IMG/VR virus record: IMGVR_UViG_3300027759_000046
Span: 189,138-253,137 of that record
Direction: 5' to 3' (one strand)
DNA length: 64,000 nt
The translations under genes were made by a program, and so were the position numbers. Below the pieces are notes generated by a model. It did not search any database. It saw nothing but the letters and a program-made list of their open reading frames with translations, and was not told where the DNA came from. This document shows, piece after piece, positions 1 to 64,000 of the stretch. Within the stretch, counting starts at the first letter, position 1, and the number at the start of each line of letters is the position of its first letter.

Positions 1-14
1 AAAAAGAGAAAACA

Positions 15-1040
15 ATGAAATCAATAGAGATAAACCGGTTTAAGATAGACTACTCGGCTGAGATTCTTGGAAATCAGCTAACTCTCTACTGGACCTGGCA
101 CGGCCCAGGCCAGCGCACGATTGAGGTCAAGGCCAAGGACCTCGCATTTGGCTGTAACGAGACCTCGGTGCTACCGGTCAACGCGGAACCGGGCTTGCGA
201 TACTGGAGCTGTCTTGGCAAACCAATGAGTCACGGCCATTCGACCGACTGCAATTACGGGCTCGGCTTCAAGGTCGAGTTCAGGTGTACTGAATCCGGCG
301 AGCTCTTGCACTCCGCTGATTTTCCGCTGTGCCTTACCGACTTTGGCAAACGCTCCTACTCTGGACTCTTCTCGGTTGAGAGACCCAACTTTTGGGTCAT
401 CGGCGATTCGGGCGCAAGCTCGTTCCTGTACGACTCTGAGCCAAAGGATACTGAACACGGCGAGTGGATCATAAATCACGTTACCTATCCATCACTGTCC
501 GCCAGACGATTTGCTCGCGGTAACTGGCGAGATTTCCTAAAGACGATTCCGCTGCGTAAGGGCGATGCGCTTGCATTCATGCTTGGGGCATGGGACGTCA
601 GAGCGGTCTGCGGCCATGCAAAGCTTAAAGGGGTTGAGCCCGACCAGATAATCGAGGAGACCTGTTTCAGGTACTGCCAAACCCTACAAGAGATTGAGCT
701 CATCTATCCGGACAATCCGGTGATTGCAATCGCGCCCAATCCACCGGCCAAAATCGCTAATATTAACCAGGAGTTTATTAATGTCAAGGGCTCGGACGAG
801 CAACGACTTGAAATATGGAAGCTCCTGAACCAGCGACTTGAAGAGGCTCATGCACGTGGGCAGATCAAGCGCTATTGGAACACGACCCTCTACTACAAGG
901 ACCCCGACGGATTCATGCGGCCGGAACTCCTATGGCCCAAGGACACTCATATCAAACTGGGCAAACCTGTGCTCAAGGCAATCAAGCTCCTAATAGATTG
1001 TCATCTGGTTAAAATCAGCAAGCCGGGTTCAAATAAATAA
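15..1040 (+). CDS. hypothetical protein with C-terminal SGNH/GDSL-like domain
   Basis: 341-aa ORF; VIGDS block-I-like motif and C-terminal DTHI; visibly more GC-rich than the rest of the window. Confidence 0.45.
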   Translation: MKSIEINRFKIDYSAEILGNQLTLYWTWHGPGQRTIEVKAKDLAFGCNETSVLPVNAEPGLRYWSCLGKPMSHGHSTDCNYGLGFKVEFRCTESGELLHSADFPLCLTDFGKRSYSGLFSVERPNFWVIGDSGASSFLYDSEPKDTEHGEWIINHVTYPSLSARRFARGNWRDFLKTIPLRKGDALAFMLGAWDVRAVCGHAKLKGVEPDQIIEETCFRYCQTLQEIELIYPDNPVIAIAPNPPAKIANINQEFINVKGSDEQRLEIWKLLNQRLEEAHARGQIKRYWNTTLYYKDPDGFMRPELLWPKDTHIKLGKPVLKAIKLLIDCHLVKISKPGSNK

Positions 1041-1061
1041 CCAGAAAGATATTTGTCCGCA

Positions 1062-1703
1062 ATGTCAAAGATAAAACCTTTCCTTAAACACATCAATGAG
1101 TCAGAAGAGCGCGATGAGAAGTACTCAAGACTTAAAAAATTAGGCCTCACCCAAAACGACGAGCCCGAAGATACGGTGTATGCTCTAAAAGAGGCATTTC
1201 ATAACGACCCACAGATCAAGAGCCTATTGACTCAACTTGACGCAAGAGTTGAAGAACTATTTGCACCAATCATAGACAGAGCCGAAGAGGCTTCTGGCGA
1301 TTGGGAAGATATTCGAATGGACATGTCATGGACCTGGGCCGAGGATATTGCAAACAGTTACATCTACAATCACATTTCAGAATTTGGAGAGTACCTCGAA
1401 GAATCCGAAGAACACCCAGAGCGTGAGCGTAATATTGAAAGATTAAGAGGACTTGGTCTTGCACCCAAAAAAGATTTTGACGAGCGTTGGGAAGAGCTGA
1501 TGGACGAATGGGGCGGGGATGCTGAGATTAGCCTGGCAATCGATACCTTAAAGGCCAAAACCAGTGCACTCATTGACAAGTACATTGACTTCGACGATGA
1601 CGAAGATCAGCAGCAATGGGAACAACGTCAAGAGTGGATGTACGAACAGAGCGTTGACGATCTTGGCTGGTTGGAATACATGATCAGTAGCGGATCTCTA
1701 TAA
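1062..1703 (+). CDS. acidic putative internal head protein with two internal repeats
   Basis: ATG at 1062 gives MSKIKPFLKHINE leader; AATAAATAA upstream at 1032-1040; RLKKLGL and RLRGLGL repeat units. Confidence 0.6.
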   Translation: MSKIKPFLKHINESEERDEKYSRLKKLGLTQNDEPEDTVYALKEAFHNDPQIKSLLTQLDARVEELFAPIIDRAEEASGDWEDIRMDMSWTWAEDIANSYIYNHISEFGEYLEESEEHPERERNIERLRGLGLAPKKDFDERWEELMDEWGGDAEISLAIDTLKAKTSALIDKYIDFDDDEDQQQWEQRQEWMYEQSVDDLGWLEYMISSGSL

Positions 1704-1733
1704 TAAATAATCAAACAAAAAGTATAAATTCAA

Positions 1734-2540
1734 ATGAAACACACAATCATTAAAGACTTCAAAGGTTGGAACGTGCTAATGGAAAATGCAGGATTCATCG
1801 GTGAAGAAACGGTTGGAACCGCAGGTTCAGCTGGAACAGCCGGCACAGCAGGTACAACCGGAACAGCTGGTTCAGCTGGCACAGCAGGCGCTACCTCCGC
1901 TCCATTAACTGCAATCACGGCAGCAGACGGCGCGCTAACTGCTGAGGATATTAAAAAGGTACAGGCAATTGTCTACAATGCCCCACTAACTGACACTAAA
2001 TCATGTGACGGTAAAGTTGGCCCAAACACAAAGGCAAAAATTAAAGAGTTTAGAACTGCAAACGGCATCACTGACGAAACAGTTGAACCCAATCAGACTA
2101 CGGTAGGTCCAAAAACCTTGGCTAAGATGATTGAAAAAATTACTGCAGGATTTACGCCAGGCGGAACCGCTGGAACAGCTGGAACAGCCGGTGCAACTGG
2201 TGTATTCGATCAACGTAATGCAACTGACGACCAGGCTGCAACCAAGATTTGCGACATGATTGTTGCTAAATTCAAGGACACTGCTTTCTGGCAACCATTT
2301 AAAGGAACGTTTAACGATGATGAAGGTCAAGCAGGTTTTGCATATAACAATTGGTACACGACCGAGGTTATGCCTCTAATTAAGACGCTTAGACAAGGCG
2401 ATCCAAACATTGCTCGATTAGAAGCAGCCGATGCGGCAGTTCGTCAAAAATTAGCCGGCGGAATGGCAAACGATTCAGCTTCTTGGCAAATCACAACGCT
2501 TAACGGCGAGATGAAATATCAAGTAGACACAGATTTCTAA
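1734..2540 (+). CDS. putative virion protein with GTAG repeats and peptidoglycan-binding domain
   Basis: MKHTIIKDF...ME leader; GTAGSAGTAG tracts; DGKVGPNTKAKIKEFRTANGI resembles PG_binding_1. Confidence 0.65.
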   Translation: MKHTIIKDFKGWNVLMENAGFIGEETVGTAGSAGTAGTAGTTGTAGSAGTAGATSAPLTAITAADGALTAEDIKKVQAIVYNAPLTDTKSCDGKVGPNTKAKIKEFRTANGITDETVEPNQTTVGPKTLAKMIEKITAGFTPGGTAGTAGTAGATGVFDQRNATDDQAATKICDMIVAKFKDTAFWQPFKGTFNDDEGQAGFAYNNWYTTEVMPLIKTLRQGDPNIARLEAADAAVRQKLAGGMANDSASWQITTLNGEMKYQVDTDF

Positions 2541-2555
2541 AATAAACCAAGCTTA

Positions 2556-4334
2556 ATGAAGCATACAATTATAAAAGATTACAGGAGCTGGTTGTTTGAA
2601 TCAACTCAGTACATGACAGAAGCGGCTGATCCAAACACGCCTATTGAGACTCTATTACAAAATACTGATCTTGAAGGTCTTTATCAAAGAATCATGTCAA
2701 CCGATGCGGCCTCTAAGGGTTTACCTAATTACGCTAACGTAATGCAATGGTGGCATCAAGGCGGACCGGATTTGGGATTATGGAAGTCTCTATTTAAAGC
2801 GGGCGGCGAAGCCAAACGCGATAAGGTAAATTCAGCTCGTAGCATGTACTATTGGTTGGGAGGTTTTGCAACTAAGGGTCGTAGTGCTCAAAGTGCAGGC
2901 AAAGCAAACTATATCAAAAACGTTGAAGACTTCTGTACAGCAGTTAAGACCAATGCTCCAGCAATAGTTGCCGCAGTTAACGCATTCCCAAAACCTGCTG
3001 AAAAAACACGTTACGCAGGTTGGAACGAAGCAGCTGCTAAAGCAGATGCAGTTTTGGCTTTCTTACAGACAGCTAAGGCAAAGAGTCTTAACTTAAGCTC
3101 ACAGGCAGCAGCGATGCTAATTCCATACAGTGCAATTGACGGTCAACTATCAGTTAACAATGCACCAACACCGCCAGCAACCTATTTCAAACTTACCGCA
3201 GACACATTCACAAAAGACAAGACTGATGATAATTTATCGGTAACGTCTTATGCTTATCAAACAGGTCAATGGACTCTACAAACAAGCGCGGTAACAACTC
3301 TTCAACAATTACAGACAAACATTGCAACGCTAACATCAGCAATGGCCGATCAAACTAAACTTTCTACATATTTTTCAGCAGATAATACATTAAGCGCTGA
3401 GAATAAGAAAGTTATCCTAGATTTTGTTAACACCAAGGTACAGGCTTATCTTGAAAGAAAGAATAAGGCTCTTAAACCTGGAGAAACGGCAATGACTGTT
3501 GACTCTGCAATTAAAACTGCAACTGACCTTTACATTTCGCCAAATGGTACTAATTTGACTCTATCGCCTGCAACCAAGCAGCCATCACCAGAGCCAATCA
3601 CAGTTTCAGGCTCATATCCTGAAAATCCAAATGGCGATTGGAATTCAGCTGGTGCAAAGAAAGCTACTCAGTTCTTTGGTGACGATAAGATCCAGATTGA
3701 AGCAGGTCCTATTGCGGAAATGACAAACGGTATCAAATCGTATCTAGCTCAAATTAAAGCGATGGGCGCTCAAATTACTGGCGTAAAAATCTGGGGTATT
3801 TCATCTACTAGTGCTGTACCAAGTTCATACGATCCTGCAACAAAGGGTCCAAATCCTGACGCAGGCTACACGACTGCAAAGAACGGCCCGCTTGCTCAAG
3901 ACCGTTTGACCTCAATTAAAACTTCTCTACGTCAAATCTTTACTCAAAACGGCGTTACTGATAATTTGATAACGGAAGATGCGACTCAAGATAAAGTTAC
4001 TCCAAACATTGGAGCTGCTTGGACTGAACAAGATAAGGCTAAGTTTGCAAATCGCAAACAGCCAGGTAAAGAGGCTCTACTTAAAGAGTACGACGATAAA
4101 TTTGGCAAATACAAATATGCATTTGCTCGTTTTGAGATTACGTACACAATGACTCAGCAATTTACGGTTACACCACAGGCAGATCCTATTCCAAACTCAG
4201 ACTGGAAAGTTTACATTAACTGGATTGATGAAACTTGGACACCACCGACAATTAGCATTCCAGGAATAGGTTTTAAACCTAAATCTGGAGGTTCTCAAAG
4301 AGATTGGGGAAAAACTGACTGTCCAGTATTCTAA
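2556..4334 (+). CDS. putative virion protein with OmpA-like C-terminal region
   Basis: MKHTIIKDYRSWLFE leader; NGPLAQDRLTSIKTSL resembles the OmpA-like N..L...R motif. Confidence 0.5.
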   Translation: MKHTIIKDYRSWLFESTQYMTEAADPNTPIETLLQNTDLEGLYQRIMSTDAASKGLPNYANVMQWWHQGGPDLGLWKSLFKAGGEAKRDKVNSARSMYYWLGGFATKGRSAQSAGKANYIKNVEDFCTAVKTNAPAIVAAVNAFPKPAEKTRYAGWNEAAAKADAVLAFLQTAKAKSLNLSSQAAAMLIPYSAIDGQLSVNNAPTPPATYFKLTADTFTKDKTDDNLSVTSYAYQTGQWTLQTSAVTTLQQLQTNIATLTSAMADQTKLSTYFSADNTLSAENKKVILDFVNTKVQAYLERKNKALKPGETAMTVDSAIKTATDLYISPNGTNLTLSPATKQPSPEPITVSGSYPENPNGDWNSAGAKKATQFFGDDKIQIEAGPIAEMTNGIKSYLAQIKAMGAQITGVKIWGISSTSAVPSSYDPATKGPNPDAGYTTAKNGPLAQDRLTSIKTSLRQIFTQNGVTDNLITEDATQDKVTPNIGAAWTEQDKAKFANRKQPGKEALLKEYDDKFGKYKYAFARFEITYTMTQQFTVTPQADPIPNSDWKVYINWIDETWTPPTISIPGIGFKPKSGGSQRDWGKTDCPVF

Positions 4335-4888
4335 TTAATTTTCTTAGAAACTACACCAGTTCCGAAATAGATCCAGGTAGAAGTGCTTGGATCTTTTTTT
4401 ATGCCTACCGCAAAGGCGATATGAGTAACATCAGGATTCATTAAGACCCATTTATGAGCCGGTGAATACATCCAACTATCGAATAGGGTCTGTATTGCTG
4501 AATCCTCAGATGGAATTGGAAAGACCTTAAAGTTTGGAACCGCTGGATAGCTTGCACCGTATGAAGCACAAACCTCAAGGCTAAGATTCCATGAGAATTG
4601 GTCAGATGAAACTGCTTGGAATTTTTCAACTCTGTGCCTTGCTCCAGGATAAGATTGAGATTCTCCAGGCTGAGCTTCGTATTCAGTGTGATCGCTGATT
4701 CCACGTCTAACCATGTATCGATTATGGAATTCGACGGCTGAATCTAGAACTGCTGAATACTGCAAGGGCTTAAGACCCAAAGCGGTTCTTTGCTTATTGG
4801 TTAAGCTGATTAAGATCGAGTCCTGGTGGGTTTGAGCAGAAGTGTTAACTGCTAACCCGATTGCGATTATTAAGAGTAACTGCTTCAT
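4331..4888 (-). CDS. CAP/SCP domain protein with signal peptide
   Basis: signal peptide MKQLLLIIAIGLAVNTSA; NKQRTALGLKPL, H..YM and WMYSPAHKWVLMNP CAP motifs. Confidence 0.85.
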   Translation of the reverse strand: MKQLLLIIAIGLAVNTSAQTHQDSILISLTNKQRTALGLKPLQYSAVLDSAVEFHNRYMVRRGISDHTEYEAQPGESQSYPGARHRVEKFQAVSSDQFSWNLSLEVCASYGASYPAVPNFKVFPIPSEDSAIQTLFDSWMYSPAHKWVLMNPDVTHIAFAVGIKKDPSTSTWIYFGTGVVSKKIN

Positions 4889-4921
4889 GTAATTATTATA
4901 CTATCTGGAATAAATAAAGGT

Positions 4922-5581
4922 ATGAAACCTTTTAAACTATTGCTAGTACTACTGATTTCGTTTGTACTATTTACATCATTTTCAACTGAGTTTACAGTTA
5001 AAGACAAGATTGTGATCTTGGCTCATGCTGGCTATGTTTCACATTATAGCACAGGTTTAAAATACCCAGTTGAGGTGGAGTGGTGGGATACTAAAGCTCG
5101 ACTGGGCTGCACGACTAAATTTCCTAGAAAAGACCAATTTGCACCAGATCCATTACTACCAGCTGAGACGAGCCTTGCTGATGATTATTCTGGATCAGGT
5201 TTTGATCGAGGTCACATGTGCCCAGCGGCAGATAACCAATGCGATTCTGAATTCTTAACAGAGTGCTTCTATTTTTCAAATATGGCACCTCAATATCATT
5301 CGCTGAACGCTGGGGTCTGGAAAACTCTTGAAACTCGCACCAGAGAATTTGCTGAGCAATTGGACTCAGTTAAGGTTTGGTGCGGCAATATTGGATCGGT
5401 CTCCAAAATCGGAGAGGTTTCAGTACCAGCAAAGTGTTGGAAAGTAATTTACATAAAGAAGACCAAAGTTTGGGAAGCTTACGTTTTTGAAAATACAAAA
5501 GAACAGTCTAAAAAGCTTGATCAATTAAAGGTCAAGGTATCAGACGTTGAAAAATTAACCGGCTTTAAATTTAAACCATGA
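4922..5581 (+). CDS. DNA/RNA non-specific endonuclease (NucA/EndA family) with signal peptide
   Basis: DRGHMCPAAD and FYFSNMAPQ..LNAGVWKTLE motifs; hydrophobic N-terminus. Confidence 0.92.
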   Translation: MKPFKLLLVLLISFVLFTSFSTEFTVKDKIVILAHAGYVSHYSTGLKYPVEVEWWDTKARLGCTTKFPRKDQFAPDPLLPAETSLADDYSGSGFDRGHMCPAADNQCDSEFLTECFYFSNMAPQYHSLNAGVWKTLETRTREFAEQLDSVKVWCGNIGSVSKIGEVSVPAKCWKVIYIKKTKVWEAYVFENTKEQSKKLDQLKVKVSDVEKLTGFKFKP

Positions 5582-5985
5582 AACACATAAAACAATTTAC
5601 TCAATTTGTCAACGAAAACGTTGACTGGAAGCAGCTAACTGAATTAGAGGCGTACGCAGATGGCCTCTTTAATGAGCTTGGTCTTGATGTGGTATTTACA
5701 AAACACTTTAAGGACAGAGTCAACGACGTTCGAAACGGCAACCCGATTACCTATAATGAATTGAAAGCCTTATTCCTAAAGGCTTACTTGAGAGCTGGCG
5801 AACAGATCTCAGAATTACCAGTTGAAACAGAAGCAGTTCTTAAAGATTTAAGTTCAAATCTTAATGCTCCATTCAAAATACAGGACGCACCAGATGATGC
5901 TGACCACACTGAAAACGATATGGTAATGAAGACTATTATGAAGAAAGAAAGATTCATGTCGAGTAACCCGTCTATTGAAGTTTAG
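5578..5985 (+). CDS. leader-tagged hypothetical protein, possible RelE/BECR-like RNase fold
   Basis: MKHIKQFTQFVNE leader; FTKHFKDR and C-terminal MKTIMKK; the fold call is weak. Confidence 0.45.
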   Translation: MKHIKQFTQFVNENVDWKQLTELEAYADGLFNELGLDVVFTKHFKDRVNDVRNGNPITYNELKALFLKAYLRAGEQISELPVETEAVLKDLSSNLNAPFKIQDAPDDADHTENDMVMKTIMKKERFMSSNPSIEV

Positions 5986-6003
5986 CACTTAACCTATTCA
6001 CAT

Positions 6004-6030
6004 AAAAAAAGCCAGACGAATCTGGCTTTT
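6004..6030. terminator. bidirectional intrinsic terminator
   Basis: A7-GCCAGA-CGAA-TCTGGC-T4 between convergent genes. Confidence 0.85.
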
Positions 6031-6053
6031 CTTGTTTAGTGTCCATCGACGAA

Positions 6054-6656
6054 TTACATTTCGTTCTCTTTATTAGCGCCTTTCTTCTGGAAACCAAATG
6101 GTTTAGCAGCAGGCTTTGCAGCCGGTTTACCGAATGGCATTCCTTTTGCAGCAGGTTTTTCGTCTTTCTTAGCGAATGGGTTTCCCTTTGCCGCAGGTTT
6201 ACCGAATGGCATTCCTTTCGCAACAGGTTTAGCTTTAGCTCCTCGTTTTGGGGCCTCTTCCATTTCTTCCTCTTCAGCAGCTTTGCCTTTTTTCTTTGCA
6301 GCAGGCTTTAGATTAGCGAATTTTTTATCAACTTCTTTAAGAGCTTCAATTTGAGCTTTTTTCTTTGCCTCATATAACTCTTCATCAGTCATGCGATTCA
6401 TGTTATGTCTTGAAATTCTGTGTGCATCGTAATCATCTGAATGCATTGCTTGGTCTAACTCACGTTGTGAACTAGTAGACTCTTCGCCACATGCTGTGCA
6501 ATATCCTTCTTCATCAATTTCAGAACCACAACATTGTGAAGTTTCTTCCATTGTATCGCTATCGCCGAATCTATCTTCTTGAGAAAAGGAATCTCCGTGA
6601 TTGGATTCATAATTTTCATTAATGAATTGGGTAAATCTTTTTACTTGATTTTTCAT
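6054..6656 (-). CDS. putative internal head protein with Cys cluster and Lys/Ala/Pro-rich (H1-like) repeat tail
   Basis: start at 6656 gives MKNQVKRFTQFINE; CCGSEIDEEGYCTAC; repeated AKGMPFGKPAAK. Confidence 0.65.
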   Translation of the reverse strand: MKNQVKRFTQFINENYESNHGDSFSQEDRFGDSDTMEETSQCCGSEIDEEGYCTACGEESTSSQRELDQAMHSDDYDAHRISRHNMNRMTDEELYEAKKKAQIEALKEVDKKFANLKPAAKKKGKAAEEEEMEEAPKRGAKAKPVAKGMPFGKPAAKGNPFAKKDEKPAAKGMPFGKPAAKPAAKPFGFQKKGANKENEM

Positions 6657-6675
6657 AGTATTTAAACTGTTTATT

Positions 6676-7116
6676 TTATGGTTCGATATCTTCTTCCTCT
6701 TCAGTATCATCTGAAAGGCCTAACATTTCGTCATTGAATTTATTGAAAGCTGATTCAGCTTCTTTCATGGTCTTATTTAAAGTAATAAGCTCATCTTTTA
6801 GAGTCTGAACTTTCTCTTTGTCTTCGTCAGTTGCTGGATTTTTACGAGCATCTTCTGGCATTTCCAAGAACTCTTTTTGTTTATCTTTAAATGCTTTAAC
6901 TGCATCTTTACGAGCTTGGTCAAGTTTCTTGAATTTACCAATCTCAGTTGAATCATCAATATCTTCAACCGAAGTAGGCTCAGCATCAGTCGGTGCAGCT
7001 GGTTCAGCAGGAGCGTCCATTTCAGCTGGTGTTAAGTCAGCAGGAGGATCAATTGCAGGTCCAGTAGCATCAACCTTTTCAGATTCTTCAAGCCATTGAT
7101 TGTACCTATAAATCAT
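6676..7116 (-). CDS. acidic coiled-coil hypothetical protein
   Basis: MIYRYNQWLEE leader-like N-terminus; GATAAATAAA upstream (7137-7146, -). Confidence 0.6.
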   Translation of the reverse strand: MIYRYNQWLEESEKVDATGPAIDPPADLTPAEMDAPAEPAAPTDAEPTSVEDIDDSTEIGKFKKLDQARKDAVKAFKDKQKEFLEMPEDARKNPATDEDKEKVQTLKDELITLNKTMKEAESAFNKFNDEMLGLSDDTEEEEDIEP

Positions 7117-7136
7117 TGTTTAGTTAGCTATTTTAG

Positions 7137-7166
7137 TTTATTTATCTACGACTCTCGAATAAATAA
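7137..7166. promoter_or_regulatory. divergent pair of (G/A)ATAAATAA late-promoter-like motifs
   Basis: GATAAATAAA on - and GAATAAATAA on +; same arrangement at 10827-10884 and 32883-32940; resembles the T4 late promoter TATAAATA. Confidence 0.7.
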
Positions 7167-7173
7167 CTCTACA

Positions 7174-7950
7174 ATGAAATTACTAACATTCAATACATGG
7201 TTATCTGAGACGGCCAGGCCACTAGTAAAGCTTAGTGATCTTGATATTAACCGTCGATATAAAGATGAGAGGTATGAGTATGAACTATTTCCAAGATTTA
7301 GACGACTTAAAGCCAGAATCAACGAACTAGATAAAATGCCAACTCTTGAGCACTGGTTCGCAATGATGCAGAACTCAGACGCCGAATTCTATACGCTAGT
7401 TCAAACAGGCGAACTTGGTCAACCTGATGTCAGAGAACTATTTAGAGACCTAACGGGTCGTCGTGCAGCAAAGATGGCAAAGTATAATCTAGAAGAGAAC
7501 AAAGGAGAAATCGCTGCATGGCAATGTAGCATAGACCCTTCTTGGAAAATGATTGCGCTATGGCCGACTGATCCGGGCTATGAGGACGCTGCGAAGATTT
7601 TTGACTATTTAGGAATTGCGTTTGGCGACCTTTCTTCTAAAACTATTTACGTAGACGGTGTTCAGCTTGAACAGGAAAATTTAACAAAGGATCACCTACT
7701 TGCAATTGAAGCTCATGAAATTAGTCATGGCATATTAAGTCATCAATCGTCAAATCGAGAATTAGCGGAATACGATGAGAGACAGGAAAGAGAAGCCGAT
7801 TGGATGGGAGTCAGAATCCTTGATGCAATGGATTATCAAATGGCGGCTCAAATCCTAGAAGATCGATATGAAACTCACTATGGCGAAAGTTCAGAAGATC
7901 TTGATAACACCGAAAAATTAGAATCTCAATTGCGAGATTATTTAAAATAA
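7174..7950 (+). CDS. HEXXH zinc metallopeptidase (ImmA/IrrE-like), leader-tagged
   Basis: start at 7174 gives MKLLTFNTWLSE; AHEISH...QEREAD zincin motif. Confidence 0.75.
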   Translation: MKLLTFNTWLSETARPLVKLSDLDINRRYKDERYEYELFPRFRRLKARINELDKMPTLEHWFAMMQNSDAEFYTLVQTGELGQPDVRELFRDLTGRRAAKMAKYNLEENKGEIAAWQCSIDPSWKMIALWPTDPGYEDAAKIFDYLGIAFGDLSSKTIYVDGVQLEQENLTKDHLLAIEAHEISHGILSHQSSNRELAEYDERQEREADWMGVRILDAMDYQMAAQILEDRYETHYGESSEDLDNTEKLESQLRDYLK

Positions 7951-7961
7951 AACAAAATACG

Positions 7962-8255
7962 ATGGCTAAAAAGTATTTCTTTGGATGGGACAACCTTAAA
8001 TGGTTAATTACTCAGCTTGGCGCGATGTACAGCGGAAAATCTTCTTACTTTTCAAAAAAGAGAGTTGAATCAGGTATTGCATTTGCAATTGCTCAATGGG
8101 GTATGATCTTCTTCTTACTTAAAAAATATGAAACTCTAAGTATGACTGACTTCCTAATTTGGGCAGGTGTTGAATTTACAGTTTCAGGATACATGATCAA
8201 TCAGATCCAAAAAGAAAAAGCAGCGAATTCAGCACAAGCAGACGATGTTGCATAA
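7962..8255 (+). CDS. small two-TM membrane protein (holin-like)
   Basis: SKKR followed by two hydrophobic segments. Confidence 0.45.
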   Translation: MAKKYFFGWDNLKWLITQLGAMYSGKSSYFSKKRVESGIAFAIAQWGMIFFLLKKYETLSMTDFLIWAGVEFTVSGYMINQIQKEKAANSAQADDVA

Positions 8256-8264
8256 TTAAAATTT

Positions 8265-8864
8265 ATGAAAACTTTTTCTCAATTCATTAATGAGAATTCA
8301 CAGGATTCACAGCACTATGAATTAATGGCCTCTCTTGCAAATGCAATGAACACTGCCGGTCGATATGCAAACGCGTCAGTAAATCAAGCAGACAATTCAA
8401 TTCGACTCTCATCAAACTGGGAGCTTGACACTATGAAAATTAGCGATCTTGGAAGAGTTGAACCGACTGCCTATTATGTTGCAAATCTTGTTCCAAAATT
8501 TAATAAGGAGGCCTCTACTAATCTGAGCAGACTAATTCAATTAGGGCTAGGAAATGTAAGCGATTTGCTTGAAGGATTTACTATAACTACCGCCCTTAGT
8601 GTAGACGTTTACGAAGTTGAAGGTTATGAATTCAAAGACGGCCCAGACACTAATGAGTATACTCTAGAAGAGTTAGACATTCAGGGGTTCTTTGATACTG
8701 GTGATATTAGTGGAGCGGGCGAAGCTCTTGTTGAATGGTGGGATGAAACTGCTAATGAATATGGCTATATGCTTTATACACGAGTAGCAGAAGACCTTGA
8801 ATCGTATATTGCAAGCCGCCAACCTGATGAAGAAGACGATGAGTTGGAAGATGAAGGGTGGTGA
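8265..8864 (+). CDS. acidic putative internal head protein
   Basis: MKTFSQFINE, very close to the T4 capsid-targeting sequence MKTYQEFIAE; RLIQLGL motif. Confidence 0.6.
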   Translation: MKTFSQFINENSQDSQHYELMASLANAMNTAGRYANASVNQADNSIRLSSNWELDTMKISDLGRVEPTAYYVANLVPKFNKEASTNLSRLIQLGLGNVSDLLEGFTITTALSVDVYEVEGYEFKDGPDTNEYTLEELDIQGFFDTGDISGAGEALVEWWDETANEYGYMLYTRVAEDLESYIASRQPDEEDDELEDEGW

Positions 8865-8887
8865 TGTTGGAATCTGAAGAGATTTAA

Positions 8888-9076
8888 TTAAGGCTTGCCC
8901 GTCATCATTTCATAATAGTCCCAAAGATCTTGACAAGTTTCGTACTCTTCAAGATCTTCAAGCCATTTTATAACATCGAGAATTTCAGACCAATACGGAG
9001 AGGCAATTCCTCTTTTTTCTAAGTCCTTACACTTCTTGCGCATTTCTGCGTGTCCACTGCCTTGATCTGCTGACAC
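8888..9076 (-). CDS. small protein with UVR-like motif
   Basis: EEYETCQDL resembles the UvrB/UvrC EdyE.a..l.d motif; start uncertain. Confidence 0.4.
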   Translation of the reverse strand: MSADQGSGHAEMRKKCKDLEKRGIASPYWSEILDVIKWLEDLEEYETCQDLWDYYEMMTGKP

Positions 9077-10037
9077 TATAATCCCCGTATTTTTGGCGAG
9101 GTTGTACCTCTATAGTATATTTAACGTCGAGGTCGAGCAATTGTTTGAGGCACTGAACAAAATCTGAAGTATGTAGGCTTAGTACCGAATTATAATCATC
9201 ATCTCGATATCCGCCAAAGAGGGCGCATGAAACAGGCAGAGGTCTTTCAAGTTTTCCGTCCATTTTCTTTACCCAACTCCAGAAAAATTCTGAACATTTT
9301 GTCCACCAATATGTTGAGCACTGATGCCCTAATTGATCGTCAGCATGTGAATCGGCGCCGTGACACCAAACGACATAGTCAATTTTACCGGACAAGATCG
9401 CTGATTCTAATTTACCTTCAACAAAGGTTACAAGATCCTCATAATATTTTTGATCTGAGAAACTTGGGTTAAAGTTGAATCCAACTGGCACCGCTGAATT
9501 TAGATCAGGCTGAAACACCCGAGTGTCTTCAATTGAATTACCGAAGTGGCCGTCTAAGTCTAGATAACAGCCGACCTTTCCAAGCTCTCTCCAAATCTTA
9601 ACTGATGCAATTGCCTGTCCACTAAATGTACAGAATCCACTGCCTCCGTCTGGTCGAGCATGGTGGAATCCGCTAGTTGGGCTAAAGCTAACTTCACCAG
9701 GATTTTGGATGGAATTTCGGATTGCTGAATAGATTGACGCATTAGTATAACGAACGGACTCTGCGAATTGCTGATTCCAACTCAAGCCGTTTGATGACGA
9801 TTTTGGTCCGCCCTTAAAAAAGTCTTTGACGTAATTTTTAGTGTGTGCAACCAAAAAGTCAGAATTACCGAATCTGTCGAATGCTTTAGTTATTTCAAAA
9901 TGATCAAGTAGACCCTTCTTGGCCAGATACTCGATCAAGAGCTTAGGTTTTAGAGGGGACTTACTGTAGTTAGAGTATGAGTCCTTCTCTAGTACCTGCT
10001 TTGGATTGTAAAATGTTTTTATCTTTAGGTGTCTCAT
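9027..10037 (-). CDS. histone deacetylase-family (Zn-dependent, AcuC/HDAC) protein
   Basis: GFHHA..GSGFC, DLDGHFGN, GADSHADDQLG and GGY catalytic motifs; ATG at 10037 preferred. Confidence 0.92.
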   Translation of the reverse strand: MRHLKIKTFYNPKQVLEKDSYSNYSKSPLKPKLLIEYLAKKGLLDHFEITKAFDRFGNSDFLVAHTKNYVKDFFKGGPKSSSNGLSWNQQFAESVRYTNASIYSAIRNSIQNPGEVSFSPTSGFHHARPDGGSGFCTFSGQAIASVKIWRELGKVGCYLDLDGHFGNSIEDTRVFQPDLNSAVPVGFNFNPSFSDQKYYEDLVTFVEGKLESAILSGKIDYVVWCHGADSHADDQLGHQCSTYWWTKCSEFFWSWVKKMDGKLERPLPVSCALFGGYRDDDYNSVLSLHTSDFVQCLKQLLDLDVKYTIEVQPRQKYGDYSVSRSRQWTRRNAQEV

Positions 10038-10053
10038 ACTCTTAATAATATAC

Positions 10054-10081
10054 AAAAAAAGTCGACCAAATGGCCGACTTT
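10054..10081 (-). terminator. intrinsic terminator
   Basis: minus strand AGTCGGCC-ATTT-GGTCGACT followed by a T-run. Confidence 0.8.
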
Positions 10082-10101
10082 ATAGTAAGAGTGCGCAAGC
10101 T

Positions 10102-10821
10102 TTATTTCTTTAGAAAAATATTATCTAGGTCGTCTAACCAATCCCAAACATGGGAGATTTCGACTGGACCGTCTTCGACTGGCACCTTTGCGCTGTTTTC
10201 TGAAACAGTTTGCGTTATTTGAAGAGTGATTGCGACTTGTGATAAAATAGTTGAAATAATTTCAGAGAATGTCCAGTTAGTTACTCCTTCAAAATAGACT
10301 TCCTCAGTATGTGGGTCAACGTATTCTAACCAGTCATCTGCGACCAGCGGCAAATTACACCAGTCCTGAAAATTTATTGACGCGAGCGGATGCAAAATAT
10401 CTGTGTCCGGATCGTCCTCATTGATTATTTGCAAGCCCATTAGCACGTTATGGACAGTTATAAAGTTAATGAGGTCTTCGTCTTCTTTTATTTTGCTTAC
10501 TTGAGCAGCCTTTAGTAGGAATACTTGGTTTGCATCTATTTTTTTAGCTGAAATTGAAGATTGATCGGCTGACATGAAAATTTCGTCAAGGCTAACTCCG
10601 CTCAGGCTCTGCACAAAATACAGCTTAATTATGTCTGAATACGGTTTTAGGAGGTTTAGTACAGAGTGAACTGACAAACCTTCTTCAATTTCAACTGCGT
10701 AACTCATGAACCATGTTATAGGTAGAGAAGCGTCCGCAATATTCTTTTTAATCCAGTCTTCAGAAGATTCATCCCAGAATGAAAAGAAGAGCCCGTCCTT
10801 ATTGATTGATACTTTGTGCAT
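10102..10821 (-). CDS. hypothetical protein
   Basis: 239-aa ORF with upstream promoter motifs. Confidence 0.6.
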   Translation of the reverse strand: MHKVSINKDGLFFSFWDESSEDWIKKNIADASLPITWFMSYAVEIEEGLSVHSVLNLLKPYSDIIKLYFVQSLSGVSLDEIFMSADQSSISAKKIDANQVFLLKAAQVSKIKEDEDLINFITVHNVLMGLQIINEDDPDTDILHPLASINFQDWCNLPLVADDWLEYVDPHTEEVYFEGVTNWTFSEIISTILSQVAITLQITQTVSENSAKVPVEDGPVEISHVWDWLDDLDNIFLKK

Positions 10822-10902
10822 ATTAGTTATTTATCGTTTAGTTATTTTACTCCATTTACTGGTACGGATTTCGCGAATAAATAACTAAAAGAATCAAACT
10901 TA

Positions 10903-12888
10903 ATGATTAATTCATTTATTCAAATGGTTAACGAATCAGCCGATTTAGAACTAGGCCAAGAAGGTCTTGTTGATGAGATGGGAGTTAAACGCCCAGAAAG
11001 TTTAACAGGCAGTGAAATGGGAACAATTCGTCAATCTTCAATTCAACACAGGCAAAATCAGACAAACGTTCCACGTAAAAAGAACTATCACGAATTGGTC
11101 GTGGAGCTAGTTGACGATTTAAAGCGTATGCCTAGAACAGAGATCACAATGGAGAAACCAGCAAATTCTCGATACTATTATCCAAAGTTACCGGCTGCTA
11201 TTGTGCAAAAAATGCGCGAAGCCTATGCACTAAACTCTAGATCATTTGTCCAAGATATTGGAAATTGGAGAGACATTAGTCCAAACGATTCAGACGCAAT
11301 CTATTTTAAGATTGAAGCACCTAGTGATCATCAACGAAGCCATTTTCCAAACGGCGGAATTCCGCCAATGCTTAGAGGAACTGGACTAGGTTACAAATTA
11401 TATAGAGCCCTACTTAAAACAGCCGGATATCTTTCTTCAAACCGTTCTGGATCAAATGAAAAAGATAAAGCTTGGGGTTCTCTACTTGCTCAAAAAACAA
11501 ATCCTGACGGAACTTTGTCAGTAGATGACGCTCACGCAATTATTGGTAAGTCCAATTGGATGGCACTAGACAAGGGAATGTCTGACCGTGGGAAAATAGA
11601 TGCAGCTGTCAGTTTCATAACTAACACAGTCGGAGTTCAACGAACTCAGCCCGATAAATTTGATATGGATGATGAGCTATTGTCAATTCTACCGGACGAT
11701 TTTCTGGTTAAATTGGACCCAGCTTATTTGCAATCACTAGTTGATGATGGTCGTATTACTCAGGAAAAATACAGACAAATTGAAGATTCAAGAAGTGAAG
11801 CTGACCGTCGTGAAAGAGAACGTCAAGCTCAAGCTGAAATTGAAGCACGCGAACGTCGTGCTAGAGAAGAGGCTGAGACTCGTCGTCGTTTAGCTAGTCG
11901 AATCCAACAGTTTGGTGCAGACCCAGACGCTGAATGGAGTGTTGGCGATTATATCGTAGTTAAGTCTTACCTATTTGACGCTTCATATAACGGTTTACCT
12001 ATTCGTCGAGTGGTTTCACAAAACGGCGGTACTTATATAGCTGTTAAAATCTCAGATGCAATTAGAATTGATAATGGCGATATTACTCCAAATCAAGCAA
12101 ACGATAATCGATCAACATCTGACAAATCACAATGGGTTAAAGTAAACCTTGATCAAATCCCAGATCTAACGCGAGTTAATTTAACTGACGCTGAGCGTAC
12201 GTACCTTGAGGGTCAAATGGATCCCGAAACTGCGGCTAGAGCAAGAGCAGAACGTGAGGAAGCTGAACGCGAAAGACGCGAAGCTGAACGTAGAGAAAAC
12301 GAGGAACGTGCTAGAAATAGAGAAACATTCGGTTCTTTACCCGATAATGCTGGTGAATTAAAGACTTCTCAAACTGCGAGAAATAATGGCTCAATCAGAG
12401 AAGCTGATCTATTAAAGAAATTTAGAGATTCATATTTCACAGATAGAATGGAGATCATTGTAATGGGACCGCAACAGAGAGAAGCTCTAAGAAATTCATT
12501 TGGTGTTCCAGTATTCATTGCATGGACCGGTTCATCAAGACGTCCAATACCAGCGTCTCTTGATACAATAAATAATGATCCACAATCTGTTAAATTAACG
12601 AATGCTGTAACCGGCTTTACAATTGATGCACCGTTTACTGGTCTTGGCCTAATGGCATATCCATTAACTGAAGTAACAGTTGACGATAAAATGAGAGCTA
12701 GAGCAGGAACTCACTATTATATCTCTGGCCATAAGAATGCCTTTGGTATTCTCGCAAAGAGTGATTATGGTGCAGTTAATACATCTGCTCAGAAATTTAT
12801 CTACGTTAAAGCATACGGATACGGAGAACGTAGCGTATCAGTTAGATTAGATTTATTAAGAAAGATTGGAACTCCTACTGAGCTGTAA
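10903..12888 (+). CDS. leader-tagged multidomain protein with GNAT acetyltransferase-like motif
   Basis: MINSFIQMVNE; IPPMLRGTGLGYKLYRALL matches the GNAT acetyl-CoA motif R/QxxGxG; Glu/Arg-rich coiled-coil linkers. Confidence 0.6.
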   Translation: MINSFIQMVNESADLELGQEGLVDEMGVKRPESLTGSEMGTIRQSSIQHRQNQTNVPRKKNYHELVVELVDDLKRMPRTEITMEKPANSRYYYPKLPAAIVQKMREAYALNSRSFVQDIGNWRDISPNDSDAIYFKIEAPSDHQRSHFPNGGIPPMLRGTGLGYKLYRALLKTAGYLSSNRSGSNEKDKAWGSLLAQKTNPDGTLSVDDAHAIIGKSNWMALDKGMSDRGKIDAAVSFITNTVGVQRTQPDKFDMDDELLSILPDDFLVKLDPAYLQSLVDDGRITQEKYRQIEDSRSEADRRERERQAQAEIEARERRAREEAETRRRLASRIQQFGADPDAEWSVGDYIVVKSYLFDASYNGLPIRRVVSQNGGTYIAVKISDAIRIDNGDITPNQANDNRSTSDKSQWVKVNLDQIPDLTRVNLTDAERTYLEGQMDPETAARARAEREEAERERREAERRENEERARNRETFGSLPDNAGELKTSQTARNNGSIREADLLKKFRDSYFTDRMEIIVMGPQQREALRNSFGVPVFIAWTGSSRRPIPASLDTINNDPQSVKLTNAVTGFTIDAPFTGLGLMAYPLTEVTVDDKMRARAGTHYYISGHKNAFGILAKSDYGAVNTSAQKFIYVKAYGYGERSVSVRLDLLRKIGTPTEL

Positions 12889-13627
12889 CTGGATGCATTT
12901 CGTAGAATCTAGCAAGACGCTCACGAAATTTAAAATAGTATTCTTTCATTTCGCTAGCTGACATTGTAAAATGCTGAGGCTTATCGTCGACTTCATTTGA
13001 AATCCAGATCTGACATCTTGTAGTTTTAATCTGCATTCTATCCCATACTGCAACTGAATATGCGGCAACTTGGTGTTTATAGTCTTCGATCCATTTCTCG
13101 TCTTTTGGTTTACGAGCCGTTTTGAAATCGACGATCGCATAATCGTCCGTTATTAATTGTGAAACGTTATCGACTGTTCCAGCGTATCCGCCGTCTCTTG
13201 GTGTCCATAAGAATCTTTCTTGTGCAATAACCTTTTTAATTTCCTCAAATGACTTTGACTTAATAAAATTGTAGAATAAGGTTCCACCGACTATTTTTGC
13301 ACGATTGTCAAACTTCTCTATCTCATCGTCTAACCTAGATAAGGATAGAGTTTCTTCTAATCGGTCCTTTGAGCTTAATGATGCTGGAAGATTAAGGTAA
13401 ATTTCACAGAGTCTGTGCATTACTGTTCCACGATTAGCTGCATCCTTGCCAATTTGGTCTGCTTTCTGATGGCCAACTCGGTCTCTCCATGCGTTTAGAC
13501 CTGTCTTATCTGAAGTCTCTCCGAGGACAGTAGTCACACTCGGAAAGGTTCCAATTATATGAGTATCATTACTTACTTGGTAATACCTGAAGCCATTGAT
13601 CTCAACTCTCTTTATTTTCTCGTTCAT
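12875..13627 (-). CDS. PD-(D/E)XK exonuclease (T4-like phage exonuclease)
   Basis: PSVTTVL, RGTVMH, YAGTVD, IVDFKT and QVAAY motifs. Confidence 0.9.
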   Translation of the reverse strand: MNEKIKRVEINGFRYYQVSNDTHIIGTFPSVTTVLGETSDKTGLNAWRDRVGHQKADQIGKDAANRGTVMHRLCEIYLNLPASLSSKDRLEETLSLSRLDDEIEKFDNRAKIVGGTLFYNFIKSKSFEEIKKVIAQERFLWTPRDGGYAGTVDNVSQLITDDYAIVDFKTARKPKDEKWIEDYKHQVAAYSVAVWDRMQIKTTRCQIWISNEVDDKPQHFTMSASEMKEYYFKFRERLARFYEMHPVTAQ

Positions 13628-13681
13628 TTGGATAAATAATTAAACTAGTATCTAGTACATAAAATACTCGTAAAGTTTAAC

Positions 13682-14056
13682 ATGCTTAAGAAATTTGATG
13701 AATTTAATGAAACCTTGAATGAGGGTTTTTGGGACTGGTTGACAGGCAAGTCTGAAAAGGGAGAAAAGAAGGACAAAGTGACCAGTGCTAAAGAGGGTCC
13801 AATTGATGCAAAGGTAGCAGAATATTATAAAACGCTACAGGATTTTGCTGATGCTGGCAAATCTATTGAAGTTCAGTCACTTGGCAATATGTCTTATTCT
13901 AAAATGGTTGAAGATATTCAACTTGCGTTGGAATTCCTAGGTTATAAACTTGAAAAATACGGAGTTGATGGATACTTTGGCCCAGAGACTTCTGCTGCCA
14001 TTGTTAAATTCAATCAAGATACCTTAAATAAAATACCAGATTCTCAACATGATTAA
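13682..14056 (+). CDS. peptidoglycan-binding domain protein, leader-tagged
   Basis: MLKKFDEFNETLNE; IQLALEFLGY...GVDGYFGPETSAAIVKFN. Confidence 0.8.
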   Translation: MLKKFDEFNETLNEGFWDWLTGKSEKGEKKDKVTSAKEGPIDAKVAEYYKTLQDFADAGKSIEVQSLGNMSYSKMVEDIQLALEFLGYKLEKYGVDGYFGPETSAAIVKFNQDTLNKIPDSQHD

Positions 14057-15299
14057 AGGATTCGATCAATTTACTGGAAAGATTAATGAAGCTTCAAACG
14101 GTCAGCTAAATGATGCTGACCTAGTTCCAATTCAGCCACTCGGTAAGAGCGGCGGAAACCATAAATTAAATTCACAAGCAGCAAAAGCATACGAAGAAAT
14201 GAAGAAGGCTGCTGAGGCAGACGGTGTAACTTGGGGTATTACTGACTCGTATCGAGATTATGAAGCCCAAGTTGATGTTGCTGCACGTAAAGGTCTTTAC
14301 AAAAATGGAGGATTGGCGGCAGTTCCTGGAACATCAAATCACGGATGGGGTAGTGCTCTAGATCTTGACCTAAATTCTGAAGCTCAAGAATGGTTAAAGA
14401 AGAACGCTGAAAAATTTGGATTCACAAATATTCCAAGAGAACCTTGGCATTGGGAACATAAAGCCAGTGTTGAGCTAGCAAAGACTGGAAAAGAAGGCAC
14501 TGGATCTTCAGCTAAAGTCGGATCAGTGCTAATTGATTCAGATCTAATTAAGAGACTGATTGCAAAATTAAAAGAGAAGAATTTCAGCCAAAAGGATCTA
14601 GACCAGTACATTGCTAAGTCTTCGTCAGGTAAAGGCGCAAACTTTAAAAGCGGTGAAAAGTTTCCTGCTGAAAATATGAAAGCCATTGAAAAAGCAATGG
14701 ATGATCATGGTATAACAAATGAATATGCTAGAAAGGCAATTCTTGGAGTTATTTCAAAAGAATCTCCAGGTTTAAAATCTGAAATAAGTTATTCTGGAAC
14801 AAGTGCTGCTCGAATTAGAGAAGTTTTCCCAAGTAAATTTGGTGATAAATCTGATTCTGAGATTGACGACATTAAGAAAGACGATGCTATGTTTTGGGAT
14901 GTAGTGTATGGCGGTAAATACGGAAACACTGAACCTGGAGACGGTTCAAAGTACCGAGGCCGTGGTTTTAATGGAATAACATTCAAATCAAATTACGAAA
15001 ACTTACAGAGAATTTACGACAGGTCTGGCGCTAAGGTTGGCAATATTGATATTGTTAAGAATCCTGAACTTCTTGAAAAACCTGAAGTTGCAGCCGAATT
15101 CGCTGTTCTATATTTCATGGATACTTTTAAACGTCACGGTAAGGATGTGAATTCCTACACTGATTTAGAGTCAGCCGTTACTGATTACGTTCAAGCAAAT
15201 GCAGGCTGGGGAACTTCTTTAGCTGGTGCAGTCACATCAAAGGGTTTACAAAAGGCAATGGACTTTGCGAAATCATTAGATACAGACCAAATTGCTTAA
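14049..15299 (+). CDS. M15B (VanY-like) peptidase fused to GH19-like glycoside hydrolase
   Basis: SYR..EAQ, PGTSNHGWGSALD and EPWHWE; GNTEPGDGSKYRGRGFNGITFKSNY; MIKGFDQF..INE leader. Confidence 0.88.
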   Translation: MIKGFDQFTGKINEASNGQLNDADLVPIQPLGKSGGNHKLNSQAAKAYEEMKKAAEADGVTWGITDSYRDYEAQVDVAARKGLYKNGGLAAVPGTSNHGWGSALDLDLNSEAQEWLKKNAEKFGFTNIPREPWHWEHKASVELAKTGKEGTGSSAKVGSVLIDSDLIKRLIAKLKEKNFSQKDLDQYIAKSSSGKGANFKSGEKFPAENMKAIEKAMDDHGITNEYARKAILGVISKESPGLKSEISYSGTSAARIREVFPSKFGDKSDSEIDDIKKDDAMFWDVVYGGKYGNTEPGDGSKYRGRGFNGITFKSNYENLQRIYDRSGAKVGNIDIVKNPELLEKPEVAAEFAVLYFMDTFKRHGKDVNSYTDLESAVTDYVQANAGWGTSLAGAVTSKGLQKAMDFAKSLDTDQIA

Positions 15300-15301
15300 C
15301 T

Positions 15302-16219
15302 ATGAAACACCTACTTGAATATAAAATATTTGAATCAGCTGAGAGGATTATTGATGCAACGGCTGGCGCTGGAACAGATGAGGAATCTCTGGTGCAAGCG
15401 ATTGCTGGCATTCAAACGCCTGAAGACCTATCTAAAATTGATGCAGAACTTGCTTCAAACCTAAATTCTGAATATAAAAGCGTAAAAGATGCAATAGCTG
15501 GAGAGCTTGGAGTTTTTGATACAGTTTACAAGGACGCAATTGCTCAAAAGTTTAGTCAGTTAGGTTTGCCTAACTACTTAGAAGACGGAATAATTCCAGT
15601 TAAATCAGATAAAGTAGAAAAGACTCAAATTGAAAAACCTATCAAATCTGCCATGGCTGAAACACAAACTCTTTCTCAAGGAAAAATCAATATTAATTCA
15701 AATAAATCTGCTCCGTTAATTGTTGTATTCGGTGGAATTGATGTGGGTGGACGATCGAGTGGTTCTTATATGTATGACTATTTTAAAGAGGCTACTTTAT
15801 CGAAAGCGACAACATTTATTGCAAATTCTTCAAAAATAGACGGCTCTAAAGCCTGGTCTGAAATATCTGGTTTAAACTTAACTCCATCTAAAAAGATTCT
15901 CTACCTATTCTCTGGTGGATATTTACCTGGGATGAGCTTGCTAAATAAGGTAGCTGCATCCGAGTGGGCTGCAATTTATCTAGTTGATATTTGGATAGGT
16001 CAAAACTCAAATACTGAGAATTTCTATACAAAACTCACAGCGGACTTTCCTGACAAAGTAAAATACTACTATACTGGCGGAGAGAATTCAGCAGGTGGAT
16101 CCAATAACCTAAAGGCAAAGAAGGAAATGATTGACTCTGTTAGCTATTCAAAGGGTGCAGGCTCTCACATGGGAGCAAATGATATTGCGGTAAACGACCT
16201 TAATGGAGATATCTCCTAG
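15302..16219 (+). CDS. annexin-like repeat fused to alpha/beta-hydrolase-like domain
   Basis: GAGTDEESLVQAI...AIAGELG annexin-like; VVFGG and LFSGG hydrolase-like; MKHLLEYKIFE leader. Confidence 0.5.
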   Translation: MKHLLEYKIFESAERIIDATAGAGTDEESLVQAIAGIQTPEDLSKIDAELASNLNSEYKSVKDAIAGELGVFDTVYKDAIAQKFSQLGLPNYLEDGIIPVKSDKVEKTQIEKPIKSAMAETQTLSQGKININSNKSAPLIVVFGGIDVGGRSSGSYMYDYFKEATLSKATTFIANSSKIDGSKAWSEISGLNLTPSKKILYLFSGGYLPGMSLLNKVAASEWAAIYLVDIWIGQNSNTENFYTKLTADFPDKVKYYYTGGENSAGGSNNLKAKKEMIDSVSYSKGAGSHMGANDIAVNDLNGDIS

Positions 16220-16842
16220 TCTTCTTTAGTTGATTTAGTATTTCCGAACTTAGATAAGAATATGTCGGCAGTCTTCTCAAGAACACTATTGAATGCTGTG
16301 TCAGATTCACGAATTGATTTAAAATAGTCAACGAAACCTACCATATCTGCAATTTTATAAGTATTAATCTTGACCATATCAGATGAATTTCCGTCAATTG
16401 AGACAAATGAATCTCCTGTTACTTTTAAGACAATACCAGTATGACCTTTTCCAGATGAAGCGCCGCCTCGTGACTTAATAAAGACTTGACCCGGCTGAAC
16501 CTTTGAGGGATCGCGTGAGTCTATCTTATTTTCAGCAGGTGCAGAATTCCAATGAGACATAACTGCTGCAGTTTTAGGTAGAGGATTTTCAATACTAAGT
16601 TTTGAACAAAGCTCATCGAACATTGCATAAACGAATGCCATGCACCATGGATTACCTGCGCCTAGTCCAAGCTTACCGAGCATACCCTTAACCATTGACC
16701 CGTCATTATTTCCTTCTTCTTTTTTCCCAACGTAATCTGCTAACACATGACCAAATGTTTCGGCTGCATTCGTTGCAGTATCAGGTTTAATCGCTAGTTC
16801 AGCTTCAGTTATGAATTGATTAAAATCTTTAATAAGTTTCAT
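16216..16842 (-). CDS. CHAP-domain amidase/peptidase, leader-tagged
   Basis: PWCMAFV, GHTGIV and IDGNS motifs; MKLIKDFNQFITE. Confidence 0.9.
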   Translation of the reverse strand: MKLIKDFNQFITEAELAIKPDTATNAAETFGHVLADYVGKKEEGNNDGSMVKGMLGKLGLGAGNPWCMAFVYAMFDELCSKLSIENPLPKTAAVMSHWNSAPAENKIDSRDPSKVQPGQVFIKSRGGASSGKGHTGIVLKVTGDSFVSIDGNSSDMVKINTYKIADMVGFVDYFKSIRESDTAFNSVLEKTADIFLSKFGNTKSTKED

Positions 16843-16861
16843 TCTGGATAAATTCTTTGAA

Positions 16862-17089
16862 TTATTTATCTAGGATAACCATATCCTTATAGAACATAAT
16901 TCCAAAGTCCCAGATTAAAAATGTGAATCCTATTACAAATAGACCGGTGTGTACTCCCTGTTCAATAAACCAGCCGTATGGATTGTAACAGAAAGTCAAA
17001 TTTGGGATTGGGCAAAATTGCTTGAAGTAGCCCTTTTCCCAAGTTTTGTGGCAATAAGGTTTTGCCGTAAATTTTAGTTTTGCTTCCAT
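16862..17089 (-). CDS. small membrane protein
   Basis: 75-aa ORF with hydrophobic C-terminus, directly after thyA. Confidence 0.5.
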   Translation of the reverse strand: MEAKLKFTAKPYCHKTWEKGYFKQFCPIPNLTFCYNPYGWFIEQGVHTGLFVIGFTFLIWDFGIMFYKDMVILDK

Positions 17090-17091
17090 AT

Positions 17092-18234
17092 TTAGTTGCT
17101 TAGTGGTGCTTTTATTGCTGGGTGTGATTGATAGTTTTCTAATATAATATCATTTATTGAACTACAGTGAATGCCGTCTCTAACATGGACAGTTGGTAAT
17201 TTAAAAGGCTCTCGTGTACGATATGGTATTTTGTATGCATCATAATATTCGCTTAATCCTCCACCGAACGGAACTTGCTCATCAACTGCTGTTTGATAAA
17301 AATCTCCCATTGCAGTCTTTAACATTTCGTGACGTTCGTCTGGTGAGTAGCTTCTTCCGATTTGCTCTTCAACTGCATCCACGTGATTTAAGTAAAGGTG
17401 AACATCTCCTAGGTTTCCAATCAATTGATCAGGTATCATGTTGACTTCGTCAGCTAGCATAGTTAATAGTAAGCCATAAGATGCTATGTTGAATGGTAGC
17501 CCTAAGAACGTATCTACTGAACGTTGATTCCACATCAAAGAGATTGCTCTGGTTGGTATGTTTGAACCATCTAACATTTGATGAGTATATGGTGCAAAAG
17601 TACGAGCAATACCATCTCTTTTCTTTTTATATTCTGTTCTTTCTTCCAAACTCAACTCTCTTGTATAAACTTGGAATCCATAGTGACAAGGTGGAAGTAC
17701 CATCTGGTCCAATTCACCTACATTCCAAGCATTAACCATTAAACGTCTTGAGTCTGGGTTTGTTTTAAGGTCTTGTATTAGATTTTTGATTTGGTCTACT
17801 CCGCCATCAAATATAGCATTCCAATTCCTCCATTGTCTACCATAAATTGGACCCAACTCACCCCACTTCTTAGCAAACTCTTCATCCTTCATTGACTCGA
17901 CGAAAGCTTCTTCCTTTGTTACAAAAGGTCCCCAATCGATCACACCATTATGCTTTTCGTAATTCTTAATAGCATCACCATTCCAGATATGACAGTTATT
18001 ATCAATTAGGTACTTGATATTAGTATCACCACGTAAGAACCATAACAGCTCAGTCACAACAGATTTGAATGGCATCTTCTTAGTAGTAAGAAGAGGAAAT
18101 CCTTCTTGCATATTATGACGAATTGTATAGCCGAAGATTGAACGCGTTCCTGTGCCAGTTCGATCCTCCTTTACTACACCATATTCATTTATTGCATGAA
18201 GTAGATCTATGTACTGTTTATCTAAGTTATTCAT
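17092..18234 (-). CDS. thyA: thymidylate synthase
   Basis: DRTGTG, ELLWFL, GPIYG.QWR, LPPCH, QRSVD.FLGLPFN and GDVHLY. Confidence 0.97.
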   Translation of the reverse strand: MNNLDKQYIDLLHAINEYGVVKEDRTGTGTRSIFGYTIRHNMQEGFPLLTTKKMPFKSVVTELLWFLRGDTNIKYLIDNNCHIWNGDAIKNYEKHNGVIDWGPFVTKEEAFVESMKDEEFAKKWGELGPIYGRQWRNWNAIFDGGVDQIKNLIQDLKTNPDSRRLMVNAWNVGELDQMVLPPCHYGFQVYTRELSLEERTEYKKKRDGIARTFAPYTHQMLDGSNIPTRAISLMWNQRSVDTFLGLPFNIASYGLLLTMLADEVNMIPDQLIGNLGDVHLYLNHVDAVEEQIGRSYSPDERHEMLKTAMGDFYQTAVDEQVPFGGGLSEYYDAYKIPYRTREPFKLPTVHVRDGIHCSSINDIILENYQSHPAIKAPLSN

Positions 18235-18703
18235 TTATTAACTCTTTTAATCTTTTAATTTCAGCAATCACATCATCGCCTAATTCAATTTTAGACATCA
18301 TGGTGAGGTCTGCTACTTGTCCCATAAGTACTTCAATTAATTGAGTTTTTGCATCGTCCTTCGAGGTTAAGGCTTCTTGGGAAGGCCATATTTGAGAACC
18401 GTTTAAGCTGATTGACTTTACTGGATTCGCTGGCGGAGTTCCGTCTAATGCTTTTTCGCCAACGTTTTTTAGAGCCTCTCCGCTCATACATGCTGATTCA
18501 AATCTTAATTTAACAAAGGTTGAATTGGGAGCAGTTGAGATTGAATTAGGTCTGCAATTTGGCGAAAACTTAGTAATCATAGTGTTTACAATCTTAGTCG
18601 TTTGTGAAATACTAAGAGGATTTGAGTAAACAATAAAGTACTCATTGATTTCTGCTGAATTTCGATTAAGTAATCGATTTACGAAAGTTATTAGTTTTTT
18701 CAT
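18227..18703 (-). CDS. hypothetical protein
   Basis: ORF in a tightly packed operon. Confidence 0.55.
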   Translation of the reverse strand: MKKLITFVNRLLNRNSAEINEYFIVYSNPLSISQTTKIVNTMITKFSPNCRPNSISTAPNSTFVKLRFESACMSGEALKNVGEKALDGTPPANPVKSISLNGSQIWPSQEALTSKDDAKTQLIEVLMGQVADLTMMSKIELGDDVIAEIKRLKELINE

Positions 18704-18706
18704 AGG

Positions 18707-19078
18707 TTATTCTTCTTCTGTTTTGTTTAATAATTGATTATCTGTAATTGCACCAGCAGTCATTAGCAATTTAAGTAGGGCTTCAAGGTCAGTAAAGTGC
18801 ATGCTAATTTGCTCCCTTCTATCCTTTCGTTCGATTGTGATATCCCAACCTTCTCCGTTGGCCCATTCAGTAACCTCGTAAAAATCGCCTTTCTTGCTCC
18901 AAGTGTCATCTTCATTTACGAATAGCTCCCATGACTTTCTCTGATTACTTCCAATTTTGTATTCTCCCAAAAATGAAGGTTTGAAATTATCGCAAATCGG
19001 ATCGGCATCCTGTTTTAAGTCTTCAGCCTCAAGCTGAAGTCTTTCAATCTCTTTGGTTATTTGTGTTAATCTATCCAT
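18707..19078 (-). CDS. hypothetical phage protein
   Basis: EVTEWANGEGWDI segment; operon context. Confidence 0.6.
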   Translation of the reverse strand: MDRLTQITKEIERLQLEAEDLKQDADPICDNFKPSFLGEYKIGSNQRKSWELFVNEDDTWSKKGDFYEVTEWANGEGWDITIERKDRREQISMHFTDLEALLKLLMTAGAITDNQLLNKTEEE

Positions 19079-19274
19079 GTTGATTATATTTTACATAAAA
19101 CTCTCGATTTGGGTCGCACGATCCATCGATCGAGTACCAATCCTTTTCAATAGCCTCTTTTACCCATTGAGCATCTCGCTCAGTCTCAGTGTAGGCAATT
19201 GTTCCAGTTTGTGAAATATCTCCTGTGTCTGGATCAATATCGACAAACACAACTTTCCATTCTAAATTATTCAT
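19071..19274 (-). CDS. hypothetical protein
   Basis: operon context. Confidence 0.5.
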   Translation of the reverse strand: MNNLEWKVVFVDIDPDTGDISQTGTIAYTETERDAQWVKEAIEKDWYSIDGSCDPNREFYVKYNQHG

Positions 19275-19275
19275 A

Positions 19276-19434
19276 TTAATCAGTTAAATCGTTTGGGTCT
19301 TTAGTGTATGCAATATGTTTATTAAACCATTTTGAAAATTTCCAATCAGGAAATCTTCTTTTGCAAAATTCTCCGAATACAATGAAAGCAAAGGCAATGA
19401 TCCCTGCTCCAAAATATGCTATTATTCCGTTCAT
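19276..19434 (-). CDS. 52-aa membrane protein absent from the ORF track
   Basis: manual translation MNGIIAYFGAGIIAFAFIVFGEFCKRRFPDWKFSKWFNKHIAYTKDPNDLTD; fills the gap between neighbours exactly. Confidence 0.6.
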   Translation of the reverse strand: MNGIIAYFGAGIIAFAFIVFGEFCKRRFPDWKFSKWFNKHIAYTKDPNDLTD

Positions 19435-19437
19435 TAT

Positions 19438-19797
19438 TTAAAATTTAATTTCTCTAAATGTACTTGATCCTGACCAAAATTCGATCACCTCCCCGTTTTT
19501 AGGTTGAGGTCTATCGTATTCGGCTCGCATCTTTGCTAATCTTTGGTCAACTGACTTTTTGTCATATAAATTCTTAAGTGACTGCCATTCAAGATTTAGA
19601 TCTTCAATAGTCTCATCACTGAAGTTTTTAGTTATTCCAGCCGGTTCAATTAAGAGCCATTTATCAGAATTTAGAACTGACCATTGTGTGCTGGTTGTAA
19701 CTCCATATAGGAATAGCATTCGAGACTCTTCAATCTCAGCGTGATCTTTAATTAGTTGGTTGAACACCAGATTCCCCAAGTCTATTAAGTCCTTCAT
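19438..19797 (-). CDS. hypothetical protein
   Basis: ATG at 19797 (MKDLIDL). Confidence 0.5.
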   Translation of the reverse strand: MKDLIDLGNLVFNQLIKDHAEIEESRMLFLYGVTTSTQWSVLNSDKWLLIEPAGITKNFSDETIEDLNLEWQSLKNLYDKKSVDQRLAKMRAEYDRPQPKNGEVIEFWSGSSTFREIKF

Positions 19798-20389
19798 TGT
19801 GTTTTTGTATTGTTTGTTTAATCCAGTCAAAATTAACTGGAGTATAATCGGTCAAGCATGCGCATACTGAATAGGCATTCTTGATTGGATGCAAAACTTG
19901 GTGTGAGTGACCATATAGGTGATATGATCCGTGAAATTTTCCATTGAATTCCAAGATTGGATAGTGGAACAGCACAACTCGACGAAAACCGATTTTCTGT
20001 TCTGGGTCCGGAAAGAAGATCTCTTCGTAATCTTTAAAGTCAACGATTTTTGCAACTGAACTAAGTTCCCTGAACCAGTGCTCATCGATATGAGTATCGT
20101 GATTGCCTTTTAACCAAACTATATTACCCTTTAACTGGCTAAAAATCCATTTTAGATAACTTAATTTAATTCGGTGCATTGAGGCATCTCCTAGGAAGAA
20201 AACAGTATCATCCTCCTGTACAACAGAATTCCAACGAGCAATGATCTCATTATCGTGCTCCTCAATTGATTGGAAATTATGCAAACCTTCTTCAAATCGC
20301 AATACGTTATTGTGATCAAAGTGGGGATCGCTTATGAACCAGGTTTTTGCTGGATCGAATATTTTGTTCTGTGGTATTTGTCCGCTCAT
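19748..20389 (-). CDS. calcineurin-like metallophosphoesterase
   Basis: SDPH, LGD, GNHD, HYP and GHSH motifs. Confidence 0.92.
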   Translation of the reverse strand: MSGQIPQNKIFDPAKTWFISDPHFDHNNVLRFEEGLHNFQSIEEHDNEIIARWNSVVQEDDTVFFLGDASMHRIKLSYLKWIFSQLKGNIVWLKGNHDTHIDEHWFRELSSVAKIVDFKDYEEIFFPDPEQKIGFRRVVLFHYPILEFNGKFHGSYHLYGHSHQVLHPIKNAYSVCACLTDYTPVNFDWIKQTIQKHNEGLNRLGESGVQPTN

Positions 20390-21450
20390 GTTAGTTTTGT
20401 ACTAACATACCCAAAAGCGGTTTCGGCGTCACTCATTACCTTAGATCTTTGTTGAAAAGCTAGATCAGTTTGAGCCTTATCGTATTTAGACGAAGATGTG
20501 TGCTTGTCTATTTTTGTTTTATAAATCTTGACAACTTCCTGTAGGAATTCTTGAGAGTTCTGGTATTTAGATTTAGGAAGATTGAATGTTCCGTTTTGCT
20601 CCAATGTTCTAGCAAACCCCAAGATTCCATTGCAAATCTGCTCAAGGCTTAAGTCAGTCACGTCAATTCCAGGATGTTGCTCCAAGTACTGATCAAGCTG
20701 GACTGCTCTCTTCTCTCCACGAGTAAATTCGTCTGTGAATTCAGCAAGATGGGCCAAGAACCTGTTAAAATCTCGGGTAACAATTCTCTCTTCAACGTCC
20801 TTGCGAAATGCTGGGCTGACTAGCTCACCCGCCTTAATCTTGGCAACAACGCCACGATCAGTTACCGAAACTCCGAGCGCATTACCGAATGATTGATATA
20901 AGAAACCTACAACAAATCCTTTAATACCTCTAATTGGCGTGTAGCGGGCTTTTGCCCAATCGGCCGAGTAAGTGAATGTTGGAATAACATCGACTTGCAC
21001 AGGACCATCAGTTAAATTTATGACCAGTTTGAGGTTGCCTTCAGAGATGGCTTCAGTTTCTTCAGTATCTAGATCAGGTCGAGTTGATTCAGCCGACCAT
21101 TGTAAAAAGAGGCTATTATATTTTTTAAGAGTATCAATCTCAACTCGACGACCTTGAGGTTCATCAAGTGGATACATTACAAGAATATCAACATCACCGT
21201 ATGCCTTTTCAGGATTCTCTTCAAGATCCTTTTTAAAATAGACGCCTGAGCCACCTGGTCCAACTACTTTTACTGGAGCAAGACCATGTGCCTGGGCCCA
21301 TTGATTAAAATCTGCAAAGATATTTTCCAGAACCTCAATTGCCTCCTGTAAAACAGCTGGAGTTATCTTGGTTCCTTGAGTTTTGGTTGTTGCCCAGCCT
21401 CCCATTTCATTTATTTGTAAAAAGTCCGTAAATGATTTAATATTCTTCAA
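20386..21450 (-). CDS. Pol-beta-superfamily nucleotidyltransferase, leader-tagged
   Basis: GGSG...YGDVDILV...VQVD; the TTG start gives MKNIKSFTDFLQINE. Confidence 0.75.
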   Translation of the reverse strand: MKNIKSFTDFLQINEMGGWATTKTQGTKITPAVLQEAIEVLENIFADFNQWAQAHGLAPVKVVGPGGSGVYFKKDLEENPEKAYGDVDILVMYPLDEPQGRRVEIDTLKKYNSLFLQWSAESTRPDLDTEETEAISEGNLKLVINLTDGPVQVDVIPTFTYSADWAKARYTPIRGIKGFVVGFLYQSFGNALGVSVTDRGVVAKIKAGELVSPAFRKDVEERIVTRDFNRFLAHLAEFTDEFTRGEKRAVQLDQYLEQHPGIDVTDLSLEQICNGILGFARTLEQNGTFNLPKSKYQNSQEFLQEVVKIYKTKIDKHTSSSKYDKAQTDLAFQQRSKVMSDAETAFGYVSTKLT

Positions 21451-21474
21451 AACTTGTGATGTTCTTTTAGATAT

Positions 21475-22278
21475 TTATCGCTGAACTTCCGGCACCCAGT
21501 GAGTTGTGCGCCCGTCTAGAGTCTCTTCACGAACTACAGTATTTCCTTTGGGATCGAGCTTTTGTGCATAGACTTCAAATTCAAACACGAATTCTCCTTT
21601 TTCTCCGCCCAGCCTCTGGTAATTTCTGATACTGGCTCCACCTTGTGCGTATGAAGTTTTCATGATTTTCTGAATCCAGTTAAAGAGAACAGCTGTTTCA
21701 ACTTGATCAATATCTCTGACCAATCTATGCGGCGAAATGCCTGCTCGATAAAGCACTTCGCATTTAATATAATTACCTACGCCTGCGCACACTCTCTGAT
21801 CCATCAGCACCTCAACTATTGTCTTGTTAGGATACTTATTGATTGCTGAATTGAATTTAACTAGGGTGAACTCTGTATCATTGAGAGCATCTCCACCTAG
21901 ACTCGCTAATTTCTTGGTGAGCTCAGCTCTATCGTGAGAAAATTTAAGTGTACCGAACCTGCGTTGATCTACAAAATAGAGTGACCTGGTGTCATCGATA
22001 CCAATACCAAAGTGCGCGTGCTTATCTGGGTCAGTTGACCAGTAACCGCTCATACCCAATGTAATCCACACGGTTGCACCAGTTTCAAGCTCAAGCCACA
22101 TGAATTTACCCTTGACTCCTCCGCCGACTACTCGGCTTGGCAAGGACACCTCATCAATCCCAAGTGGTCTTTTTTTAAGAAATCTACCACTAAATACTTG
22201 TAACTGTGTTACTTGTGAATCTCCGATCTCTTTTCTGAGATCTTCATACACCCTTCTAACTTCTGGTCCTTCCGGCAT
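21475..22278 (-). CDS. mutM: formamidopyrimidine-DNA glycosylase (Fpg/Nei family)
   Basis: MPEGPEV N-terminus, LGMSG, DQRRFG and GVGNYIKCEVL; zincless-finger C-terminus. Confidence 0.92.
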   Translation of the reverse strand: MPEGPEVRRVYEDLRKEIGDSQVTQLQVFSGRFLKKRPLGIDEVSLPSRVVGGGVKGKFMWLELETGATVWITLGMSGYWSTDPDKHAHFGIGIDDTRSLYFVDQRRFGTLKFSHDRAELTKKLASLGGDALNDTEFTLVKFNSAINKYPNKTIVEVLMDQRVCAGVGNYIKCEVLYRAGISPHRLVRDIDQVETAVLFNWIQKIMKTSYAQGGASIRNYQRLGGEKGEFVFEFEVYAQKLDPKGNTVVREETLDGRTTHWVPEVQR

Positions 22279-22314
22279 AAGATAAATAATTTAGTAAAAA
22301 TATACTTATTAACG

Positions 22315-23781
22315 ATGGCTACAGCAACAGCATTTGCATATAACACAGGATCACCAATTGACGGGACCGACCAGGTCGGATCTCTCGCGGTCGGAATCCC
22401 AACATACGGTTTTGAATCAACTGGCCTTGAGTGGTGGGGCGGTCCCGATCAAGAATTGGGAATAGTGGTTGCAAAACCTGTTCCAAGCGAAAAACAACCG
22501 ACTCCAGTTGGAGAAAATCTTTATTTAGACGGCACACGTAAGGGAGTTGACATTGCATTGACTGGATCACCATCTCAGGTCGCTCATCAAAACTTTGGAT
22601 ATCAACAGTCTGTATTGGGAACAATCGGTATTGACTCTATTGATAAGGTAATGTTTAGCGTTTTAGTTCAGTTAGATACACCGGGCGTTCAGACAAATTC
22701 TCACTTTATTGGAGTTGGTAAAGCATCAATGAACTATCAGGGCAATCCATACCGTGGCTATCCAGGAAATGATAATGCGAGCTATGGATATTGCAGTGAC
22801 GGTAGTACATACGGAGGCGGCAGTGTTGATGTTTCGCAGTTAGCAACTTGGGGAAATGGTGATATTGTTGATATTGCGATTGATCGCTCAATAGATGCAA
22901 TGTGGGTTAGAGTAAACGGCGGCGATTGGAATAATGATCCGTCTGCTGACCCAAATAATCCAAGCGGTGGTCTGTCCGTACCGTTTGACGCAATATGTTA
23001 TCCAGTATTATGTCCAGGATACGACGGTACGATGACTATTCAGGCAAACCCGGCGTATGGAACACCAAATAATTTTAAATTTCTAGGAAGCGGTGAAACT
23101 GCATCAGTTGCATTTAGCCGAACCTCAAACAATCCTTCAACTAAAGAAGACGAATTTATCAGCATCGCATACGCTCTGCTCTATGGTCCAGGCGATATTG
23201 GCGCAAATCCTCCGTTTGCAGACGGTGCTGAAGCATCCGCTGCACTAACCGCTGCAGGATATTGGAATAGTTATTCTAGCTTCGGCAGCTCAGGATTCCA
23301 ATGGATGACAATGACAAGTATCGCTGACTCATCGGCTTCCGGTATTGGACAAAATAATATTACTGTTTCGATTACTCAAGGAGGTGGCGGTATGCAAACC
23401 GAGAATGGTATGTACCAAGCTGCAACATTCCCAGAAGAATATGGAGTTCCACTAAGCGGTAATCAAATCCGAAACACCAAAGCTGGTGTATTTACAGCAA
23501 CATTTAGCCAGCCCGTTCTGAATCCGCTAGTTGCATTTGCAAGCGTTGGTAATCCTGGATTACCAGTCCCAGTTCAATCAACTTTACCATTCACACCAAT
23601 TTTTGGTCAGGCTACAACATATCAAAACGAATGTAGTCCAACTCAATACACTCAATTTACCGGACGAGAAGGATTTAATATTATTCGAATAGATGGTACA
23701 GTCAGTAGCGTAACTTTTACGTATACTGTCGAGGAATTCTATTGCACCGTTTGTTTTGGATTCGTTGATCAAAATGCATAA
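22315..23781 (+). CDS. SPRY/B30.2-domain beta-rich virion or adhesin-like protein
   Basis: GDIVDIAID...WVRVNG.W SPRY signature; GATAAATAA at 22281. Confidence 0.7.
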   Translation: MATATAFAYNTGSPIDGTDQVGSLAVGIPTYGFESTGLEWWGGPDQELGIVVAKPVPSEKQPTPVGENLYLDGTRKGVDIALTGSPSQVAHQNFGYQQSVLGTIGIDSIDKVMFSVLVQLDTPGVQTNSHFIGVGKASMNYQGNPYRGYPGNDNASYGYCSDGSTYGGGSVDVSQLATWGNGDIVDIAIDRSIDAMWVRVNGGDWNNDPSADPNNPSGGLSVPFDAICYPVLCPGYDGTMTIQANPAYGTPNNFKFLGSGETASVAFSRTSNNPSTKEDEFISIAYALLYGPGDIGANPPFADGAEASAALTAAGYWNSYSSFGSSGFQWMTMTSIADSSASGIGQNNITVSITQGGGGMQTENGMYQAATFPEEYGVPLSGNQIRNTKAGVFTATFSQPVLNPLVAFASVGNPGLPVPVQSTLPFTPIFGQATTYQNECSPTQYTQFTGREGFNIIRIDGTVSSVTFTYTVEEFYCTVCFGFVDQNA

Positions 23782-23848
23782 TTTTAAAAAAAGCACAAGT
23801 TTATACCCAAAGTATAAAAATAGGATTAAAAATAAATTATAAATCTAC

Positions 23849-24328
23849 ATGAAAAGACACGTTCAAATTTTCGAAAATTTTGAAAGAGCGTTTGATAACG
23901 TTTACGGAGCAAATCCCTTAATAGAAAAAGCCAAAGTTGATCAAGACGGCGACGGCGATACTGATTACGTTGACGCAAAGGTTGCTCAATATCAAAAGGG
24001 CGGTATTAAAAAAGGCCAAGCAATTGCAAAGGCAAAAATGTTTGCAAAAAAGAATAATATTAAAGACTCTATCAAAGACTCGAATAAGACAGTAAAAGAG
24101 GGCTTTTTTAATAGATGGACAAAACCTTCTATTGATCAAGCTGCTCATGATTCAGTAAGGGGTCAAGGCCACAGCCACCGAGGAAACGACGATGGAGAGT
24201 ACATTATGTTTGACGGTCAAAAATTTAGCCAAGATCAAATTGAGTATGCTGACTATCATGATATGGGCAGAATTCCTAGGGTTGAAGATGGCATATTAAT
24301 TATTGCTGATCCAAATTGGAGTAATTAA
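23849..24328 (+). CDS. leader-tagged protein with DxDxDG Ca-binding-like loop
   Basis: MKRHVQIFENFE; DQDGDGDTDYVD. Confidence 0.55.
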   Translation: MKRHVQIFENFERAFDNVYGANPLIEKAKVDQDGDGDTDYVDAKVAQYQKGGIKKGQAIAKAKMFAKKNNIKDSIKDSNKTVKEGFFNRWTKPSIDQAAHDSVRGQGHSHRGNDDGEYIMFDGQKFSQDQIEYADYHDMGRIPRVEDGILIIADPNWSN

Positions 24329-24331
24329 TCT

Positions 24332-24359
24332 AAAACTGGTTGAGAGTATTAAGTAGAAT
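24332..24359 (+). promoter_or_regulatory. bipartite AAAAC-N15-AGTAGAAT promoter-like motif
   Basis: same spacing found at five other sites in the window (see findings). Confidence 0.6.
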
Positions 24360-24382
24360 AGGCTAAATCAAAAACTTAAAAT

Positions 24383-24580
24383 ATGTATTATTTAGCAAAA
24401 CTACGCTTTGAGTCAGAAGACGACAATGGCAAACAAAAAAAGATTAGAGAACAGTATTTGGTGCAAGCATCTTCAGTTGGAGAAGCTGAACAAAAATTAA
24501 TGGATCGATTTGGACAAGGAATTTCACCTTGCCAGTTAGAAGCAGTTCAAGAATCAAAAATCTTAGGCCTTATTGAATAA
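24383..24580 (+). CDS. DUF4494-like small protein
   Basis: NGKQKKIREQYLVQASSVGEAE resembles the Bacteroidota DUF4494 N-terminal domain. Confidence 0.7.
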   Translation: MYYLAKLRFESEDDNGKQKKIREQYLVQASSVGEAEQKLMDRFGQGISPCQLEAVQESKILGLIE

Positions 24581-24602
24581 AGGTTAGCTGAGACTAAAAA
24601 AG

Positions 24603-24628
24603 AAAAGGAGCATTAAGCTCCTTTTTTT
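24603..24628. terminator. bidirectional intrinsic terminator
   Basis: AAAAGGAGC-ATTAA-GCTCCTTTTTTT between convergent genes. Confidence 0.85.
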
Positions 24629-24848
24629 ATGTGAAATATGTTGGAAATTTAGAAGAGAGGCTCTTCAGTATAGTAGGATCATCTTTGCCTTCGTGCATCA
24701 GCTCATAGGCATGATCGAATATTTTGATGCTGGTGGCATTACCTATGATTGCATCAATCTTGCGACGAACAACTGACGTTGGCCCGTTTTCGTGTATCAG
24801 CTTAACTAGGTTAGCTGGCTCTGGAATAAAGTACTTGTTGAAACTCAT
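24627..24848 (-). CDS. hypothetical protein
   Basis: 73-aa ORF preceded by GTATAATA. Confidence 0.55.
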   Translation of the reverse strand: MSFNKYFIPEPANLVKLIHENGPTSVVRRKIDAIIGNATSIKIFDHAYELMHEGKDDPTILKSLSSKFPTYFT

Positions 24849-24872
24849 ATTTTTATTATACTCTGATTAAAC

Positions 24873-24903
24873 AAAAAAGGTTAGCTTTTTAGGGCTAACC
24901 TTT
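24873..24903 (-). terminator. intrinsic terminator closing the candidate ncRNA
   Basis: minus strand AAAGGTTAGC-CCTAAAAA-GCTAACCTTTTTT. Confidence 0.85.
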
Positions 24904-24904
24904 G

Positions 24905-25325
24905 GTATCGTGGGGAACGCGTATGGAAGGATTAGGGTTTACCTTCAATTTGATGCTGAGCTTGCGTTATAACGACAACCTTCGTACACTCCTGTCAGAG
25001 TCGACTCAAAGCAAGTTGGATCCGCTTGAATCACTATCGTGTTAACCACAACAGTACGAGTGCTTTATCCCACCTAGCAAAGGATTATTCAGCCATTTAA
25101 CGGGACTATTTTATACCCGTATGCCGATTGCAAAATACCATATATGTATATCAAAACCTTAGACTCCAGTGGTTAACTGGTTCAAGTTGACCGTTTGGTC
25201 TGCTGGTTTCAGCCAGCGCTTGCGGAGCATCCTCCTAATCTAAACCATTACCTGTTTTACAATCAGGTTGTTCTGGCACATACTCGATTGAAGCTCATGA
25301 CTTCCTCAACCGTTTCCCCTCGTAA
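24905..25325 (-). ncRNA. candidate large structured non-coding RNA (~420 nt), class unrecognised
   Basis: ORF-free gap in a gene-dense genome; 5' CGAGGGGAAACG pairs with 3' CGUUCCCCACG; many hairpins and long-range complements; followed by a terminator. Confidence 0.8.
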
Positions 25326-25346
25326 TTTAAAGAACTTATGTTAATA

Positions 25347-25562
25347 TTATAACGCTAATTCGGATTTCGGTTTTACTTTTAGCGAATTTTTTTCTAAAAA
25401 AGTTTGAAAACCTTCGTAGATGTAATTCGTTGTGCACTTAGTCGACTGTTGCAGAGTCTTTATGTAGGTGTGGCCGTTGGGCGCTAAGTAAAATCCAATT
25501 ACAGTTTCTTCGCCTTGATCGCCAATCAGGATCAAGTCTTCAAGTTGAATTGAGTCTCTCAT
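25347..25562 (-). CDS. hypothetical protein
   Basis: ORF overlapping the upstream stop codon. Confidence 0.5.
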   Translation of the reverse strand: MRDSIQLEDLILIGDQGEETVIGFYLAPNGHTYIKTLQQSTKCTTNYIYEGFQTFLEKNSLKVKPKSELAL

Positions 25563-25777
25563 TGTTTTTTATAGCGTCTGCGAAAGAAGATAGAGAGCCC
25601 AAAGAATAGAGCCGCAATACAGTACAATACGAAATTCGCTCTCCACAAAGTCCCAGTGAGGTGGATTAGCCAGTACTGGACGATGTCGAACCCGAACGGA
25701 TTGAAGAACAGAGCTATCATCGCGCACCATGTCGCTAGGTTGCCCAATAACGTTTTTCTCCAAGTTTCTACTATCAC
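25559..25777 (-). CDS. small two-TM membrane protein
   Basis: two hydrophobic segments and basic tail; start uncertain. Confidence 0.55.
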   Translation of the reverse strand: MIVETWRKTLLGNLATWCAMIALFFNPFGFDIVQYWLIHLTGTLWRANFVLYCIAALFFGLSIFFRRRYKKQ

Positions 25778-25825
25778 TATCCATAGATTTTTTGAAATTT
25801 GTAAATTCGAGTTTATTTATCCAGT

Positions 25826-26107
25826 TTACCACTTCGCTTCTTGACCAATATCCGGTAGAGCACAATGAAATCCTTGTAGTCTAGTTTTGGCCTCAAGAAA
25901 ACAGCCGCAAATTTTACACTGAACGAATGTTGGATTGAAATGATCGCATGCTTTACATAAGTCCATGCGACGAGTCTTTTCAATTTCCGGAACAAAAACC
26001 TTGTTCAAGATTCTTGACATTACTGTCGGTTGGCTTGATGTTTGAGAACCGCCGCCGCATCCACAATTAGCTGTGGTCGTTTCAGTAGTTTGGTTAGTTT
26101 CTGACAT
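25826..26107 (-). CDS. Cys-rich small protein (DUF6171-like)
   Basis: CGCGG; R...CKAC...QCKICGCFL.AK.RL...HC. Confidence 0.65.
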   Translation of the reverse strand: MSETNQTTETTTANCGCGGGSQTSSQPTVMSRILNKVFVPEIEKTRRMDLCKACDHFNPTFVQCKICGCFLEAKTRLQGFHCALPDIGQEAKW

Positions 26108-27082
26108 TTAATCTAATACTTTTTCAAAGACTCTTTTATCATCAAACTCCAGGTAGTTTTCAAGTAATTTACCTGAATTCTGACGATACTGAAGTACTGC
26201 AAGATCTTTGGCCTTTGCCTCAACCTCGATATCGAAAGTGAGTCCATAAGTATTTATCTTCTCATAAACATGATCGGCATGTGAACGTGCAATAACCGTA
26301 GGATCCTCGAACGTTTTCCTACAGCTTGAATAGTGAGTAAGAGGTGTATGGCCGTGCCAAGTAGTCGAAGCAAGACGTAGCGCGGCTTCCTCAGTAAGAT
26401 CGCCAGTATTGAAACGGTGATGATGGAAATCGAATGTGATTGGCGTGCCGATTTTGCAATAGACTAACGAGTAAAGATCGGCAACTGAATACTGGGCAGC
26501 CTTATCGTCGTTTTCGACAACTAGACGAGCTTTTGTATTTGGGTGTAATACTTTAAAATTCTCGCAGAACCTAGCGGCAGCCGATTCCCTGTCGCCATAG
26601 GATCCACCTAGATGAATATTAATTGGGAACTGATAGGTAATAGGTAAACCCATTAAGGTCATAATCTCGGCATGCTGGTTAAGATCCTTGATTGTTTTAC
26701 GAACAACATTTGGATTTGGAGAACACAAGACATCGAACTGGCCTGGATGCATTGAGATACGCATGCCATGCTGTAGCGCAAATTCGCCAATTGCTTGCAG
26801 ATCAGGTAGAATATCGGCAAAGTTAGGTAACTCAGTAATCTCGTACTCGGACATCCATGGAAAGATATCGCTAGACATACGATACACAAAGATATCGTTT
26901 GCAAGATTCCAGCGCAGAATTTTAAGAATGTCCTTGACGTTTTGATGAGCGAGCTCGCCACAATATACTTGACCCTTTTCCTGAAAGGTTCTCTTGATCA
27001 TGCCACGGTTGGCTGTAATCTTTTGGTCGGCTAGTGATAAGTTAATACAGCAGTAGCCAAGTCTGACGTTAGAATTTTGCAT
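26108..27082 (-). CDS. uvsE: UV-damage endonuclease
   Basis: RLGYCCIN, YRMSSD, SMHPGQF, ENDD, FDFHHH and EAKAKD; ATG at 27082. Confidence 0.95.
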   Translation of the reverse strand: MQNSNVRLGYCCINLSLADQKITANRGMIKRTFQEKGQVYCGELAHQNVKDILKILRWNLANDIFVYRMSSDIFPWMSEYEITELPNFADILPDLQAIGEFALQHGMRISMHPGQFDVLCSPNPNVVRKTIKDLNQHAEIMTLMGLPITYQFPINIHLGGSYGDRESAAARFCENFKVLHPNTKARLVVENDDKAAQYSVADLYSLVYCKIGTPITFDFHHHRFNTGDLTEEAALRLASTTWHGHTPLTHYSSCRKTFEDPTVIARSHADHVYEKINTYGLTFDIEVEAKAKDLAVLQYRQNSGKLLENYLEFDDKRVFEKVLD

Positions 27083-27095
27083 AGGTTTATTATAC

Positions 27096-27121
27096 AAAAA
27101 AAGGGACCGTAAGGTCCCTTT
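27096..27121 (-). terminator. intrinsic terminator
   Basis: minus strand AAAGGGACC-TTAC-GGTCCCTTTTTTT. Confidence 0.85.
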
Positions 27122-27140
27122 GATTTATAGTAAGCGGTTT

Positions 27141-27770
27141 TTAGAAATTAACCGATGAATAGTTTTTCGTAATTGACCTCAATACTCTCACAACGTCAAC
27201 TGCGTCCTGTAGAGCATCGTGTGTTACGATTCCGTCAATGCCTGCTCGCTTCATGCACTCAGCCAAATTCGGTAAACCTGCATCCTTTGTCCAATCCATG
27301 CACAAGATAGCTGGATCAATCATGCGTTGTCTGATCTGTACTGATGATGACCATCCTGTCAGTTTTTGCAGAAAGAGTTTATCAAATGTTGCAAAGTTTT
27401 TACCAGCAACGGTGATTCGGACTTGACCAGTTTTTGAGTCTGGATCGCCTAATCCGTTTGCCTGCAACCATAAGCCGAATGATTTTGCAACGAGGCCTTC
27501 GGGTAAGATATTGTATTTCTTACGCAAGTCAGCTCGCTCTTCTTTATTCGCTCGTTCCAATTCGCCAAGCTGAGCCAGAATATCCTTATTCATGACCAGT
27601 GCAAATGGGCTGCCTGTGTATTGAGGGTGTTCAACTAGACACTTAAATCTAGGCAGGTCCTCAATAGGTAATGGATTAGCTGTGTCCTCAATAACTGCAC
27701 CGATCTGAATCGTTTGGCAAGTTTCTGGATCTAATCCCGTTGTTTCTATGTCTATTGATACGTATTTCAT
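27141..27770 (-). CDS. DEDDh 3'-5' exonuclease
   Basis: DIETTGLD, GKNFATFD and HDALQDA. Confidence 0.9.
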   Translation of the reverse strand: MKYVSIDIETTGLDPETCQTIQIGAVIEDTANPLPIEDLPRFKCLVEHPQYTGSPFALVMNKDILAQLGELERANKEERADLRKKYNILPEGLVAKSFGLWLQANGLGDPDSKTGQVRITVAGKNFATFDKLFLQKLTGWSSSVQIRQRMIDPAILCMDWTKDAGLPNLAECMKRAGIDGIVTHDALQDAVDVVRVLRSITKNYSSVNF

Positions 27771-27790
27771 GTAGTCTATTATACTATAGG

Positions 27791-28207
27791 TTAAAAAGGA
27801 AGGCTATCATCGCTCCAGTTAAAATCAGTTTCGGCTTGAGGTTTACTTGGTGTTGTATCAATATCGCCGAATACATCGTCATCAAATTCTCCAGCATCAG
27901 CAGTTATGCCAATTGGACCGGATTTTTTCTGACCACTAATTCTCCAAGCCTCAAGGGTTGTGAAATATTTTACTGATCCTAATTTGTCTGTCCAGTCTCG
28001 GCCTTTTACGTCGAATGCAACTGAAACAGTATCGCCAATATCGAATGACTCTAGCATATCGCATTTGTCTTGTACCAATTGGAAAAGGATTTTTTGTGGG
28101 TACTTATCTCCCACCTCAATTACGAATTCGCGTTTACGAAATCCCTTATTGAAAGTTTGCGCTGGGAACATCTCAATGATCGTTCCGGTTAATTCAAATT
28201 TATTCAT
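27791..28207 (-). CDS. DUF3127-family single-stranded DNA-binding protein
   Basis: OB-fold FRKREFVIE..KYPQ..GRDW..YFTTLEAWRI; acidic tail ending SDDSLPF. Confidence 0.85.
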   Translation of the reverse strand: MNKFELTGTIIEMFPAQTFNKGFRKREFVIEVGDKYPQKILFQLVQDKCDMLESFDIGDTVSVAFDVKGRDWTDKLGSVKYFTTLEAWRISGQKKSGPIGITADAGEFDDDVFGDIDTTPSKPQAETDFNWSDDSLPF

Positions 28208-28208
28208 G

Positions 28209-28688
28209 TTAGAAATCTGGGTTTGTTATTTTTATATCGTAGTTTTGGAAATTTTCAAAGTCTTTGCGATCAGCCTCAATACGGCGATCAACTGAGTCGC
28301 CTGGCATATTACGGTGAGTCATACGTTCACGCCTAACCTCTTCATCAATATCAATAAAGATTACCAATGAATCTTTACGGGAGTCATCAGACAGGTGAGC
28401 TAAGCCGCTTGGTGTCATGATGAATATGTCATCCTCTTCAAATTGAGTTCGAGTAGTTCCGTAAATCCAGCCGTTAAACTCAACGTATTCATAGAACTCG
28501 TCATTTTTAATTAGACTCGCCGCCTGTTCTGGAGTCAAGAAGAAATAGTCTTGTCCATCAACTTCGCCTTCTCTTGGCGGGCGTGTTGTGTAACTAACTG
28601 CGTATTTAAAGCCGCGTGATTCAAATTTTTTGCGAAGGTAATCTTTGCCGCTTGCAGCACGACCTACTATGATTATTCGTTTATGCAT
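28209..28688 (-). CDS. gmk: guanylate kinase-like nucleotide kinase
   Basis: GRAASGKD, TTRPPREGEVDGQDYFF and YGT. Confidence 0.88.
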   Translation of the reverse strand: MHKRIIIVGRAASGKDYLRKKFESRGFKYAVSYTTRPPREGEVDGQDYFFLTPEQAASLIKNDEFYEYVEFNGWIYGTTRTQFEEDDIFIMTPSGLAHLSDDSRKDSLVIFIDIDEEVRRERMTHRNMPGDSVDRRIEADRKDFENFQNYDIKITNPDF

Positions 28689-28694
28689 ATATGA

Positions 28695-29993
28695 TTAAAA
28701 TTCTCTTTGTGTTTCGTATACTGTTTTAATAACTGGAAATCTTAATGAGTGGTTTCCGTGTTGATCAGTCGTTTCTTCAAAAAACTGAACCGTAATTGTT
28801 TTACCTAAAATTTCATTTGGGTTTTGAAAGTAGTGGCGACGTTGTTCAAGAGAAAAACCTGATCCAACTCTGACTTGATTGCCTTTATGCTGAACGAATA
28901 CTGCTTTCAGCATTTCCTCTTCTTCTTCACGGCCGTTTTCAATAACTCGGTGAGTTCCGTTTTCAAGACCAGTTACTTGATACTCAGCATCATGCATCTT
29001 TTTAACCTTTAACAGGTTCTTTGAGCGTTTGCCTTCGTATCCAACATCCTTACGAATCATGATGCCTTCGTATCCCATTTCAGTTGCATCAGCTGCAACC
29101 TTTTCAAAATGTTCTCGATCAGTTAATTTGAATTGAGGCAATGGCTCTGCGAATTCCAGTCCAGTACTCGATGCCACCAAGTAAGCATTTATCATGACTA
29201 ACCTAGCAGATAGAGTTATTTCGCTTGTTCCGCTTGTAAATTCGTCAAGATCCAATAGGTCAAATACATAATACTTTGGAGTTTCAATAGTGTGGTCCTT
29301 TTTGCCTATTTCTTTGATAATCCCCTGAAAATCTTCAAGGCCAGAATCTCGCATGATACAAACTTCGCCATCTAGAACTTTAGACCTAAGACCCAATTTC
29401 ATAAGGTCTTGGCGTAAAGCATCGAGAGTTAAGAACTCCTTGCCTTGACGAGAAAAGAACTTAATATCACCAGCTTCATCAATTACGGTGATGCAACGAA
29501 CTCCGTCTAGCTTACGACTTGCCCACCACATACCTGAATCAAAATCTACTTTCTTCTCAGCCGATTCAAATTTTTCAGCTAATGCAACTTCAAAGGTCGG
29601 CACTGTCCCAGGCAGGACAGAATTGATTAAGGTAGAGGTTGCTCGGGTTTTAATATTGCGATCTATCACATCATAGATGATGTCTGCGAACTCCTTATAT
29701 TTTGCGATAAAACCATTAACTGCTTGTATTGCATTGTGGCCAGTCACATGACGTTCATTCAGATCATCAAGCATCGCAAACAGATCAGTATAATTATCGA
29801 AAATTAGGTCAGATCTCTTTTTGAGATTTGCTGAAGTAACATGATACTGCTTAAATGGCGTGTACGTGTACTTAAATATTTTTCGTAGGAATGGAGAATC
29901 GTATTTTTGCAGAATCTCTTTTTTGGCATTAGTCGAAGAAGTAGCTTTCATCTCTTCAATAAACTCCCTAAGGTTGGTAAAGTCTGTATGCAT
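28695..29993 (-). CDS. ATP-dependent DNA ligase
   Basis: KLDGVR, LDGE, EGIMIR, LLKVK, VGSGF and SLRFP. Confidence 0.95.
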   Translation of the reverse strand: MHTDFTNLREFIEEMKATSSTNAKKEILQKYDSPFLRKIFKYTYTPFKQYHVTSANLKKRSDLIFDNYTDLFAMLDDLNERHVTGHNAIQAVNGFIAKYKEFADIIYDVIDRNIKTRATSTLINSVLPGTVPTFEVALAEKFESAEKKVDFDSGMWWASRKLDGVRCITVIDEAGDIKFFSRQGKEFLTLDALRQDLMKLGLRSKVLDGEVCIMRDSGLEDFQGIIKEIGKKDHTIETPKYYVFDLLDLDEFTSGTSEITLSARLVMINAYLVASSTGLEFAEPLPQFKLTDREHFEKVAADATEMGYEGIMIRKDVGYEGKRSKNLLKVKKMHDAEYQVTGLENGTHRVIENGREEEEEMLKAVFVQHKGNQVRVGSGFSLEQRRHYFQNPNEILGKTITVQFFEETTDQHGNHSLRFPVIKTVYETQREF

Positions 29994-30016
29994 ACAATTA
30001 TTATACTATACAAAAC

Positions 30017-30045
30017 AAAAAAAGTCGACACTAGGCCGACTTTTT
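30017..30045 (-). terminator. intrinsic terminator
   Basis: minus strand AGTCGGCC-TAG-TGTCGACT followed by a T-run. Confidence 0.75.
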
Positions 30046-30064
30046 CATAAAAATATTTAGTTAA

Positions 30065-31603
30065 TTATCTTCTAACCTTTAGGAAGTCAGAGAATGAAGT
30101 AATCACAGTAGCTTCAGAAACTGCGGTAAATCCTCCTTGTTGACCGCCTTGTTGACCGCCTTGAACAGGAGTCTTTTGCATGTCTTGGGAAATCTTATCA
30201 ACTTGTTGAGCAAGAGGTCCTCCACCTGTAATACCGGCCCAATAGCCGTTACATAGAGAAAGCATGTCTCCGCTTATTTCAGAAGCAACGCAGTACTCGT
30301 AAAAGTCTCCGTCTTCTCCAAAATTCTTAGACCATACTTGTTTAACAACTGCTGCTGTTTGTGGGCTAAGTGAAGTGATCATGAAGGTGATTTGTAATTC
30401 GTCAGCTCCGTCAGTATAACCTTTTGCTAATTCTCTAATTTGAGTACAGAATGCAAATGCTGCATCTTCAGCTGTGAAGTTTTGAGCTTGAACTGGTTCT
30501 GCACCGCTTGCTGCGGCTGAGAGAGCTCCGCCTGTTGCCATTCCGGCACCAACTCCTGCTCCGATTTTTCCACCGACTTGAGCAGCTTTGCCTGCTTGAG
30601 TTAAGGTTGAGAAACCTGATTGAGCTGCTCTAAAGTCATTTGCACCAGCTGCCAGTCTTGAAACGTTTGCCGCTCCTTGAACTCCAACACCAGTTGCTTC
30701 AGCTCCAGTTGTTGCCATTGCACCGCTTCTAAATGCTGTGAAACCTCCTCTTAATTTATTAACGGCTCCAGCTGCTCTAACCGCTCTAGCTCCAGTAATA
30801 AGGCCTTTTGCCGCGGCTCCTACACCGAATGTACAAAGCCCAATCGCAACGTCTACTACCAATGATTCTAGAAAATCTACTCCCATTCCGGTCGCAATAT
30901 CTTGTTCAGTAACGGTATCACCGTAAACTGCTCTAGCTAAAACTTCAGGAGTTCCAGAGAAATCTCCTTTAACCGCATCCATTAGGGACTCATTATATGC
31001 TGTCTGATATGCAGTACCTAATGCTTTGAATATTTCTGGCACGTTTGCACCTTTTTCGTAACCAATACGATAGATTGCTCCAGCTAATGCACCAAGCTTG
31101 TCTTCGTCTGTTCCAAAATTTAATCCGAAAATTGAACTTCCTTCAACACCCTTTCTAAATTGAGTTGCTAAGTAATTCATATCTAAACCTTCGATTACCT
31201 TAGACGTTGAATCCCAATCAATATAAACTCCAGATTTTCCAGACGCGGTTTTACCGCCAGCTACATAGATTGAAACTGCGTATTCTTGGTCTCCGATTTT
31301 TACGGTAACTCGACCTGGACCAGATTGGCCAGACGCTACTAAGTTTGCAGACTCAGCGTTAAGCTTTAAGAATTCTGCGTCCGCTTTATCGCCTTTGCTA
31401 GCATTATCAATAATTAATTTCTTGATTGCCTGAACTTCCGGAGAATCAGTTGGTTCAATTGAAATGGTATTACCTTCAGGTTTTGCACCAGGCGAACCGG
31501 CTGTGCCAGCGGTACCAGCTGAACCGGCTTCAGTTAGCGAATAGTAGCCCAAAGACTTGCTCTCGTTTAATATTGCGTAATTTCCTATGTTTATGTGTCT
31601 CAT
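30065..31603 (-). CDS. putative virion protein with annexin-like repeats and Gly/Ala-rich membrane segments
   Basis: FGTDEDKL..AVKGDFSG and GYTDGADE..VASEISG; hydrophobic VAIGLCTFGVGAAA; LNE leader and GSAGTAG repeat. Confidence 0.55.
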   Translation of the reverse strand: MRHINIGNYAILNESKSLGYYSLTEAGSAGTAGTAGSPGAKPEGNTISIEPTDSPEVQAIKKLIIDNASKGDKADAEFLKLNAESANLVASGQSGPGRVTVKIGDQEYAVSIYVAGGKTASGKSGVYIDWDSTSKVIEGLDMNYLATQFRKGVEGSSIFGLNFGTDEDKLGALAGAIYRIGYEKGANVPEIFKALGTAYQTAYNESLMDAVKGDFSGTPEVLARAVYGDTVTEQDIATGMGVDFLESLVVDVAIGLCTFGVGAAAKGLITGARAVRAAGAVNKLRGGFTAFRSGAMATTGAEATGVGVQGAANVSRLAAGANDFRAAQSGFSTLTQAGKAAQVGGKIGAGVGAGMATGGALSAAASGAEPVQAQNFTAEDAAFAFCTQIRELAKGYTDGADELQITFMITSLSPQTAAVVKQVWSKNFGEDGDFYEYCVASEISGDMLSLCNGYWAGITGGGPLAQQVDKISQDMQKTPVQGGQQGGQQGGFTAVSEATVITSFSDFLKVRR

Positions 31604-31625
31604 TAGTTGTGTGAGCTTTTTTTAA

Positions 31626-32834
31626 TTATTTCTTTTCTTCGGTTCCTTCTGCTGGAGCGGTTGCCGTCTGTACTGCAACTGGAGCAGTTGCTCCTCCAGG
31701 TTTATTGATATAGATGAAACCTGCTTGACCAGCTGTTCCGCTTGTTCCGCCAGTACCACCAGTACCACCAGTACCAGACGTTCCGCCAGTAGTTACAACT
31801 GGGTTAGTTCCTTTACCTGCAAGTTCCCAAAGCTCTTTTAATCGAGCTAGAGTTATTCCAACTTTTGTGCAGTATTTAGCAAGATATTCAACATCATTTG
31901 AGTTGACCGCATTATGTTCAGCTTCTTTTGCATCAAAGAACATTCCAAAGGCAGTTGCTGTGTTTGGACCGTAATTACCGTCCGGATTGCCTAATTTATC
32001 TTGAACCCTTTTTCCAGCCTCGCCGTATTTCTCAGCAAGAACTTTTTCTTTAAGGATTAGTTGAACGAATTTTACCTCTTGTCCCTTTGACCCTCTAGAA
32101 ACTTTAATTCCGGTTTGAAGAGCTCTACCGTTAGGATTTGGGTCTTGCTTATTACTAACAATCTCAAATGCAAGAAGTTTCTCAGTTAAGTATTTTAAAA
32201 TTTGATCGTCCGCAGCGGTGTCTTTCCAATCCCATGGAAATACTCCGCCAGTACCGCCTGTTCCAGAAGAACCGGCTGATCCAGCTGTACCGGTCGTACC
32301 TGCTGTTCCAGAAGAACCACTTGTTCCAGTTTCAACTTTAATAATCTCTGGTTTAACTACTGGATTTAGGTCGGAATTCATTTTGGTAGCGTCCTCGGCT
32401 TTGTATAATTTAAGTTTACCATTTGAACTAGTTAAGAAAGGCTGCGCTTTTGATACGTCGTATTTGGAAGCATCTCTAACAGATAAGATTCCCTTAAAGA
32501 TTTGTTGGCCTGTTGCTGAACGCTCTTTGTCTTTAGTAACTGCAATGAATACGATATTATTTGCGACCTTTGACATTACTACTGCGCTCGCTGATAATTG
32601 ATCAGCTGCATTCTTTTTAGCCTCATCTGGATTCTCAGTTTCCATTTTCATAACGAAATGAAATGCAGCGATTTCGCCAGCATTAGCGTCCGGCTTATCT
32701 TCGTCAACTTTGAATTTTTGATCAGGGGTTAAAAATGAGAGTAGTGCTTCGTTTAGAGGCATTGTGCCCTTGGTTCCAGTTGACTTAGTATAGCTTTCGT
32801 TAATAAAGTCGTCAAATGATTTAAAACTTTTCAT
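31626..32834 (-). CDS. putative virion protein with GT/SG repeats and peptidoglycan-binding domain
   Basis: MKSFKSFDDFINE; RGSKGQEVKFVQ...DGNYGPNTATA; GTSGSSGTAG tracts. Confidence 0.65.
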   Translation of the reverse strand: MKSFKSFDDFINESYTKSTGTKGTMPLNEALLSFLTPDQKFKVDEDKPDANAGEIAAFHFVMKMETENPDEAKKNAADQLSASAVVMSKVANNIVFIAVTKDKERSATGQQIFKGILSVRDASKYDVSKAQPFLTSSNGKLKLYKAEDATKMNSDLNPVVKPEIIKVETGTSGSSGTAGTTGTAGSAGSSGTGGTGGVFPWDWKDTAADDQILKYLTEKLLAFEIVSNKQDPNPNGRALQTGIKVSRGSKGQEVKFVQLILKEKVLAEKYGEAGKRVQDKLGNPDGNYGPNTATAFGMFFDAKEAEHNAVNSNDVEYLAKYCTKVGITLARLKELWELAGKGTNPVVTTGGTSGTGGTGGTGGTSGTAGQAGFIYINKPGGATAPVAVQTATAPAEGTEEKK

Positions 32835-32946
32835 TTATTTCTTTGTTTTTTGTTGGCTTTCACCTTTTTATAATTTGTAAGATTATTTATTCGTGACAAG
32901 TGTCCACTTTATTATAGGGCAGCTACTCTAATAAATAATACAGACT

Positions 32947-34071
32947 ATGAAATACTTATTTGAATTTGCTCAATACTCTGCACAACCTGCTCATACTGCA
33001 TCTTTTGGTGTGCTCGGTGATCTGGGTAAAAAGTCTAAATTTGGAGAACAGACTGGATATTTTAAGAGCCTGATGGAAGAAGCTCAAGCTGGAGGCATGG
33101 ATGCCTTTGTGTTTACAGAGTTTTCACCAGAAGGAGTGACTGCTTGGAGCCTGGACGGAGATGACTGGCATGAATCAAAAAAGGCTTTACCTTCTGTATT
33201 TTACGATAGAAGTTTCAGAAAGAAAGACGGTGCTGGTAAAACTTCAAATACTCGAGCTCTATGCTCGATGGGTTGCACTCCATTAAACTCACCAGAGTTT
33301 AGAAAGCTCGCGCTAGACAAGCATTTAATGTATCAAAATTTAGCAGATCATTCAATTGACGGAATGGGCTTACCTCATACTGAGAAGTACAGCGATTCAA
33401 AATTGATTCCATTCTTGCAAAAACATCCATCAGCTATTCTTAAACCTAGATTTGGTTCAGGTGGGCATGGCATAATCAAACTTTCTAAATCGGATTCAGG
33501 TTATGGAATCAATTATAAGGAAAATTCAATAGAGTGCCAGGAACCAGAATTGCTAAATAAACTTAATGAAATTCGTCAAAAGATGAATGCTAGCAAGAGA
33601 CTCTATATTATTCAAGAGTGCATTGACTTGCCTAAATACAATAATGGAGTATTTGACGTTCGCGTAATTTATCAAAAGGGCAAGGGCGGAAGTCCTCTAC
33701 GTACAGGTATGGCTGTAAGGCTTGCTGCACCAAATAAGGTTACAGCAAATCTACACCAAGGCGGAAGTCGAGAAACTCTAGGAAATGTATTGGGAACCTT
33801 GTTTAATCAAGACATGAATGGAGAAATTGCTGAATCGATTAGAAATTACTCAAAGGAGATTTTTGAGATATTAGACAGTAAAGTCGGGCCAATTGGAGAA
33901 GTCGGTATAGATTTCCTAATTGATCAAGGAGGTAGAGTTCATCTAATTGAGGTCAACTCTGTCCCAGGTAGAAACCTATTTCATATCTTACCGGATATTA
34001 GAGAGACTGCTATTAAAAGACCAGTCGAATACGCTAAGCACTTACTAGATAAACAAAAAAAGCCGCAATAA
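32947..34071 (+). CDS. YheC/YheD-like ATP-grasp protein
   Basis: YDR, DKH, LKPRFGSGGHGI, YIIQE, FDVR, ANLHQGG, GIDF and IEVNSVPG. Confidence 0.9.
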   Translation: MKYLFEFAQYSAQPAHTASFGVLGDLGKKSKFGEQTGYFKSLMEEAQAGGMDAFVFTEFSPEGVTAWSLDGDDWHESKKALPSVFYDRSFRKKDGAGKTSNTRALCSMGCTPLNSPEFRKLALDKHLMYQNLADHSIDGMGLPHTEKYSDSKLIPFLQKHPSAILKPRFGSGGHGIIKLSKSDSGYGINYKENSIECQEPELLNKLNEIRQKMNASKRLYIIQECIDLPKYNNGVFDVRVIYQKGKGGSPLRTGMAVRLAAPNKVTANLHQGGSRETLGNVLGTLFNQDMNGEIAESIRNYSKEIFEILDSKVGPIGEVGIDFLIDQGGRVHLIEVNSVPGRNLFHILPDIRETAIKRPVEYAKHLLDKQKKPQ

Positions 34072-34081
34072 AGCGGCTTTT
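34055..34081. terminator. bidirectional intrinsic terminator
   Basis: A7-GCCGC-AATAAA-GCGGC-TTTT between convergent genes. Confidence 0.85.
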
Positions 34082-34101
34082 CTTTTTAAGTTAATGTCTA
34101 A

Positions 34102-34680
34102 TTAAGCTTGCGCTTGGCTAGACTCTTCTTCTTTTAATTTTGCAATTTGATCGTCTAATTCTTTCATTTCCATGATTGAACTATTTAACGCAACTGCAAT
34201 TCTAAATACTCGTTGTGCTGCTTCTAATCCTGAACCTCTGTAACGATTCAATAATAGAGCGCAGGCTTCGATAGCTGACGCTTGAACCGCTGGAGCTTCT
34301 GCTTCAAGTTTTAACTTAACCGCCTGTTCAATTCGAGCAACCGTTGATGCAAAACCTAAATAGCAATTCATCATCATGAACGCTTCATTCGGTCCATTAA
34401 ATTCAAATTTGCTATTGCACTGATTTTTGATCCATTTAAGATCAGCTAATTCCAAGTTTACTGCCCAATAGCCAGTACGTTTGTTAATCAATTTTTGAAC
34501 TTCGCTTAGTTCTTCAACTGGTTCTGGAATACCTCCTTCTTCTTGTGGGATTTCCATGTCAATGCTTGGCTCCATTACCTCTTCGGTCGGTTGTTCCATT
34601 GCCTCATCAGTAGGCTGTTCAATAGTTACTGCAACGTCTTCGATCAAAGCGTCTGTAACAAGGGTGTTTTGTTCTGTCAT
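34102..34680 (-). CDS. hypothetical protein with acidic N-terminal repeats (EQPTxE)
   Basis: 192-aa ORF with upstream bipartite promoter motif. Confidence 0.6.
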   Translation of the reverse strand: MTEQNTLVTDALIEDVAVTIEQPTDEAMEQPTEEVMEPSIDMEIPQEEGGIPEPVEELSEVQKLINKRTGYWAVNLELADLKWIKNQCNSKFEFNGPNEAFMMMNCYLGFASTVARIEQAVKLKLEAEAPAVQASAIEACALLLNRYRGSGLEAAQRVFRIAVALNSSIMEMKELDDQIAKLKEEESSQAQA

Positions 34681-34729
34681 GTGTATAAATTATTGTTTAG
34701 TAAATTTTACTCAAAAAGATTCGCAAGTT

Positions 34730-35209
34730 TTAGCGAAGGCGATCTAAAATTATGCGCTGGGACGCAGAAACGTGTGTGTATGCCTCTTCGACATCCATAA
34801 AACCTGCCCAGTCAAGTTCTTCAAGCTGAAGTTGTTCTTTTGGAACACGTAAGCCAGTCAAGCCGATTTCAGATAGCTCAGAGATTCTGCAAACCAGATA
34901 ATGAATGTTATTCTTGAATTTAGTCCCGCTCCAAACTTCGGCAGTTTGTATGGCAGGTTCAACTTGGTCTTGGCGAATCCGAAGACCTGTCTCCTCAAAT
35001 GTTTCGCGAAACGCTGCTTCTTCTGGAGATTCTCCATCTTCCATTTTTCCCTTGGGAATTCCCATAGTGGGTTTAACCCAACTTGAATTAGTTGGATGCA
35101 CCAATAGGATCATAGGTTTTTGAGTGTCAGCTGGTGTATAAACTATTGCAATACCTGCCGAATCAGATCGCTTCTTAGGCTTTGTGAAATTATCGAAAGT
35201 ATCAATCAT
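34730..35209 (-). CDS. Nudix hydrolase
   Basis: Nudix box PKGKMEDGESPEEAAFRETFEETGL. Confidence 0.93.
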   Translation of the reverse strand: MIDTFDNFTKPKKRSDSAGIAIVYTPADTQKPMILLVHPTNSSWVKPTMGIPKGKMEDGESPEEAAFRETFEETGLRIRQDQVEPAIQTAEVWSGTKFKNNIHYLVCRISELSEIGLTGLRVPKEQLQLEELDWAGFMDVEEAYTHVSASQRIILDRLR

Positions 35210-35399
35210 TTGAATTATTATCTAGAAATCGTTGACGATATATTGCGTTCTTTACTTGGTCTCGACGCTTAACGCTAGGCTTCTTAAATTCTTTTCTATC
35301 TCTTAACTCAGTTAGAGTTTTAGTTTTACTGAATTTCTTTTTTAAAACCTTTAGAGCTCGGTCGATCGAGCCAATTTCTTGTACGTTAACTAATAGCAT
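35202..35399 (-). CDS. rpsU: ribosomal protein bS21 (Bacteroidota type)
   Basis: SIDRALKVLKKKF...ELRDRKEFKKPSVKRR...AIY. Confidence 0.95.
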   Translation of the reverse strand: MLLVNVQEIGSIDRALKVLKKKFSKTKTLTELRDRKEFKKPSVKRRDQVKNAIYRQRFLDNNSND

Positions 35400-36131
35400 T
35401 TATAGAATGTATGGGCATTTTTTCAAAACTTCTTCTCTATTAATATACTCATTTAGATAAGTTTTGACAAAATTATTTTGGATTTTATGTTTGTACCAAG
35501 TAGGAAGAGGTCCAATATACGATTCGAATACTCTAAAATATAGATCAACTAGTTCAGGCCGATTTAATTTAAAATTCTCCATCGCTAATAATACCGGACC
35601 AGACTCTCCGAGTCCAATTCTGAATCTACTAAAATTAGAGTTAATTTTTGAATTTATTGATTCAGTAAGTTCGTTAAGCTGATCACGATACGGTAATCGG
35701 TCCATGTCTAAATGAACTGGTGTACCGTCAATTATTTGTCGAGCTCCAAATATTTTACCACGGTGTGCAGCTATTTGAATTTGATTTTCGAATTTAGGTT
35801 TAGTAAAGTAAAGTGAGCCCTTTGGAATAGGAGTCGTATTTACGTGTCTAAATGTCTGAAATGTTTTGATTTCTGAAATTGGAGAAACTACTGTAATTGG
35901 TGTCTTTAATTTCCTTGCTCCAAATTTATTGGAAACAGCCTTTGGAATAAAAGGAGAGCCTGCAAGTCTACTGAAAACTTGATGAGTTGAAAAATCATTT
36001 GGCGAAACTTCGACTGCTACTTCTGAATCATCATCACCGTATAGTTCCGGCATATCATGATTTTCACCAATTAGTTTAATTCGTTTTGAATAAGTATCGT
36101 ATACTTGAAAATCGTCAAATTTCTTTATCAT
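35400..36131 (-). CDS. hypothetical protein, possibly a degenerate ATP-grasp
   Basis: MIKKFDDFQ leader-like start; PFIPKAV..LKTPI weakly ATP-grasp-like. Confidence 0.45.
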   Translation of the reverse strand: MIKKFDDFQVYDTYSKRIKLIGENHDMPELYGDDDSEVAVEVSPNDFSTHQVFSRLAGSPFIPKAVSNKFGARKLKTPITVVSPISEIKTFQTFRHVNTTPIPKGSLYFTKPKFENQIQIAAHRGKIFGARQIIDGTPVHLDMDRLPYRDQLNELTESINSKINSNFSRFRIGLGESGPVLLAMENFKLNRPELVDLYFRVFESYIGPLPTWYKHKIQNNFVKTYLNEYINREEVLKKCPYIL

Positions 36132-38506
36132 TATCTACGGGTGATTAATTTACCAATCTTGAAAAATGATTCTTTTAATTCTAGACTGTTATCGCCTATG
36201 TGAAGCAATGCTTCAGATGGCACGGTGTCTTCGTTCCAGTGAGTTAGAACTTCTGATCGGATTTTAGATTTATCAGTTGATTCTATTTCTCCAGCCTTTT
36301 CCATCTTATCTAGCGTTGCATCGAGCCTAGACTCGCTTGACTCGTTTGGATAGTACGATCCCTTTGAACCATTGTCAATGTAAACATCTGAGAAGTAGGC
36401 TTTAAGTAATGGATTTGCTTCGCTTAATGGATGCTGCGCATCAATATTAGAGTCTTCGCCTAATTGTTTTAGGATACTTGCTTCATATTCATTAAGTCCA
36501 GATTCTTCCCATTCTTCAGGAGTTGTTAAATTCGTAACCGGCTTACTTGAATCAATATGTGGCTGTTTAATTACACAGCCAGTTGCAGCTTGAGCAACTG
36601 AAGCACTTCCTAAACATGGATTAGTTGAAGTTTTTATGTCTTCTGCTAATTTGTGAGTATCTTCTTTAGTCTTCTCTATTTGTCCCATTAGAGCTTCATA
36701 GCCTTCAGGATTTGCCTCTTTAAATTTTGCAAGATCTTCTGGAGTTACTTCGCTTCCAACCTTTTCCATATATGAAGTTTCGGTCTCTATTACAATATTT
36801 GATAGCATTTCGTTTGTTGCTGCTAAATTCAAGGTAATTTCGCCGGCTTTATCAGCAGCAGTCGATTTAACTTTATTTAGCGCGTCTTCTGGACTGCCAG
36901 CTAATAGATATTGAGCACAGCTGCTGCCCTTTAGGAAAGCCTTAAGAATGAATACTATAAAAGCTCTACCGCTAATTCCACGATAGGCAAGTTTACCCGT
37001 AAATTTTGCAAGATCCGCCTGAATTTTTCCAAGATTTTGAGTTCCTTTAATTAGGAGTTCCGGTGCTTCTTTAAATATAGCGGCAGTCTTAGCAACGTTA
37101 GGCGAGACCAATTTATTAAGTTTCGGATTTGTAATTACCTCGTCTAATATTTTAGATACGGCAGTTGAATCACCAGCTTTAATTGCGTCAGCTAAAGCTT
37201 TGTCACCAATCTTTGAGCCAGACTTGCTAAGTTCAGCAACGATTTCTGGAGATTTTAGCAATTCGCTTAAACTCTTTCCACTGATTTGACCTTCTTTAGC
37301 TAAGATATTCCCAACTAATTTTTCGGTCATTGCACCTTGAATGTACATTTTTTGAATTGAGTCAGACGCGCCATTCTTCATAATCGCTTTGAAGCCGTCT
37401 GACATAATAATCTCGGCCTGCATTGCTTTATTAAATCCTGGAATATCGGCAAATTTTGCTCCGATTTTCTCAGCATCAGCCGTGACAACACCAGCAGCTT
37501 TTGAAGCATCGGTTGCAGCAACTGCAGCCTTTTCTCCACTTGCAACAATTTTAGCGTCTTCTTTCATTAAGAGTTCGCCAGCTTCAGTCGCGCCTTTTCC
37601 AAAAGATGTCATCTTTAGAGCAAGCTCATCGATCCATTTAATTAGTCCAGCAGGTTTTGGAATAAGTCCAAAACTTACTTTATTGATTGCGGTTCCGATA
37701 AAATCAGCAATTCCACGAATCACCTTAAGAGCAGAGGTTGTAATAAATTCGCCAAGCCCTCTTAGTGCTTTACCCATGGTTTCTATAATTCCACCTGATG
37801 CTTTCGCGGCTGCATCAATTTCAAGAGCGCCAGTTTTGAAAGCCATTGTCTCTGCTTTAATTGCAGCAGTTTCGCCTTTCCATAAAACTGCAAATAGTTT
37901 TTCTCCGATTTTTGCAAAAGGCTTGATAATACCCTTTAGCGTTCCACCAATTACTTGGCCGAATCCTGGAATTGCAATAACTAAGTTAAGGCAACCAATT
38001 AGATAATTTCCACGATAGAAAGAGATTGCTGCATTTAATAAGTTAGCGACGGTGTCAATTGGAATACCTGCCCAAGAGAATGGAATAAGTCCAATAATGT
38101 CTAGGACGAATTGTAGGATCCCGATTGCTGAACCTCCTTCGGTCATCATCATTACAAAATCCTTAATCATACCTAATAAACCTTCGTTTATGGAGTTAAC
38201 ACTGTTTAGAGTGTCTCGGTATGAGCCTTCTAGAGTTAAGAAGACTGGATTGTAGCCATACTGAATTAGGAGATTTTCTGCAGCATTAGCCTCTTCGATT
38301 GTGTCGAATCTATCTAATAATTCAAGTTGATGATTTAGGATAGCATCTGCTTCCTGTGTGGTACGTGGAGAGTATTGAGTTAGGGTGAGAGTACTTAGGT
38401 TTTCCCAAAGTTCAACTGGGACAGCCATTATTGATTCTCGTAGAGAAGTTATTCTAGGGTCTTCGTTAGTACCAAAGAACTCCTCTGCTGAAGATATGTA
38501 TTTCAT
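36131..38506 (-). CDS. large putative virion protein with pre-toxin TG-like hydrophobic domain
   Basis: LDIIGLIP..DTVANLLNAAISFYRGNYLIGCLNLVIAIPGFG; internal SINEG site; AATAAATAA upstream. Confidence 0.6.
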   Translation of the reverse strand: MKYISSAEEFFGTNEDPRITSLRESIMAVPVELWENLSTLTLTQYSPRTTQEADAILNHQLELLDRFDTIEEANAAENLLIQYGYNPVFLTLEGSYRDTLNSVNSINEGLLGMIKDFVMMMTEGGSAIGILQFVLDIIGLIPFSWAGIPIDTVANLLNAAISFYRGNYLIGCLNLVIAIPGFGQVIGGTLKGIIKPFAKIGEKLFAVLWKGETAAIKAETMAFKTGALEIDAAAKASGGIIETMGKALRGLGEFITTSALKVIRGIADFIGTAINKVSFGLIPKPAGLIKWIDELALKMTSFGKGATEAGELLMKEDAKIVASGEKAAVAATDASKAAGVVTADAEKIGAKFADIPGFNKAMQAEIIMSDGFKAIMKNGASDSIQKMYIQGAMTEKLVGNILAKEGQISGKSLSELLKSPEIVAELSKSGSKIGDKALADAIKAGDSTAVSKILDEVITNPKLNKLVSPNVAKTAAIFKEAPELLIKGTQNLGKIQADLAKFTGKLAYRGISGRAFIVFILKAFLKGSSCAQYLLAGSPEDALNKVKSTAADKAGEITLNLAATNEMLSNIVIETETSYMEKVGSEVTPEDLAKFKEANPEGYEALMGQIEKTKEDTHKLAEDIKTSTNPCLGSASVAQAATGCVIKQPHIDSSKPVTNLTTPEEWEESGLNEYEASILKQLGEDSNIDAQHPLSEANPLLKAYFSDVYIDNGSKGSYYPNESSESRLDATLDKMEKAGEIESTDKSKIRSEVLTHWNEDTVPSEALLHIGDNSLELKESFFKIGKLITRR

Positions 38507-38532
38507 TAAAACTAGTCACTTTTTATTATTTA

Positions 38533-39594
38533 TTAGAGACGACTAGCTATTTGGGTTAGAATTTTATAGTAATCACCACGAGAGCAATCTGATATAAATT
38601 TACAGATTTCGAAGAAATCGTCAACTGTCTCAAATGACATTGCTGGATGAAATCTTGAATCTTTATATGAAACTGGAATTGTTCCAAAAATGACCGATTC
38701 ATAAACTCTTGCTGGAATAAATCCTTCTTTTAGATATAGATCTTTGCTGACATTTACTGAGACTTGCGCAAATTGCATATTTTCCCAAATACTAGTTCGG
38801 TTATCTCTTGGACATAGTGAGACTCTAGTAAGGTTGCCAATCCAGTTTTCCAAAGTTTGATCAGATTTTGCAGCAACCATCATGCTAAACGGGCTACCGT
38901 CGAATTTGCTAGTGCTGTCAATTTCAGAAATAATATCATTGATGATTGGATTCTTGGAATGACCTTCTTTATAATTATCAAATGATAAGTTTCCATAATA
39001 CATGATATAGTTTGGAGCCTTATTTGAGAATTTTTCATGTACGTCTAAACATGCGTCCATAAATTCTTTACTGCAACCTGGCATTGTAATTGATGGAATT
39101 TGACGACTTATGCCTAATTCTGAAATCGTACGCAGAAAACTTGGAGATAGGGAAAGATCTGTGTCTAGGATAACGATATCAGCTGGATCATATCCTGAGC
39201 TAAGGGCAAGTTCGATAATTCTCTCAAAATAAGCAGCATCTCTTAATTTCTTTTGTAGAGTCGAAAGATTTCTGAAACGAGCCTTTAAGAATAATTTTGA
39301 ATATTTCTTATTTCGAATATTTTCAATGACTTGGCTTTGGCCTATTTGATATGTCTCGAGCAATTTATTTGAGAACTTATTAAAGACTTCGCCTAATTTA
39401 TCATTTGGAAACATTGGTCGCAGTAGCGAGTCTCCATCAGTATGTAGATAATTTACAAAATCAAATTTTTCAACTGAGTATTTCTTTGAGAGTTCGTCAA
39501 TTAATCCGAGTTGATAAAAAGTATGACCTGGAATGTTATCGTCGAATATTCCTAATTGGCCAAAATAGGCGTAGAGTGCTTTGTTCGTTTCCAT
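38533..39594 (-). CDS. GT-B glycosyltransferase (T4 beta-glucosyltransferase/CgeB-like C-terminus)
   Basis: YYGN...VSVNVSKDLY..FIPARVYESVIFGTIPV. Confidence 0.6.
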   Translation of the reverse strand: METNKALYAYFGQLGIFDDNIPGHTFYQLGLIDELSKKYSVEKFDFVNYLHTDGDSLLRPMFPNDKLGEVFNKFSNKLLETYQIGQSQVIENIRNKKYSKLFLKARFRNLSTLQKKLRDAAYFERIIELALSSGYDPADIVILDTDLSLSPSFLRTISELGISRQIPSITMPGCSKEFMDACLDVHEKFSNKAPNYIMYYGNLSFDNYKEGHSKNPIINDIISEIDSTSKFDGSPFSMMVAAKSDQTLENWIGNLTRVSLCPRDNRTSIWENMQFAQVSVNVSKDLYLKEGFIPARVYESVIFGTIPVSYKDSRFHPAMSFETVDDFFEICKFISDCSRGDYYKILTQIASRL

Positions 39595-39971
39595 AATACG
39601 TATTTTACTAGAACACCGTCATTTGGTTCTATGTCAATTCTGTTATTGTAAAAAATATCCCAAGAGTCTGCGGCATACTGACCAATTCCGTATAATTCTC
39701 GTGGATGTTGCCAATCCGATTCAGACCATTCAGTACTAAATCGGATTAGAGCTTTCGCTCTGCGATTATAAAAACCAAGTGGACGAAGTAGTTCTGATAA
39801 TTCTTGAGGATCTGCCTGCGACATTGCTATTGCAGTTGGATACCTTTCAAAAAGTTCAGCTCTAATTCCGTCCACTTGTACTCTTCTAGTACAGTTCAGG
39901 AGAATACAACAGACTTGGGATTTCCAAGGATCGTCATGATAAATCTCCTGAAGTAGTTCGAATGGGCTCAT
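39552..39971 (-). CDS. MBD4-like HhH-GPD DNA glycosylase
   Basis: DPWK..CILLNCT, LRPLGFYNRRAKAL, LYGIGQYAADS and PND. Confidence 0.88.
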   Translation of the reverse strand: MSPFELLQEIYHDDPWKSQVCCILLNCTRRVQVDGIRAELFERYPTAIAMSQADPQELSELLRPLGFYNRRAKALIRFSTEWSESDWQHPRELYGIGQYAADSWDIFYNNRIDIEPNDGVLVKYVLWKRTKHSTPILAN

Positions 39972-40772
39972 TTACACGTTTTTAAATCCGGCAAAGTGAG
40001 TAATAAAATGCTTGTTTGTTCCAGCACTGCGGTTAACAAAAATTCTGTCGAAATTGTTTTCCATAATTGACATTACTTCGTTAAATTTCTCAGAACGATT
40101 TTCCAATAGCCAGCTGTAATGAAAATGGTATTCAACAATGAATAGTTTAATATGACTCCAGTCAGTAATTGACTTGATCATCTCGTATTCCATACCTTCA
40201 ATATCCATCTTGACACAATTGACTTTCTTTAATACGTCATTGATATTTTCAGCCGGCACAGTTACAACCTTACGACCTTTTACTGGATGGACAGAGTGTT
40301 TACCTGAATCTTGTGATAAGAAGAACTCTACTTCAGATTCATGGCCTGGGACAATCGCCTTTTCGATAATCTCGCAACGGCCCTGTACTCCATTCATTTC
40401 TAAATTTTGTTGAGCAAACTCGACATTATTATGAAACGGTTCGTAAGAGTAAACTTTCTTGATTTTTGGGAATTGGGTTAGCAAACGAGTTGCAAAGATA
40501 CCAATATGAGCACCTGCGTCTAACCATGTATCTTCTTGATTAAGATCTTCAAGAGTTAATGGATTACCGTCCTGTGCATAGTGGGGTAAAAATAGGGGCT
40601 TAAAATACTCTCCGCCAGTCGGCTTCATTGAGATATTTTGAGATACATTGAACTTTATTTCATCTTCTGAACGAACTAGAAATTGATATTCATGATATTT
40701 TGTTTTCTTTTCGAAAACTTGAAGGGTGCCTGCTTCGCGAGCTTCTTCAATCGAGCATAATACGTCTGCCAT
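39972..40772 (-). CDS. FkbM-family SAM-dependent methyltransferase
   Basis: LDAGAHIGIF, YEP, KMDIEGME and VEYH. Confidence 0.9.
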   Translation of the reverse strand: MADVLCSIEEAREAGTLQVFEKKTKYHEYQFLVRSEDEIKFNVSQNISMKPTGGEYFKPLFLPHYAQDGNPLTLEDLNQEDTWLDAGAHIGIFATRLLTQFPKIKKVYSYEPFHNNVEFAQQNLEMNGVQGRCEIIEKAIVPGHESEVEFFLSQDSGKHSVHPVKGRKVVTVPAENINDVLKKVNCVKMDIEGMEYEMIKSITDWSHIKLFIVEYHFHYSWLLENRSEKFNEVMSIMENNFDRIFVNRSAGTNKHFITHFAGFKNV

Positions 40773-40805
40773 TGTCTAAATAGTGTTTAGACTATTATAC
40801 TACAA

Positions 40806-41063
40806 TTACTTATCTTGGTCTAAATCAAATGGAGTATCTTGAATAGAAAGTTTCTTATCGTCACTTTGGCTTACACCAGATAGTTGATAATCAGTATCCT
40901 TTGGCTTTTCAAGTTTTTCGATATCAGCACCTTTGACTCTGAGCATTTTATTGTCAGCAGTCATTATTTGATAAACTCCATTAATTGGGTCAGTCCCAAC
41001 TATTCTGCCTGAACGACCGTCATTCAATACAATTCGATTACCGACTTTGTATTTAGAGGCCAT
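40806..41063 (-). CDS. small SH3-like beta-barrel protein
   Basis: YKVGNRIVLNDGRSGRIV. Confidence 0.5.
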   Translation of the reverse strand: MASKYKVGNRIVLNDGRSGRIVGTDPINGVYQIMTADNKMLRVKGADIEKLEKPKDTDYQLSGVSQSDDKKLSIQDTPFDLDQDK

Positions 41064-41095
41064 TGCTGAGACTAGAGTAATATCCTCAGACTCAT

Positions 41096-42634
41096 TTAAG
41101 CTTTTTTTTTGGACTGATCTAAAGAGATGTAATGGTTTCTTAGAGAATTTACATTTTTCTCAATTGAAACTTTTAAATCGCCAAGCTGTGTTTGATATTC
41201 AGCTGAAAGACTTGAATCTTTAAGAGCCTCTTCTAATTGGGTGATTGAATTCTCCAATTTAGCTAGGTCTTTCTCAACTAATTTTTTCTCTTCGTCAATT
41301 TTACGAAGATTTTTTTCGCGCTCTTCAAGTTCAATTGCATAAAGCTCGCTAACGTCATAGTTGAAATTTTCCATAACGTAATTGTGGAATGCTAGGCCTT
41401 CCATTTTCTTGATAATACGGTTGTTTGCGTATTTTTCAAAAACGTATAGAGTTTCGCCCATTGTAAATACAATAGAATCTGCGTTTAGTCTTTCATTTAC
41501 TAATTTCTTAGCAAACTCTAAGTTAACGATCATGTCTAATCCTCTGAATAGAGTAGTTAATTTAGAACGAGTTTCGATCTGTTCCATTAAGAAGATTTCA
41601 GATAATTCAACTTTACTTAAGTCTTCAACAATTGAACCGTTGATTTTTAAGTATAGATTACCTGATTCATTGATTGCGAATGAAACCTTTAAACCTCTAC
41701 CGTTAGATACGATTTCAGTTTCTTTCTCTTGGAAATTTAAAGCTGCGAAAGCTTCACATACTTCAAAGAAATCTGGATATTCTGCAACTTCTTCTGCCGT
41801 AACTTGTGAAGGGTCTTGATCTTCTTGCAATTTGATAAATTTATTATCAACGTAAACAATTGCTGCTGATTCAGAAATTTTGTAGAACGGAGCGATTATT
41901 GACTTAACTTTAGCGTCACCATTTCCTACACCGATATTAAATTTACCTTGATCCTTTGCCTCAACCATGCTTAGAGTGTTAATCAAACGAGTAACAGTAG
42001 GCATTGATGGTTTTCCACGCAATTTCATTTTAATTACGTCAGCTGAGAAAGTATTTTCTAAAAGACAGTTTTCTAATTCAATGATTGATTCGCGGTAAAG
42101 TACTGCGCCAGTTTGTCTCATTTCAAAGATTGCATTAATAACTTCTAACTTTGCACGATTTTCGTTAACGTATTCTGTTAGCTCAGTCAAAGTTGACATA
42201 ACATTCTTGTTATAAGAGTATTTACCTAAGCTTTCCAAAACGGTACCAATTACTCTAAATTCCGGAAGAGCAGCTAGTTTCTGTTCAATTAACGAAATTG
42301 TGTATTTGAAAGTTGGATCTTTGTATAATTTAGATTCTTTAAGAGCCTTTACTTTTAAAGATAGCCCAGCCTCTTTTGCCATATTCTGAAGGCGTTGAGT
42401 TGGTTTTTCTCCAAGTTTTCTAAATTTAGCAACGACTTCTTTAAGATTTTCATTTAAAGTAGCAGTAGCTAGCTCAGATAGAGTTACTAGGGAATTTTCT
42501 AAAATTTCTTCAGATGGAACTCCTAATAGTGTAGAGTTGTTTATAGATTCGAGCACAACTTTTACTGCAACGCTATCCTTAACGTTTGGGTTAGATTTTA
42601 GCTCTAAGGTTAATTCTTGTATGAGACTGTTCAT
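41096..42634 (-). CDS. putative prohead core/scaffold-like protein
   Basis: late motif upstream; many xNE/LxE sites; C-terminal coiled coil. Confidence 0.45.
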   Translation of the reverse strand: MNSLIQELTLELKSNPNVKDSVAVKVVLESINNSTLLGVPSEEILENSLVTLSELATATLNENLKEVVAKFRKLGEKPTQRLQNMAKEAGLSLKVKALKESKLYKDPTFKYTISLIEQKLAALPEFRVIGTVLESLGKYSYNKNVMSTLTELTEYVNENRAKLEVINAIFEMRQTGAVLYRESIIELENCLLENTFSADVIKMKLRGKPSMPTVTRLINTLSMVEAKDQGKFNIGVGNGDAKVKSIIAPFYKISESAAIVYVDNKFIKLQEDQDPSQVTAEEVAEYPDFFEVCEAFAALNFQEKETEIVSNGRGLKVSFAINESGNLYLKINGSIVEDLSKVELSEIFLMEQIETRSKLTTLFRGLDMIVNLEFAKKLVNERLNADSIVFTMGETLYVFEKYANNRIIKKMEGLAFHNYVMENFNYDVSELYAIELEEREKNLRKIDEEKKLVEKDLAKLENSITQLEEALKDSSLSAEYQTQLGDLKVSIEKNVNSLRNHYISLDQSKKKA

Positions 42635-42710
42635 TGAACTGGGTGTCTTTTTTTGTTATTTATTTGGCACGTTCGCTAACTTTATTTATCTATGAACGAC
42701 TATTGTTATT

Positions 42711-44645
42711 TTATTCTCTGTTGAACGAGGTTGCTGCTGCAGCATTAATATATGAAACCTGTTCATCTCTTACCTTATTACGTTTACGTAACTGGGTCTG
42801 CAGAGTTATATTGGCCTCTGTTAACGATGTCACCTGGGCACTAAGTGCTGCGATAAGCTCCTCGTTACCAGCAGCGGTTGCTGCATCTTCTCCAGCTGAA
42901 ATTACGTCAGCATAATTCGCAGAAGAAGTCCATTTTCCAGTGTATAGGAGAGATTCTGTACCGTCTGCTTTTGAAATTAGAGTAATTGTAAATAGTGCAT
43001 CAGTTGAGGCTAAAATCAATTTAGCTTGATCCTTAGGGACTCTAAATGCAATTTCTCCTAGACTTGGGTTAGTTAGAGTATCATCTACTATTGTTGAAAA
43101 AGCGAACTCTGAACCTTCTCCGAAATTTAATCTAAATTCGCTATTATTGTTTAAGTTAACCTTTGTCTGATTTGTTGCTTTGCTTGGATCCGTTTGATAC
43201 ACCGTAAATTTAATAACATTATCAGTTGGATCAATTGGTAACGTCATTCTTCCTTGTCCATAAATTACTTGATCAGTTGCATCGCCAGTTCGGTGAAGCG
43301 CATTTTTCTGGCTCAATTTGATTGAGGACTGTTTTATCGGTATGTACTCTGGGATCTTAACTTCAACCGTTTTAGTAATTACCTCAGTCGTAACTGGTGT
43401 TCCAGCATCAACTTGAGTAGATTTTGGAGCAAAGATACTGCCAGTCTCAAAGTTCTTTTGTACAATTTTATTGTAGACTTTCATAGACTGTGGGCCTTCG
43501 GGTAGAGTAATCTTTGCAAGAGATTTACCGTACTTATTTGGATTGATCACGCTTAGTGAACCCGTTCTAATTATTTGGTCTCCGTTCTTTCTATTAATTA
43601 GACGTAGTGTATAGTCAATCGACATTGATACTGCAAAACCGGCTTCTTTTAGAATAGGTCGGTATGTTAGAACTTGATCAAATGTGTTCTCTTGATAAAC
43701 AATAATATTACCGGATGGAACTAGCTCTGAGCCAATTTGCTCGTATACTTCTAATTGATGAGTAAAGAACCAATCTTGATCTGGCCCACTATCATTTAGA
43801 GTATCGATTAAAGCGTCTGGGAAAGCACCGTTCCAGGTTGCAAAGAACTCTAAATAGTCTCCATCTGTTGCTTCTTGTAAATGACAGCCTAACCCATCAA
43901 ATTTATTGACTTGTGAAACTGATCCCTCGTAATAGTTAACTATTTGATAGCGATCGTAGGTTACGTTATTTGGAGCATTGTATTCTTCGTAAGTTGCCTC
44001 AGCTAGGAAAACCGATAGAGGAGCTCCTTTAATAAATCCGATTCCACCAGTAATAGCCCATTCAAAAGATGCATCTCCGAATTGAGTAAAATCTTCGTCT
44101 AACCATGCAACTGATGGAATTTTAATATCTACGTATCTGTCATAGATCGTATTTGCTAAAAATAATGGACGAGTGTTATATGTAAAAATTGATTGAGCAG
44201 TTGCTGCGTCTAGTAGGACATTGGCTAATTGCATTTGACCAAGATCGTTAAGCTTGTGCTTTACTCCAATAATGATGTTCTCTACTTCTGTGAAATTAAA
44301 GCCTGACGCAAAATGGACCCTAACTGTGTCCATTACAACATTAGCGCTTAGACTCGATGATAATTGCGTTTCAGTAATAAGCGGATCATATTGAGTATAG
44401 ATTGGAATAAGGGTAATATCGTTGTAGATTGCTTTAGATCCACCAACTGAAATGACGCTTAGGTCTCTAGAATTATGAGTGATATCTGAATATCCGTCAG
44501 TATTATAGATTTGAAGAGTATTTACGTTTTTATTGTCAACTAAGAAATAGTCAGACGATAATATTGACGGATTTGGATCGCCCAATGGGGTTGATCTATA
44601 TTCTAGAACGCAATAATCTGATAGGTTTATGAAACTTGAATTCAT
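42711..44645 (-). CDS. putative structural protein
   Basis: 644-aa beta-rich ORF in the late-gene cluster. Confidence 0.55.
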   Translation of the reverse strand: MNSSFINLSDYCVLEYRSTPLGDPNPSILSSDYFLVDNKNVNTLQIYNTDGYSDITHNSRDLSVISVGGSKAIYNDITLIPIYTQYDPLITETQLSSSLSANVVMDTVRVHFASGFNFTEVENIIIGVKHKLNDLGQMQLANVLLDAATAQSIFTYNTRPLFLANTIYDRYVDIKIPSVAWLDEDFTQFGDASFEWAITGGIGFIKGAPLSVFLAEATYEEYNAPNNVTYDRYQIVNYYEGSVSQVNKFDGLGCHLQEATDGDYLEFFATWNGAFPDALIDTLNDSGPDQDWFFTHQLEVYEQIGSELVPSGNIIVYQENTFDQVLTYRPILKEAGFAVSMSIDYTLRLINRKNGDQIIRTGSLSVINPNKYGKSLAKITLPEGPQSMKVYNKIVQKNFETGSIFAPKSTQVDAGTPVTTEVITKTVEVKIPEYIPIKQSSIKLSQKNALHRTGDATDQVIYGQGRMTLPIDPTDNVIKFTVYQTDPSKATNQTKVNLNNNSEFRLNFGEGSEFAFSTIVDDTLTNPSLGEIAFRVPKDQAKLILASTDALFTITLISKADGTESLLYTGKWTSSANYADVISAGEDAATAAGNEELIAALSAQVTSLTEANITLQTQLRKRNKVRDEQVSYINAAAATSFNRE

Positions 44646-44647
44646 TT

Positions 44648-45475
44648 TTATCTATTGTGTAATTTGATAGTTAACCATCTAGGCGAGTAATATACGCCAA
44701 CTCCAATCATTGGAGCTAGGATCACTGGATTTTGTAAAGTTGCACCGTATCCACCAAAGATACTTAAACCTAAATATCCGCTAGGCTTTTTATTAAGCTG
44801 TTGCTCAATTTGAGTTATTCCGCTTAATTGTATTTTTGCAGGAAACGCTGTTTTTGTTGTAATATTTGCAATCTTAGTCTTAGGATCTCTTGCGATACCT
44901 AATTCAATTCCCATATTAACTGATGTTGTTAAATCTATTTTTCCAGCCTGGATTTTATTGTCTTTAAGCTTTGTAAAAACTGTTCCAGTTACTGAGTAAT
45001 AATTTAGAGTATCATATTTTTTGAAAATATCAATTAGGACAGTTGAGTCATTTAGAATTTTGCTGCCGCCTTCTGTGCTAGTAGCTGATTTTAAATTAGC
45101 AAGTTCACGATCCTTAAATTTAATTTGTGTGTTTAAGTATGCAATAAGTTCGCCATTCTTGTTATTATCGTGTACTAAGTCTTTAAATTTTGAATTTAAT
45201 TCTCGATACTCTGATTTTAGCATGTCCTTATCTGCTGATAGAATCTTTATTTCAGATAAGTTATTATTGTCACGATCTTTCCAATAGTGCATTGAATCTT
45301 TTAGGACTTCAACGTTACCTGATGTAATTTCAGCCTTTTGCTTAAGAGAGGCATTTTCTCTAGCCAAATCGTCTGCTTTGCTGCATTGTTTCAAAGAGAG
45401 CAAAATAAGCAGAATGATTATTGCTGCCATGATGTACTTTAAATTAGTATTAAGCACCGATAATAGATTCTTCAT
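44648..45475 (-). CDS. membrane-anchored coiled-coil protein (spanin-like candidate)
   Basis: N-terminal TM ending LKQCS, coiled coil and beta-rich C-terminus. Confidence 0.45.
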   Translation of the reverse strand: MKNLLSVLNTNLKYIMAAIIILLILLSLKQCSKADDLARENASLKQKAEITSGNVEVLKDSMHYWKDRDNNNLSEIKILSADKDMLKSEYRELNSKFKDLVHDNNKNGELIAYLNTQIKFKDRELANLKSATSTEGGSKILNDSTVLIDIFKKYDTLNYYSVTGTVFTKLKDNKIQAGKIDLTTSVNMGIELGIARDPKTKIANITTKTAFPAKIQLSGITQIEQQLNKKPSGYLGLSIFGGYGATLQNPVILAPMIGVGVYYSPRWLTIKLHNR

Positions 45476-45695
45476 TTAGGTCTTGTAAAATTTTATAAAA
45501 GTCTGGAACCTGTCCAGTCTCAGTCTTTATTTTATCTATTAGGAGAGTCTCGTCTTCTCGTATTTGAGCTAACTCCAACTCAACTTGATTTTTCTGAATG
45601 GTTAGCTGCTTAGTCTGTTCTTCCAATGATTCTAGTGATTTTCGTATTCTAGAATAATCAGACACAATTTTTCTTAATTCGTTTGTGTATTTCAT
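45450..45695 (-). CDS. small coiled-coil protein
   Basis: 81-aa heptad-rich ORF. Confidence 0.55.
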   Translation of the reverse strand: MKYTNELRKIVSDYSRIRKSLESLEEQTKQLTIQKNQVELELAQIREDETLLIDKIKTETGQVPDFYKILQDLNEESIIGA

Positions 45696-45696
45696 A

Positions 45697-47715
45697 TTAA
45701 ACTCTAATTTTAATTCCTTGGCCGACTAGGGCATCATATATTGCATGTAGATAATATTCAGATAAGCCGGATCCAGCATTTGCTTCCTGATTTTTTGTTT
45801 CATCAGTATTTTTAGCAGGATCAGACTGGTTTGCGGTAGGATTAACTGAATTTGAATTATTTACTGTGCTTAAATTTGAATTATTTACTGTGCTAGACTC
45901 TGCAGTTTTAATATTTGAAACTGCTTTATTAATTTCGGTTGCGGTACTTGCAGAAGTTTGAATGATTGTTTTTCCGAGTTGAGCAACTGCCGCTTCCGTT
46001 TTATTGGGAGGGTTAATGATATTGTTTGCCTGATCTCCCTTAAGTAAAGTTTTTGATTCGGTTTTTACTAGATCAGCAGTCGGTGATTTCGTCTCAGTTT
46101 TAGTTGGCTGATCTGCAGAGTCGTCTTTATCAATTTCAGGAGATTCAGCTGTATCAGTTTTGCCAGCAACAACGTCTGACGGCTTTCCAATAGTGACAGT
46201 AGATTCCTTTTTCTTGAGTTCAGCCTCTTCTAGTATTCTCTTGCTCTTCTCAAGCTTCTCTTCCCTAGTCTTGGTCTTCTTCTCCTCAGTCTCCATCTTA
46301 AATTTTCTACGTTCTCCATTGAGAACCGCAATAATATCAGGTAAAGTTCCAGGATCTTTAGCAAAGGCTTGAGCCATTTGAACCTGTTTGGCCTCATCAA
46401 GTTTAAGAAGTTCGGTTCTATATTTTAAACTTTCTTTCCAGTTTGCACCCTGTAGACTTATGTACAGTTGGCTTCTAGCAGCCTCATTTGATAATGGTTT
46501 AACGCTAGCAGCAGACAACACGTCTGAGCCAGTCGATGGCTGTATAGAATTATTGACTGTGGTATTTTGAACAGACGACTGATTTGTTACGTTCTGCGCA
46601 ATTTGATCACCAACTTGGGTATTTGAGGTTTGATTCGTTTGATTTTCAACCTTAGGGGCTACAGGTTTGTCAGAAGTACTTTGGTTTTCTGGAAGTTTAG
46701 GTTGGTTCGTTTGAGTAGTAACCGCAACTTCTGGAGAAGTTTCCTCAACTTGAGCCTCAGCGATTCCTTCTGTGTTTAAGCCGGTATTTTTAACAGTAGG
46801 TTCAGATGAACTGGCCGGTGCAGCTTTTGCTGATTGAGTAGACAATACGTTACCAGGAGTCGGTTGAGCGGGCGCACCGGATTTCTCAACGAGACTTAGT
46901 AAAGTTTGACTAGGTTTAAGTTCAGAATATGCAGCGGACTCAAATATAAAGCGGTTTTCAAATTCAATAATAAATTCGATAACCGGAAAGTTATTTGCTT
47001 TTAGCGCAGAATTGTCAACTCCTTTTTTAGAAGTAGTCCCCTGTTCCATTAATACTTTAATGTGATTTACAACAGACTTATCTGCGATTAATTTTTTAAC
47101 CTTTGCTACGGTTGCCCCATTCTTTGAATATAAGGGCTCTCCTTTATAGAAGTCAAGTAACCAACCTGTTACCTGATTATACATTGAATTAAAGTGATCA
47201 GTTAAAACTGAATCATCTAGTTTGACTGTTGAATTATTAACTGATTGCCATTTTACATGGGAATTTATTGCTAGCGAGTATATGGATTTGACAATAATTG
47301 GTGAATCTTCCAATAAATGAAATAGATCTTCTCTAAGCTTATTGAACAGGTCAACTGAATCTATGCTGGATCCACCTTGTATAAACTTGAATGAAGGATT
47401 TCCAGCAAGAACGTTAAAGTAGCTTCTAACACTTTTTGAGTCTGACGCAGTTAACACGCTAGTGGGAGGTATGTCTTTCCATTTTGAAGTTGCATACCAA
47501 AAACCTCCTTGAGTTTTGTTAAAGTACGCATGTACAAGTTTAATCCACTGCTCTCTATGTTCAGGAGTCGATCCAAGGTAGGGAAAAATTAATTGTTCTA
47601 GGTCTTCATAGGCCTTGTCATACGCTTCTGCTCCAGCTGAGTAATCTTTATTTAGCTTAGCGGTAGCATCTCGGTATGCAGTAAGAAAGGCTGGTCTAAT
47701 TATGTAATCTGCCAA
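45697..47715 (-). CDS. large low-complexity putative tail/baseplate protein
   Basis: 672 aa; AATAAATAA upstream; follows the gp26/gp51-like pair. Confidence 0.5.
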   Translation of the reverse strand: MADYIIRPAFLTAYRDATAKLNKDYSAGAEAYDKAYEDLEQLIFPYLGSTPEHREQWIKLVHAYFNKTQGGFWYATSKWKDIPPTSVLTASDSKSVRSYFNVLAGNPSFKFIQGGSSIDSVDLFNKLREDLFHLLEDSPIIVKSIYSLAINSHVKWQSVNNSTVKLDDSVLTDHFNSMYNQVTGWLLDFYKGEPLYSKNGATVAKVKKLIADKSVVNHIKVLMEQGTTSKKGVDNSALKANNFPVIEFIIEFENRFIFESAAYSELKPSQTLLSLVEKSGAPAQPTPGNVLSTQSAKAAPASSSEPTVKNTGLNTEGIAEAQVEETSPEVAVTTQTNQPKLPENQSTSDKPVAPKVENQTNQTSNTQVGDQIAQNVTNQSSVQNTTVNNSIQPSTGSDVLSAASVKPLSNEAARSQLYISLQGANWKESLKYRTELLKLDEAKQVQMAQAFAKDPGTLPDIIAVLNGERRKFKMETEEKKTKTREEKLEKSKRILEEAELKKKESTVTIGKPSDVVAGKTDTAESPEIDKDDSADQPTKTETKSPTADLVKTESKTLLKGDQANNIINPPNKTEAAVAQLGKTIIQTSASTATEINKAVSNIKTAESSTVNNSNLSTVNNSNSVNPTANQSDPAKNTDETKNQEANAGSGLSEYYLHAIYDALVGQGIKIRV

Positions 47716-47758
47716 TTGTCTCGACTATTTTTGTTATTTATTAAGACCCACAACAAGG

Positions 47759-47935
47759 CTATTGATTTGCATCTCCTGGATCCAACTCGAATTTCTCGTT
47801 ATTTGTTGACCCAGAATCCTTGATTAAGAAATCTAAATATTGGCAGTATTCGTAATACGGCAATTCATATAACGTATTAAATGATTGGTTAAGCTTCACG
47901 GCAAGAATTCGGTTAATCTCAAATAAGTTCGTCAA
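47759..47935 (-). CDS. gp51-like baseplate hub assembly protein (start uncertain: TTG 47935 or frameshift)
   Basis: LTNLFEINRILAVKLNQSFNTLYELPYYEYCQYLDFL resembles T4-like gp51-type small proteins. Confidence 0.55.
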   Translation of the reverse strand: MTNLFEINRILAVKLNQSFNTLYELPYYEYCQYLDFLIKDSGSTNNEKFELDPGDANQ

Positions 47936-48923
47936 GTCCGCCTGAAATAAGGAAAAGATCTTTGACCGTGAAGCCGGACTGCGAAAAAAGAGGCGTTGAG
48001 ACCTTGTTTCCGCACTTAGGGCATTGAGTATTAACCATTGATGATCGAGCATCCTCTATCATCTCTGTGAATTTCTTAATGAATGTGAATTTATTGATAT
48101 GCCAAGCAAATGATTCTCGACTTAGATCGTTATACCGCTGTAAGTTTAAAGCTTGCCAATCTTGAACAATATAAGGAGCAACTCCAATAAATGCTTTATC
48201 TGGTGATTTGCCTGATTTCCTAGAATCTGAAATTCTTGCACGAAGTCTTTCAATTGTTCCGATAGTCGGCATATACAAGTAGAAAGTCTCTTTTAGTTTT
48301 TCTGATTTAATTTCAAAGCATTTGTATTCTGGAGAATAGTACTTCATTACCTCTGCTGGTAATTCAATAAAGTTTAGCATGTTACTCTTGATTCTGACAT
48401 CATCTATCCATCTGGTATCTGCTTCGCAACCTGTCGTACATTCAAATTTGACAAATAATGAATTTTGATCTGCTGGAAAAGTTAATTCCTGAATCATGAA
48501 GATTAATGCAAGGCGATCTAATTCAGAAATATCTCTCCAAGACAACCACGATCTGCCTCCTTTAATTTTAAAACGGCAACACTTTTCAATAATGTAATTT
48601 AACTTATCATCAATGTCTAGCATATCGCCATCATCAATTGTTGACCACTGTCTAATTTCAGAAACGGTTGCGGCTTTAATTGTGATCTCAGCATCTTCTG
48701 GATAAAATAGTCCTTGGGATGGAAGGTTCTCTAGCGGAACGTTTTTCCAAAAAAGATCATTAGGTCCTCCAATTGTTGATTCGAGCATTGGAGTTAGGGC
48801 TTTGCCTAGAGAGATTGGTTTCTCTTCGGTTGTAGGCGGAACGTCGGTGTTTAATCCGTAGGCTTTATCCTGCTCTTCTAAGAAGTCAGCAGCTTCATCT
48901 AGGACTTTATCCTTCTCTATCAT
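47919..48923 (-). CDS. gp26-like baseplate hub/tail assembly protein
   Basis: LPSQGLFY, DRLALIFMIQELT and C-terminal CPKCG. Confidence 0.7.
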   Translation of the reverse strand: MIEKDKVLDEAADFLEEQDKAYGLNTDVPPTTEEKPISLGKALTPMLESTIGGPNDLFWKNVPLENLPSQGLFYPEDAEITIKAATVSEIRQWSTIDDGDMLDIDDKLNYIIEKCCRFKIKGGRSWLSWRDISELDRLALIFMIQELTFPADQNSLFVKFECTTGCEADTRWIDDVRIKSNMLNFIELPAEVMKYYSPEYKCFEIKSEKLKETFYLYMPTIGTIERLRARISDSRKSGKSPDKAFIGVAPYIVQDWQALNLQRYNDLSRESFAWHINKFTFIKKFTEMIEDARSSMVNTQCPKCGNKVSTPLFSQSGFTVKDLFLISGGLDELI

Positions 48924-48945
48924 TTTTACTAAAGTGTTTAGTTAA

Positions 48946-49398
48946 TTATATCACGAACTCTAGGAAGGTTTTCGCTAGATGTGACTTGGACTCGTTTAGG
49001 CGATTTAGAGTTTCAGGATAGACTTCAATAGTCTTTAGAGTTTTAGGATCTCTAATGAATGCTCTAATTGTTTTAGTTTGCTTATCGATCTTTAGGGATT
49101 CGAAATTGCCTATTACGACTTGTGGATTTTTATCCTTGGTAGCAAAAGTTGAATTTACCTTTACTCCGCTTATTCTTGAACCCTTCTTAAATTGACGATT
49201 CATGGCTTTTATCTCTTCTTCAAATTCGTCAATTTCAACCTGAGCAGGTCTAGAAAGATCAGATAGAGGCAACAGCTTTATTGCAATACCATTACTAAAC
49301 GGCGATTTAGACGCAACGAAATTAAAGTCAGCCTTTCCGTAAAAAGGTAGACCTTGCATTGCCTGCTGTCTTTGGCCGAATGTTAGTACTGGTGTCAT
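48946..49398 (-). CDS. hypothetical protein
   Basis: late-cluster ORF; C-terminal LNESKSHLAKTFLEFVI. Confidence 0.55.
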   Translation of the reverse strand: MTPVLTFGQRQQAMQGLPFYGKADFNFVASKSPFSNGIAIKLLPLSDLSRPAQVEIDEFEEEIKAMNRQFKKGSRISGVKVNSTFATKDKNPQVVIGNFESLKIDKQTKTIRAFIRDPKTLKTIEVYPETLNRLNESKSHLAKTFLEFVI

Positions 49399-49399
49399 A

Positions 49400-49717
49400 T
49401 TAAACTACGCCTGGAGTATTTGTTGTGCCCAATAAGGTAACGTTTCCAGATACTGATATTTTTGCAATTCTTGCGTAAAATGTTGAACCTTTAAGTAGGT
49501 GAACTGTTACTCCTGCTCCTGAGGTTCCTTGATCAACTGACCAAATGGTAACGTCTTGTGCGGTAGTTGGATTGTGAACTCCAAAATAGTTTGGCGTCCA
49601 AGTTCCAATTGAGCCAGTCGCTGACCCGAAACCTGACCCGTCTGTGAATGTTGGCGTGTAGTTGTTTGCATTATCACTACTCGTGTGAGTTCTTAAATAT
49701 CTTGCGATTGGTGTCAT
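49400..49717 (-). CDS. small beta-rich putative structural protein
   Basis: Thr/Gly/Ser-rich 105-aa ORF. Confidence 0.5.
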   Translation of the reverse strand: MTPIARYLRTHTSSDNANNYTPTFTDGSGFGSATGSIGTWTPNYFGVHNPTTAQDVTIWSVDQGTSGAGVTVHLLKGSTFYARIAKISVSGNVTLLGTTNTPGVV

Positions 49718-49731
49718 TCTATTTTATATTT

Positions 49732-50412
49732 TTAACAAGCGCAATCGCTTGGGTCATTATTACTTTTTGTGTAGATAATCATACCTGTAACTTTAATACT
49801 GAAGTTAGCATTTGGATTGGTTATCTCTATCTTATTTATTAGACTGTTGGCATCCCTAGTTTCAGGGTTTGCGAAATGAGCAAAAAATTGGTGTAGAGGA
49901 ACTTCAAATTCTTCGTTTACTCTGTTTGTGAACTTGAGTTTACACTCATGATCAGCAGGTAGAGTATCGTCTCCGAGTTTATCTTTGATTGGATACTTTA
50001 CATATAAGATACAACCTCTAACGTAATTCTTGTCATTTTGAATAACGTGATACAACGGTGAGCTTGATGGGTCTGCGGAGTCTGATGGAATATACTCTAG
50101 TCCTTCCCCTAATGGATAATTAGATGGAGTGCCAGATGGCCCGAATGATGGAATTGAATCAGTTGCATTATCGTACACGACTAAAGTTTCTTCTCCGCAA
50201 ACTTCAAAATCTATCGAGAGACTGCTGTCTACTGGATAGATGAAATTTTCTAGTTCGCAAAAACTTGCCTCTTTTTTTGATCCATTAAAGATACTAAAGC
50301 ATCTGTCAAGAAGCTTAAGAGCCTTTTTAGTTGGATCACCTGCGCATAAGTTCGCAAAAGCATCGCTAACTCTTCTAGCTAGTGGATCATCATTATATTT
50401 AATGTACGACAT
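49732..50412 (-). CDS. hypothetical protein
   Basis: 226-aa ORF in operon. Confidence 0.55.
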   Translation of the reverse strand: MSYIKYNDDPLARRVSDAFANLCAGDPTKKALKLLDRCFSIFNGSKKEASFCELENFIYPVDSSLSIDFEVCGEETLVVYDNATDSIPSFGPSGTPSNYPLGEGLEYIPSDSADPSSSPLYHVIQNDKNYVRGCILYVKYPIKDKLGDDTLPADHECKLKFTNRVNEEFEVPLHQFFAHFANPETRDANSLINKIEITNPNANFSIKVTGMIIYTKSNNDPSDCAC

Positions 50413-50428
50413 TCATGATAGACTTTTT

Positions 50429-51205
50429 TTATGGATCGAAAGGTTTCTTTAATCCTGAGGCGCCGGCTATTGGCATTCCTCTTGCTATTAATTCGTCAAT
50501 TGATCTAGATCTATCTATTCGAGTGCCGGCTTTAGTTGTTGGCGTTTCAGCAGGTTGAGTAACGTCCAATACGATATCAAGAGCTTCGGGTTCAGAAGCC
50601 GGCTGAGGCTCTTCTACTGCCTGCTCAGGTTCTTCGTATTGATTAAATAGTTCTTGCATTGAATCAAACTCCTCAGAAATACCACCATCATCGATAATTA
50701 CATCGATTCCTGGCTCAATTGCCTGAGTAACAGCATCTGTGATCTGATCATTTACTCCAACTTTTACAGCATCTTCTGGTTTAATATAGTCGACTAGTGA
50801 TTTAATAAAGCCTAGCGCAACAATTGGTAGAATCGCTCCACTTACAATTGACAGTACTCTTTTTTGATAAATTAACTCTTCGTCAACTAGCCCAAATAAT
50901 TCGATCCAACCTTGAAAATTTTGTAGGTGAGTGAATGCATAATAGGTATTACCCATGGCTTGCATTGCAGTTAAGATAATGAAAAGGCCCCAAACGATTC
51001 CTTTATTCATTTTCTCAAGAGTTATTAATGAAGCAAGGGATGCTGCTGCTCCCACTTCAAATGCAATTGCTAAACTTATGGCTAACCACCTTGGGTTGGA
51101 CAGCTCAAAGAATTCAATTACGTGAATCGTTGAAATTACTGAAACCAGTAAATAAAGTGTAACAAAGGTACCGATTATAAAATAGCCAGTTGTCTTCTTT
51201 CCCAT
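50429..51205 (-). CDS. four-TM membrane protein with acidic tail
   Basis: four hydrophobic helices in the first ~140 aa. Confidence 0.7.
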   Translation of the reverse strand: MGKKTTGYFIIGTFVTLYLLVSVISTIHVIEFFELSNPRWLAISLAIAFEVGAAASLASLITLEKMNKGIVWGLFIILTAMQAMGNTYYAFTHLQNFQGWIELFGLVDEELIYQKRVLSIVSGAILPIVALGFIKSLVDYIKPEDAVKVGVNDQITDAVTQAIEPGIDVIIDDGGISEEFDSMQELFNQYEEPEQAVEEPQPASEPEALDIVLDVTQPAETPTTKAGTRIDRSRSIDELIARGMPIAGASGLKKPFDP

Positions 51206-51498
51206 TATTTACCTGATTCTAATTTTTTGATCTCGTTATCAATTTCGGTTTGACGATTAACATCTAGGATTTTACGATCAGTTGATTGAATCATGCGCTT
51301 TTCAGCTTTCAGACCTTCGATCTCCAAATACTTGTTAAGCTCTTTGCTTGTGCACATAGAGTCAAGTTGAGTATTTGTGATTTTCTCCTGTTTTTCAATT
51401 TTTGAAATTCGACTTGAGTTACCACATTGCTGTACAAAAATTACTAGAAGTAAACCTAGTACAATTTTATTAAAGTGTTTGTTTACAAAATTCATCAT
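51205..51498 (-). CDS. membrane-anchored small protein (lipoprotein/spanin-like candidate)
   Basis: IVLGLLLVIFVQQCG followed by a coiled coil. Confidence 0.5.
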   Translation of the reverse strand: MMNFVNKHFNKIVLGLLLVIFVQQCGNSSRISKIEKQEKITNTQLDSMCTSKELNKYLEIEGLKAEKRMIQSTDRKILDVNRQTEIDNEIKKLESGK

Positions 51499-51524
51499 TT
51501 TAAAACGTCTTTTTAGTTATTTAT

Positions 51525-52031
51525 TTATTTTCGGTGCAATAAGTTGTCAATTACCGTAGCAATTGCCTGATAATTAAGTGCTCCCTGTACGATCCAGTAG
51601 ATTAAAAACGTGGCAATTGCTGCCCATGTGATAACGTACACAGAGTCTAGCCAATTAGAGATCTTACGATATTTGATTTGAATAAGATATGCGTAATATT
51701 CTTCGGTTTTTATACGGTCAGTCTGAGCTTCGATTAATTCAGCAAGGCCAGCTGTCTCAAATGTGCTCTTCTTAAAAGAAATTGACTCGAGCACTCGGCT
51801 CTTTTCAAGCTCGAGAGTTTCCATTCCCATCATTAGGGTCTCAGGCTCAAGATTTAAAACATAATATGCACGATGGCGCATGTCTAATCGCATACCGAGC
51901 TGTTTAAGAGAACCGTTTTTCTCCAGAGTCTTCATTGTTTTTCGATAGAAATTACGATTTGCAATGTTTTTAACAATTTGCATAAACGTTTCGTAGAACG
52001 TTTTCGGATTAAGTAAGTTAAGTAGTCCCAT
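51525..52031 (-). CDS. hypothetical membrane protein
   Basis: C-terminal TM segment. Confidence 0.55.
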   Translation of the reverse strand: MGLLNLLNPKTFYETFMQIVKNIANRNFYRKTMKTLEKNGSLKQLGMRLDMRHRAYYVLNLEPETLMMGMETLELEKSRVLESISFKKSTFETAGLAELIEAQTDRIKTEEYYAYLIQIKYRKISNWLDSVYVITWAAIATFLIYWIVQGALNYQAIATVIDNLLHRK

Positions 52032-52033
52032 AA

Positions 52034-52660
52034 TTAAAAATATTGTTCTAAGTTATCTCGCATTTGAGGATTTTTTTCAAGAACTCTGTCTTTTACCATT
52101 TTACGAGCCTTTCTGATTTTGGTTTTAACGGTATTCAGGTTCATGCTGTACTTTTCAGCAATTTCGTTACCTTTCATTAAATGAATCTCCTTGTCTATTA
52201 GAATTGACTTTTCAATACAGTCAGGCAGAGCGGCCATTTCCATTTGGGTCATGTTGTACAGTGAATCTAGGTAAATCTCTTTATCGAAATTGAAAGCTGA
52301 ATCATCTTCAATTGCTGGAGGCGAAAGCATATTATCTAAACGAACGGCCCATTGCTTTTGCAATTTGTGTTTATGCAATAGAGATTCGTTCTTTGCGATT
52401 GTATAGATCCAAGTTGTGAATCTGAAATTATCGTTATACGAAGCCAATCCTTTAAATATTTTAAAGAGAGTATTATGTAGAACCTCTTCGGTTTCGTCCG
52501 GGTCATTAAAAAATTTCCAGATGAAATATTTTAATTTTGGATACATAATAGAGGCTAGTCTATTTCTATCTCTTTCGGTGTACTCGCCGGCTTTAATTTT
52601 TTCGGCAAGTGATTGCATCTCATCGTTGAGCTGTTTGTTAATTAAGTCGTATGACGTCAT
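52034..52660 (-). CDS. RNA polymerase sigma-70 factor, ECF-like
   Basis: region 2 EEVLHNTLFKIF...FTTWIYTIAKN; region 4 EIAEKYSMNLNTVKTKIRKAR. Confidence 0.92.
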   Translation of the reverse strand: MTSYDLINKQLNDEMQSLAEKIKAGEYTERDRNRLASIMYPKLKYFIWKFFNDPDETEEVLHNTLFKIFKGLASYNDNFRFTTWIYTIAKNESLLHKHKLQKQWAVRLDNMLSPPAIEDDSAFNFDKEIYLDSLYNMTQMEMAALPDCIEKSILIDKEIHLMKGNEIAEKYSMNLNTVKTKIRKARKMVKDRVLEKNPQMRDNLEQYF

Positions 52661-52671
52661 GTAGTTATTTT

Positions 52672-53394
52672 TTACTTAAAGAATTTATGATTAGGGTTTT
52701 CGTCTTTCCATTTTTCGTAGCGTTCTGTGATTTGCACCAAGATTTTATTACGAACAATATCTTCGTCTCCAAATTGATGTATTCCTATTCCATTTATACC
52801 TGTCATTAATTTGATAAAATCAGGTAAAGCTACTTTACTCTTATTGATGTCATATTGGCTTACATCTCCGCAAATTAAAGTTTTAGAATCCTTGCCCATT
52901 CGGGTTAAAAACAACATCAGTTGTTTAAAATCAGCATTCTGAGCCTCATCTAAAATCATTAAGCAATTATCAAAAGTAGCGCCTCTCATGTAGGCAAGCG
53001 GTCTAAATTCAATAACGCCAGCGCCTTCGAGCCAATTAACCAGGTTTGGATCATGTAATATTTTTACCAAATTCGATCGGTAACTTTCCATGAATGGGTC
53101 AATTTTATCCTTGATTTCACCAGGTAAGAATCCTAATTTTTCTCCAGATTCTTGAATGGGTTTAGATAGGATGATCTTTTTGATTTTGCCCGAAATATAG
53201 AGGTTTAGTGCAGCCAGACATGCTGTAAATGTTTTACTTGTCCCAGCAGGTCCATAACAAAAAGTTATGTCATTAGACAAAATTTGATTTAAGTACTTCT
53301 GTTGAGATGGTTTAAGAGTTACTGAGCGTAAATCTTTCTCTGTGATTTCAGTGACTGATTGTCGTTGTGATTTTTTAGCTGGTCTATTTGACAT
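52672..53394 (-). CDS. phoH: PhoH-family ATPase
   Basis: GPAGTSKT, LGFLPG, LAYMRGATF, DEAQN and GDVSQYD; ATG at 53394. Confidence 0.95.
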   Translation of the reverse strand: MSNRPAKKSQRQSVTEITEKDLRSVTLKPSQQKYLNQILSNDITFCYGPAGTSKTFTACLAALNLYISGKIKKIILSKPIQESGEKLGFLPGEIKDKIDPFMESYRSNLVKILHDPNLVNWLEGAGVIEFRPLAYMRGATFDNCLMILDEAQNADFKQLMLFLTRMGKDSKTLICGDVSQYDINKSKVALPDFIKLMTGINGIGIHQFGDEDIVRNKILVQITERYEKWKDENPNHKFFK

Positions 53395-53683
53395 TTCTTT
53401 TGGTTTTTTTAATTGGTGTTTGTATTTTGACTTGTAGATCTTTGCAACGTTGACATGCTTCGTAATCTTCCAGACTTTCAAATAGAGCAAGGGCCTTTTC
53501 AAGACAGTCTGGCCAATCTTCTCTATTTGCAATTACATCCAGTGCTTCTTCCATTATCTGCAACTTTTTGATGTAGATTCGTGGAGCTCCTTTTTTATGA
53601 GCACTATCTATTGCATCAACGATTTGACTAAAAATACTGTGTTTATTGTCCAGGTAATTTCGGACCTCATCTATCTTCTTCAT
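53384..53683 (-). CDS. small protein with UVR-like motif
   Basis: LEDYEACQRCKDL. Confidence 0.55.
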   Translation of the reverse strand: MKKIDEVRNYLDNKHSIFSQIVDAIDSAHKKGAPRIYIKKLQIMEEALDVIANREDWPDCLEKALALFESLEDYEACQRCKDLQVKIQTPIKKTKRNVK

Positions 53684-55630
53684 TTACGTATTTCCATAGA
53701 ATTTTTGTAAAGTCTCCTTGTAATAGTCAACGTAGCTGGAATCTGCCTGCTGTGCAGTTGACGGCCTCTTTGCTACGCCTGACTGATTTAGATTTCTTAG
53801 TGTATCAAAATCGTACTTGGAATCTTTAGCTAAATATACTTCATTTAGGAACCTTGAGTAGACTTCTGCTAAATATTCTTTTGGCTGATTGTCAAGTTCT
53901 TCATTTGCAATCTCCCAGAAGTTTGGAGACTCAAAGAACGATGATGTGTTTACGCAAGTCATCGCCAAATCGTCATTACCGCTTTGGCTGCGATATGAAC
54001 CGTTTGATGATTTACCGAATGATCCAAGTTCGTGAATTGTCTTAAATTCATTTGGCAAGATCTTATTAACTGCTGCAAGATACTTAAATCTCTCGCAGAA
54101 TTTTATCTTATTTGTCATTGTTAATTTTAGGCCAGGTTTCCAGGCTTGAGCAGATTCAGTATGCTTTGAAAAGACTAGCATGCCGTTCCAATAGGCTTCG
54201 TTTTTTGTGATTTTGTCCATCACATACTCGCCCTTATGATTTAATTCAATTAGCATCCTAACCTTGTCTGGATTAAATATGTTGAATATAATATGCTCTA
54301 GCGAATTGCAGAATTCGTTAATATCTTTTTTATTGGTTCGGAACGTTGCAACTTGCACTAGCGCAAAGATATCAGTTTCATTTTTAATAAAGTCTTTTAC
54401 CTGTTCCAACATTTTGATAGGTAGTGCAACGAACTTAAACACGTTAACTACTGAAAAGTCTCGACTCAGTCCATCGGCTGTATCTACCGAAATTACATAA
54501 TAGCTGGGATCAGCCTTAATGTCATCTGGGCTTAACTTGTTGAAGTTAGGGTGAACTGAAATTCCGTCTAATAGTTCCAATCTATCTGGAGTTTGGGACC
54601 ATTCTGGGATGACGTAGTCTGTGCGGAGATTAAAGATCTTTTTAAGATCCTTTGACGGTAATAAGAGCTTATCAGATGAGAAAAACTGTAATCCATATTC
54701 TTGATTAAAATCTTCTTCTGACCCCAAGTTTGCAATTGTCATCTTCTTCCAAGCATCATCACGACCTGGCACCTGCCACCAGTCCACTCTTAGCGGAACG
54801 TATGCGTTCTTTTGCTCGAGAGCGTCCATGTAGATTTCATAAAAACGGTTCATTCCATTTGGAGTTGAGGTTATTATAATCTTGGAATTGGATGAGGCTG
54901 AAATAGTAGGATAAATTGCTCGATAAAAGAAGTCAAGGTACGATGGATTGATGTGAGCAAACTCATCTATGTATAGTACGTGAATCGTAAAACCAATACC
55001 AGTATTTTTGGTAGTAGTACGACCAATTAAACGACACCCATTATCAAATTTCATGGACATTACGTTATTTGAAATGCAACCAGGTTTTAGGAAGAACGGT
55101 AAGTTCTCGAATACTGACTTGATTTTATCAAGTACCTCTTTGGTAGTAGACGCGATATTGGCTACCGCTAATACGTTTTTATCGGTATGGAATAGTAGGT
55201 ACCATGCAACGAATACGCCAGACATAACTGTCTTACCGATCTGACGACTTGCCATCAAGCAGTTAAAACGATTATTCTTAAACGATCTAATAATCTCTTC
55301 TTGATAGTCTCGAAGCGTGATTTGCTGAATTCCCTCTTCTGTCATTACCTGCGCGTACTTGCTAGCAAAATAAACTGGATCAGCTTTACATCGCTTAATC
55401 TCGTCTATCTCTTCTGGCGTGTATTCGAAAACGATATTCGCTTTCTTCCAGACAGGATCATTATCTTTAAATGGGGAATTCTTGATTGTCTTAACGTCAA
55501 TTAAGCCGTTTTCGAAATCTTCAAGTAGTTGGTCTACTTTGGCTGTCGTCCAGATTGCGTTATTCTCTTGATCAAGATTTGATAGCTTAATCCTAGAGGA
55601 CCCGCCTGCGTTTGTTAGAAAATCTTTCAT
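53684..55630 (-). CDS. terminase large subunit (T4 gp17-like)
   Basis: LRDYQ, SRQIGKT, YIDEFA, TSTPNG, FNQEY, VDTADG and GNDDLAM. Confidence 0.96.
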   Translation of the reverse strand: MKDFLTNAGGSSRIKLSNLDQENNAIWTTAKVDQLLEDFENGLIDVKTIKNSPFKDNDPVWKKANIVFEYTPEEIDEIKRCKADPVYFASKYAQVMTEEGIQQITLRDYQEEIIRSFKNNRFNCLMASRQIGKTVMSGVFVAWYLLFHTDKNVLAVANIASTTKEVLDKIKSVFENLPFFLKPGCISNNVMSMKFDNGCRLIGRTTTKNTGIGFTIHVLYIDEFAHINPSYLDFFYRAIYPTISASSNSKIIITSTPNGMNRFYEIYMDALEQKNAYVPLRVDWWQVPGRDDAWKKMTIANLGSEEDFNQEYGLQFFSSDKLLLPSKDLKKIFNLRTDYVIPEWSQTPDRLELLDGISVHPNFNKLSPDDIKADPSYYVISVDTADGLSRDFSVVNVFKFVALPIKMLEQVKDFIKNETDIFALVQVATFRTNKKDINEFCNSLEHIIFNIFNPDKVRMLIELNHKGEYVMDKITKNEAYWNGMLVFSKHTESAQAWKPGLKLTMTNKIKFCERFKYLAAVNKILPNEFKTIHELGSFGKSSNGSYRSQSGNDDLAMTCVNTSSFFESPNFWEIANEELDNQPKEYLAEVYSRFLNEVYLAKDSKYDFDTLRNLNQSGVAKRPSTAQQADSSYVDYYKETLQKFYGNT

Positions 55631-56364
55631 ATCAGTGAGTTAACGTCATCTGAAAAATCTTCTGGAGATTCTTCAGGCTTTATTACATCGGTGAGTCCAC
55701 GTTCGTTCATTACTTCAGTTTTTCTACCGGGGTGGGTTAAGTGTCGAGAGTCCTCTTCATCTTCAACCTCTTCAGCCGTTATCTCTTTAATTAAATTTTT
55801 TGTTCCTGCTGTGATGTAGTAATCGCTAGTTGAGGCAAGTAACGGAGTTACTGAACCAGATCCACCAGACGACTTTTGTTCAATATCACTATGCATCTTT
55901 TTATAAGTATCTTCCAGGAATAAGATATAGTTTGCTTGAGTTTTAATAACTGTTGTCAGCTTATCTTGTAATTGACCAAATACCTCAAATAGACGAGGGT
56001 GGGCATTACCTTGATTAATCTCCTCGGCAATTTTTTCAATTGCCATTCGAATCGTCTTTAACTGAAAGAAAATATTTTGGATATTTGTATTATCTAGATT
56101 CTGTTTTTGACGTAAGTAATCATGTTTGTCTAGAACACCTAGATCAACATAGAACTTTAACATTGATCCAGTAATATCCTTTGCCTGTTTTTCAAATTGA
56201 GAGTTCATCTCAACGAAATCTAACGGCGGGGCTGCTGCGATTTCTCCAAGCTGCTCGTCAACGATATCGTCTTCTCCATTTGGACCTGTTGAGTAACCTC
56301 GTAGGAGATCCTCTAACTCACTTTTGATTTGAGCTTTCTTTTGCTTATCGAATACTTGACTCAT
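55627..56364 (-). CDS. terminase small subunit (T4 gp16-like)
   Basis: HPRLFEVFGQL resembles the gp16-family HPRAYEV motif; immediately upstream of the large subunit. Confidence 0.7.
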   Translation of the reverse strand: MSQVFDKQKKAQIKSELEDLLRGYSTGPNGEDDIVDEQLGEIAAAPPLDFVEMNSQFEKQAKDITGSMLKFYVDLGVLDKHDYLRQKQNLDNTNIQNIFFQLKTIRMAIEKIAEEINQGNAHPRLFEVFGQLQDKLTTVIKTQANYILFLEDTYKKMHSDIEQKSSGGSGSVTPLLASTSDYYITAGTKNLIKEITAEEVEDEEDSRHLTHPGRKTEVMNERGLTDVIKPEESPEDFSDDVNSLI

Positions 56365-56370
56365 ATAATA

Positions 56371-56616
56371 TTAGTTTATGCGGTTTTCGTTTTTATCTAG
56401 TGCAGGATTAGCAAATATTTTGATCTGCTTAACTGCTTCAATGTGTTCGTAAATGTAGGTTTCAAGATAGCTCATGAAGCCGTCTAGTATTGGATTTGCA
56501 CCAAACATTTGGTTAGACAAAGTCTTCTTTAGAATTGAGTCTTTGTACTTAAAACCCAGATGCAGGCGTTTGTCCTTGCGATTGTATATTGTCCAGTAGA
56601 GAGAATTTCTTATCAT
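56371..56616 (-). CDS. hypothetical protein
   Basis: 81-aa ORF between the baseplate gene and terminase. Confidence 0.55.
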   Translation of the reverse strand: MIRNSLYWTIYNRKDKRLHLGFKYKDSILKKTLSNQMFGANPILDGFMSYLETYIYEHIEAVKQIKIFANPALDKNENRIN

Positions 56617-58301
56617 TATACGATTCCTAATTTTTTACGAACTACTTTCTGTGATTTAATTTCAATATTTAGTGCACCTAACGAGCCGTCAGATAGTCCA
56701 GTTTGATATGCATTACCGTTTCGATCGGACCAACCTCCTCTGATTACTGGGAATTCGGCTGATTTAATTATAATATCATTAAATTCGTCTAGTCCAACTC
56801 TATCAGTTTCACGTCTATTCGGCCTTTCCGTAAAAGCAACCTCATTCAGTTCAGATAGTATTGTGATGCTCACTGAGTCAACACCATTTACCTCCTCAAC
56901 TATTTTAATTAGATCACTCTTTGGAACACGGTCGTTTCGGTTAAGTTTAATAAAGTAGTTGCCGACTGCGTCTGAAATATCTGACTTAATAATATCATTT
57001 GAAACATCGTCAAATGCAATAACGCTGATGTTTAGCACGTATTTAGTAATAACTGGATCCAGCAAATTAATTTCACTTGAAATCATTTTTGTTCCAGAGC
57101 GTTCAATGTATTTTAGAAGCTCATTTTTTTGAAATTGAGTTAACGTGAATTTGGATAGAGCCAAGTTAAAATAGTCAGTTCCGGTTTTAAACATTTGCGA
57201 AACGTCTGGCACAAGAAATAAGTTAATCATTCTTGCGTCTAACTCATCTAGGAAAACTCTAATGGTTGAGAACATCTGCATTTTGTGAAGTAGAACTTCG
57301 TAATTATCAACGTTAACTAATGCAAAATTCTTTGATGCTTTTGGCGCGATTAATCGAGTTAAGGCAATCTCTTCAGGATCAACACCAAAACTTGGTGGAC
57401 TTACTGTGTAAATATCAAAATATTCATTAAGGTTTATCTCTTCTCCGATTGGAGAAAATGCAGTCTCAGCGAAAGTAAAGAATACTTGACTTGGATTATC
57501 AATTATGATATTTCCGCCAGCACCCTCTGATACTAAGTATTCAACAACGATTTCAGAACCGGCTGCTGGAATTTTACCAAATGAACCGTTTCCAAAATAG
57601 ATGTCTAATCCATTAGTTATCCCGGTTTTAGCAATGAAACCTTTTCCGCCGCGAGGCATGTCTAACATTGACTCGTATTTGGTCCATTGTTCTCCATTGA
57701 CATACACCTTAACCTTAAAATTATCGATGTAGTAATTATTTGGAAAACCTAACTGGTAACTCTCAAGAGCTTGGCCCTTTCCAGTAAAAGTTTGGGTCTC
57801 AATTTGACCTTGTCGCAGGCTAAAAACTGTTGGGGGTTCATTGCCTGTCAAGTTTAATCGGATTTCATCTTGCGGTAATTCAATAACGTAGGTTAGGCCG
57901 TTATTATCGCAAGTTACCTTGAACAGATCGTTTAATAGGGCTTTATTAACGGGTGGAGTTATTCCAGGTTTTCTAACTACTCTGATCTGGGCAGTTGCGC
58001 CAATTGCACGGCTTGGATTGTGGCCTGCTAAACTTGCTAATGAATAGATTGAAGATGGTCGAGTTGCCTCATTGATATTCAACTCAGTAATTGAGTCTTC
58101 AATATAATAAAATATTAATTGGCTTAAGTTTTCAAAAACAATCAACAACTGACCAAATGGCGAAGCTGCCGTAAAGATGGTCTTTGCCTGCTTGAAACGA
58201 TTCTGCAAGAATGTGATTGATTCTCCCAAGATATCGTTTATTCGGATCTTTAGGCTCGTGAAGAGTCTAAGTGATGTATTTTGACTTGATAGGTTTGCCA
58301 T
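56616..58301 (-). CDS. baseplate wedge subunit (T4 gp6-like)
   Basis: SIYSLASLAGHNP, IYFGNGSFGKIP..G..IVVEYLVSEGAGGN and ALVNVDNY. Confidence 0.88.
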   Translation of the reverse strand: MANLSSQNTSLRLFTSLKIRINDILGESITFLQNRFKQAKTIFTAASPFGQLLIVFENLSQLIFYYIEDSITELNINEATRPSSIYSLASLAGHNPSRAIGATAQIRVVRKPGITPPVNKALLNDLFKVTCDNNGLTYVIELPQDEIRLNLTGNEPPTVFSLRQGQIETQTFTGKGQALESYQLGFPNNYYIDNFKVKVYVNGEQWTKYESMLDMPRGGKGFIAKTGITNGLDIYFGNGSFGKIPAAGSEIVVEYLVSEGAGGNIIIDNPSQVFFTFAETAFSPIGEEINLNEYFDIYTVSPPSFGVDPEEIALTRLIAPKASKNFALVNVDNYEVLLHKMQMFSTIRVFLDELDARMINLFLVPDVSQMFKTGTDYFNLALSKFTLTQFQKNELLKYIERSGTKMISSEINLLDPVITKYVLNISVIAFDDVSNDIIKSDISDAVGNYFIKLNRNDRVPKSDLIKIVEEVNGVDSVSITILSELNEVAFTERPNRRETDRVGLDEFNDIIIKSAEFPVIRGGWSDRNGNAYQTGLSDGSLGALNIEIKSQKVVRKKLGIV

Positions 58302-58401
58302 CGGTAACGGACTTCTTTTTGATTATTTATCAGCCCAATCTTTTCTTTGCAAAACCATGACCTTGGATAAATACTTTTAGTATAATACTTTTATACTACA
58401 T

Positions 58402-58770
58402 GGGGGTGCTTGGATTTGACGCGGATGGTTCAAGTATGCTCGCACGCCGAGGATGATGCTAAGACTCGCTAAAACGTATCAAAACGATAAGTGGAAACAC
58501 TAACTTCTGGAGCCTAGTTAACGCTGGCGTTAGCACTCCGGTTACTGAAGAGCTTTTAGCTGCATAAGTAACCAAGCGGCAACTGCTTGACCGAACCAAA
58601 GTTGCAAAACCAGCATGGCGTAGCGGCCAAGTCTAACCGTTACCGACTTTTAGCTCTAAGTCGTTAAAGAATGAGATAGTTGGTCCAGTTAGAAAATGGG
58701 ACTAAGCGTGTGAACGAGAGTTTACTCGAAAATCTTGCGGACACGGGTTCGACTCCCGTCACCTCCACCA
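58402..58770 (+). ncRNA. ssrA: tmRNA
   Basis: 5' GGGGGTG pairs with 3' CACCTCC-ACCA with a G3:U wobble; GGATTTGAC 5' motif; T-arm CGGGTTCGACTCCCG; tag ORF 58493-58567 GNTNFWSLVNAGVSTPVTEELLAA*. Confidence 0.96.
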
Positions 58771-58777
58771 TGTCTTA

Positions 58778-58802
58778 AAGGCTTCCATTACGGAAGCCTT
58801 TT
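58778..58802 (+). terminator. intrinsic terminator after tmRNA
   Basis: AAAGGCTTCC-ATTAC-GGAAGCCTTTT. Confidence 0.85.
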
Positions 58803-58834
58803 CTTTTTAGACAGCCTGATTGATAAATAAGAGT

Positions 58835-59587
58835 ATGAAGGCACTTAACACCGACGATATTTTTTTAAGGAATTTAACAATAGCTCTACTTGATCTCCTG
58901 AATGGATCAATGACACTTTCTCTGTCTAGAGACGATCATAAAGAGACATTCTCTGTTCCATTTCTCTATAATTTTGGAACTGATGAGGGTTTCTTAAAGG
59001 ATTTTTATATTGGACTCCCAGACAACTGTCAAATCCCAGTAGCCGAAGGCACTTACGATATTATTCCAAGAGGAATTGTTACCCTAGGATCATTTCAGGT
59101 AAAATCATCAGATATTACAAATCGATTCATTCGTGGACAGTACTCCGAATTGGAACGCGGACCAAACGATCAAAACGTTTTAACTGGATATTCTGCTCAA
59201 CTCTATTCTCTACCAATGTCAGTTAAGTTTGACGTAAAGATTATTTGCGATAACTTAAATAAAGCATTCAAGATTGCTGAGAGAATGTTAGACATTAATT
59301 ACGCAAATCGTGTAATGTATTTTCAATACAATGGAGTTCGTATTCCGGCTCAATTCCAGTTTCCAACAAATGAAACGGTTGACAAGGTTTACAAATTTAC
59401 AATGAATGAAAATAACAAGATCAATGTGAGTCTTTCAATTGATGTTGAGACCTATTTCCCAAGCTTTGAGCAGAGTTCTAAGAGGCTTAGCACAAATGTT
59501 ATGGAAAGAGTTAATATCAATAAAAAGGACGATACTGGAAATAATATGACAAGCAGTTGGGTTGATCAAAATACACCTATCATTTAA
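58835..59587 (+). CDS. tail terminator/sheath stabiliser (T4 gp15-like)
   Basis: VPFLY, IPRG and PMSVKFDVKIICDNLNKAFKIAERM pattern; GATAAATAA at 58822. Confidence 0.7.
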   Translation: MKALNTDDIFLRNLTIALLDLLNGSMTLSLSRDDHKETFSVPFLYNFGTDEGFLKDFYIGLPDNCQIPVAEGTYDIIPRGIVTLGSFQVKSSDITNRFIRGQYSELERGPNDQNVLTGYSAQLYSLPMSVKFDVKIICDNLNKAFKIAERMLDINYANRVMYFQYNGVRIPAQFQFPTNETVDKVYKFTMNENNKINVSLSIDVETYFPSFEQSSKRLSTNVMERVNINKKDDTGNNMTSSWVDQNTPII

Positions 59588-60369
59588 TGAAGTACTTATT
59601 AGAATTTAAAACATTTACAATTACTGAAGGCGGTAACGCTTTTCCTGATGCACAAAGCCTTGATCGTGGCGCGGTTGAACCGGCTTTTGCTAAATTCCAA
59701 GATGCAATGTCAAATGTATTTGGCAAAGCTGAACTTGAATTAATTGGTTCATGGAAACAAAAAGAAGTATCTGGTGATCTAGATACTCTATTCTATTCTG
59801 ACTTAACTCTTCCTGAGATCTCAGCAAAAGTTCAAGAAGCAGGATACGAAACCAAGATATTTTATGGATTTAATATTGTGTCCGTTAAATTTGAAATTTC
59901 ACCAGAGCATTTTGTTCAATTTGATATGTTCGTTAGGCCGATGGACACCAACCGTGATGTAAACGATTTGTTCTATAAATCAACTGATGAAGAACGGTAT
60001 TCAACAAAGCATCGTGTCTTTTTGATCTTTTGTGCGCTAGATTCTATGAAGTTTGATAAGATTGAAAAAGACGGTGTGTTAACTCATTTTAAAGGTTATA
60101 TGCTTCGACCTGACGGTCTCTATCAATTCACGAAAGAGATGAAGAAGATTAATTATAAGATTATGGATCGCCAAAAGTTAACCGACGACCTTGATCAAAT
60201 TTCGTTGATCTTATTTGGTAAAGTCTATCCGTATCAACAATGGAATACTTACGAAAAGACTCTCACCTTGCTTGAGAAGAATCCTAAATTAGACATGAAG
60301 ACTATTCTTGACGAATATCGTGCTAAATTGGATGAAGAAGGTCTTGTGGTTCCAGGTGGAATCAGTTAA
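59587..60369 (+). CDS. Pol-beta-superfamily nucleotidyltransferase, leader-tagged
   Basis: MKYLLEFKTFTITEGGN; LIGS..SGDLD..VQFD. Confidence 0.78.
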   Translation: MKYLLEFKTFTITEGGNAFPDAQSLDRGAVEPAFAKFQDAMSNVFGKAELELIGSWKQKEVSGDLDTLFYSDLTLPEISAKVQEAGYETKIFYGFNIVSVKFEISPEHFVQFDMFVRPMDTNRDVNDLFYKSTDEERYSTKHRVFLIFCALDSMKFDKIEKDGVLTHFKGYMLRPDGLYQFTKEMKKINYKIMDRQKLTDDLDQISLILFGKVYPYQQWNTYEKTLTLLEKNPKLDMKTILDEYRAKLDEEGLVVPGGIS

Positions 60370-60980
60370 TCAAATTCCAATTCCAAATCAAAATTGAAAT
60401 ACTTAAAATCTACAGTAAATGTCTGAAATTGTGGAGTAACTGACGAGTACGATAGAGTTATTGCACTCATTTGAGTAATCATTGGTCGGTTAAAGATAAT
60501 TGAACTTACTCCATACCCTTCATTATTTAAAAGAGTTAATCTGATCGGGCTAAAATACGGATGGTTGCCGTGTCTGATTGGACTATTTGTTAGAGCTTGA
60601 CCCAACGAATTGCCTGTATTCTTTTCGCTTGTGTTTGCAGGCTCAAGGTAATTAAGTAACGTATCCATCATGATGAAATAGTTTAAGTAGGCATCAGTTA
60701 ACTTAAAAGTTAATTTAAGATCCCTATTAAACATGTCAGCAATGGGCTTTGAAGATTGAACTTCTTGTATTTTACCAAGAGTTCTGGTCTGAGTCGGCAA
60801 TTGGCTTGTTAATCCAGGAAAGGTTACGCTCTGAATAGTTGATGCCATAAAATCTGAAATTGATTTATACGGCAATAACAGATTACGATAGTATTTCTCA
60901 TACTTCGCATTGACCGCATCATTAAAGAAATCTTGCGGTAAATTAACTAAAAAGCTGTTCTGTCTAGAATTAAGTATCAT
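60366..60980 (-). CDS. tail tube/tail completion protein (T4 gp3/gp19-like)
   Basis: IQSVTFPG..LKLTFKLTDAYLNY..FTVDFKY. Confidence 0.65.
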   Translation of the reverse strand: MILNSRQNSFLVNLPQDFFNDAVNAKYEKYYRNLLLPYKSISDFMASTIQSVTFPGLTSQLPTQTRTLGKIQEVQSSKPIADMFNRDLKLTFKLTDAYLNYFIMMDTLLNYLEPANTSEKNTGNSLGQALTNSPIRHGNHPYFSPIRLTLLNNEGYGVSSIIFNRPMITQMSAITLSYSSVTPQFQTFTVDFKYFNFDLELEFD

Positions 60981-60990
60981 ACAGAATTAT

Positions 60991-63333
60991 CTATATGAGG
61001 CCGAGAGCGGTCTTTATTTTATCAATTACCGTTGATGTTTTGATTGTTCTAGAGCACTCAAACATTCGGTGAGTTCCTTTGTGTACTGGACACCAGTTCC
61101 AATCAGCCGGATCAAGCTTGTGAGTATTGAAACAGCCTGAACATTTGCCGGCTGGTGCACAAACTCTATGAGTGTTCTCAACCGTTTCGGTGTAATCATA
61201 CGAGAATCCTGAAATAAGGACAAGTGGGGTCGTGGTTGCCCAAGCCAACCAGCTTAGTCCACTACCAATTCCTACAAAGACTTGAGACTCTTCAAGTTCA
61301 CGAATGACATTCTCGATTGGACCTGACGCTAATTTGCGAACGCTAGTTGGATGAGAATTACCCATGAAGCCATCTTCTTCTCTTGACACCAGCACTACTT
61401 CATAACCGGTTTCCTTACACCAGTCAACTACTTCTTGCCAGCCGTCTGGATTATTCCAGTATTTTGCTTGGCATGTGCCGTGAATTGCGATTGCGATCTG
61501 TTTTTTCTTTTCAACCTTTGGAATCGCAAGTAGAGGTTTAGTCTCTTTATACTCAAGACCCAAGATATCAAATGCACATTTTTGCATTGCCTGATCCTTG
61601 ACTTCTTTGACGTTTCGGTTTAGATCAATTTTATGATCTTGATCGTAATACCAGCCAATATTGTACATTGCAACAATATTATCAACAACATCGCCAGGTT
61701 TAATGAACTCAATTTCCGGATACTGTTTTTCAAAAAGTTGGTTTAGATGAGTTGAACAAATTACCTTGCAACCGTGCTTCTTACGAAACTCTTCAACTGC
61801 TGGAAACCAGGCCAAACTATCGCCAAGAGAAGATGAATCTACTGAAATATAGACTCTACGATCTTTTAGGCTAATTGACTCGTCTAGGACAAGTTGACCG
61901 CTTTCTTTGTGAGTTACCTTAACTCTCCAATCAATATAGTATCGCTTATTTGACTTGACCCACATATTACGGGTGATTGTGTCCTTGTGCTCGACCTTGC
62001 CAGTTTTCTTATTAATAAACTCAACTAAGTATTCGCCTGGGGCTCCCCCAGTTATCTCTACGTGTGGTCCATTTACGAAATGATAGTTAATAGTCAAGTC
62101 TTTTGCACGCTTTAGATTCACCTCTCTGATGTGACTTGAACGTTCATCAATATGATCAGCTGCAAGCCGTGCAACTCTATCCCAGTTAAAATCTTGATGG
62201 ATCTTTTGAGCATCAGCTAGCGCCTTCTCCTTATGTGATTTATAATTTAAGTAGGCATCTCTCATTGCTCTACGTAAGTCGTTAAAATCAGGCTCATAAT
62301 AATTGCCAACGATATCTGCAGTAGTTACGGTCGGTTTATCTTCCGCTGAGCCAAGCGCTGAGCGTTCGCCAACAATTTTGACTGGAATACCTTTGCCTTC
62401 AGCAAACTCCATTTGGCCTGAGCACTCTGAATAGATTGATGGAGTTCCGCAAGCCATTGCCTCGATTAGTGGCAGATTCCAGCCTTCACTACGCGCACAT
62501 GATACAAATACGTTAACTGACTTGATTAGGTCAACGTACTCTTTTCTTGGCGGCATGTGTAATACTTTAATACGGTCGTCTTTGAATTCGTATTTTGCTA
62601 AGCGCTCTTCGGTTGTTTGACAACCGTCTGCACTAAAGCCCCATGGATTATCAGCAGATAAGATTAGATCTACAGGTTCGTCCGCTGAAAATTCTTCCAA
62701 GAAAGCTCTAACTATTTCGGTTGTAGATTTGCGGTAATCCCAACGACCGAATAGGCCGAATGTAAATCGGTCTTCTCCGGTTAATGGATGAACGACATTT
62801 TCAGGAAAGAATGTCTCAATATCAACTCCTTCTGGGATTACAAATATTTTATCAGCTGGGTAGCCCTGTTTGACTGTGCAATCTCGTTGCCATTTAGACG
62901 GAACCCAAACTTCATCAAATTCTAATAACTTATCAAAGAACTCTGATGGCTGTAGCGTTGATTCCCAAACGTTATAGGCAATCTTGTAATTATCGTAATT
63001 GTGATAAAAGTAATGATGATTAGTTTCGTTTAGAATTAGGTCGACATGAGTCTGGCCGAGGTTTGGCCAAGATTGATATACTTTATGATCGCTAAGAGTA
63101 CGATCTCCATTCCATAGAGATTGCTCAACAAGTAAAGACTTGATCTGATCTGTCATATACGCCTCACCATTATGAGGTTCGTCAGACATACCCTCCCACG
63201 AAGATCCTACTGTGTAGTTTCGGATTTCAAGAGGAAGCCTCTCTGCTAATTTTGTGAAAAATGATTGAGCATGATTATTATAACCGGTATTGCCAATAAA
63301 AGATGTGTGGACCTTGAGTTTTAACTTTGACAC
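60991..63333 (-). CDS. GT4 glycosyltransferase fused to Aah/TibC-like O-heptosyltransferase domain
   Basis: EGWNLPLIEAMACG (GT4); SLGDSLAWFP, GIGSGLSWLAW and CSGCFN..WCPVHKGT.RMFECSRTI (Aah/TibC Cys ligands). Confidence 0.88.
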   Translation of the reverse strand: MSKLKLKVHTSFIGNTGYNNHAQSFFTKLAERLPLEIRNYTVGSSWEGMSDEPHNGEAYMTDQIKSLLVEQSLWNGDRTLSDHKVYQSWPNLGQTHVDLILNETNHHYFYHNYDNYKIAYNVWESTLQPSEFFDKLLEFDEVWVPSKWQRDCTVKQGYPADKIFVIPEGVDIETFFPENVVHPLTGEDRFTFGLFGRWDYRKSTTEIVRAFLEEFSADEPVDLILSADNPWGFSADGCQTTEERLAKYEFKDDRIKVLHMPPRKEYVDLIKSVNVFVSCARSEGWNLPLIEAMACGTPSIYSECSGQMEFAEGKGIPVKIVGERSALGSAEDKPTVTTADIVGNYYEPDFNDLRRAMRDAYLNYKSHKEKALADAQKIHQDFNWDRVARLAADHIDERSSHIREVNLKRAKDLTINYHFVNGPHVEITGGAPGEYLVEFINKKTGKVEHKDTITRNMWVKSNKRYYIDWRVKVTHKESGQLVLDESISLKDRRVYISVDSSSLGDSLAWFPAVEEFRKKHGCKVICSTHLNQLFEKQYPEIEFIKPGDVVDNIVAMYNIGWYYDQDHKIDLNRNVKEVKDQAMQKCAFDILGLEYKETKPLLAIPKVEKKKQIAIAIHGTCQAKYWNNPDGWQEVVDWCKETGYEVVLVSREEDGFMGNSHPTSVRKLASGPIENVIRELEESQVFVGIGSGLSWLAWATTTPLVLISGFSYDYTETVENTHRVCAPAGKCSGCFNTHKLDPADWNWCPVHKGTHRMFECSRTIKTSTVIDKIKTALGLI

Positions 63334-63378
63334 AGAATAGGGTGTTTATAAGCTTATACTCAAGGTCCTCATCAGGTT

Positions 63379-63783
63379 TTATTCGCAAGGGGTAAACCTA
63401 GCAATCATTCCTCCACCGTCATACTGGAAAGAATATCCGCCTATTTCCGAGTCTGACTCAACGTAATAGTATTGGCCCTGCTGTAAGTTTTCAAACGGCA
63501 TAGATACTTCGGCATCGAGCCATATTCCAGAAAAGCCGTCGTCAATATACAATCTGCCCGGGTCAACTGGTATTCCGTTTTTATTGGTTGAGCATGCCGA
63601 ACCAACATCCAAGAATCCTCCATTGCCTGGAATCATTCCGAATAGCACAACCACATAAGAGTCACCGCCGCCACTAACACCAGTTAAGTCGACGCCGATC
63701 ACATTTGAGCTGTTTTGGAGAGAGGCCCCGCTTAGTTCAACTCCGTTGCTTAAGTCTACTCCGTTAATGTTTACCTTAGCCAT
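63379..63783 (-). CDS. putative virion-associated protein
   Basis: 134-aa Gly-rich beta protein starting MAKVNINGVD. Confidence 0.5.
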   Translation of the reverse strand: MAKVNINGVDLSNGVELSGASLQNSSNVIGVDLTGVSGGGDSYVVVLFGMIPGNGGFLDVGSACSTNKNGIPVDPGRLYIDDGFSGIWLDAEVSMPFENLQQGQYYYVESDSEIGGYSFQYDGGGMIARFTPCE

Positions 63784-63797
63784 TTATATTCCATTTT

Positions 63798-63998
63798 TTA
63801 AGGCAATCTAACCCAAGTGTTATCCGGCCAGAATCTTAATATTGGCCAGTCCATTGAGAATACGTAACCGATAATTCTGACATATTCACCTGAGCCAGTT
63901 GGCGGAACTATATCGATCTCACCTGGTGTAGTCTGCATGTACATAGGCTTGCCATTAATATAACCATTTCCATTGCACTGTTCGTTTTGAGCAAAGCC
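63798..63998 (-). CDS. C-terminal fragment of a phage structural (fibre/decoration-like) protein, truncated by the window edge
   Basis: manual translation ...GKPMYMQTTPGEIDIVPPTGSGEYVRIIGYVFSMDWPILRFWPDNTWVRLP*. Confidence 0.6.
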   Translation of the reverse strand, partial: GFAQNEQCNGNGYINGKPMYMQTTPGEIDIVPPTGSGEYVRIIGYVFSMDWPILRFWPDNTWVRLP

Positions 63999-64000
63999 AA

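What the first reader, a model, noticed from the sequence alone, without database searches (positions are those of the whole stretch)
1062..60369. About 20 unrelated genes share a T4 capsid-targeting-like N-terminal leader: a tagged cargo library for the phage head
Seen: N-termini of the form MKx(1-4)[K/T]x[F/Y]xx[F/W](I/L/V)(N/T/F/S)E occur on MSKIKPFLKHINE (1062), MKHTIIKDFKGWNVLME (1734), MKHTIIKDYRSWLFE (2556), MKHIKQFTQFVNE (5578), MKNQVKRFTQFINE (6656-), MIYRYNQWLEE (7116-), MKLLTFNTWLSE (7174), MKTFSQFINE (8265), MINSFIQMVNE (10903), MLKKFDEFNETLNE (13682), MIKGFDQFTGKINE (14049), MKHLLEYKIFE (15302), MKLIKDFNQFITE (16842-), MKNIKSFTDFLQINE (21450-), MKRHVQIFENFE (23849), MKSFKSFDDFINE (32834-) and MKYLLEFKTFTITE (59587). 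Weaker versions occur at 31603-, 32947, 35209-, 36131- and 38506-. The leader is absent from thyA, ligase, uvsE, terminase and baseplate genes. Established: T4 internal proteins carry the capsid-targeting sequence MKTYQEFIAE, which the prohead protease cuts after Glu. Inference: this phage uses a portable address label to load many enzymes (PG hydrolases, NTases, GNAT, ATP-grasp, metalloprotease, Nudix) into the head for injection, at a scale well beyond T4's three internal proteins.
Basis: partly seen in the sequence, partly recalled or inferred. Interest (0 to 1): 0.9.

Follow-up and report, generated by a model that had tools for sequence, protein, structure and literature searches.

The report
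Head-targeting leader on forty phage genes
About 40 otherwise unrelated genes of this 253-kb uncultured T4-related phage start with the same 10-17-residue tag, which matches the signal phage T4 uses to load proteins into its head at every functionally mapped position. The phage therefore probably packs dozens of proteins where T4 packs three, though no experiment has shown this yet.

Summary
All 17 listed N-termini and the 5 weaker ones sit where stated. The whole genome (253,137 bp; the window is its last 64 kb) holds about 35 clear and 5 weak copies. A strict pattern hits 21 of 321 ORF starts but only 1 of 1,273 internal Met positions.

Beyond the tag the proteins share no detectable similarity, apart from one pair. 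Synonymous codons vary at the conserved residues, so selection acts on the peptide.

The phage has T4-type head genes: an S77 prohead protease fused to a scaffold, a gp23-type capsid protein and a T4-type portal. Its capsid protein carries the same (L)NE|S site. A matrix built from these leaders picks out T4's own IPII, IPIII and IPI. The four conserved leader positions are the four that mutagenesis mapped in T4 as targeting (4, 7) and processing (8, 10) determinants.

The tag is widespread in uncultured T4-like phages and in two huge phages (20 and 32 copies). Homologues without the tag begin where it ends.

A new point: the scaffold domain contains 11 tandem 14-residue units with the same Y-x-x-Y-[LVI]-x-E core.

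Packaging, cleavage and injection remain untested. Most of the putative cargo has no Pfam or PHROG match.

The parts
1062..1703 (+). tagged gene, 213 aa, leader MSKIKPFLKHINE|S; very acidic (net -32); no Pfam/PHROG match
   Evidence: orthologue in G001 keeps the leader
1734..2540 (+). tagged gene, 268 aa, leader MKHTIIKDFKGWNVLME|N; weak collagen/tail-fibre-like repeat hits
2556..4334 (+). tagged gene, 592 aa, leader MKHTIIKDYRSWLFE|S; no family match
5578..5985 (+). tagged gene, 135 aa, leader MKHIKQFTQFVNE|N; phrog_23027 (unknown function)
6054..6656 (-). tagged gene, 200 aa, leader MKNQVKRFTQFINE|N (top PSSM score); no family match
6676..7116 (-). tagged gene, 146 aa, leader MIYRYNQWLEE|S; acidic; leader identical in G001
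7174..7950 (+). tagged gene, 258 aa, leader MKLLTFNTWLSE|T
8265..8864 (+). tagged gene, 199 aa, leader MKTFSQFINE|N, the 10-residue form closest to T4 MKTYQEFIAE; acidic (net -28)
10903..12888 (+). tagged gene, 661 aa, leader MINSFIQMVNE|S; only a weak GNAT lead
13682..14056 (+). tagged gene, 124 aa, leader MLKKFDEFNETLNE|G; PG_binding_1 domain
14049..15299 (+). tagged gene, 416 aa, leader MIKGFDQFTGKINE|A; VanY / peptidase M15 domain
15302..16219 (+). tagged gene, 305 aa, leader MKHLLEYKIFE|S; the only tagged protein similar to another one beyond the leader (to the lysozyme gene at genome 171610)
16216..16842 (-). tagged gene, 208 aa, leader MKLIKDFNQFITE|A; CHAP peptidase. At least 52 of 63 homologues carry the leader; 5 short ones lack it
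20386..21450 (-). tagged gene, 354 aa, TTG start, leader (M)KNIKSFTDFLQINE|M; no family match
23849..24328 (+). tagged gene, 159 aa, short leader MKRHVQIFENFE|R
31626..32834 (-). tagged gene, 402 aa, leader MKSFKSFDDFINE|S; weak peptidoglycan-binding lead only
59587..60369 (+). tagged gene, 260 aa, leader MKYLLEFKTFTITE|G; polymerase-beta-type nucleotidyltransferase fold by language-model and structure neighbours
30065..31603 (-). weak leader MRHINIGNYAILNE|S, 512 aa. The leader is kept in G001 (79% identity) while the rest is only 39% identical, so it is probably genuine
32947..34071 (+). weak leader MKYLFEFAQYSAQ, with aromatic spacing but no [ILV]-x-Glu; YheC/D ATP-grasp enzyme
34730..35209 (-). 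weak leader MIDTFDNFTKP, no Glu site; NUDIX hydrolase
35400..36131 (-). weak leader MIKKFDDFQVYD|T, with Asp where Glu is expected. In T4, Asp at CTS position 10 allows targeting but blocks processing
36131..38506 (-). weak leader MKYISSAEEFFGTNE|D, 791 aa; not conserved in G001

Best explanation
The leader is a T4-type capsid-targeting sequence (CTS). It is a short N-terminal amphipathic peptide whose two aromatic residues dock the newly made protein into the scaffolding core of the prohead. Its [I/L/V]-x-Glu end is then cut by the phage's S77-family prohead protease, which frees the mature protein inside the head.

In this phage lineage the tag has spread to about 40 otherwise unrelated genes, roughly 11-12% of all ORFs. 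These include peptidoglycan-degrading enzymes, nucleotidyltransferases, small basic proteins and many proteins with no Pfam or PHROG match.

Shown here: the motif, its enrichment, its portability, its conservation, the presence of the T4-type machinery, and matching sites in the capsid protein and the protease.

Inferred: docking, cleavage after Glu, and presence in virions.

More weakly inferred: ejection into the host.
For: 1. Enrichment and position: 21 of 321 ORF starts against 1 of 1,273 internal Met positions.
2. Portability: among 40 tagged proteins only one pair is similar beyond the leader.
3. Peptide-level selection: synonymous codons at the conserved F, I/L, N and E are mixed, close to genome-wide usage.
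4. Machinery: Peptidase_S77 (plus S80) domain in a 660-aa protease-scaffold ORF, gp23-type capsid protein, T4-type portal, and homologues of 17 T4 genes in all.
5. Same site in known substrates: the capsid protein has AGSLNE|STAPG where T4 gp23 has GSFLTE|AEIGG, and the site is kept in relatives. The protease N-terminus has QLFIIE| where T4 gp21 has QLLIE|.
6. Positive control: the matrix built from these leaders ranks T4 IPIII and IPII among the top hits of six-frame T4 ORFs, with IPI in the top ten.
7. Mapped residues: in IPIII, residues 4 and 7 carry targeting and residues 8 and 10 carry processing (PMC9026906). These are the four conserved leader positions.
8. Orthologues: 33 of 34 in the related 252.6-kb contig keep the leader. 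Identity is 80% in the leader, 67% in the next 20 aa and 71% in the rest. In the CHAP family F7, F10 and E13 are 94-100% conserved and are followed by a hypervariable linker.
9. Natural minus-tag homologues start where the leader ends: pelagiphage Eistla gp44/gp45, encoded between the scaffold and capsid genes, and the short CHAP proteins.
10. Late-promoter-like motif: ATAAATAA lies upstream of 19 of 40 tagged genes against 36 of 281 untagged genes (p = 1.4e-6), and also upstream of the protease gene. A gp55-like ORF is present.
11. Distribution: the exact MKxFxQFINE coding pattern hits more than 120 IMG/VR contigs, always at ORF starts, and 70 of 120 short loci carry T4 core genes.
Against: - There is no virion proteome, N-terminal sequencing or cultured relative. 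The nearest cultured phages, PTm1 and pT24, have no such leaders, so no data can be transferred.
- The protease is only about 25% identical to gp21 over 117 aa. Its specificity is inferred.
- P1' is varied (S, N, A, K, D, G, T, M).
- T4 internal proteins are basic, whereas many tagged proteins here are strongly acidic.
- Peptidoglycan hydrolases are unusual head contents for a myovirus.
- 21 of 40 tagged genes lack the promoter-like motif directly upstream; some lie in operons behind another tagged gene.
- Absence of the leader from 17 T4-core homologues is not significant by itself, because only 1-2 would be expected.
- 50 of the 120 IMG/VR loci showed no T4 core gene. They are short, so this is uninformative.
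Confidence: 0.7

Rival explanations
1. The tag does target proteins to the prohead and is cut, but many tagged proteins are not injected cargo. They are expendable parts of the assembly core (like T4 gp22, gp67 and gp68) that are degraded or expelled at maturation.
For: Several tagged proteins are strongly acidic, with net charge -20 to -60, like T4 core proteins and unlike the basic T4 internal proteins. The scaffold domain itself carries the same heptad core 11 times. An acidic 201-aa protein in the head module has an internal copy of the motif.
Against: Recognisable enzymes (CHAP, VanY, lysozyme, nucleotidyltransferases) make little sense as scaffold. Most tagged proteins have few further [ILV]-x-E clusters. 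Six are missing from the close relative, which fits accessory cargo better than assembly parts.
Confidence: 0.15
2. The leader is an N-terminal amphipathic helix with a role unrelated to the capsid. It could be a handle for a chaperone, for membrane association, or for timed proteolytic activation or inactivation of enzymes such as the wall hydrolases.
For: The AF2 model shows a short helix detached from the domain. Four tagged proteins act on or bind peptidoglycan. In other contigs the tag sits on metabolic-looking enzymes such as a RimK ATP-grasp and a cytidylyltransferase-kinase.
Against: This does not explain the invariant Glu and the P3 aliphatic residue, the identical site in the capsid protein, the recovery of T4 internal proteins by the matrix, or the restriction to T4-superfamily contigs. 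The leader has no hydrophobic core like the true signal peptides in the window. A separate untagged SLT enzyme with a hydrophobic N-terminus is available as the endolysin.
Confidence: 0.08
3. The pattern is an artefact: chance in an AT-rich genome, a DNA-level repeat spread by recombination, a translation-initiation signal, or the remnant of one paralogous family.
For: MK starts are common in AT-rich phages. Two neighbouring genes (1734 and 2556) share an almost identical leader, which looks like a local duplication.
Against: The enrichment is about 90-fold over internal Met positions. Synonymous codons vary. The motif is anchored to the Glu rather than at a fixed distance from the start codon, since leaders are 10-17 aa long. 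There is no similarity beyond the leader. The tag is conserved across homologues that share only 40-60% identity.
Confidence: 0.01

Closest known systems
Capsid targeting sequence (CTS) of T4 internal proteins IPI, IPII and IPIII (Mullaney and Black 1996, as reviewed in PMC9026906, PMC3012670 and PMC9958956)
   Same: It is a 10-20-residue N-terminal tag with aromatic residues at positions 4 and 7, an aliphatic residue at 8 and Glu at 10. It sits on otherwise unrelated proteins in a phage with a gp21-family protease, a gp23-type capsid and a T4-type portal. The best copy here, MKTFSQFINE, compares with T4's MKTYQEFIAE.
   Different: There are about 40 tagged genes instead of 3 (4 strict hits in 150 kb of T4). 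P2 is usually Asn, Thr or Ser rather than Ala. Leaders are often extended to 13-17 aa. The cargo includes enzymes and acidic proteins, not only small basic ones. Protease and scaffold are fused in one 660-aa ORF. Function is untested here.
Polymorphic CTS-bearing internal proteins of other T-even phages (T2, T6 and others; PMC9026906, PMC3012670)
   Same: The idea that the CTS is the only conserved part of a rapidly changing set of head-packaged, host-directed proteins. Six tagged genes here have no orthologue in the close relative.
   Different: Those sets are a handful of small basic proteins per phage. Here the set is an order of magnitude larger, and it also occurs in huge phages of 462 and 640 kb.
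Processed head and ejection proteins of phiKZ-like giant phages (SPN3US gp245 protease; PMC5694885, PMC10052503)
   Same: Many head proteins are cut after Glu by a related protease. The protease ORF here also matches Peptidase_S80. Those phages carry a large mass of ejected proteins.
   Different: Propeptides there are mostly over 100 residues with no shared short tag. Here the tag is a uniform 10-17-residue leader, and no phiKZ-type virion RNA polymerase or nucleus genes were looked for or seen.
Internal and ejection proteins of T7-like podophages, and the small basic proteins between the scaffold and capsid genes of pelagiphage Eistla
   Same: Eistla gp44 and gp45 are homologous to leader-tagged proteins in T4-like contigs and to the tagged gene at genome 116449-116715.
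   Different: The podophage versions have no leader, and those phages have no prohead protease. The homology begins right after the leader's Glu.

Membership tests
T4-type capsid targeting sequence (CTS) | Lies at the extreme N-terminus and is 10-20 residues long | tested here: met
   Leader length is 10-17 aa, most often 13. There are 21 strict copies at ORF starts against 1 at 1,273 internal Met positions.
T4-type capsid targeting sequence (CTS) | Aromatic residues three apart (IPIII positions 4 and 7), the mapped targeting determinants | tested here: met
   [FY]-x-x-[FW] in all strong copies. The mapping is from PMC9026906. F7 is 94% and F10 is 100% conserved in the CHAP family.
T4-type capsid targeting sequence (CTS) | Aliphatic residue at P3 and Glu at P1 (IPIII positions 8 and 10), the gp21 L/I-x-E processing site | tested here: met
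   [ILV]-x-E ends every strong leader. Glu is 100% conserved in the CHAP family. Three weak copies lack the Glu.
T4-type capsid targeting sequence (CTS) | The phage encodes a gp21-family prohead protease and a T4-type prohead (gp23 capsid, gp20 portal, scaffold) | tested here: met
   PF03420 at 35 bits, PF07068 at 143 bits and PF07230 at 225 bits. S77 and S80 match in a 660-aa protease-scaffold ORF.
T4-type capsid targeting sequence (CTS) | The same cleavage motif occurs in bona fide protease substrates of the same phage (capsid protein propeptide, protease N-terminus) | tested here: met
   SLNE|S at about residue 53 of the capsid protein, kept in G001. Analogous sites are INE|S in PTm1, LTE|A in G003 and T4, and FIIE| in the protease. 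Cleavage itself is inferred.
T4-type capsid targeting sequence (CTS) | The tag is portable: it is attached to unrelated proteins, and homologues exist without it | tested here: met
   One similar pair among 40 proteins. Minus-tag homologues begin after the Glu.
T4-type capsid targeting sequence (CTS) | Tagged proteins are physically incorporated into proheads and the tag is removed after Glu | not testable with these tools
   There is no isolate and no proteome. The cultured distant relatives PTm1 and pT24 lack the leader.
T4-type capsid targeting sequence (CTS) | Mature proteins are ejected into the host with the DNA | not testable with these tools
   Inference from T4 only.
phiKZ/SPN3US-type head protein propeptides | Long N-terminal propeptides (mostly over 100 aa) without a shared short tag, cut at S/A/G-x-E | tested here: not met
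   Leaders here are 10-17 aa and uniform, and P3 is aliphatic.
Sec/lipoprotein signal peptide | Hydrophobic h-region of about 10-15 residues after a basic n-region | tested here: not met
   The leaders are amphipathic and charged, whereas the ORFs at 4331-4888(-) and 4922-5581(+) in the window show classical signal peptides.

The most novel reading that the evidence does not exclude
The leader may be a single copy of the scaffold's own repeat.

The scaffold domain fused to the prohead protease (genome 64429-66411, minus strand) contains 11 tandem 14-residue units, x-I-x-Y-x-x-Y-[LVI]-[AG]-E-x-V-x-K. Their core, aromatic-x-x-aromatic-aliphatic-x-Glu, is the leader's signature.

Cargo would co-assemble with this helical array by mimicry. 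The protease would then cut scaffold and cargo at the same Glu. Any gene that acquires about 10 codons would gain entry to the head.

This would explain how three huge-phage lineages (253, 462 and 640 kb) built libraries of 20-40 tagged proteins. It would also offer a concrete answer to the open question of how a CTS recognises the T4-type core (PMC9958956 calls this mysterious).

Co-occurrence so far:
- Arrays and libraries are both present in G000/G001 and G002, and in degenerate form in LR756500.
- Both are absent from PTm1 and pT24.
- T4 and G003 have 3-4 leaders without such arrays.
Probability: 0.35. Interest if true: 0.85.

Novelty: new variant of a known kind. Interest (0 to 1): 0.7.

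Why it matters
If the tag works as in T4, it gives a sequence-only way to read which proteins an uncultured T4-superfamily phage packs into its head and probably delivers at infection.

Here that is about one gene in nine, most with no Pfam or PHROG match. The set includes wall-degrading enzymes, nucleotidyltransferases and very acidic proteins that could be DNA mimics. That is a ready list of candidate first-minute effectors and counter-defence proteins.

The same tag marks 20-32 genes in two huge phages and hundreds of genes across environmental T4-like contigs. The approach therefore scales to metagenomes.

The match between the tag and the scaffold's tandem repeat makes the unresolved CTS-to-core recognition directly testable. 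The natural diversity of working tags could also widen the T4 protein-delivery toolbox.

Tried and rejected
- Megablast of 22 kb of the window against INPHARED found nothing.
- I hoped to borrow a virion proteome from the nearest cultured phages. PTm1 and pT24 turned out to have no leaders at all.
- A tagged lysozyme-like protein from an IMG/VR locus matched cyanophage S-RIM2 only inside a larger endolysin. That says nothing about the leader.
- Pfam and PHROGs gave nothing for about 30 of the 40 tagged proteins.
- ESM Atlas leads for 10903 (GNAT, score 0.81) and 31626(-) (PG-binding, 0.85) are too weak to use.
- I looked in PTm1 for a lineage-specific alternative leader matching its different scaffold repeat. 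None was enriched.
- TRF finds no DNA-level tandem repeat in the scaffold array. The repeat is visible only in protein.
- The AF2 model of the 660-aa protease-scaffold ORF has low confidence (pLDDT 45). It draws the array as long helices but proves nothing.
- Fetching relatives of the protease-scaffold gave only close kin at 59-100% identity. It could not test co-occurrence across distant lineages.
- Literature searches for the leader strings and for expanded CTS sets found only T4 and SPN3US work.


Full report
**What the window is.** The 64-kb window is the last quarter (189,138-253,137) of a 253,137-bp IMG/VR virus record with 39% G+C and an estimated completeness of 94%. The genome carries a T4-type head module:
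- a Peptidase_S77 (gp21-family) domain, which also matches S80, at the start of a 660-aa ORF at 64429-66411(-);
- a gp23-type major capsid protein at 62731-64410(-);
- a T4-type portal.

tblastn with T4 proteins finds homologues of 17 T4 genes. They include the terminase at window 53684-55630(-) and the DNA ligase at window 28695-29993(-). The capsid protein's nearest database relatives are uncultured huge phages (LR756500, 38%), Lak phages (32%) and Tenacibaculum phages PTm1 and pT24 (28-30%). A Bacteroidota host is therefore likely but not shown.

**Checking the observation.** All 17 N-termini and the 5 weaker ones are present at the stated coordinates. The enrichment figures are:

| Pattern | At N-termini | Comparison |
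|---|---|---|
| Core [FYW]..[FW][ILV][NTSE]E | 18 | 0.11 expected; 6 elsewhere in 79,620 aa |
| Start-anchored strict pattern | 21 of 321 ORFs | 1 of 1,273 internal Met (p = 2.6e-14) |
| Relaxed pattern | 51 | about 9 expected |

After curation I count 35 clear and 5 weak leaders. Eighteen of them lie outside the window. Leaders are 10-17 residues long, and the residue after the Glu is most often S, N or A.

**It is a peptide-level, portable module.** With the first 20 residues removed, all-against-all BLASTP of the 40 proteins finds a single related pair. At the conserved F, I/L, N and E positions the synonymous codons are mixed, close to genome-wide usage. The distance from the start codon to the motif varies. 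This rules out a DNA repeat or a translation signal.

In the related 252.6-kb contig G001, 33 of 34 orthologues keep the leader. Identity is 80% in the leader, 67% in the next 20 residues and 71% in the rest. Six tagged genes have no orthologue there.

The CHAP protein at window 16216-16842(-) has 63 database homologues, and at least 52 carry the leader. Among 35 aligned leader-bearing members at 40-93% identity, F7, F10 and E13 are 94-100% conserved. The next 17 residues are hypervariable with indels. Five short homologues start directly with the CHAP domain. The AF2 model (pLDDT 86 overall) draws the leader as a short, low-confidence helix detached from the domain.

**Link to T4.** I read the T4 record and scored its six-frame ORFs with a matrix built only from this phage's leaders. 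IPIII and IPII (MKTYQEFIAE|A) and the 54-aa gp61.1 (MKTFKEFIKE|D) come out on top, and IPI is in the top ten. According to the review of Black's work, mutagenesis of the IPIII CTS placed targeting at residues 4 and 7 and processing at residues 8 and 10. Asp at position 10 still allowed targeting but blocked cutting (PMC9026906). Those four positions are the four conserved positions of the leader.

The capsid protein here has AGSLNE|STAPG at about residue 53, where T4 gp23 has GSFLTE|AEIGG. Comparable sites occur in G001, PTm1 and G003. The protease N-terminus has QLFIIE| where gp21 has QLLIE|. Cleavage is inferred from these parallels and is not observed.

**Expression context.** The octamer ATAAATAA shares seven bases with the T4 late promoter TATAAATA (the T4 sequence is from my own knowledge). 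It occurs 82 times in the genome. It lies within 60 nt upstream of 19 of 40 tagged genes against 36 of 281 others (p = 1.4e-6). It also precedes the protease-scaffold gene and several large genes with no Pfam match in the window's 38-58-kb block. A weak gp55-like ORF exists (E = 2.7e-4).

**What the cargo is.**
- Pfam gives PG_binding_1 (13682), VanY/M15 (14049) and CHAP (16216-) in the window.
- Elsewhere in the genome it gives Phage_lysozyme, NTP_transf_2 and DUF5824.
- NUDIX (34730-) and a YheC/D ATP-grasp (32947) carry only incomplete leaders without the Glu.
- The protein at 59587 falls among viral polymerase-beta-type nucleotidyltransferases.
- About 30 of the 40 proteins have no Pfam or PHROG match.
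- Several are very acidic, with net charge -20 to -60. Two small ones are very basic, including a repeat protein next to the capsid gene.
- An untagged SLT enzyme with a hydrophobic N-terminus is a plausible endolysin, so the tagged wall enzymes are extra.

**Distribution.** All 123 matches printed from the fetched loci open an ORF, on very diverse proteins. Seventy of the 120 short loci carry T4 core genes, and one 13.8-kb locus has seven tagged ORFs.

Census of strict leaders and scaffold arrays:

| Genome | Size | Strict leaders / ORFs | Scaffold array |
|---|---|---|---|
| This phage (G000) | 253 kb | 21 / 321 | 11 units with period 14 (9 fit the motif) |
| G001 (close relative) | 252.6 kb | 14 / 289 | same array (9 motif matches) |
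| LR756500 | 462 kb | 20 / 670, own flavour MKYIxEYEEFLxE | degenerate array |
| G002 | 640 kb | 32 / 969 | 13 units |
| G003 (typical T4-like) | 214 kb | 3 / 304 | none |
| T4 | first 150 kb | 4 / 243 | none |
| PTm1 | 225 kb | 0 / 339 | none |
| pT24 | 235 kb | 0 / 293 | none |

In T7-like pelagiphage Eistla, two small basic proteins are encoded between the scaffold and capsid genes. They are homologous to leader-tagged proteins of T4-like contigs and to the tagged gene at genome 116449. They have no leader, and the homology starts right after the leader's Glu.

**A new observation: the scaffold repeat.** Residues 287-440 of the protease-scaffold ORF form 11 tandem 14-residue units, x-I-x-Y-x-x-Y-[LVI]-[AG]-E-x-V-x-K. 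Nine of them fit aromatic-x-x-aromatic-aliphatic-x-Glu/Gln.

In the whole proteome [FYW]..[FYW][ILV].E occurs 49 times against 11 expected. Twenty-four of these are in the first 40 residues of ORFs, 7 are in this array and 18 are elsewhere. The co-occurrence of arrays and leader libraries across genomes is shown in the census table above. T4 gp22 has many x-I-A-E sites but no aromatic array.

I propose that the leader mimics one scaffold unit. This is an inference from four independent lineages. The structural model of the array is of low confidence.

**Novelty.** The CTS concept, and the idea that it lets T4-like phages pack varied proteins, are published. I found no paper in the library that reports the FINE-type leader, its spread to tens of genes, its presence in huge phages, or the scaffold-repeat match.

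I rate this a new variant of a known kind. Confidence that the leader is a functional CTS-type propeptide is about 0.7, and confidence that most tagged proteins are injected is lower.

Noticed in passing
outside the window: genome 64429-66411(-), locus L005:4429-6411: The prohead protease is fused to a scaffold domain. Residues 287-440 are 11 tandem 14-aa units with a Y-x-x-Y-[LVI]-[AG]-E core, the same signature as the cargo leader. The array is also present in G001 and G002 and is degenerate in LR756500. It is absent from PTm1 and pT24, which have no leaders.
   Followed up: partly
T4 record NC_000866, 18966-19130(-) (locus L134): T4 gp61.1, a 54-aa hypothetical protein, starts MKTFKEFIKE|D. 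This is a CTS-like N-terminus that scores above IPII and IPIII with the matrix, yet the protein is not annotated as an internal protein.
   Followed up: no
window 4331-4888(-) and 4922-5581(+): Two divergent ORFs start with classical hydrophobic signal peptides, so they are probably secreted or lipoproteins. They lie in the middle of the tagged-gene cluster and show what a real export signal looks like in this genome.
   Followed up: no
whole genome; e.g. upstream of window 1062, 1734, 7116(-), 7174, 10903, 16842(-): The octamer ATAAATAA, usually [AG]ATAAATAA[CT] followed by an A-rich stretch, occurs 82 times (about 19 per strand expected) and mostly 26-33 nt before start codons. It is a likely late promoter related to T4's TATAAATA. 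A weak gp55-like ORF lies at genome 25504-25857(-).
   Followed up: partly
outside the window: genome 62245-62604(-): A 119-aa very basic protein lies next to the capsid gene. It has the leader MKSVLSYEEYLFE|K and internal KPEMADMPKGRG repeats, which makes it the best candidate for a T4-IP-like DNA-associated internal protein.
   Followed up: no
outside the window: genome 59552-60157(-): An acidic 201-aa protein in the head module has a perfect leader-like site (YQEFVNE|N) in its middle, at residue 114. It may be a core protein cut internally.
   Followed up: no
loci L212 (pelagiphage Eistla 26459-26964), L083, L110: Small lysine-rich proteins encoded between the scaffold and capsid genes of a T7-like pelagiphage have leader-tagged homologues in T4-like marine contigs. 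One contig fuses both behind a single leader.
   Followed up: partly
loci L014, L029, L036, L042, L043 and others: In marine T4-like contigs a roughly 400-aa DUF6267 protein carries the leader and often lies in loci that also hold primase gene 61. Atlas neighbours tie DUF6267-containing protein clusters to the polymerase-beta nucleotidyltransferase-fold neighbourhood of window 59587. Tagged RimK ATP-grasp plus Zn-protease and cytidylyltransferase-kinase fusions also occur.
   Followed up: partly
window 60991-63333(-): A 780-aa ORF combines GT4-family and GT9 (heptosyltransferase-like) glycosyltransferase domains, including the 'GT4-conflict' family. It is untagged.
   Followed up: no
window 17092-18234(-): The thymidylate synthase is 380 aa, and the Pfam match spans residues 6-313 for a 266-position model. 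It therefore carries insertions and a C-terminal extension. Its N-terminus matched only the relaxed leader pattern (51 N-terminal hits, about 9 expected by chance), and I did not count it as a leader.
   Followed up: no
outside the window: genome 129297-129800(-): An SLT lytic transglycosylase has a hydrophobic N-terminal segment, like a signal-anchor-release endolysin. It is the only wall enzyme found without the leader.
   Followed up: partly

What the first reader, a model, noticed from the sequence alone, without database searches (positions are those of the whole stretch)
6054..12888. Candidate phage lysine-acetylation switch: packaged GNAT plus HDAC-family deacetylase, near an H1-like protein
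Seen: an intact Zn-dependent deacetylase (9027-10037; HH, DxDxH, D and GGY residues present) lies two genes from a leader-tagged, late-motif gene with a GNAT acetyl-CoA motif (LRGTGLGYKLY, 10903-12888) and ~2.4 kb from a Lys-rich repeat protein. The deacetylase has no leader and follows a GTATATTA (non-late) motif. Inference: an injected acetyl writer and a separately timed eraser act on host or phage proteins. Alternatively the HDAC reverses host acetylating defences or acts on acetyl-polyamines.
Basis: partly seen in the sequence, partly recalled or inferred. Interest (0 to 1): 0.7.

Follow-up and report, generated by a model that had tools for sequence, protein, structure and literature searches.

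The report
Phage deacylase beside packaged GNAT-like protein
A 253-kb freshwater jumbo phage encodes an intact HDAC11-like zinc deacylase next to a late, leader-tagged 661-aa protein with a very divergent GNAT-like domain, but I found no evidence that the two act as a writer/eraser pair.

Summary
The sequence facts hold. Gene 9027-10037(-) is a catalytically complete Zn deacylase (Pfam PF00850, E 2.7e-18). It has no leader. It sits behind a terminator and a TGTATATTA box of a second, non-late promoter class.

Gene 10903-12888(+) has the late box ATAAATAA and a T4-like capsid-targeting leader, and the genome encodes a gp21-like prohead protease. Its N-terminal domain is GNAT-like by predicted fold only: every structural search returns GNATs, but weakly (Z about 5). 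No sequence model recognises it.

The Lys-rich protein is a leader-tagged cargo protein with a KPAAK tail.

- The deacylase's nearest solved relatives are class IV enzymes, which are long-chain deacylases or have no known peptide substrate. They are not acetyl-lysine erasers.
- Adjacency of the two genes holds in 26 of 31 loci, all from one phage clade.
- Four near-complete phages carry the deacylase without the GNAT-like family.
- Twenty contig fragments carrying the GNAT-like family show no deacylase.

Best reading: an ejected acyltransferase-like effector and an independently acting early/middle deacylase, linked by shared synteny. A timed write/erase cycle is not excluded (about 0.2).

The parts
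6054..6656 (-). Leader-tagged 200-aa cargo protein. It has an acidic N half with a CC...CxxC motif and a Lys/Ala/Pro-rich C-terminal tail with KPAAK / MPFGK repeats.
   Evidence: The tail has pI 10 and 25% K. There is no Pfam match. Low-identity homologues exist in 6 of the 30 other related loci.
7174..7950 (+). Leader-tagged 258-aa protein with an HExxH motif, preceded by a late box.
   Evidence: The Peptidase_M78 hit is only weak (E 0.085). It is conserved in nearly all related loci.
8265..8864 (+). Leader-tagged acidic 199-aa protein (starts MKTFSQFINEN).
9027..10037 (-). Zn-dependent deacylase of the HDAC superfamily, class IV-like, 336 aa, without a leader.
   Evidence: Pfam PF00850 E 2.7e-18. 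Catalytic residues are aligned and invariant. The best solved relatives are 9RJD (liHDAC11) and 9GKV (VcHdaH). There are 1073 homologues and none of those inspected has an N-terminal leader.
10046..10053 (-). GTATATTA box, a member of the GTATA[AT]TA promoter-like class, 8 nt before the deacylase ATG.
10058..10081 (-). Intrinsic-terminator-like hairpin (10-bp stem) plus T-run. It ends the 10102-10821 transcript just upstream of the deacylase promoter box.
10102..10821 (-). Acidic 239-aa protein of unknown function with a late box 5 nt before its ATG. It always lies next to the 661-aa gene and is transcribed divergently from it.
   Evidence: It matches no family in Pfam, PHROGs, NCBIfam, PADLOC or the Atlas.
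10877..10884 (+). Late box ATAAATAA of the 661-aa gene.
10903..12888 (+). 661-aa late, leader-tagged multidomain protein. The leader ends at VNE11 and a second conserved site lies at DE25|M26.
   Evidence: The AF2 model has pLDDT 84.
11074..11751 (+). Residues 58-283: divergent GNAT-like domain with RSH at 145-147 and RGTGLG at 158-163, just before helix 162-174.
   Evidence: Domain model pLDDT 92. All top-50 VIA hits are GNAT superfamily, Z 3.9-5.2. Further support comes from Foldseek PDB, AFDB and BFVD, the Atlas and language-model features.
11899..12225 (+). Residues 333-441: SH3-like barrel resembling Tudor/PWWP domains, flanked by charged coiled coils.
   Evidence: Z 4.3-4.6, weak.
12433..12876 (+). 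Residues 511-658: two further barrels resembling tandem Tudor / SAWADEE / KOW domains.
   Evidence: Z 4.2-4.7, weak.

Best explanation
Two modules sit side by side because of shared ancestry, not because they are a proven pair.

(1) The 661-aa protein.
- It is made late.
- Inferred by analogy with T4: its N-terminal leader takes it into the prohead, a gp21-like prohead protease trims it after VNE11 (and perhaps DE25), and it is ejected with the DNA into the next host.
- Inferred from fold and conservation: its divergent GNAT-like domain then transfers an acyl group to a host target.
- Weak lead: three Tudor/KOW-like barrels choose that target. This would make it a functional analogue of T4 Alt.

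(2) The deacylase.
- It is a catalytically intact class IV-like Zn amidohydrolase.
- It is made inside the infected cell from its own sigma-70-like promoter class, and it is not packaged.
- Going by its nearest characterised relatives, it removes medium or long acyl chains from lysines, or acts on a non-peptide amide, rather than erasing acetyl-lysine.
- Because it occurs in many phages without the GNAT-like family, its primary job is independent of the 661-aa protein.

(3) The Lys-rich protein is one more leader-tagged internal cargo protein. Its AlgP/H1-like tail probably binds the packaged DNA.
For: Deacylase:
- Pfam match and complete catalytic residues.
- Profile ranking: 9RJD liHDAC11 at 9e-13, VcHdaH at 1.6e-11, then HDAC8. 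No APAH or HDAH appears in the top 60.
- Gatekeeper Phe124 is conserved.
- None of the 12 homologues inspected has a leader; their extra length is C-terminal.
- Its own terminator and promoter box.
- Present in near-complete phages of 482, 391, 120 and 95 kb that lack the GNAT-like family.
- No shared neighbour in distant phages.

661-aa protein:
- Late box and leader.
- Peptidase_S77 prohead protease in the genome.
- The capsid-targeting concept is from PMC3012670 and PMC10229621.
- GNAT-like fold from five structural libraries and a language-model search.
- The R-x-H, L-G, Y and W positions stay conserved across a family of 441 clusters.
- Leader-like [LIVFM]-x-E N-termini are four-fold enriched in that family.
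- There is no canonical GNAT elsewhere in the genome.

Other leader-tagged genes nearby are ejection-type enzymes, a VanY peptidase and a peptidoglycan-binding protein.
Against: - No sequence model links the N-domain to GNATs.
- Structural scores are low: Z at most 5.2 and TM 0.3-0.7.
- Cofactor binding is untested.
- Packaging is inferred by analogy with T4, without virion proteomics.
- The deacylase signature is mixed. Phe at the gatekeeper is clade-B-like. Gly at the L2 position is clade-A-like. The L1 sequence SKSPLKP matches neither clade (PMC13325672). Substrate class is therefore open.
- Conserved adjacency in 26 of 31 loci is also what a functional pair would show. In the genomes checked where the GNAT-like family occurs and coverage is good, the deacylase is present too.
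Confidence: 0.45

Rival explanations
1. The ejected GNAT-like protein writes an acyl mark on host or phage proteins at injection. The separately timed deacylase later erases that same mark, giving a pulse.
For: - The deacylase gene lies about 1 kb from the 661-aa gene in 26 of 31 loci, and in three more it is about 20 kb away on the same contig.
- The two genes use distinct promoter classes, and one has a leader while the other does not.
- They are the only GNAT-like and the only HDAC gene in the genome.
- LR756504 (636 kb) carries both.
- Fragments of both genes are present in a lake RNA library. This is weak evidence.
Against: - All 31 loci belong to one clade, so the adjacency is not independent evidence.
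- Four near-complete phages have the deacylase without the family.
- 0 of 20 fragments carrying the family hold a deacylase.
- In LR756504 the four paralogues lie roughly 50-290 kb from the deacylase.
- The nearest relatives of the deacylase are poor deacetylases (PMC11532494, PMC13325672).
Confidence: 0.2
2. The deacylase is an acetylpolyamine amidohydrolase. It frees spermidine or putrescine for replication and packaging of a 253-kb genome.
For: - Giant viruses encode functional APAH enzymes and phages encode spermidine acetyltransferases (PMC9992855).
- The aligned L2 residue is Gly, as in class IV clade A enzymes, which are proposed to act on non-peptide substrates (PMC13325672).
Against: - No APAH or HDAH chain is among the 60 best PDB matches of the family profile.
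- That survey found viral APAH homologues only in Imitervirales (PMC9992855).
- The gatekeeper Phe points to a foot pocket for longer acyl chains.
Confidence: 0.12
3. The N-terminal domain of the 661-aa protein is not an enzyme. It is a structural internal-head or ejection protein that merely keeps a GNAT-like topology.
For: - No Pfam GNAT hit in 92 family members.
- Low Z and TM scores.
- Within the R-x-x-G-x-G motif only the last Gly is kept across the family.
Against: Near-invariant R-x-H, Y and W positions persist across 441 clusters that otherwise share 20-25% identity. This argues for a conserved active or binding site.
Confidence: 0.2

Closest known systems
Class IV Zn-dependent deacylases (HDAC11 family; Leptospira liHDAC11 9RJD; Vibrio cholerae VcHdaH 9GKV, cluster 5b)
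   Same: - Best solved matches over nearly the full length.
- Small single-domain enzyme of about 320 aa.
- Complete His-His / Asp-His-Asp / Tyr machinery.
- Phe at the foot-pocket gatekeeper in S-G-F-H-H, as in the G-G-F-H-H of HDAC11.
   Different: - The aligned L2 position is Gly, not the clade-B Glu.
- L1 reads SKSPLKP, not HPFD or HRFD.
- The phage family has its own invariant blocks.
- It is encoded by phages, and activity is untested.
T4 internal proteins and Alt (capsid-targeting sequence cargo cleaved by gp21)
   Same: - A leader of about 10 aa ending in [LIV]-x-E.
- Late expression.
- A gp21-like Peptidase_S77 in the genome.
- Diverse enzymes carry the same leader (PMC3012670, PMC10229621).
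   Different: - The cargo here is GNAT-like, not an ADP-ribosyltransferase.
- Packaging and cleavage have not been shown experimentally.
- There are far more tagged genes (at least 21).
GNAT superfamily N-acyltransferases (for example RimL, NatD, AAC(6')-Ib, and the GNAT domain of Kre33/NAT10)
   Same: - Predicted order of beta4 - loop - alpha3 - beta5 - alpha4 - beta6 - beta7.
- R-G-T-G-L-G sits at the loop before alpha3.
- All top structural hits are GNATs.
   Different: - No sequence-model match.
- A 10-residue insert lies before the motif.
- About 100 of 226 residues superpose, at 3-4 A rmsd.
- The family has its own R-x-H signature.
AlgP / histone H1-like Lys-Ala-Pro repeat proteins
   Same: A KPAAK-type repeat tail with high pI. 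The comparison with AlgP and H1 comes from my own knowledge.
   Different: - No H1 globular domain.
- An acidic N half with a Cys motif.
- The tail is short (95 aa) and interrupted by Glu runs.
- The protein is leader-tagged phage cargo.

Membership tests
HDAC / arginase-deacetylase superfamily (Pfam PF00850) | Profile match above the curated cut-off | tested here: met
   66.8 bits against a 27.9-bit cut-off, E 2.7e-18. Confirmed by the genome search.
HDAC / arginase-deacetylase superfamily (Pfam PF00850) | Catalytic His-His, Zn ligands Asp-His-Asp, and the catalytic Tyr in G-G-Y | tested here: met
   H125-H126, D162, H164, D229 and Y277 are aligned to HDAC8 and VcHdaH. They are invariant in 21 homologues.
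HDAC / arginase-deacetylase superfamily (Pfam PF00850) | Hydrolysis of an acyl-amide substrate | not testable with these tools
   This needs an enzyme assay.
Class IV (HDAC11) clade B long-chain deacylases | Bulky hydrophobic foot-pocket gatekeeper (Phe or Tyr before His-His) | tested here: met
   S-G-F124-H-H. F124 is at least 90% conserved. The criterion is from PMC13325672.
Class IV (HDAC11) clade B long-chain deacylases | Glu in loop L2 (hsHDAC11 E94, liHDAC11 E84) | tested here: not met
   In the profile alignment to 9RJD's sequence, that Glu aligns with Gly84 of the S-N-G-L block. This is a loop alignment, so it is uncertain.
Class IV (HDAC11) clade B long-chain deacylases | L1 HPFD motif (HRFD in clade A) | tested here: not met
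   Read by eye, with no residue-level alignment covering this region: the region I take to correspond reads S-K-S-P-L-K-P and is invariant in the phage family.
Acetylpolyamine amidohydrolase (APAH) | Closest similarity to characterised APAH enzymes | tested here: not met
   No APAH or HDAH chain is among the 60 best PDB matches of the profile.
GNAT superfamily | Match to a GNAT sequence model | tested here: not met
   - No Acetyltransf family at E<=1 in 30 members.
- None at E<=0.01 in 62 distant members.
- The profile against PDB sequences found nothing.
- hhalign against a thin GNAT alignment gave nothing.
GNAT superfamily | GNAT fold | tested here: inconclusive
   - All 50 best VIA matches are GNAT superfamily, but Z is only 3.9-5.2.
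- Foldseek PDB best E 9e-3.
- BFVD NAT_SF phage protein: E 4.6e-5, TM 0.62.
- Atlas viral GNAT cluster: TM 0.69.
GNAT superfamily | Q/R-x-x-G-x-G/A pyrophosphate loop between beta4 and alpha3 | tested here: inconclusive
   R158-G-T-G-L-G163 sits just before helix 162-174. Across the family only L162-G163 are kept.
GNAT superfamily | Acyl-CoA binding and transfer | not testable with these tools
   The complex job with CoA was not folded. It counts neither for nor against binding.
T4-type capsid-targeting cargo | Short N-terminal leader ending in [LIV]-x-E, together with a gp21-like protease in the genome | tested here: met
   Leader census of 21 genes against 1 and 0 at control positions. Peptidase_S77 at E 1.1e-9, above its cut-off.
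T4-type capsid-targeting cargo | Presence of the processed protein in virions | not testable with these tools
   This needs virion proteomics.
Histone H1 / linker histone | Winged-helix globular domain | tested here: not met
   The Lys-rich protein has no Pfam match. Only the tail composition resembles H1.

The most novel reading that the evidence does not exclude
A jumbo-phage clade delivers a packaged acyltransferase with reader-like barrels into the host at injection. It then expresses an HDAC11-like deacylase from an earlier promoter class to remove the same, possibly long-chain, acyl mark. This would be a virus-run, timed write/erase cycle of protein acylation in bacteria.
Probability: 0.17. 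Interest if true: 0.85.

Novelty: new variant of a known kind. Interest (0 to 1): 0.5.

Why it matters
Phage HDAC-family enzymes are numerous: 1073 homologues here, in several unrelated phage size classes. I found no paper that tested a phage HDAC-family enzyme, though my literature searches were few.

The GNAT-like domain defines a family of 441 clusters at 50% identity. It matched no Pfam family in the 92 members scanned. Many members carry capsid-targeting-type leaders, which points to a widespread class of ejected effectors.

If either enzyme acts on host proteins, this would be a tractable case of phage control of bacterial protein acylation. If the two are coupled, it would be the first viral writer/eraser pair in bacteria that I know of.

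The promoter and leader grammar worked out here (ATAAATAA, GTATA[AT]TA, [LIV]-x-E leaders) also allows the virion cargo and the timing classes of this uncultured phage group to be predicted from sequence.

Tried and rejected
- Megablast of the region against phage records found nothing.
- PHROGs, NCBIfam and PADLOC gave nothing useful for the deacylase, the 661-aa protein or the 239-aa protein.
- phmmer and profile searches of the 661-aa protein against PDB sequences found only coiled-coil noise.
- Pfam scans of 30 and then 62 family members found no GNAT family.
- hhalign of the family against canonical phage GNATs (three sequences, two of them identical) gave probability below 1%. The GNAT profile was too thin to be informative.
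- Complex prediction of the domain with CoA was not folded and is not evidence either way.
- A weak Acetyltransf_1 hit elsewhere in the genome turned out to be a TnsA-like endonuclease.
- My first count of the exact 8-mer GTATATTA suggested no motif. I revised this once the degenerate class was analysed.
- IMG/VR records G001 (288,572 bp) and G018 (347,857 bp) share sequences with LR756504, and their lengths sum to about its length. I therefore dropped G018 as an example of the family occurring without the deacylase.
- The search for related loci with the two distant-family alignments failed for lack of a conserved stretch. A degenerate DNA pattern was used instead.
- Laying RNA-library contigs showed fragments of both genes. 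It cannot prove transcription or timing.

Full report
**Context.** The window is the last 64 kb of a 253,137-bp IMG/VR phage record, estimated 94% complete. DNA runs that hold the sequence are freshwater, riverine and estuarine metagenomes. The region 1.7-15.3 kb is dense in genes whose products begin with a shared leader (MKxFxQF[ILV]NE and variants).

**The deacylase.**
- ORF 9027-10037(-) encodes 336 aa. It matches Pfam Hist_deacetyl at E 2.7e-18, above the curated cut-off.
- Alignment to HDAC8 and to VcHdaH places H125-H126, D160/D162/H164, D229 and Y277 (in F-G-G-Y) on the catalytic and zinc-binding positions. All are invariant in an alignment of 21 homologues sharing 52-78% identity with it. 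The enzyme is therefore very probably active.
- A database search finds 1073 homologues, almost all metagenomic. The 12 homologues I inspected begin MR(S/H)xKIK, with no leader. Their length variation is C-terminal.
- tblastn finds copies in the huge phages LR756504, LR756501/3 and LR756511, and in Rhodococcus phage E3 gp202.

**What kind of deacylase.** A profile of the family ranks solved structures as follows:
- 9GZ5/9RJD at 9e-13;
- 9GKV at 1.6e-11;
- then HDAC8 and other class I enzymes;
- no acetylpolyamine amidohydrolase or HDAH in the top 60.

9RJD is Leptospira HDAC11, a clade B class IV enzyme with long-chain deacylase activity. Clade A enzymes showed no peptide activity (PMC13325672). 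9GKV is VcHdaH, cluster 5b, a weak de-decanoylase (PMC11532494).

Judged by the signatures in those papers, the phage enzyme is mixed:
- the gatekeeper is Phe (clade-B-like);
- the residue aligned to the L2 Glu is Gly (clade-A-like, though loop alignments are uncertain);
- L1 reads SKSPLKP rather than HPFD or HRFD (my reading by eye of the corresponding region).

It is best described as a separate phage lineage nearest to class IV. This weakens the reading of it as an acetyl-lysine eraser. The substrate remains open: a longer acyl-lysine or a non-peptide amide.

**Expression signals.**
- ATAAATAA occurs 82 times against 38 expected from base composition. In 70% of cases an ORF of 60 aa or more starts within 40 nt, against an 11% baseline. 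It precedes many leader-tagged genes and large ORFs that look structural, so I call it the late box. That label rests on analogy with T4 TATAAATA, from my own knowledge.
- K-mer enrichment upstream of genes reveals a second class, (T)AGTATAATA with the variant GTATATTA. GTATA[AT]TA has 45 copies, and 30 are followed by an ORF start within 40 nt. Control 8-mers give 5-22%.
- This second box often follows a hairpin and T-run. The deacylase has exactly that layout: hairpin 10081-10058(-), T-run, TGTATATTA, 8 nt, ATG.
Timing itself is inferred, not shown.

**The leader.**
- A strict pattern ([FWY]xx[FWYLM][LIV][NESTA]E) occurs in residues 3-22 of 21 of 269 genes, against 1 and 0 at control positions.
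- The leaders end in [LIV]-x-E. The genome encodes a Peptidase_S77 (T4 gp21-like) prohead protease above the Pfam cut-off.
- In T4, a 10-aa capsid-targeting sequence takes internal proteins into the scaffolding core and is cut off by gp21 (PMC3012670, PMC10229621).
- Other tagged genes in the window are typical ejection enzymes, a VanY peptidase and a peptidoglycan-binding protein.
- Packaging of the 661-aa and Lys-rich proteins is thus a well-founded inference, but it is untested.

**The 661-aa protein.**
- It has 126 close homologues of about 655 aa, all uncultured.
- The AF2 model (pLDDT 84) shows a leader, a globular domain (about residues 60-280), a charged coiled coil, a barrel (333-441), a second coiled coil, and a C-terminal beta-rich domain.
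- Folded alone, the N-domain reaches pLDDT 92.
- Every structural search returns GNAT-superfamily proteins.
  - All 50 best VIA matches are GNATs (Kre33/NAT10, RimL, AAC(6'), Mom, TmcA, TacT). About 100 residues superpose at 3-4 A, with Z only 3.9-5.2.
  - Foldseek against PDB and AFDB gives E 2e-3 to 1e-1.
  - BFVD gives a 144-aa phage "NAT_SF domain" protein at E 4.6e-5, TM 0.62 and 22% identity.
  - The Atlas gives a viral GNAT cluster at TM 0.69.
  - Language-model features point to viral GNAT clusters.
- R158-G-T-G-L-G163 lies at the loop entering helix 162-174, followed by a strand, a helix and two strands. That is where the GNAT pyrophosphate loop sits.
- Against this, no sequence model sees a GNAT. 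Across the wider family only L-G of the motif is kept, together with R145-x-H147, Y167 and W191.
- I rate a GNAT-like fold at about 0.8 and real acyltransferase activity at about 0.5.
- The other domains resemble Tudor/PWWP and tandem Tudor/SAWADEE/KOW barrels at Z 4.2-4.7. These are leads only.

**The family.** A profile search of 1.84 billion representatives finds 441 clusters at E<=1e-3, with varied architectures and the domain near the N-terminus. N-termini carrying [LIVFM]-x-E are four-fold enriched over control positions. The variant x-E-[RKMA]-[GP]-[LIV] occurs in 28 of 144 against 0 at controls. This looks like a family of leader-tagged phage cargo proteins that matched no Pfam family in the members scanned.

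**Co-occurrence.**
- In 26 of 31 viral contigs carrying the 661-aa family, the deacylase lies about 1 kb upstream, with the 239-aa gene between.
- In three more it is about 20 kb away on the same contig. Two fragments show none.
- All of these contigs are one syntenic clade, so this is not independent evidence of coupling.
- Outside the clade:
  - Deacylase loci with 57% identity or less have no N-domain gene within 10 kb.
  - Near-complete phages of 482, 391, 120 and 95 kb have the deacylase but not the family.
  - Neighbours of the deacylase differ between lineages.
  - LR756504 has the deacylase and four N-domain paralogues roughly 50-290 kb from it.
  - Twenty further contig fragments with true family members (2-46% complete, about 1.2 Mb in all) contain no deacylase.
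- The link is therefore clade-specific adjacency. Genome-level co-occurrence in the reverse direction could not be judged from fragments.

**The Lys-rich protein.** It is 200 aa counted from the ATG at 6656 and carries the leader. It has an acidic N half with a CC...CxxC motif and a 95-aa tail of 25% K, 20% A and 12% P with KP[AV]AK units. It lacks any H1 globular domain and is poorly conserved. Nothing ties it to acylation. A DNA-associated internal protein is the simplest reading.

**Other evidence.** A lake metatranscriptome holds 99%-identical fragments of both genes and none of the 239-aa gene. DNA carry-over cannot be excluded, and no timing follows from this.

**Verdict.** Most likely this is an ejected GNAT-like effector and an independently acting class IV-like deacylase that are neighbours by descent (0.45). 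The writer/eraser switch remains possible (about 0.2). It is a new variant of known kinds, of moderate interest.

Noticed in passing
window 58402-58770 (+): ARAGORN calls a tmRNA gene with tag peptide GNTNFWSLVNAGVSTPVTEELLAA inside the phage window.
   Followed up: no
whole genome; for example window 27095, 30006 and 24861 (-): A second promoter-like class, GTATA[AT]TA, typically sits right after a hairpin and T-run and 5-30 nt before the ATG. It is distinct from the late box ATAAATAA.
   Followed up: yes
window 10102-10821 (-): An acidic 239-aa protein with a late box and no leader is the invariable divergent neighbour of the 661-aa gene in all 31 loci (24-62% identity, apart from one identical copy). 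It could be a chaperone or inhibitor of the effector. It matches no known family.
   Followed up: partly
window 10975-10980 (residues E25-M26 of the 661-aa protein): A second invariant [LIV]-x-E|M-G site lies 14 residues after the first leader. Many distant family members start directly with a leader of this type (I-N-E|R-G). This suggests two processing sites.
   Followed up: partly
window 4331-4888 (-) and 4922-5581 (+): A divergent pair of secreted proteins: a CAP-domain protein and a NucA-type non-specific endonuclease (Pfam E 1e-39). Both have signal peptides. Several phage signal peptides end in A-Q, S-Q or G-Q, which would fit a Bacteroidota host. The Q-rule is from my own knowledge.
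   Followed up: no
window 13682-15299 (+): The leader-tagged peptidoglycan-binding protein and the leader-tagged VanY-type peptidase suggest that cell-wall enzymes are also delivered as head cargo.
   Followed up: partly
window 1734-2540 (+) and 30065-31603 (-): Two leader-type proteins carry G-T-A-G-T-A-G collagen-like runs just after the leader.
   Followed up: no
window 7174-7950 (+): A leader-tagged protein with an H-E-x-x-H motif (weak Peptidase_M78 hit, E 0.085). It may be a packaged metalloprotease.
   Followed up: no
loci L099/L100 (G001), L132 (G018), and L091/L092/L130 (LR756504): IMG/VR records of 288,572 and 347,857 bp, both scored 100% complete with inverted terminal repeats. They carry sequences identical to LR756504, and their lengths sum to about its 636,363 bp. 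They may be two pieces of one genome.
   Followed up: partly
proteins P0216, P0218, P0222; P0164, P0169, P0170, P0180: Some phage deacylase homologues carry a C-terminal Fib_succ_major domain (PF09603). Others carry charged Arg/Glu-rich tails like the linkers of the 661-aa protein.
   Followed up: no
window 6054-6656 (-), residues 41-56: The Lys-rich cargo protein has a C-C-x11-C-x-x-C motif in its acidic half, possibly a small zinc-binding site.
   Followed up: no

What the first reader, a model, noticed from the sequence alone, without database searches (positions are those of the whole stretch)
10844..63380. Second, bipartite promoter class AAA(A/T)C-N15-nGTA(T/A/G)AA, possibly read by the phage ECF-like sigma
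Seen with identical spacing: AAAAC-15-AGTAGAAT (24332-24359 +), AAAAC-15-AGTATAAG (63353-63380 -), AAAAC-15-AGTAAAAT (34704-34731 -), AAATC-15-AGTAAAAT (10844-10871 -), AAAAC-15-GATATAAT (48945-48972 -) and TAAAC-15-TGTACTAG (13652-13679 -). Several are followed within a few nt by (C)TAAAC. Established: ECF promoters often have AAC at -35, and the Bacteroidota housekeeping consensus (TTTG / TAnnTTTG) is different. Inference: a middle regulon of the sigma factor at 52034-52660.
Basis: partly seen in the sequence, partly recalled or inferred. Interest (0 to 1): 0.6.

Follow-up and report, generated by a model that had tools for sequence, protein, structure and literature searches.

The report
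Conserved middle-gene promoter motif of jumbo phage
The two-part DNA motif is a real promoter class, conserved across a family of uncultivated freshwater jumbo phages, that switches on recombination genes and the phage's late sigma factor; which of two phage sigma factors reads it is still open.

Summary
The pattern occurs 7 times in the window against 0.54 expected. The window is the last 64 kb of a 253-kb phage genome.

Evidence that the motif is real:
- Genome-wide, AAC-N16/17-GTAnAA occurs 41 times, 23 of them in the 7.9% that is intergenic.
- An AAC peak 16-18 nt upstream of GTAnAA exists only at intergenic sites. It recurs in three related genomes.
- Orthologous promoters keep both blocks while their spacers diverge.
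- An unbiased gapped-dyad search recovers AAAC-N15-AGTA as one of the two strongest signals.

Downstream genes are gp32-like SSB, UvsX-like recombinase, an exonuclease, transferases, and the operon holding a T4 gp55-like late sigma. That fits a middle regulon.

The sigma assignment is not established. The phage encodes three sigmas:
- an RpoD-like one behind a conserved host-type early promoter;
- the ECF-like one at 52034-52660;
- the gp55-like one, which explains a separate ATAAATAA late class.

The ECF gene has no promoter of its own in six genomes and lies in a late-headed baseplate/terminase/PhoH operon. If it read this class, a timing deadlock would follow. My estimates are RpoD-like about 0.45 and ECF-like about 0.3. 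This is a new member of a known kind.

The parts
24332..24359 (+). Class promoter: AAAAC, 15 nt, AGTAGAAT. It lies 24 nt before the 65-aa DUF4494 gene (24383-24580).
   Evidence: Both blocks are kept with a diverged spacer in G001 and G002. PWM 15.5. Pfam DUF4494.
34704..34731 (-). Class promoter: AAAAC, 15 nt, AGTAAAAT, then CTAAAC. It precedes the 192-aa gene 34102-34680.
   Evidence: Conserved in G001 and G002 with changed spacers. PWM 18.2.
63353..63380 (-). Class promoter: AAAAC, 15 nt, AGTATAAG, then TATAAAC. It precedes the 780-aa double glycosyltransferase gene 60991-63333.
   Evidence: G001 keeps the blocks with a 17-nt spacer. PWM 16.3.
10844..10871 (-). Class promoter with the ATC variant of the -35: AAATC, 15 nt, AGTAAAAT, then CTAAAC. 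It precedes the 239-aa gene 10102-10821. A late-type ATAAATA lies between it and the start codon (tandem promoters).
   Evidence: The -10 and (A/G)ATCC are kept in G001 and G002. ATC at the same offset is enriched in G006. PWM 18.2.
48945..48972 (-). Probable class promoter with a deviant -10: AAAAC, 15 nt, GATATAAT, then CTAAAC. It precedes the 334-aa gene 47919-48923 and overlaps the last codons of the upstream gene.
   Evidence: Conserved in G001 and G002, but coding constraint could explain that. Below PWM 13.
13652..13679 (-). Probable class promoter with a deviant -10: TAAAC, 15 nt, TGTACTAG. It precedes the PD-(D/E)XK exonuclease gene 12875-13627.
   Evidence: TAAAC and GTA(C/A)TA are kept in G001 and G002 with changed spacers. 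Below PWM 13.
58391..58417 (-). Doubtful match: AAATC, 15 nt, AGTATAA. It lies 90 nt before the baseplate-wedge gene, at the head of the operon that holds the ECF-like sigma gene. The -35 half is the complement of the tmRNA 5' end. The -10 half is the complement of the tmRNA leader.
   Evidence: Kept in G001 and G003 but not in G002.
28799..28825 (-). Pattern match inside the DNA ligase gene. Most likely chance; it is identical in relatives because it is coding.
46063..46089 (-). Pattern match inside the 672-aa gene, 368 nt from the next start codon. Most likely chance.
52034..52660 (-). It has no promoter of its own.
   Evidence: Pfam Sigma70_r2. NCBIfam TIGR02985 at 1e-18, plus SigZ and SigW. 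No conserved upstream motif.
58324..58330 (-). Late-type ATAAATA promoter heading the operon baseplate wedge, 81 aa, 245 aa, TerL, 99 aa, PhoH, ECF sigma, 168 aa.
   Evidence: No strong minus-strand terminator inside the operon.

Best explanation
The motif is a genuine sigma-70-family bipartite promoter class.

Anatomy. The consensus is a-A-A-(A/T)-C-y, 14 variable bases, a-G-T-A-n-A-A-t-a, with 16 nt between the C and the G. The leader is about 20 nt and often starts near (C)TAAAC. The genome carries about 17-22 copies.

Setting. The genome is a 253-kb T4-like jumbo phage, probably of a Bacteroidota host, with no RNA polymerase of its own.

Proposed cascade:
1. Host core RNAP with the host sigma fires a few host-type early promoters at genome 178-186 kb. 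One of them drives the RpoD-like sigma gene (239 aa, genome 182275-182994, minus strand).
2. That sigma then directs host core RNAP to this class. It probably also reads the related, nearly leaderless TAGTATAATA class.
3. This switches on recombination, repair and modification genes and the gp55-like late sigma gene.
4. The gp55-like sigma in turn reads about 60 ATAAATAA late promoters.

Shown: the motif, its intergenic position and orientation, its conservation, its target genes, the three sigma genes and their upstream regions.

Inferred: My estimates: real promoter class about 0.9; dependent on a phage sigma about 0.8; RpoD-like sigma as reader about 0.45.
For: Motif reality:
- Searches show enrichment that is confined to intergenic DNA.
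- The same AAC peak at -19 appears in G001, G002 and G006.
- A spacing-specific dyad search gives AAAC-N15-AGTA in 20 regions against 1.5 at other spacings.
- The cross-genome PWM gives 16 of 18 top hits intergenic.

Conservation:
- Orthologous promoters keep the blocks; the alignments were anchored on the motif, so block identity is inflated: 0.90 and 0.83, against 0.50 for the spacer, G0 versus G002.
- Motif presence is shared by orthologues: 9 of 17 against 7 of 196, Fisher 1e-7.
- 45 distinct uvsX upstream regions nearly all keep A(A/T)C-N16(17)-GTAnAA with unrelated spacers.

Targets: gp32-like, UvsX-like, RuvC-like plus gp55-like, exonuclease and transferases.

Cascade logic:
- The gp55-like gene matches phrog_234 at 2e-17 and cyanophage late sigmas.
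- Its only promoter is of this class and is conserved in G001 and G002.
- The RpoD-like sigma has a host-type early promoter conserved in four genomes.
- The ECF gene has none.

Other points:
- The RpoD-like sigma keeps Y430 and W434 of region 2.3. It has lost the sigma-70 residues that read TTGACA, so a non-canonical -35 is expected.
- The -10 is shared with a class that often lacks any -35. By established knowledge, ECF sigmas do not use such promoters.
- No RNAP beta-type domain (Rpb2_6), AsiA or MotA was found; the T7-type RNAP search was uninformative because its control found nothing anywhere.
Against: - No transcription start data exist. The only RNA evidence is metatranscriptome contigs at depth 3-8, which span the promoters and cannot show 5' ends.
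- The architecture is what ECF sigmas read: AAC core followed by a pyrimidine, a strict 16-nt spacer, and a -10 that begins GT.
- In the uvsX promoters of relatives the last T of GTAnAAT is often G, which is unlike a sigma-70 T-7.
- Spacer 16 goes with long leaders and spacer 17/18 with leaderless genes, in G0 and independently in G002 (p 0.005 each). That suggests two recognition modes, and so perhaps two sigmas.
- With four promoter classes and four sigmas, a one-to-one mapping would give this class to the ECF sigma.
- The RpoD-like sigma lacks the Q437 and T440 residues that read -12, so its -10 preference cannot be predicted.
Confidence: 0.45

Rival explanations
1. The ECF-like sigma at 52034-52660 reads this class, and the RpoD-like sigma reads only the leaderless TAGTATAATA class.
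For: - The protein is a two-domain ECF sigma; its best models are the Bacteroidetes ECF subfamily, SigZ and SigW.
- The motif has the ECF hallmarks: an AAC -35 core followed by a pyrimidine, a strict 16-nt spacer and a -10 beginning GT.
- Spacer and leader length separate this class from the TAGTATAATA class in two genomes.
- No fifth motif class was found that could be this sigma's own regulon.
- The pattern match at 58391-58417 heads the operon that contains the gene. If functional, it could give ECF-style autoregulation.
Against: - There is no promoter directly upstream of the gene in six genomes. TerL, a 99-aa gene, PhoH and the sigma gene are tightly coupled (start and stop codons overlapping or within a few to about 40 nt) behind a late ATAAATA promoter.
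- The 58391 site is not conserved in G002, and both of its halves are explained by the tmRNA gene on the other strand.
- The late sigma gene depends on this class. A sigma made only from a late promoter gives a deadlock.
- Two unrelated sigmas would have to read nearly the same -10, GTAnAAT.
Confidence: 0.3
2. Host holoenzyme reads the class. Either the host primary sigma is helped by an unrecognised phage activator that binds the AAAC box (a MotA-like sigma appropriation), or a host ECF sigma does it.
For: - T4 runs the same gene set (32, uvsX, 55) from middle promoters made of a host -10 plus an activator box in place of the -35. This is established knowledge.
- Most phage proteins here have no annotation, so an activator could be hidden.
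Against: - No AsiA or MotA homologue was found.
- The -10 GTAnAAT is unlike the Bacteroidota TAnnTTTG. A separate class resembling that type exists in the same genome.
- The phage carries two spare sigma genes.
Confidence: 0.15
3. It is not a promoter: a chance pattern in AT-rich intergenic DNA, a repressor or activator site, or a 5'-UTR or translation signal.
For: - The genome-wide count of the loose core (41) is only modestly above a Markov expectation (26.5).
- There are no TSS data.
Against: - The AAC peak is position-specific and appears only at intergenic sites, in four genomes.
- The two blocks are conserved across diverged spacers in dozens of relatives.
- Sites are co-oriented with genes and sit at a fixed 26-39 nt from start codons.
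- A PWM trained on other genomes picks intergenic sites 16 times in 18.
Confidence: 0.07

Closest known systems
ECF (group 4) sigma promoters, for example B. subtilis SigW (TGAAAC, 16 nt, CGTA) and E. coli RpoE (GGAACTT, 16 nt, TCAAA); consensus sequences quoted from memory. General rules in Todor et al. 2020 (PMC7776599).
   Same: AAC core in the -35 followed by a pyrimidine, a -10 containing GT(A), a rigid spacer of 16-17 nt, and a small regulon of about 20 promoters.
   Different: - The -10 here is longer (GTAnAAT-a).
- It is shared with a class that has no -35.
- The ECF-like gene in this genome lacks the autoregulatory promoter typical of ECF sigmas (PMC7776599 used that property to find promoters).
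- The setting is a lytic phage programme, not envelope stress.
T4 middle promoters (MotA box plus host sigma-70 -10; AsiA/MotA sigma appropriation)
   Same: The same functional slot: they drive the gp32, uvsX and gene 55 equivalents between the early and late classes, in a T4-like phage whose late promoters (ATAAATAA) match the T4 TATAAATA type.
   Different: - There is no MotA box sequence and no MotA or AsiA homologue.
- The upstream box sits at the -35 position with a 16-nt spacer.
- The phage supplies whole sigma factors.
Bacillus phage SPO1 cascade (gp28 for middle genes, gp33/34 for late genes)
   Same: A phage sigma made from a host-read early promoter replaces the host sigma. It transcribes middle genes, including the gene or genes for the next sigma.
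   Different: - The promoter sequences are unrelated.
- Here the late sigma is gp55-like.
- A third, ECF-like sigma is present.
phiEco32 and phage 7-11 sigma promoters (PMC4331800)
   Same: Low-copy, well conserved promoters for a phage-encoded sigma, found by comparing intergenic regions. A core with TGT/GTA-TA at the -10.
   Different: - Those promoters are single-block, with no -35.
- The hosts are enterobacteria.
- The phage sigma gene there is preceded by both host and phage promoters.

Membership tests
Sigma-70-family bipartite promoter | Two conserved blocks at about -35 and -10, with a fixed spacer whose sequence is free | tested here: met
   - AAC peak at one offset only.
- Block identity 0.90 and 0.83 against 0.50 for the spacer, G0 versus G002.
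- 45 uvsX upstream variants.
Sigma-70-family bipartite promoter | Intergenic, co-oriented with the gene, and a short distance upstream of the start codon | tested here: met
   - 23 of 41 core matches lie in the 7.9% intergenic DNA.
- Distances to the start codon cluster at 26-39 nt.
Sigma-70-family bipartite promoter | Transcripts start 6-9 nt after the -10 block | not testable with these tools
   Only Logan contigs of metatranscriptomes were on hand, at depth 3-8. Contigs cannot show 5' ends.
ECF-sigma promoter and regulon | AAC in the -35, a rigid 16-17 nt spacer, and a short GT-containing -10 | tested here: met
   The -10 is GTAnAA, with the last T variable in relatives.
ECF-sigma promoter and regulon | A cognate ECF sigma is encoded | tested here: met
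   Window 52034-52660: TIGR02985 at 1e-18, with both domains aligned.
ECF-sigma promoter and regulon | The sigma gene or its operon is preceded by its own promoter (autoregulation) | tested here: not met
   - No motif upstream of the gene in six genomes.
- The operon head has a late promoter plus one doubtful match that is not conserved in G002.
ECF-sigma promoter and regulon | Transcription depends on that sigma | not testable with these tools
   This needs in vitro transcription or reporter assays.
Phage middle class read by a phage sigma (SPO1 gp28 type) | The sigma gene is transcribed from the preceding (host-read) class | tested here: inconclusive
   - Met for the RpoD-like sigma: an early-type promoter conserved in G0, G001, G002 and G006.
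- Not met for the ECF-like sigma.
Phage middle class read by a phage sigma (SPO1 gp28 type) | Targets are replication or recombination genes and the next sigma in the cascade | tested here: met
   gp32-like, UvsX-like, RuvC-like plus gp55-like, and an exonuclease.
T4 MotA-dependent middle promoter | A MotA box (TGCTT core) centred near -30, with MotA and AsiA encoded | tested here: not met
   The sequence shows AAAC at -35. There are no PF09010 or PF09158 matches.
Bacteroidota housekeeping promoter (TTTG / TAnnTTTG) | A -7 TAnnTTTG with a -33 TTTG | tested here: not met
   The motif differs. A separate class, TGTCAA-N11-TATATTT(A/G), carries the host-like -7 element.

The most novel reading that the evidence does not exclude
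The phage would then run its middle regulon, including the gene for its T4-type late sigma, through an ECF sigma whose own gene sits in a late structural operon. That would require an unusual way of supplying the sigma early, such as carry-over in the virion, read-through or a feed-forward loop. It would give a four-tier programme with one host and three phage sigmas, each with its own promoter class.
Probability: 0.25. Interest if true: 0.65.

Novelty: new member of a known kind. Interest (0 to 1): 0.45.

Why it matters
Phage-encoded sigma cascades are textbook for SPO1 and T4. I found no described promoter specificities for the T4-like jumbo phages of Bacteroidota-type hosts or their many uncultivated freshwater relatives. 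The comparative literature records only that such phages carry minimal and RpoD-like sigmas (PMC7824862).

This work gives:
- a conserved, testable promoter consensus;
- a map of four promoter classes against four sigmas;
- a concrete prediction of the regulatory order: host sigma, then RpoD-like sigma, then this class, then gp55-like sigma, then late genes.

It also supplies orthogonal sigma/promoter pairs that could be useful as genetic parts in Bacteroidota.

Tried and rejected
- **RNA evidence.** One sequencing-run search found a lake metatranscriptome holding 56% of the words of window 24001-34000. Laying four RNA runs on 24101-30050 (5,950 letters, within the operators' limit) gave only low-depth contigs. 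They run across promoters and cannot show starts, so there is no TSS evidence.
- **Near relatives in GenBank phages.** None were found by DNA. By protein, only distant ones turned up: huge phages, PAU, PTm1 and Lak. They are too far for motif comparison.
- **Natural knock-out test.** I looked for a relative that keeps the motif but lacks one sigma. The relatives held whole (G001, G002) and G006 (84%) carry both sigmas; the fragments are uninformative.
- **Covariation test.** G006 uses ATC as well as AAC at the -35. That is a mixture, not a switch, so it cannot be tied to a change in either sigma.
- **ECF specificity code.** The code of PMC7776599 needs its datasets and could not be applied from the text.
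- **Fifth motif class.** I searched for a class that could belong to the ECF sigma and found none.
- **Sigma-70 consensus scan.** It found no more sites than shuffles did.
- **Not used or not needed.** No alternative genetic code was needed. 
Full report
**What the window is.** The window is the last 64 kb (189138-253137) of a single 253,137-bp virus record, 94% complete by CheckV. TerL is T4-type. Its nearest named relatives are huge metagenomic phages, Sphingomonas phage PAU, Tenacibaculum phages PTm1/PTm5 and the Prevotella Lak phages. Public runs holding the DNA are freshwater and lake metagenomes. No match to the Rpb2_6 domain of RNAP beta was found, and the T7-type RNAP search was uninformative because its control found nothing anywhere. 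So transcription must use host core RNAP. Shine-Dalgarno 4-mers precede only 1% of genes, and upstream regions are A-rich.

**The observation.** All six sites are as described.
It has 14 in the genome, 10 of them intergenic and mostly 21-30 nt before a start codon.
- Because the pattern was chosen after the fact, I tested it in other ways. Upstream of intergenic GTAnAA sites, AAC occurs at offsets -19/-20/-21 in 12/9/5 cases against about 1.5 at other offsets. The 450 coding GTAnAA sites show no peak.
- The core AAC-N16/17-GTAnAA has 41 genome matches (Markov-2 expectation 26.5), but 23 lie in the 7.9% intergenic DNA.
- A spacing-specific dyad search pooled over three genomes returns two outstanding signals. 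One is AAAC-N15-AGTA: 20 regions against 1.5 at other spacings.

**Conservation.** Searching IMG/VR with the ECF-like sigma gave 80 related loci. I fetched two relatives whole and a third, 84% complete by CheckV, over its full record:
- G001: 252.6 kb, mean 77% protein identity.
- G002: 271.3 kb, mean 60% protein identity.
- G006: 216.8 kb.

Each shows the same AAC peak at -19, in intergenic DNA only.

Orthologous upstream regions keep the two blocks while the spacers change. These alignments were anchored on the motif, which inflates the block identities. This holds for the late-sigma operon, an S1-domain gene, gp32-like, UvsX-like and DUF4494 genes, the 192-aa and 334-aa genes, and the exonuclease gene. 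Genes with the motif in this genome have it in the G002 orthologue in 9 of 17 cases, against 7 of 196 for the rest (Fisher 1e-7). Among 45 distinct uvsX upstream sequences from relatives, nearly all read (A/G)A(A/T)C-N16(17)-GTAnAA with unrelated spacers. A PWM trained only on G002 and G006 finds 18 sites at score >=15 here, 16 of them intergenic, including four reader sites.

The pooled matrix adds further preferences: A at -20, a pyrimidine after the C, A before the G, and T-A after GTAnAA.

**Other promoter classes in the same genome.**
1. *Early type.* A conserved repeat of about 70 nt ends in TGTCAA-N11-TATATTT(A/G). It has six copies, all on the minus strand at genome 178-186 kb, and its -7-like element resembles the Bacteroidota TAnnTTTG.
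2. *Late type.* ATAAATAA occurs at 62 sites within 60 nt of start codons, with no -35, as in T4.
3. *Leaderless type.* TAGTATAATA has its ATG only 13-16 nt after the G, so the mRNAs are effectively leaderless. It often sits right after a terminator hairpin and has either no -35 or AAC at a spacer of 17-18.

Spacer 16 goes with leaders of 19-45 nt, and spacer 17/18 goes with leaders of 18 nt or less. This holds here and independently in G002 (p 0.005 each).

**Targets.**
- The leaderless class precedes thymidylate synthase, topoisomerase II, DNA ligase, UvdE, an exonuclease, ClpP-like, HDAC-like and CAP proteins, and the tmRNA.
- Late promoters precede structural genes such as the baseplate wedge.

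**The sigmas.** The genome has three sigma genes.
- *RpoD/RpoS-like.* 239 aa, at genome 182275-182994 on the minus strand, with regions 1.2, 2, weak 3, and 4. It lies directly behind an early-type promoter that is conserved in G001, G002 and G006. Against E. coli RpoD it keeps Y430 and W434. It has W433F, Q437K, T440N, H455N and E458Y, and it lacks R584, E585 and R588 (the region 4.2 residues were read by eye from the local alignments).
- *ECF-type.* The window's gene at 52034-52660. Its best models are the Bacteroidetes ECF subfamily, SigZ and SigW.
- *gp55-like.* 147 aa, at genome 25444-25887 on the minus strand. It is a T4 gp55 homologue: phrog_234 at 2e-17, with hits to cyanophage late sigmas. 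This accounts for the ATAAATAA class.

**Who reads the class.** The ECF gene has no upstream promoter in G0, G001, G002, G006, G009 or G007. The genes for TerL, a 99-aa protein, PhoH, the sigma and a 168-aa protein are tightly coupled, with start and stop codons overlapping or within a few to about 40 nt. The operon head carries a late ATAAATA, and no strong terminator interrupts the operon.

The RpoD-like sigma, made early, avoids this. By established knowledge of region 3 and extended -10 promoters, it can also use promoters without a -35, which ECF sigmas cannot.

Against that:
- The architecture (AAC-y, rigid 16-nt spacer, -10 starting GT) is ECF-like.
- The last T of the -10 is not conserved in relatives.
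- Four classes and four sigmas invite a one-to-one mapping.

I therefore rate the RpoD-like sigma at about 0.45, the ECF-like sigma at about 0.30, host enzyme with an unknown factor at about 0.15, and no promoter at under 0.1. No AsiA or MotA homologue was found.

**What could not be done.** TSS mapping was not possible. The RNA runs are kept as contigs, at depth 3-8 here, and they cross the promoters. No relative lacking one sigma was found. The literature describes sigma content of jumbo phages (PMC7824862), ECF promoter rules (PMC7776599) and computational promoter inference for phage sigmas (PMC4331800). I found nothing on this lineage's promoters.

**Verdict.** The middle-regulon reading is supported. 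The assignment to the ECF-like sigma is unproven and is weakened by operon and timing logic. This is a new member of a known kind: phage promoter classes for phage-encoded sigmas.

Noticed in passing
window 24871-25326 (minus strand): An abundant structured RNA.
- In a lake metatranscriptome a 486-nt contig covers this stretch at depth 426, against 3-8 for its neighbours.
- The contig is circularly permuted (joint 25326 to 24871), so the reads hold a circular or tandem junction. Two other RNA runs show raised depth at 24920-25248.
- Rfam manA RNA matches 25095-25311(-) over the full model at 44.6 bits (gathering score 55.2), E 5e-10.
- A terminator hairpin ends it near 24876-24900, and a GTTATAATA -10-like box lies at 25346-25354(-).

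   Followed up: partly
window 24887-25564: A relative seen in RNA run X20 (90-95% identical) lacks these 678 nt, joining 24886 to 25565. So the manA-like RNA plus a small ORF is an insertion/deletion polymorphism between close phages.
   Followed up: no
window 58402-58770 (+): A phage-encoded tmRNA (Rfam 113.8 bits; tag ends ...EELLAA). It is preceded by a TAGTATAAT box at 58378-58386(+), so it appears to belong to the leaderless-type promoter class. G002 keeps a GAGTATAATAA box there.
   Followed up: partly
window 4901, 24861, 27095, 27784 and 30006 (minus strand), and about 15 more in the genome: A promoter class TAGTATAATA with the ATG only 13-16 nt after the G, so the mRNAs are effectively leaderless. 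It often sits directly after a terminator hairpin and T run. Genes served include ligase, UvdE, an exonuclease, ThyA, topoisomerase II and ClpP-like.
   Followed up: partly
window 1033, 1703, 4910, 10834, 10877, 16869, 21478, 22282, 32890, 32931, 38533, 42663, 47741, 51524, 58330 and others: T4-late-type promoters, (a/g)ATAAATAAc, with no -35. There are 62 sites within 60 nt of start codons genome-wide, conserved in relatives. They match the gp55-like sigma encoded at genome 25444-25887.
   Followed up: yes
genome 178584-186328, minus strand (locus L017, about 7580-15330): Six copies of a conserved element of about 70 nt ending in TGTCAA-N11-TATATTT(A/G), a host-type early promoter. One drives the RpoD-like sigma gene. 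Several copies also contain AATAAC-N16/17-ATAAAA, a look-alike of the studied class, about 35 nt upstream.
   Followed up: partly
window 51525-52031 (minus strand): The 168-aa gene immediately after the ECF-like sigma gene has no family match and a single C-terminal hydrophobic segment. A tail-anchored anti-sigma-like partner is possible but was not tested.
   Followed up: no
window 9027-10037(-), 4331-4888(-), 60991-63333(-): Unusual cargo: a histone-deacetylase-domain protein, a CAP/SCP-domain protein, and a 780-aa fusion of GT4 and GT9 glycosyltransferase domains.
   Followed up: no
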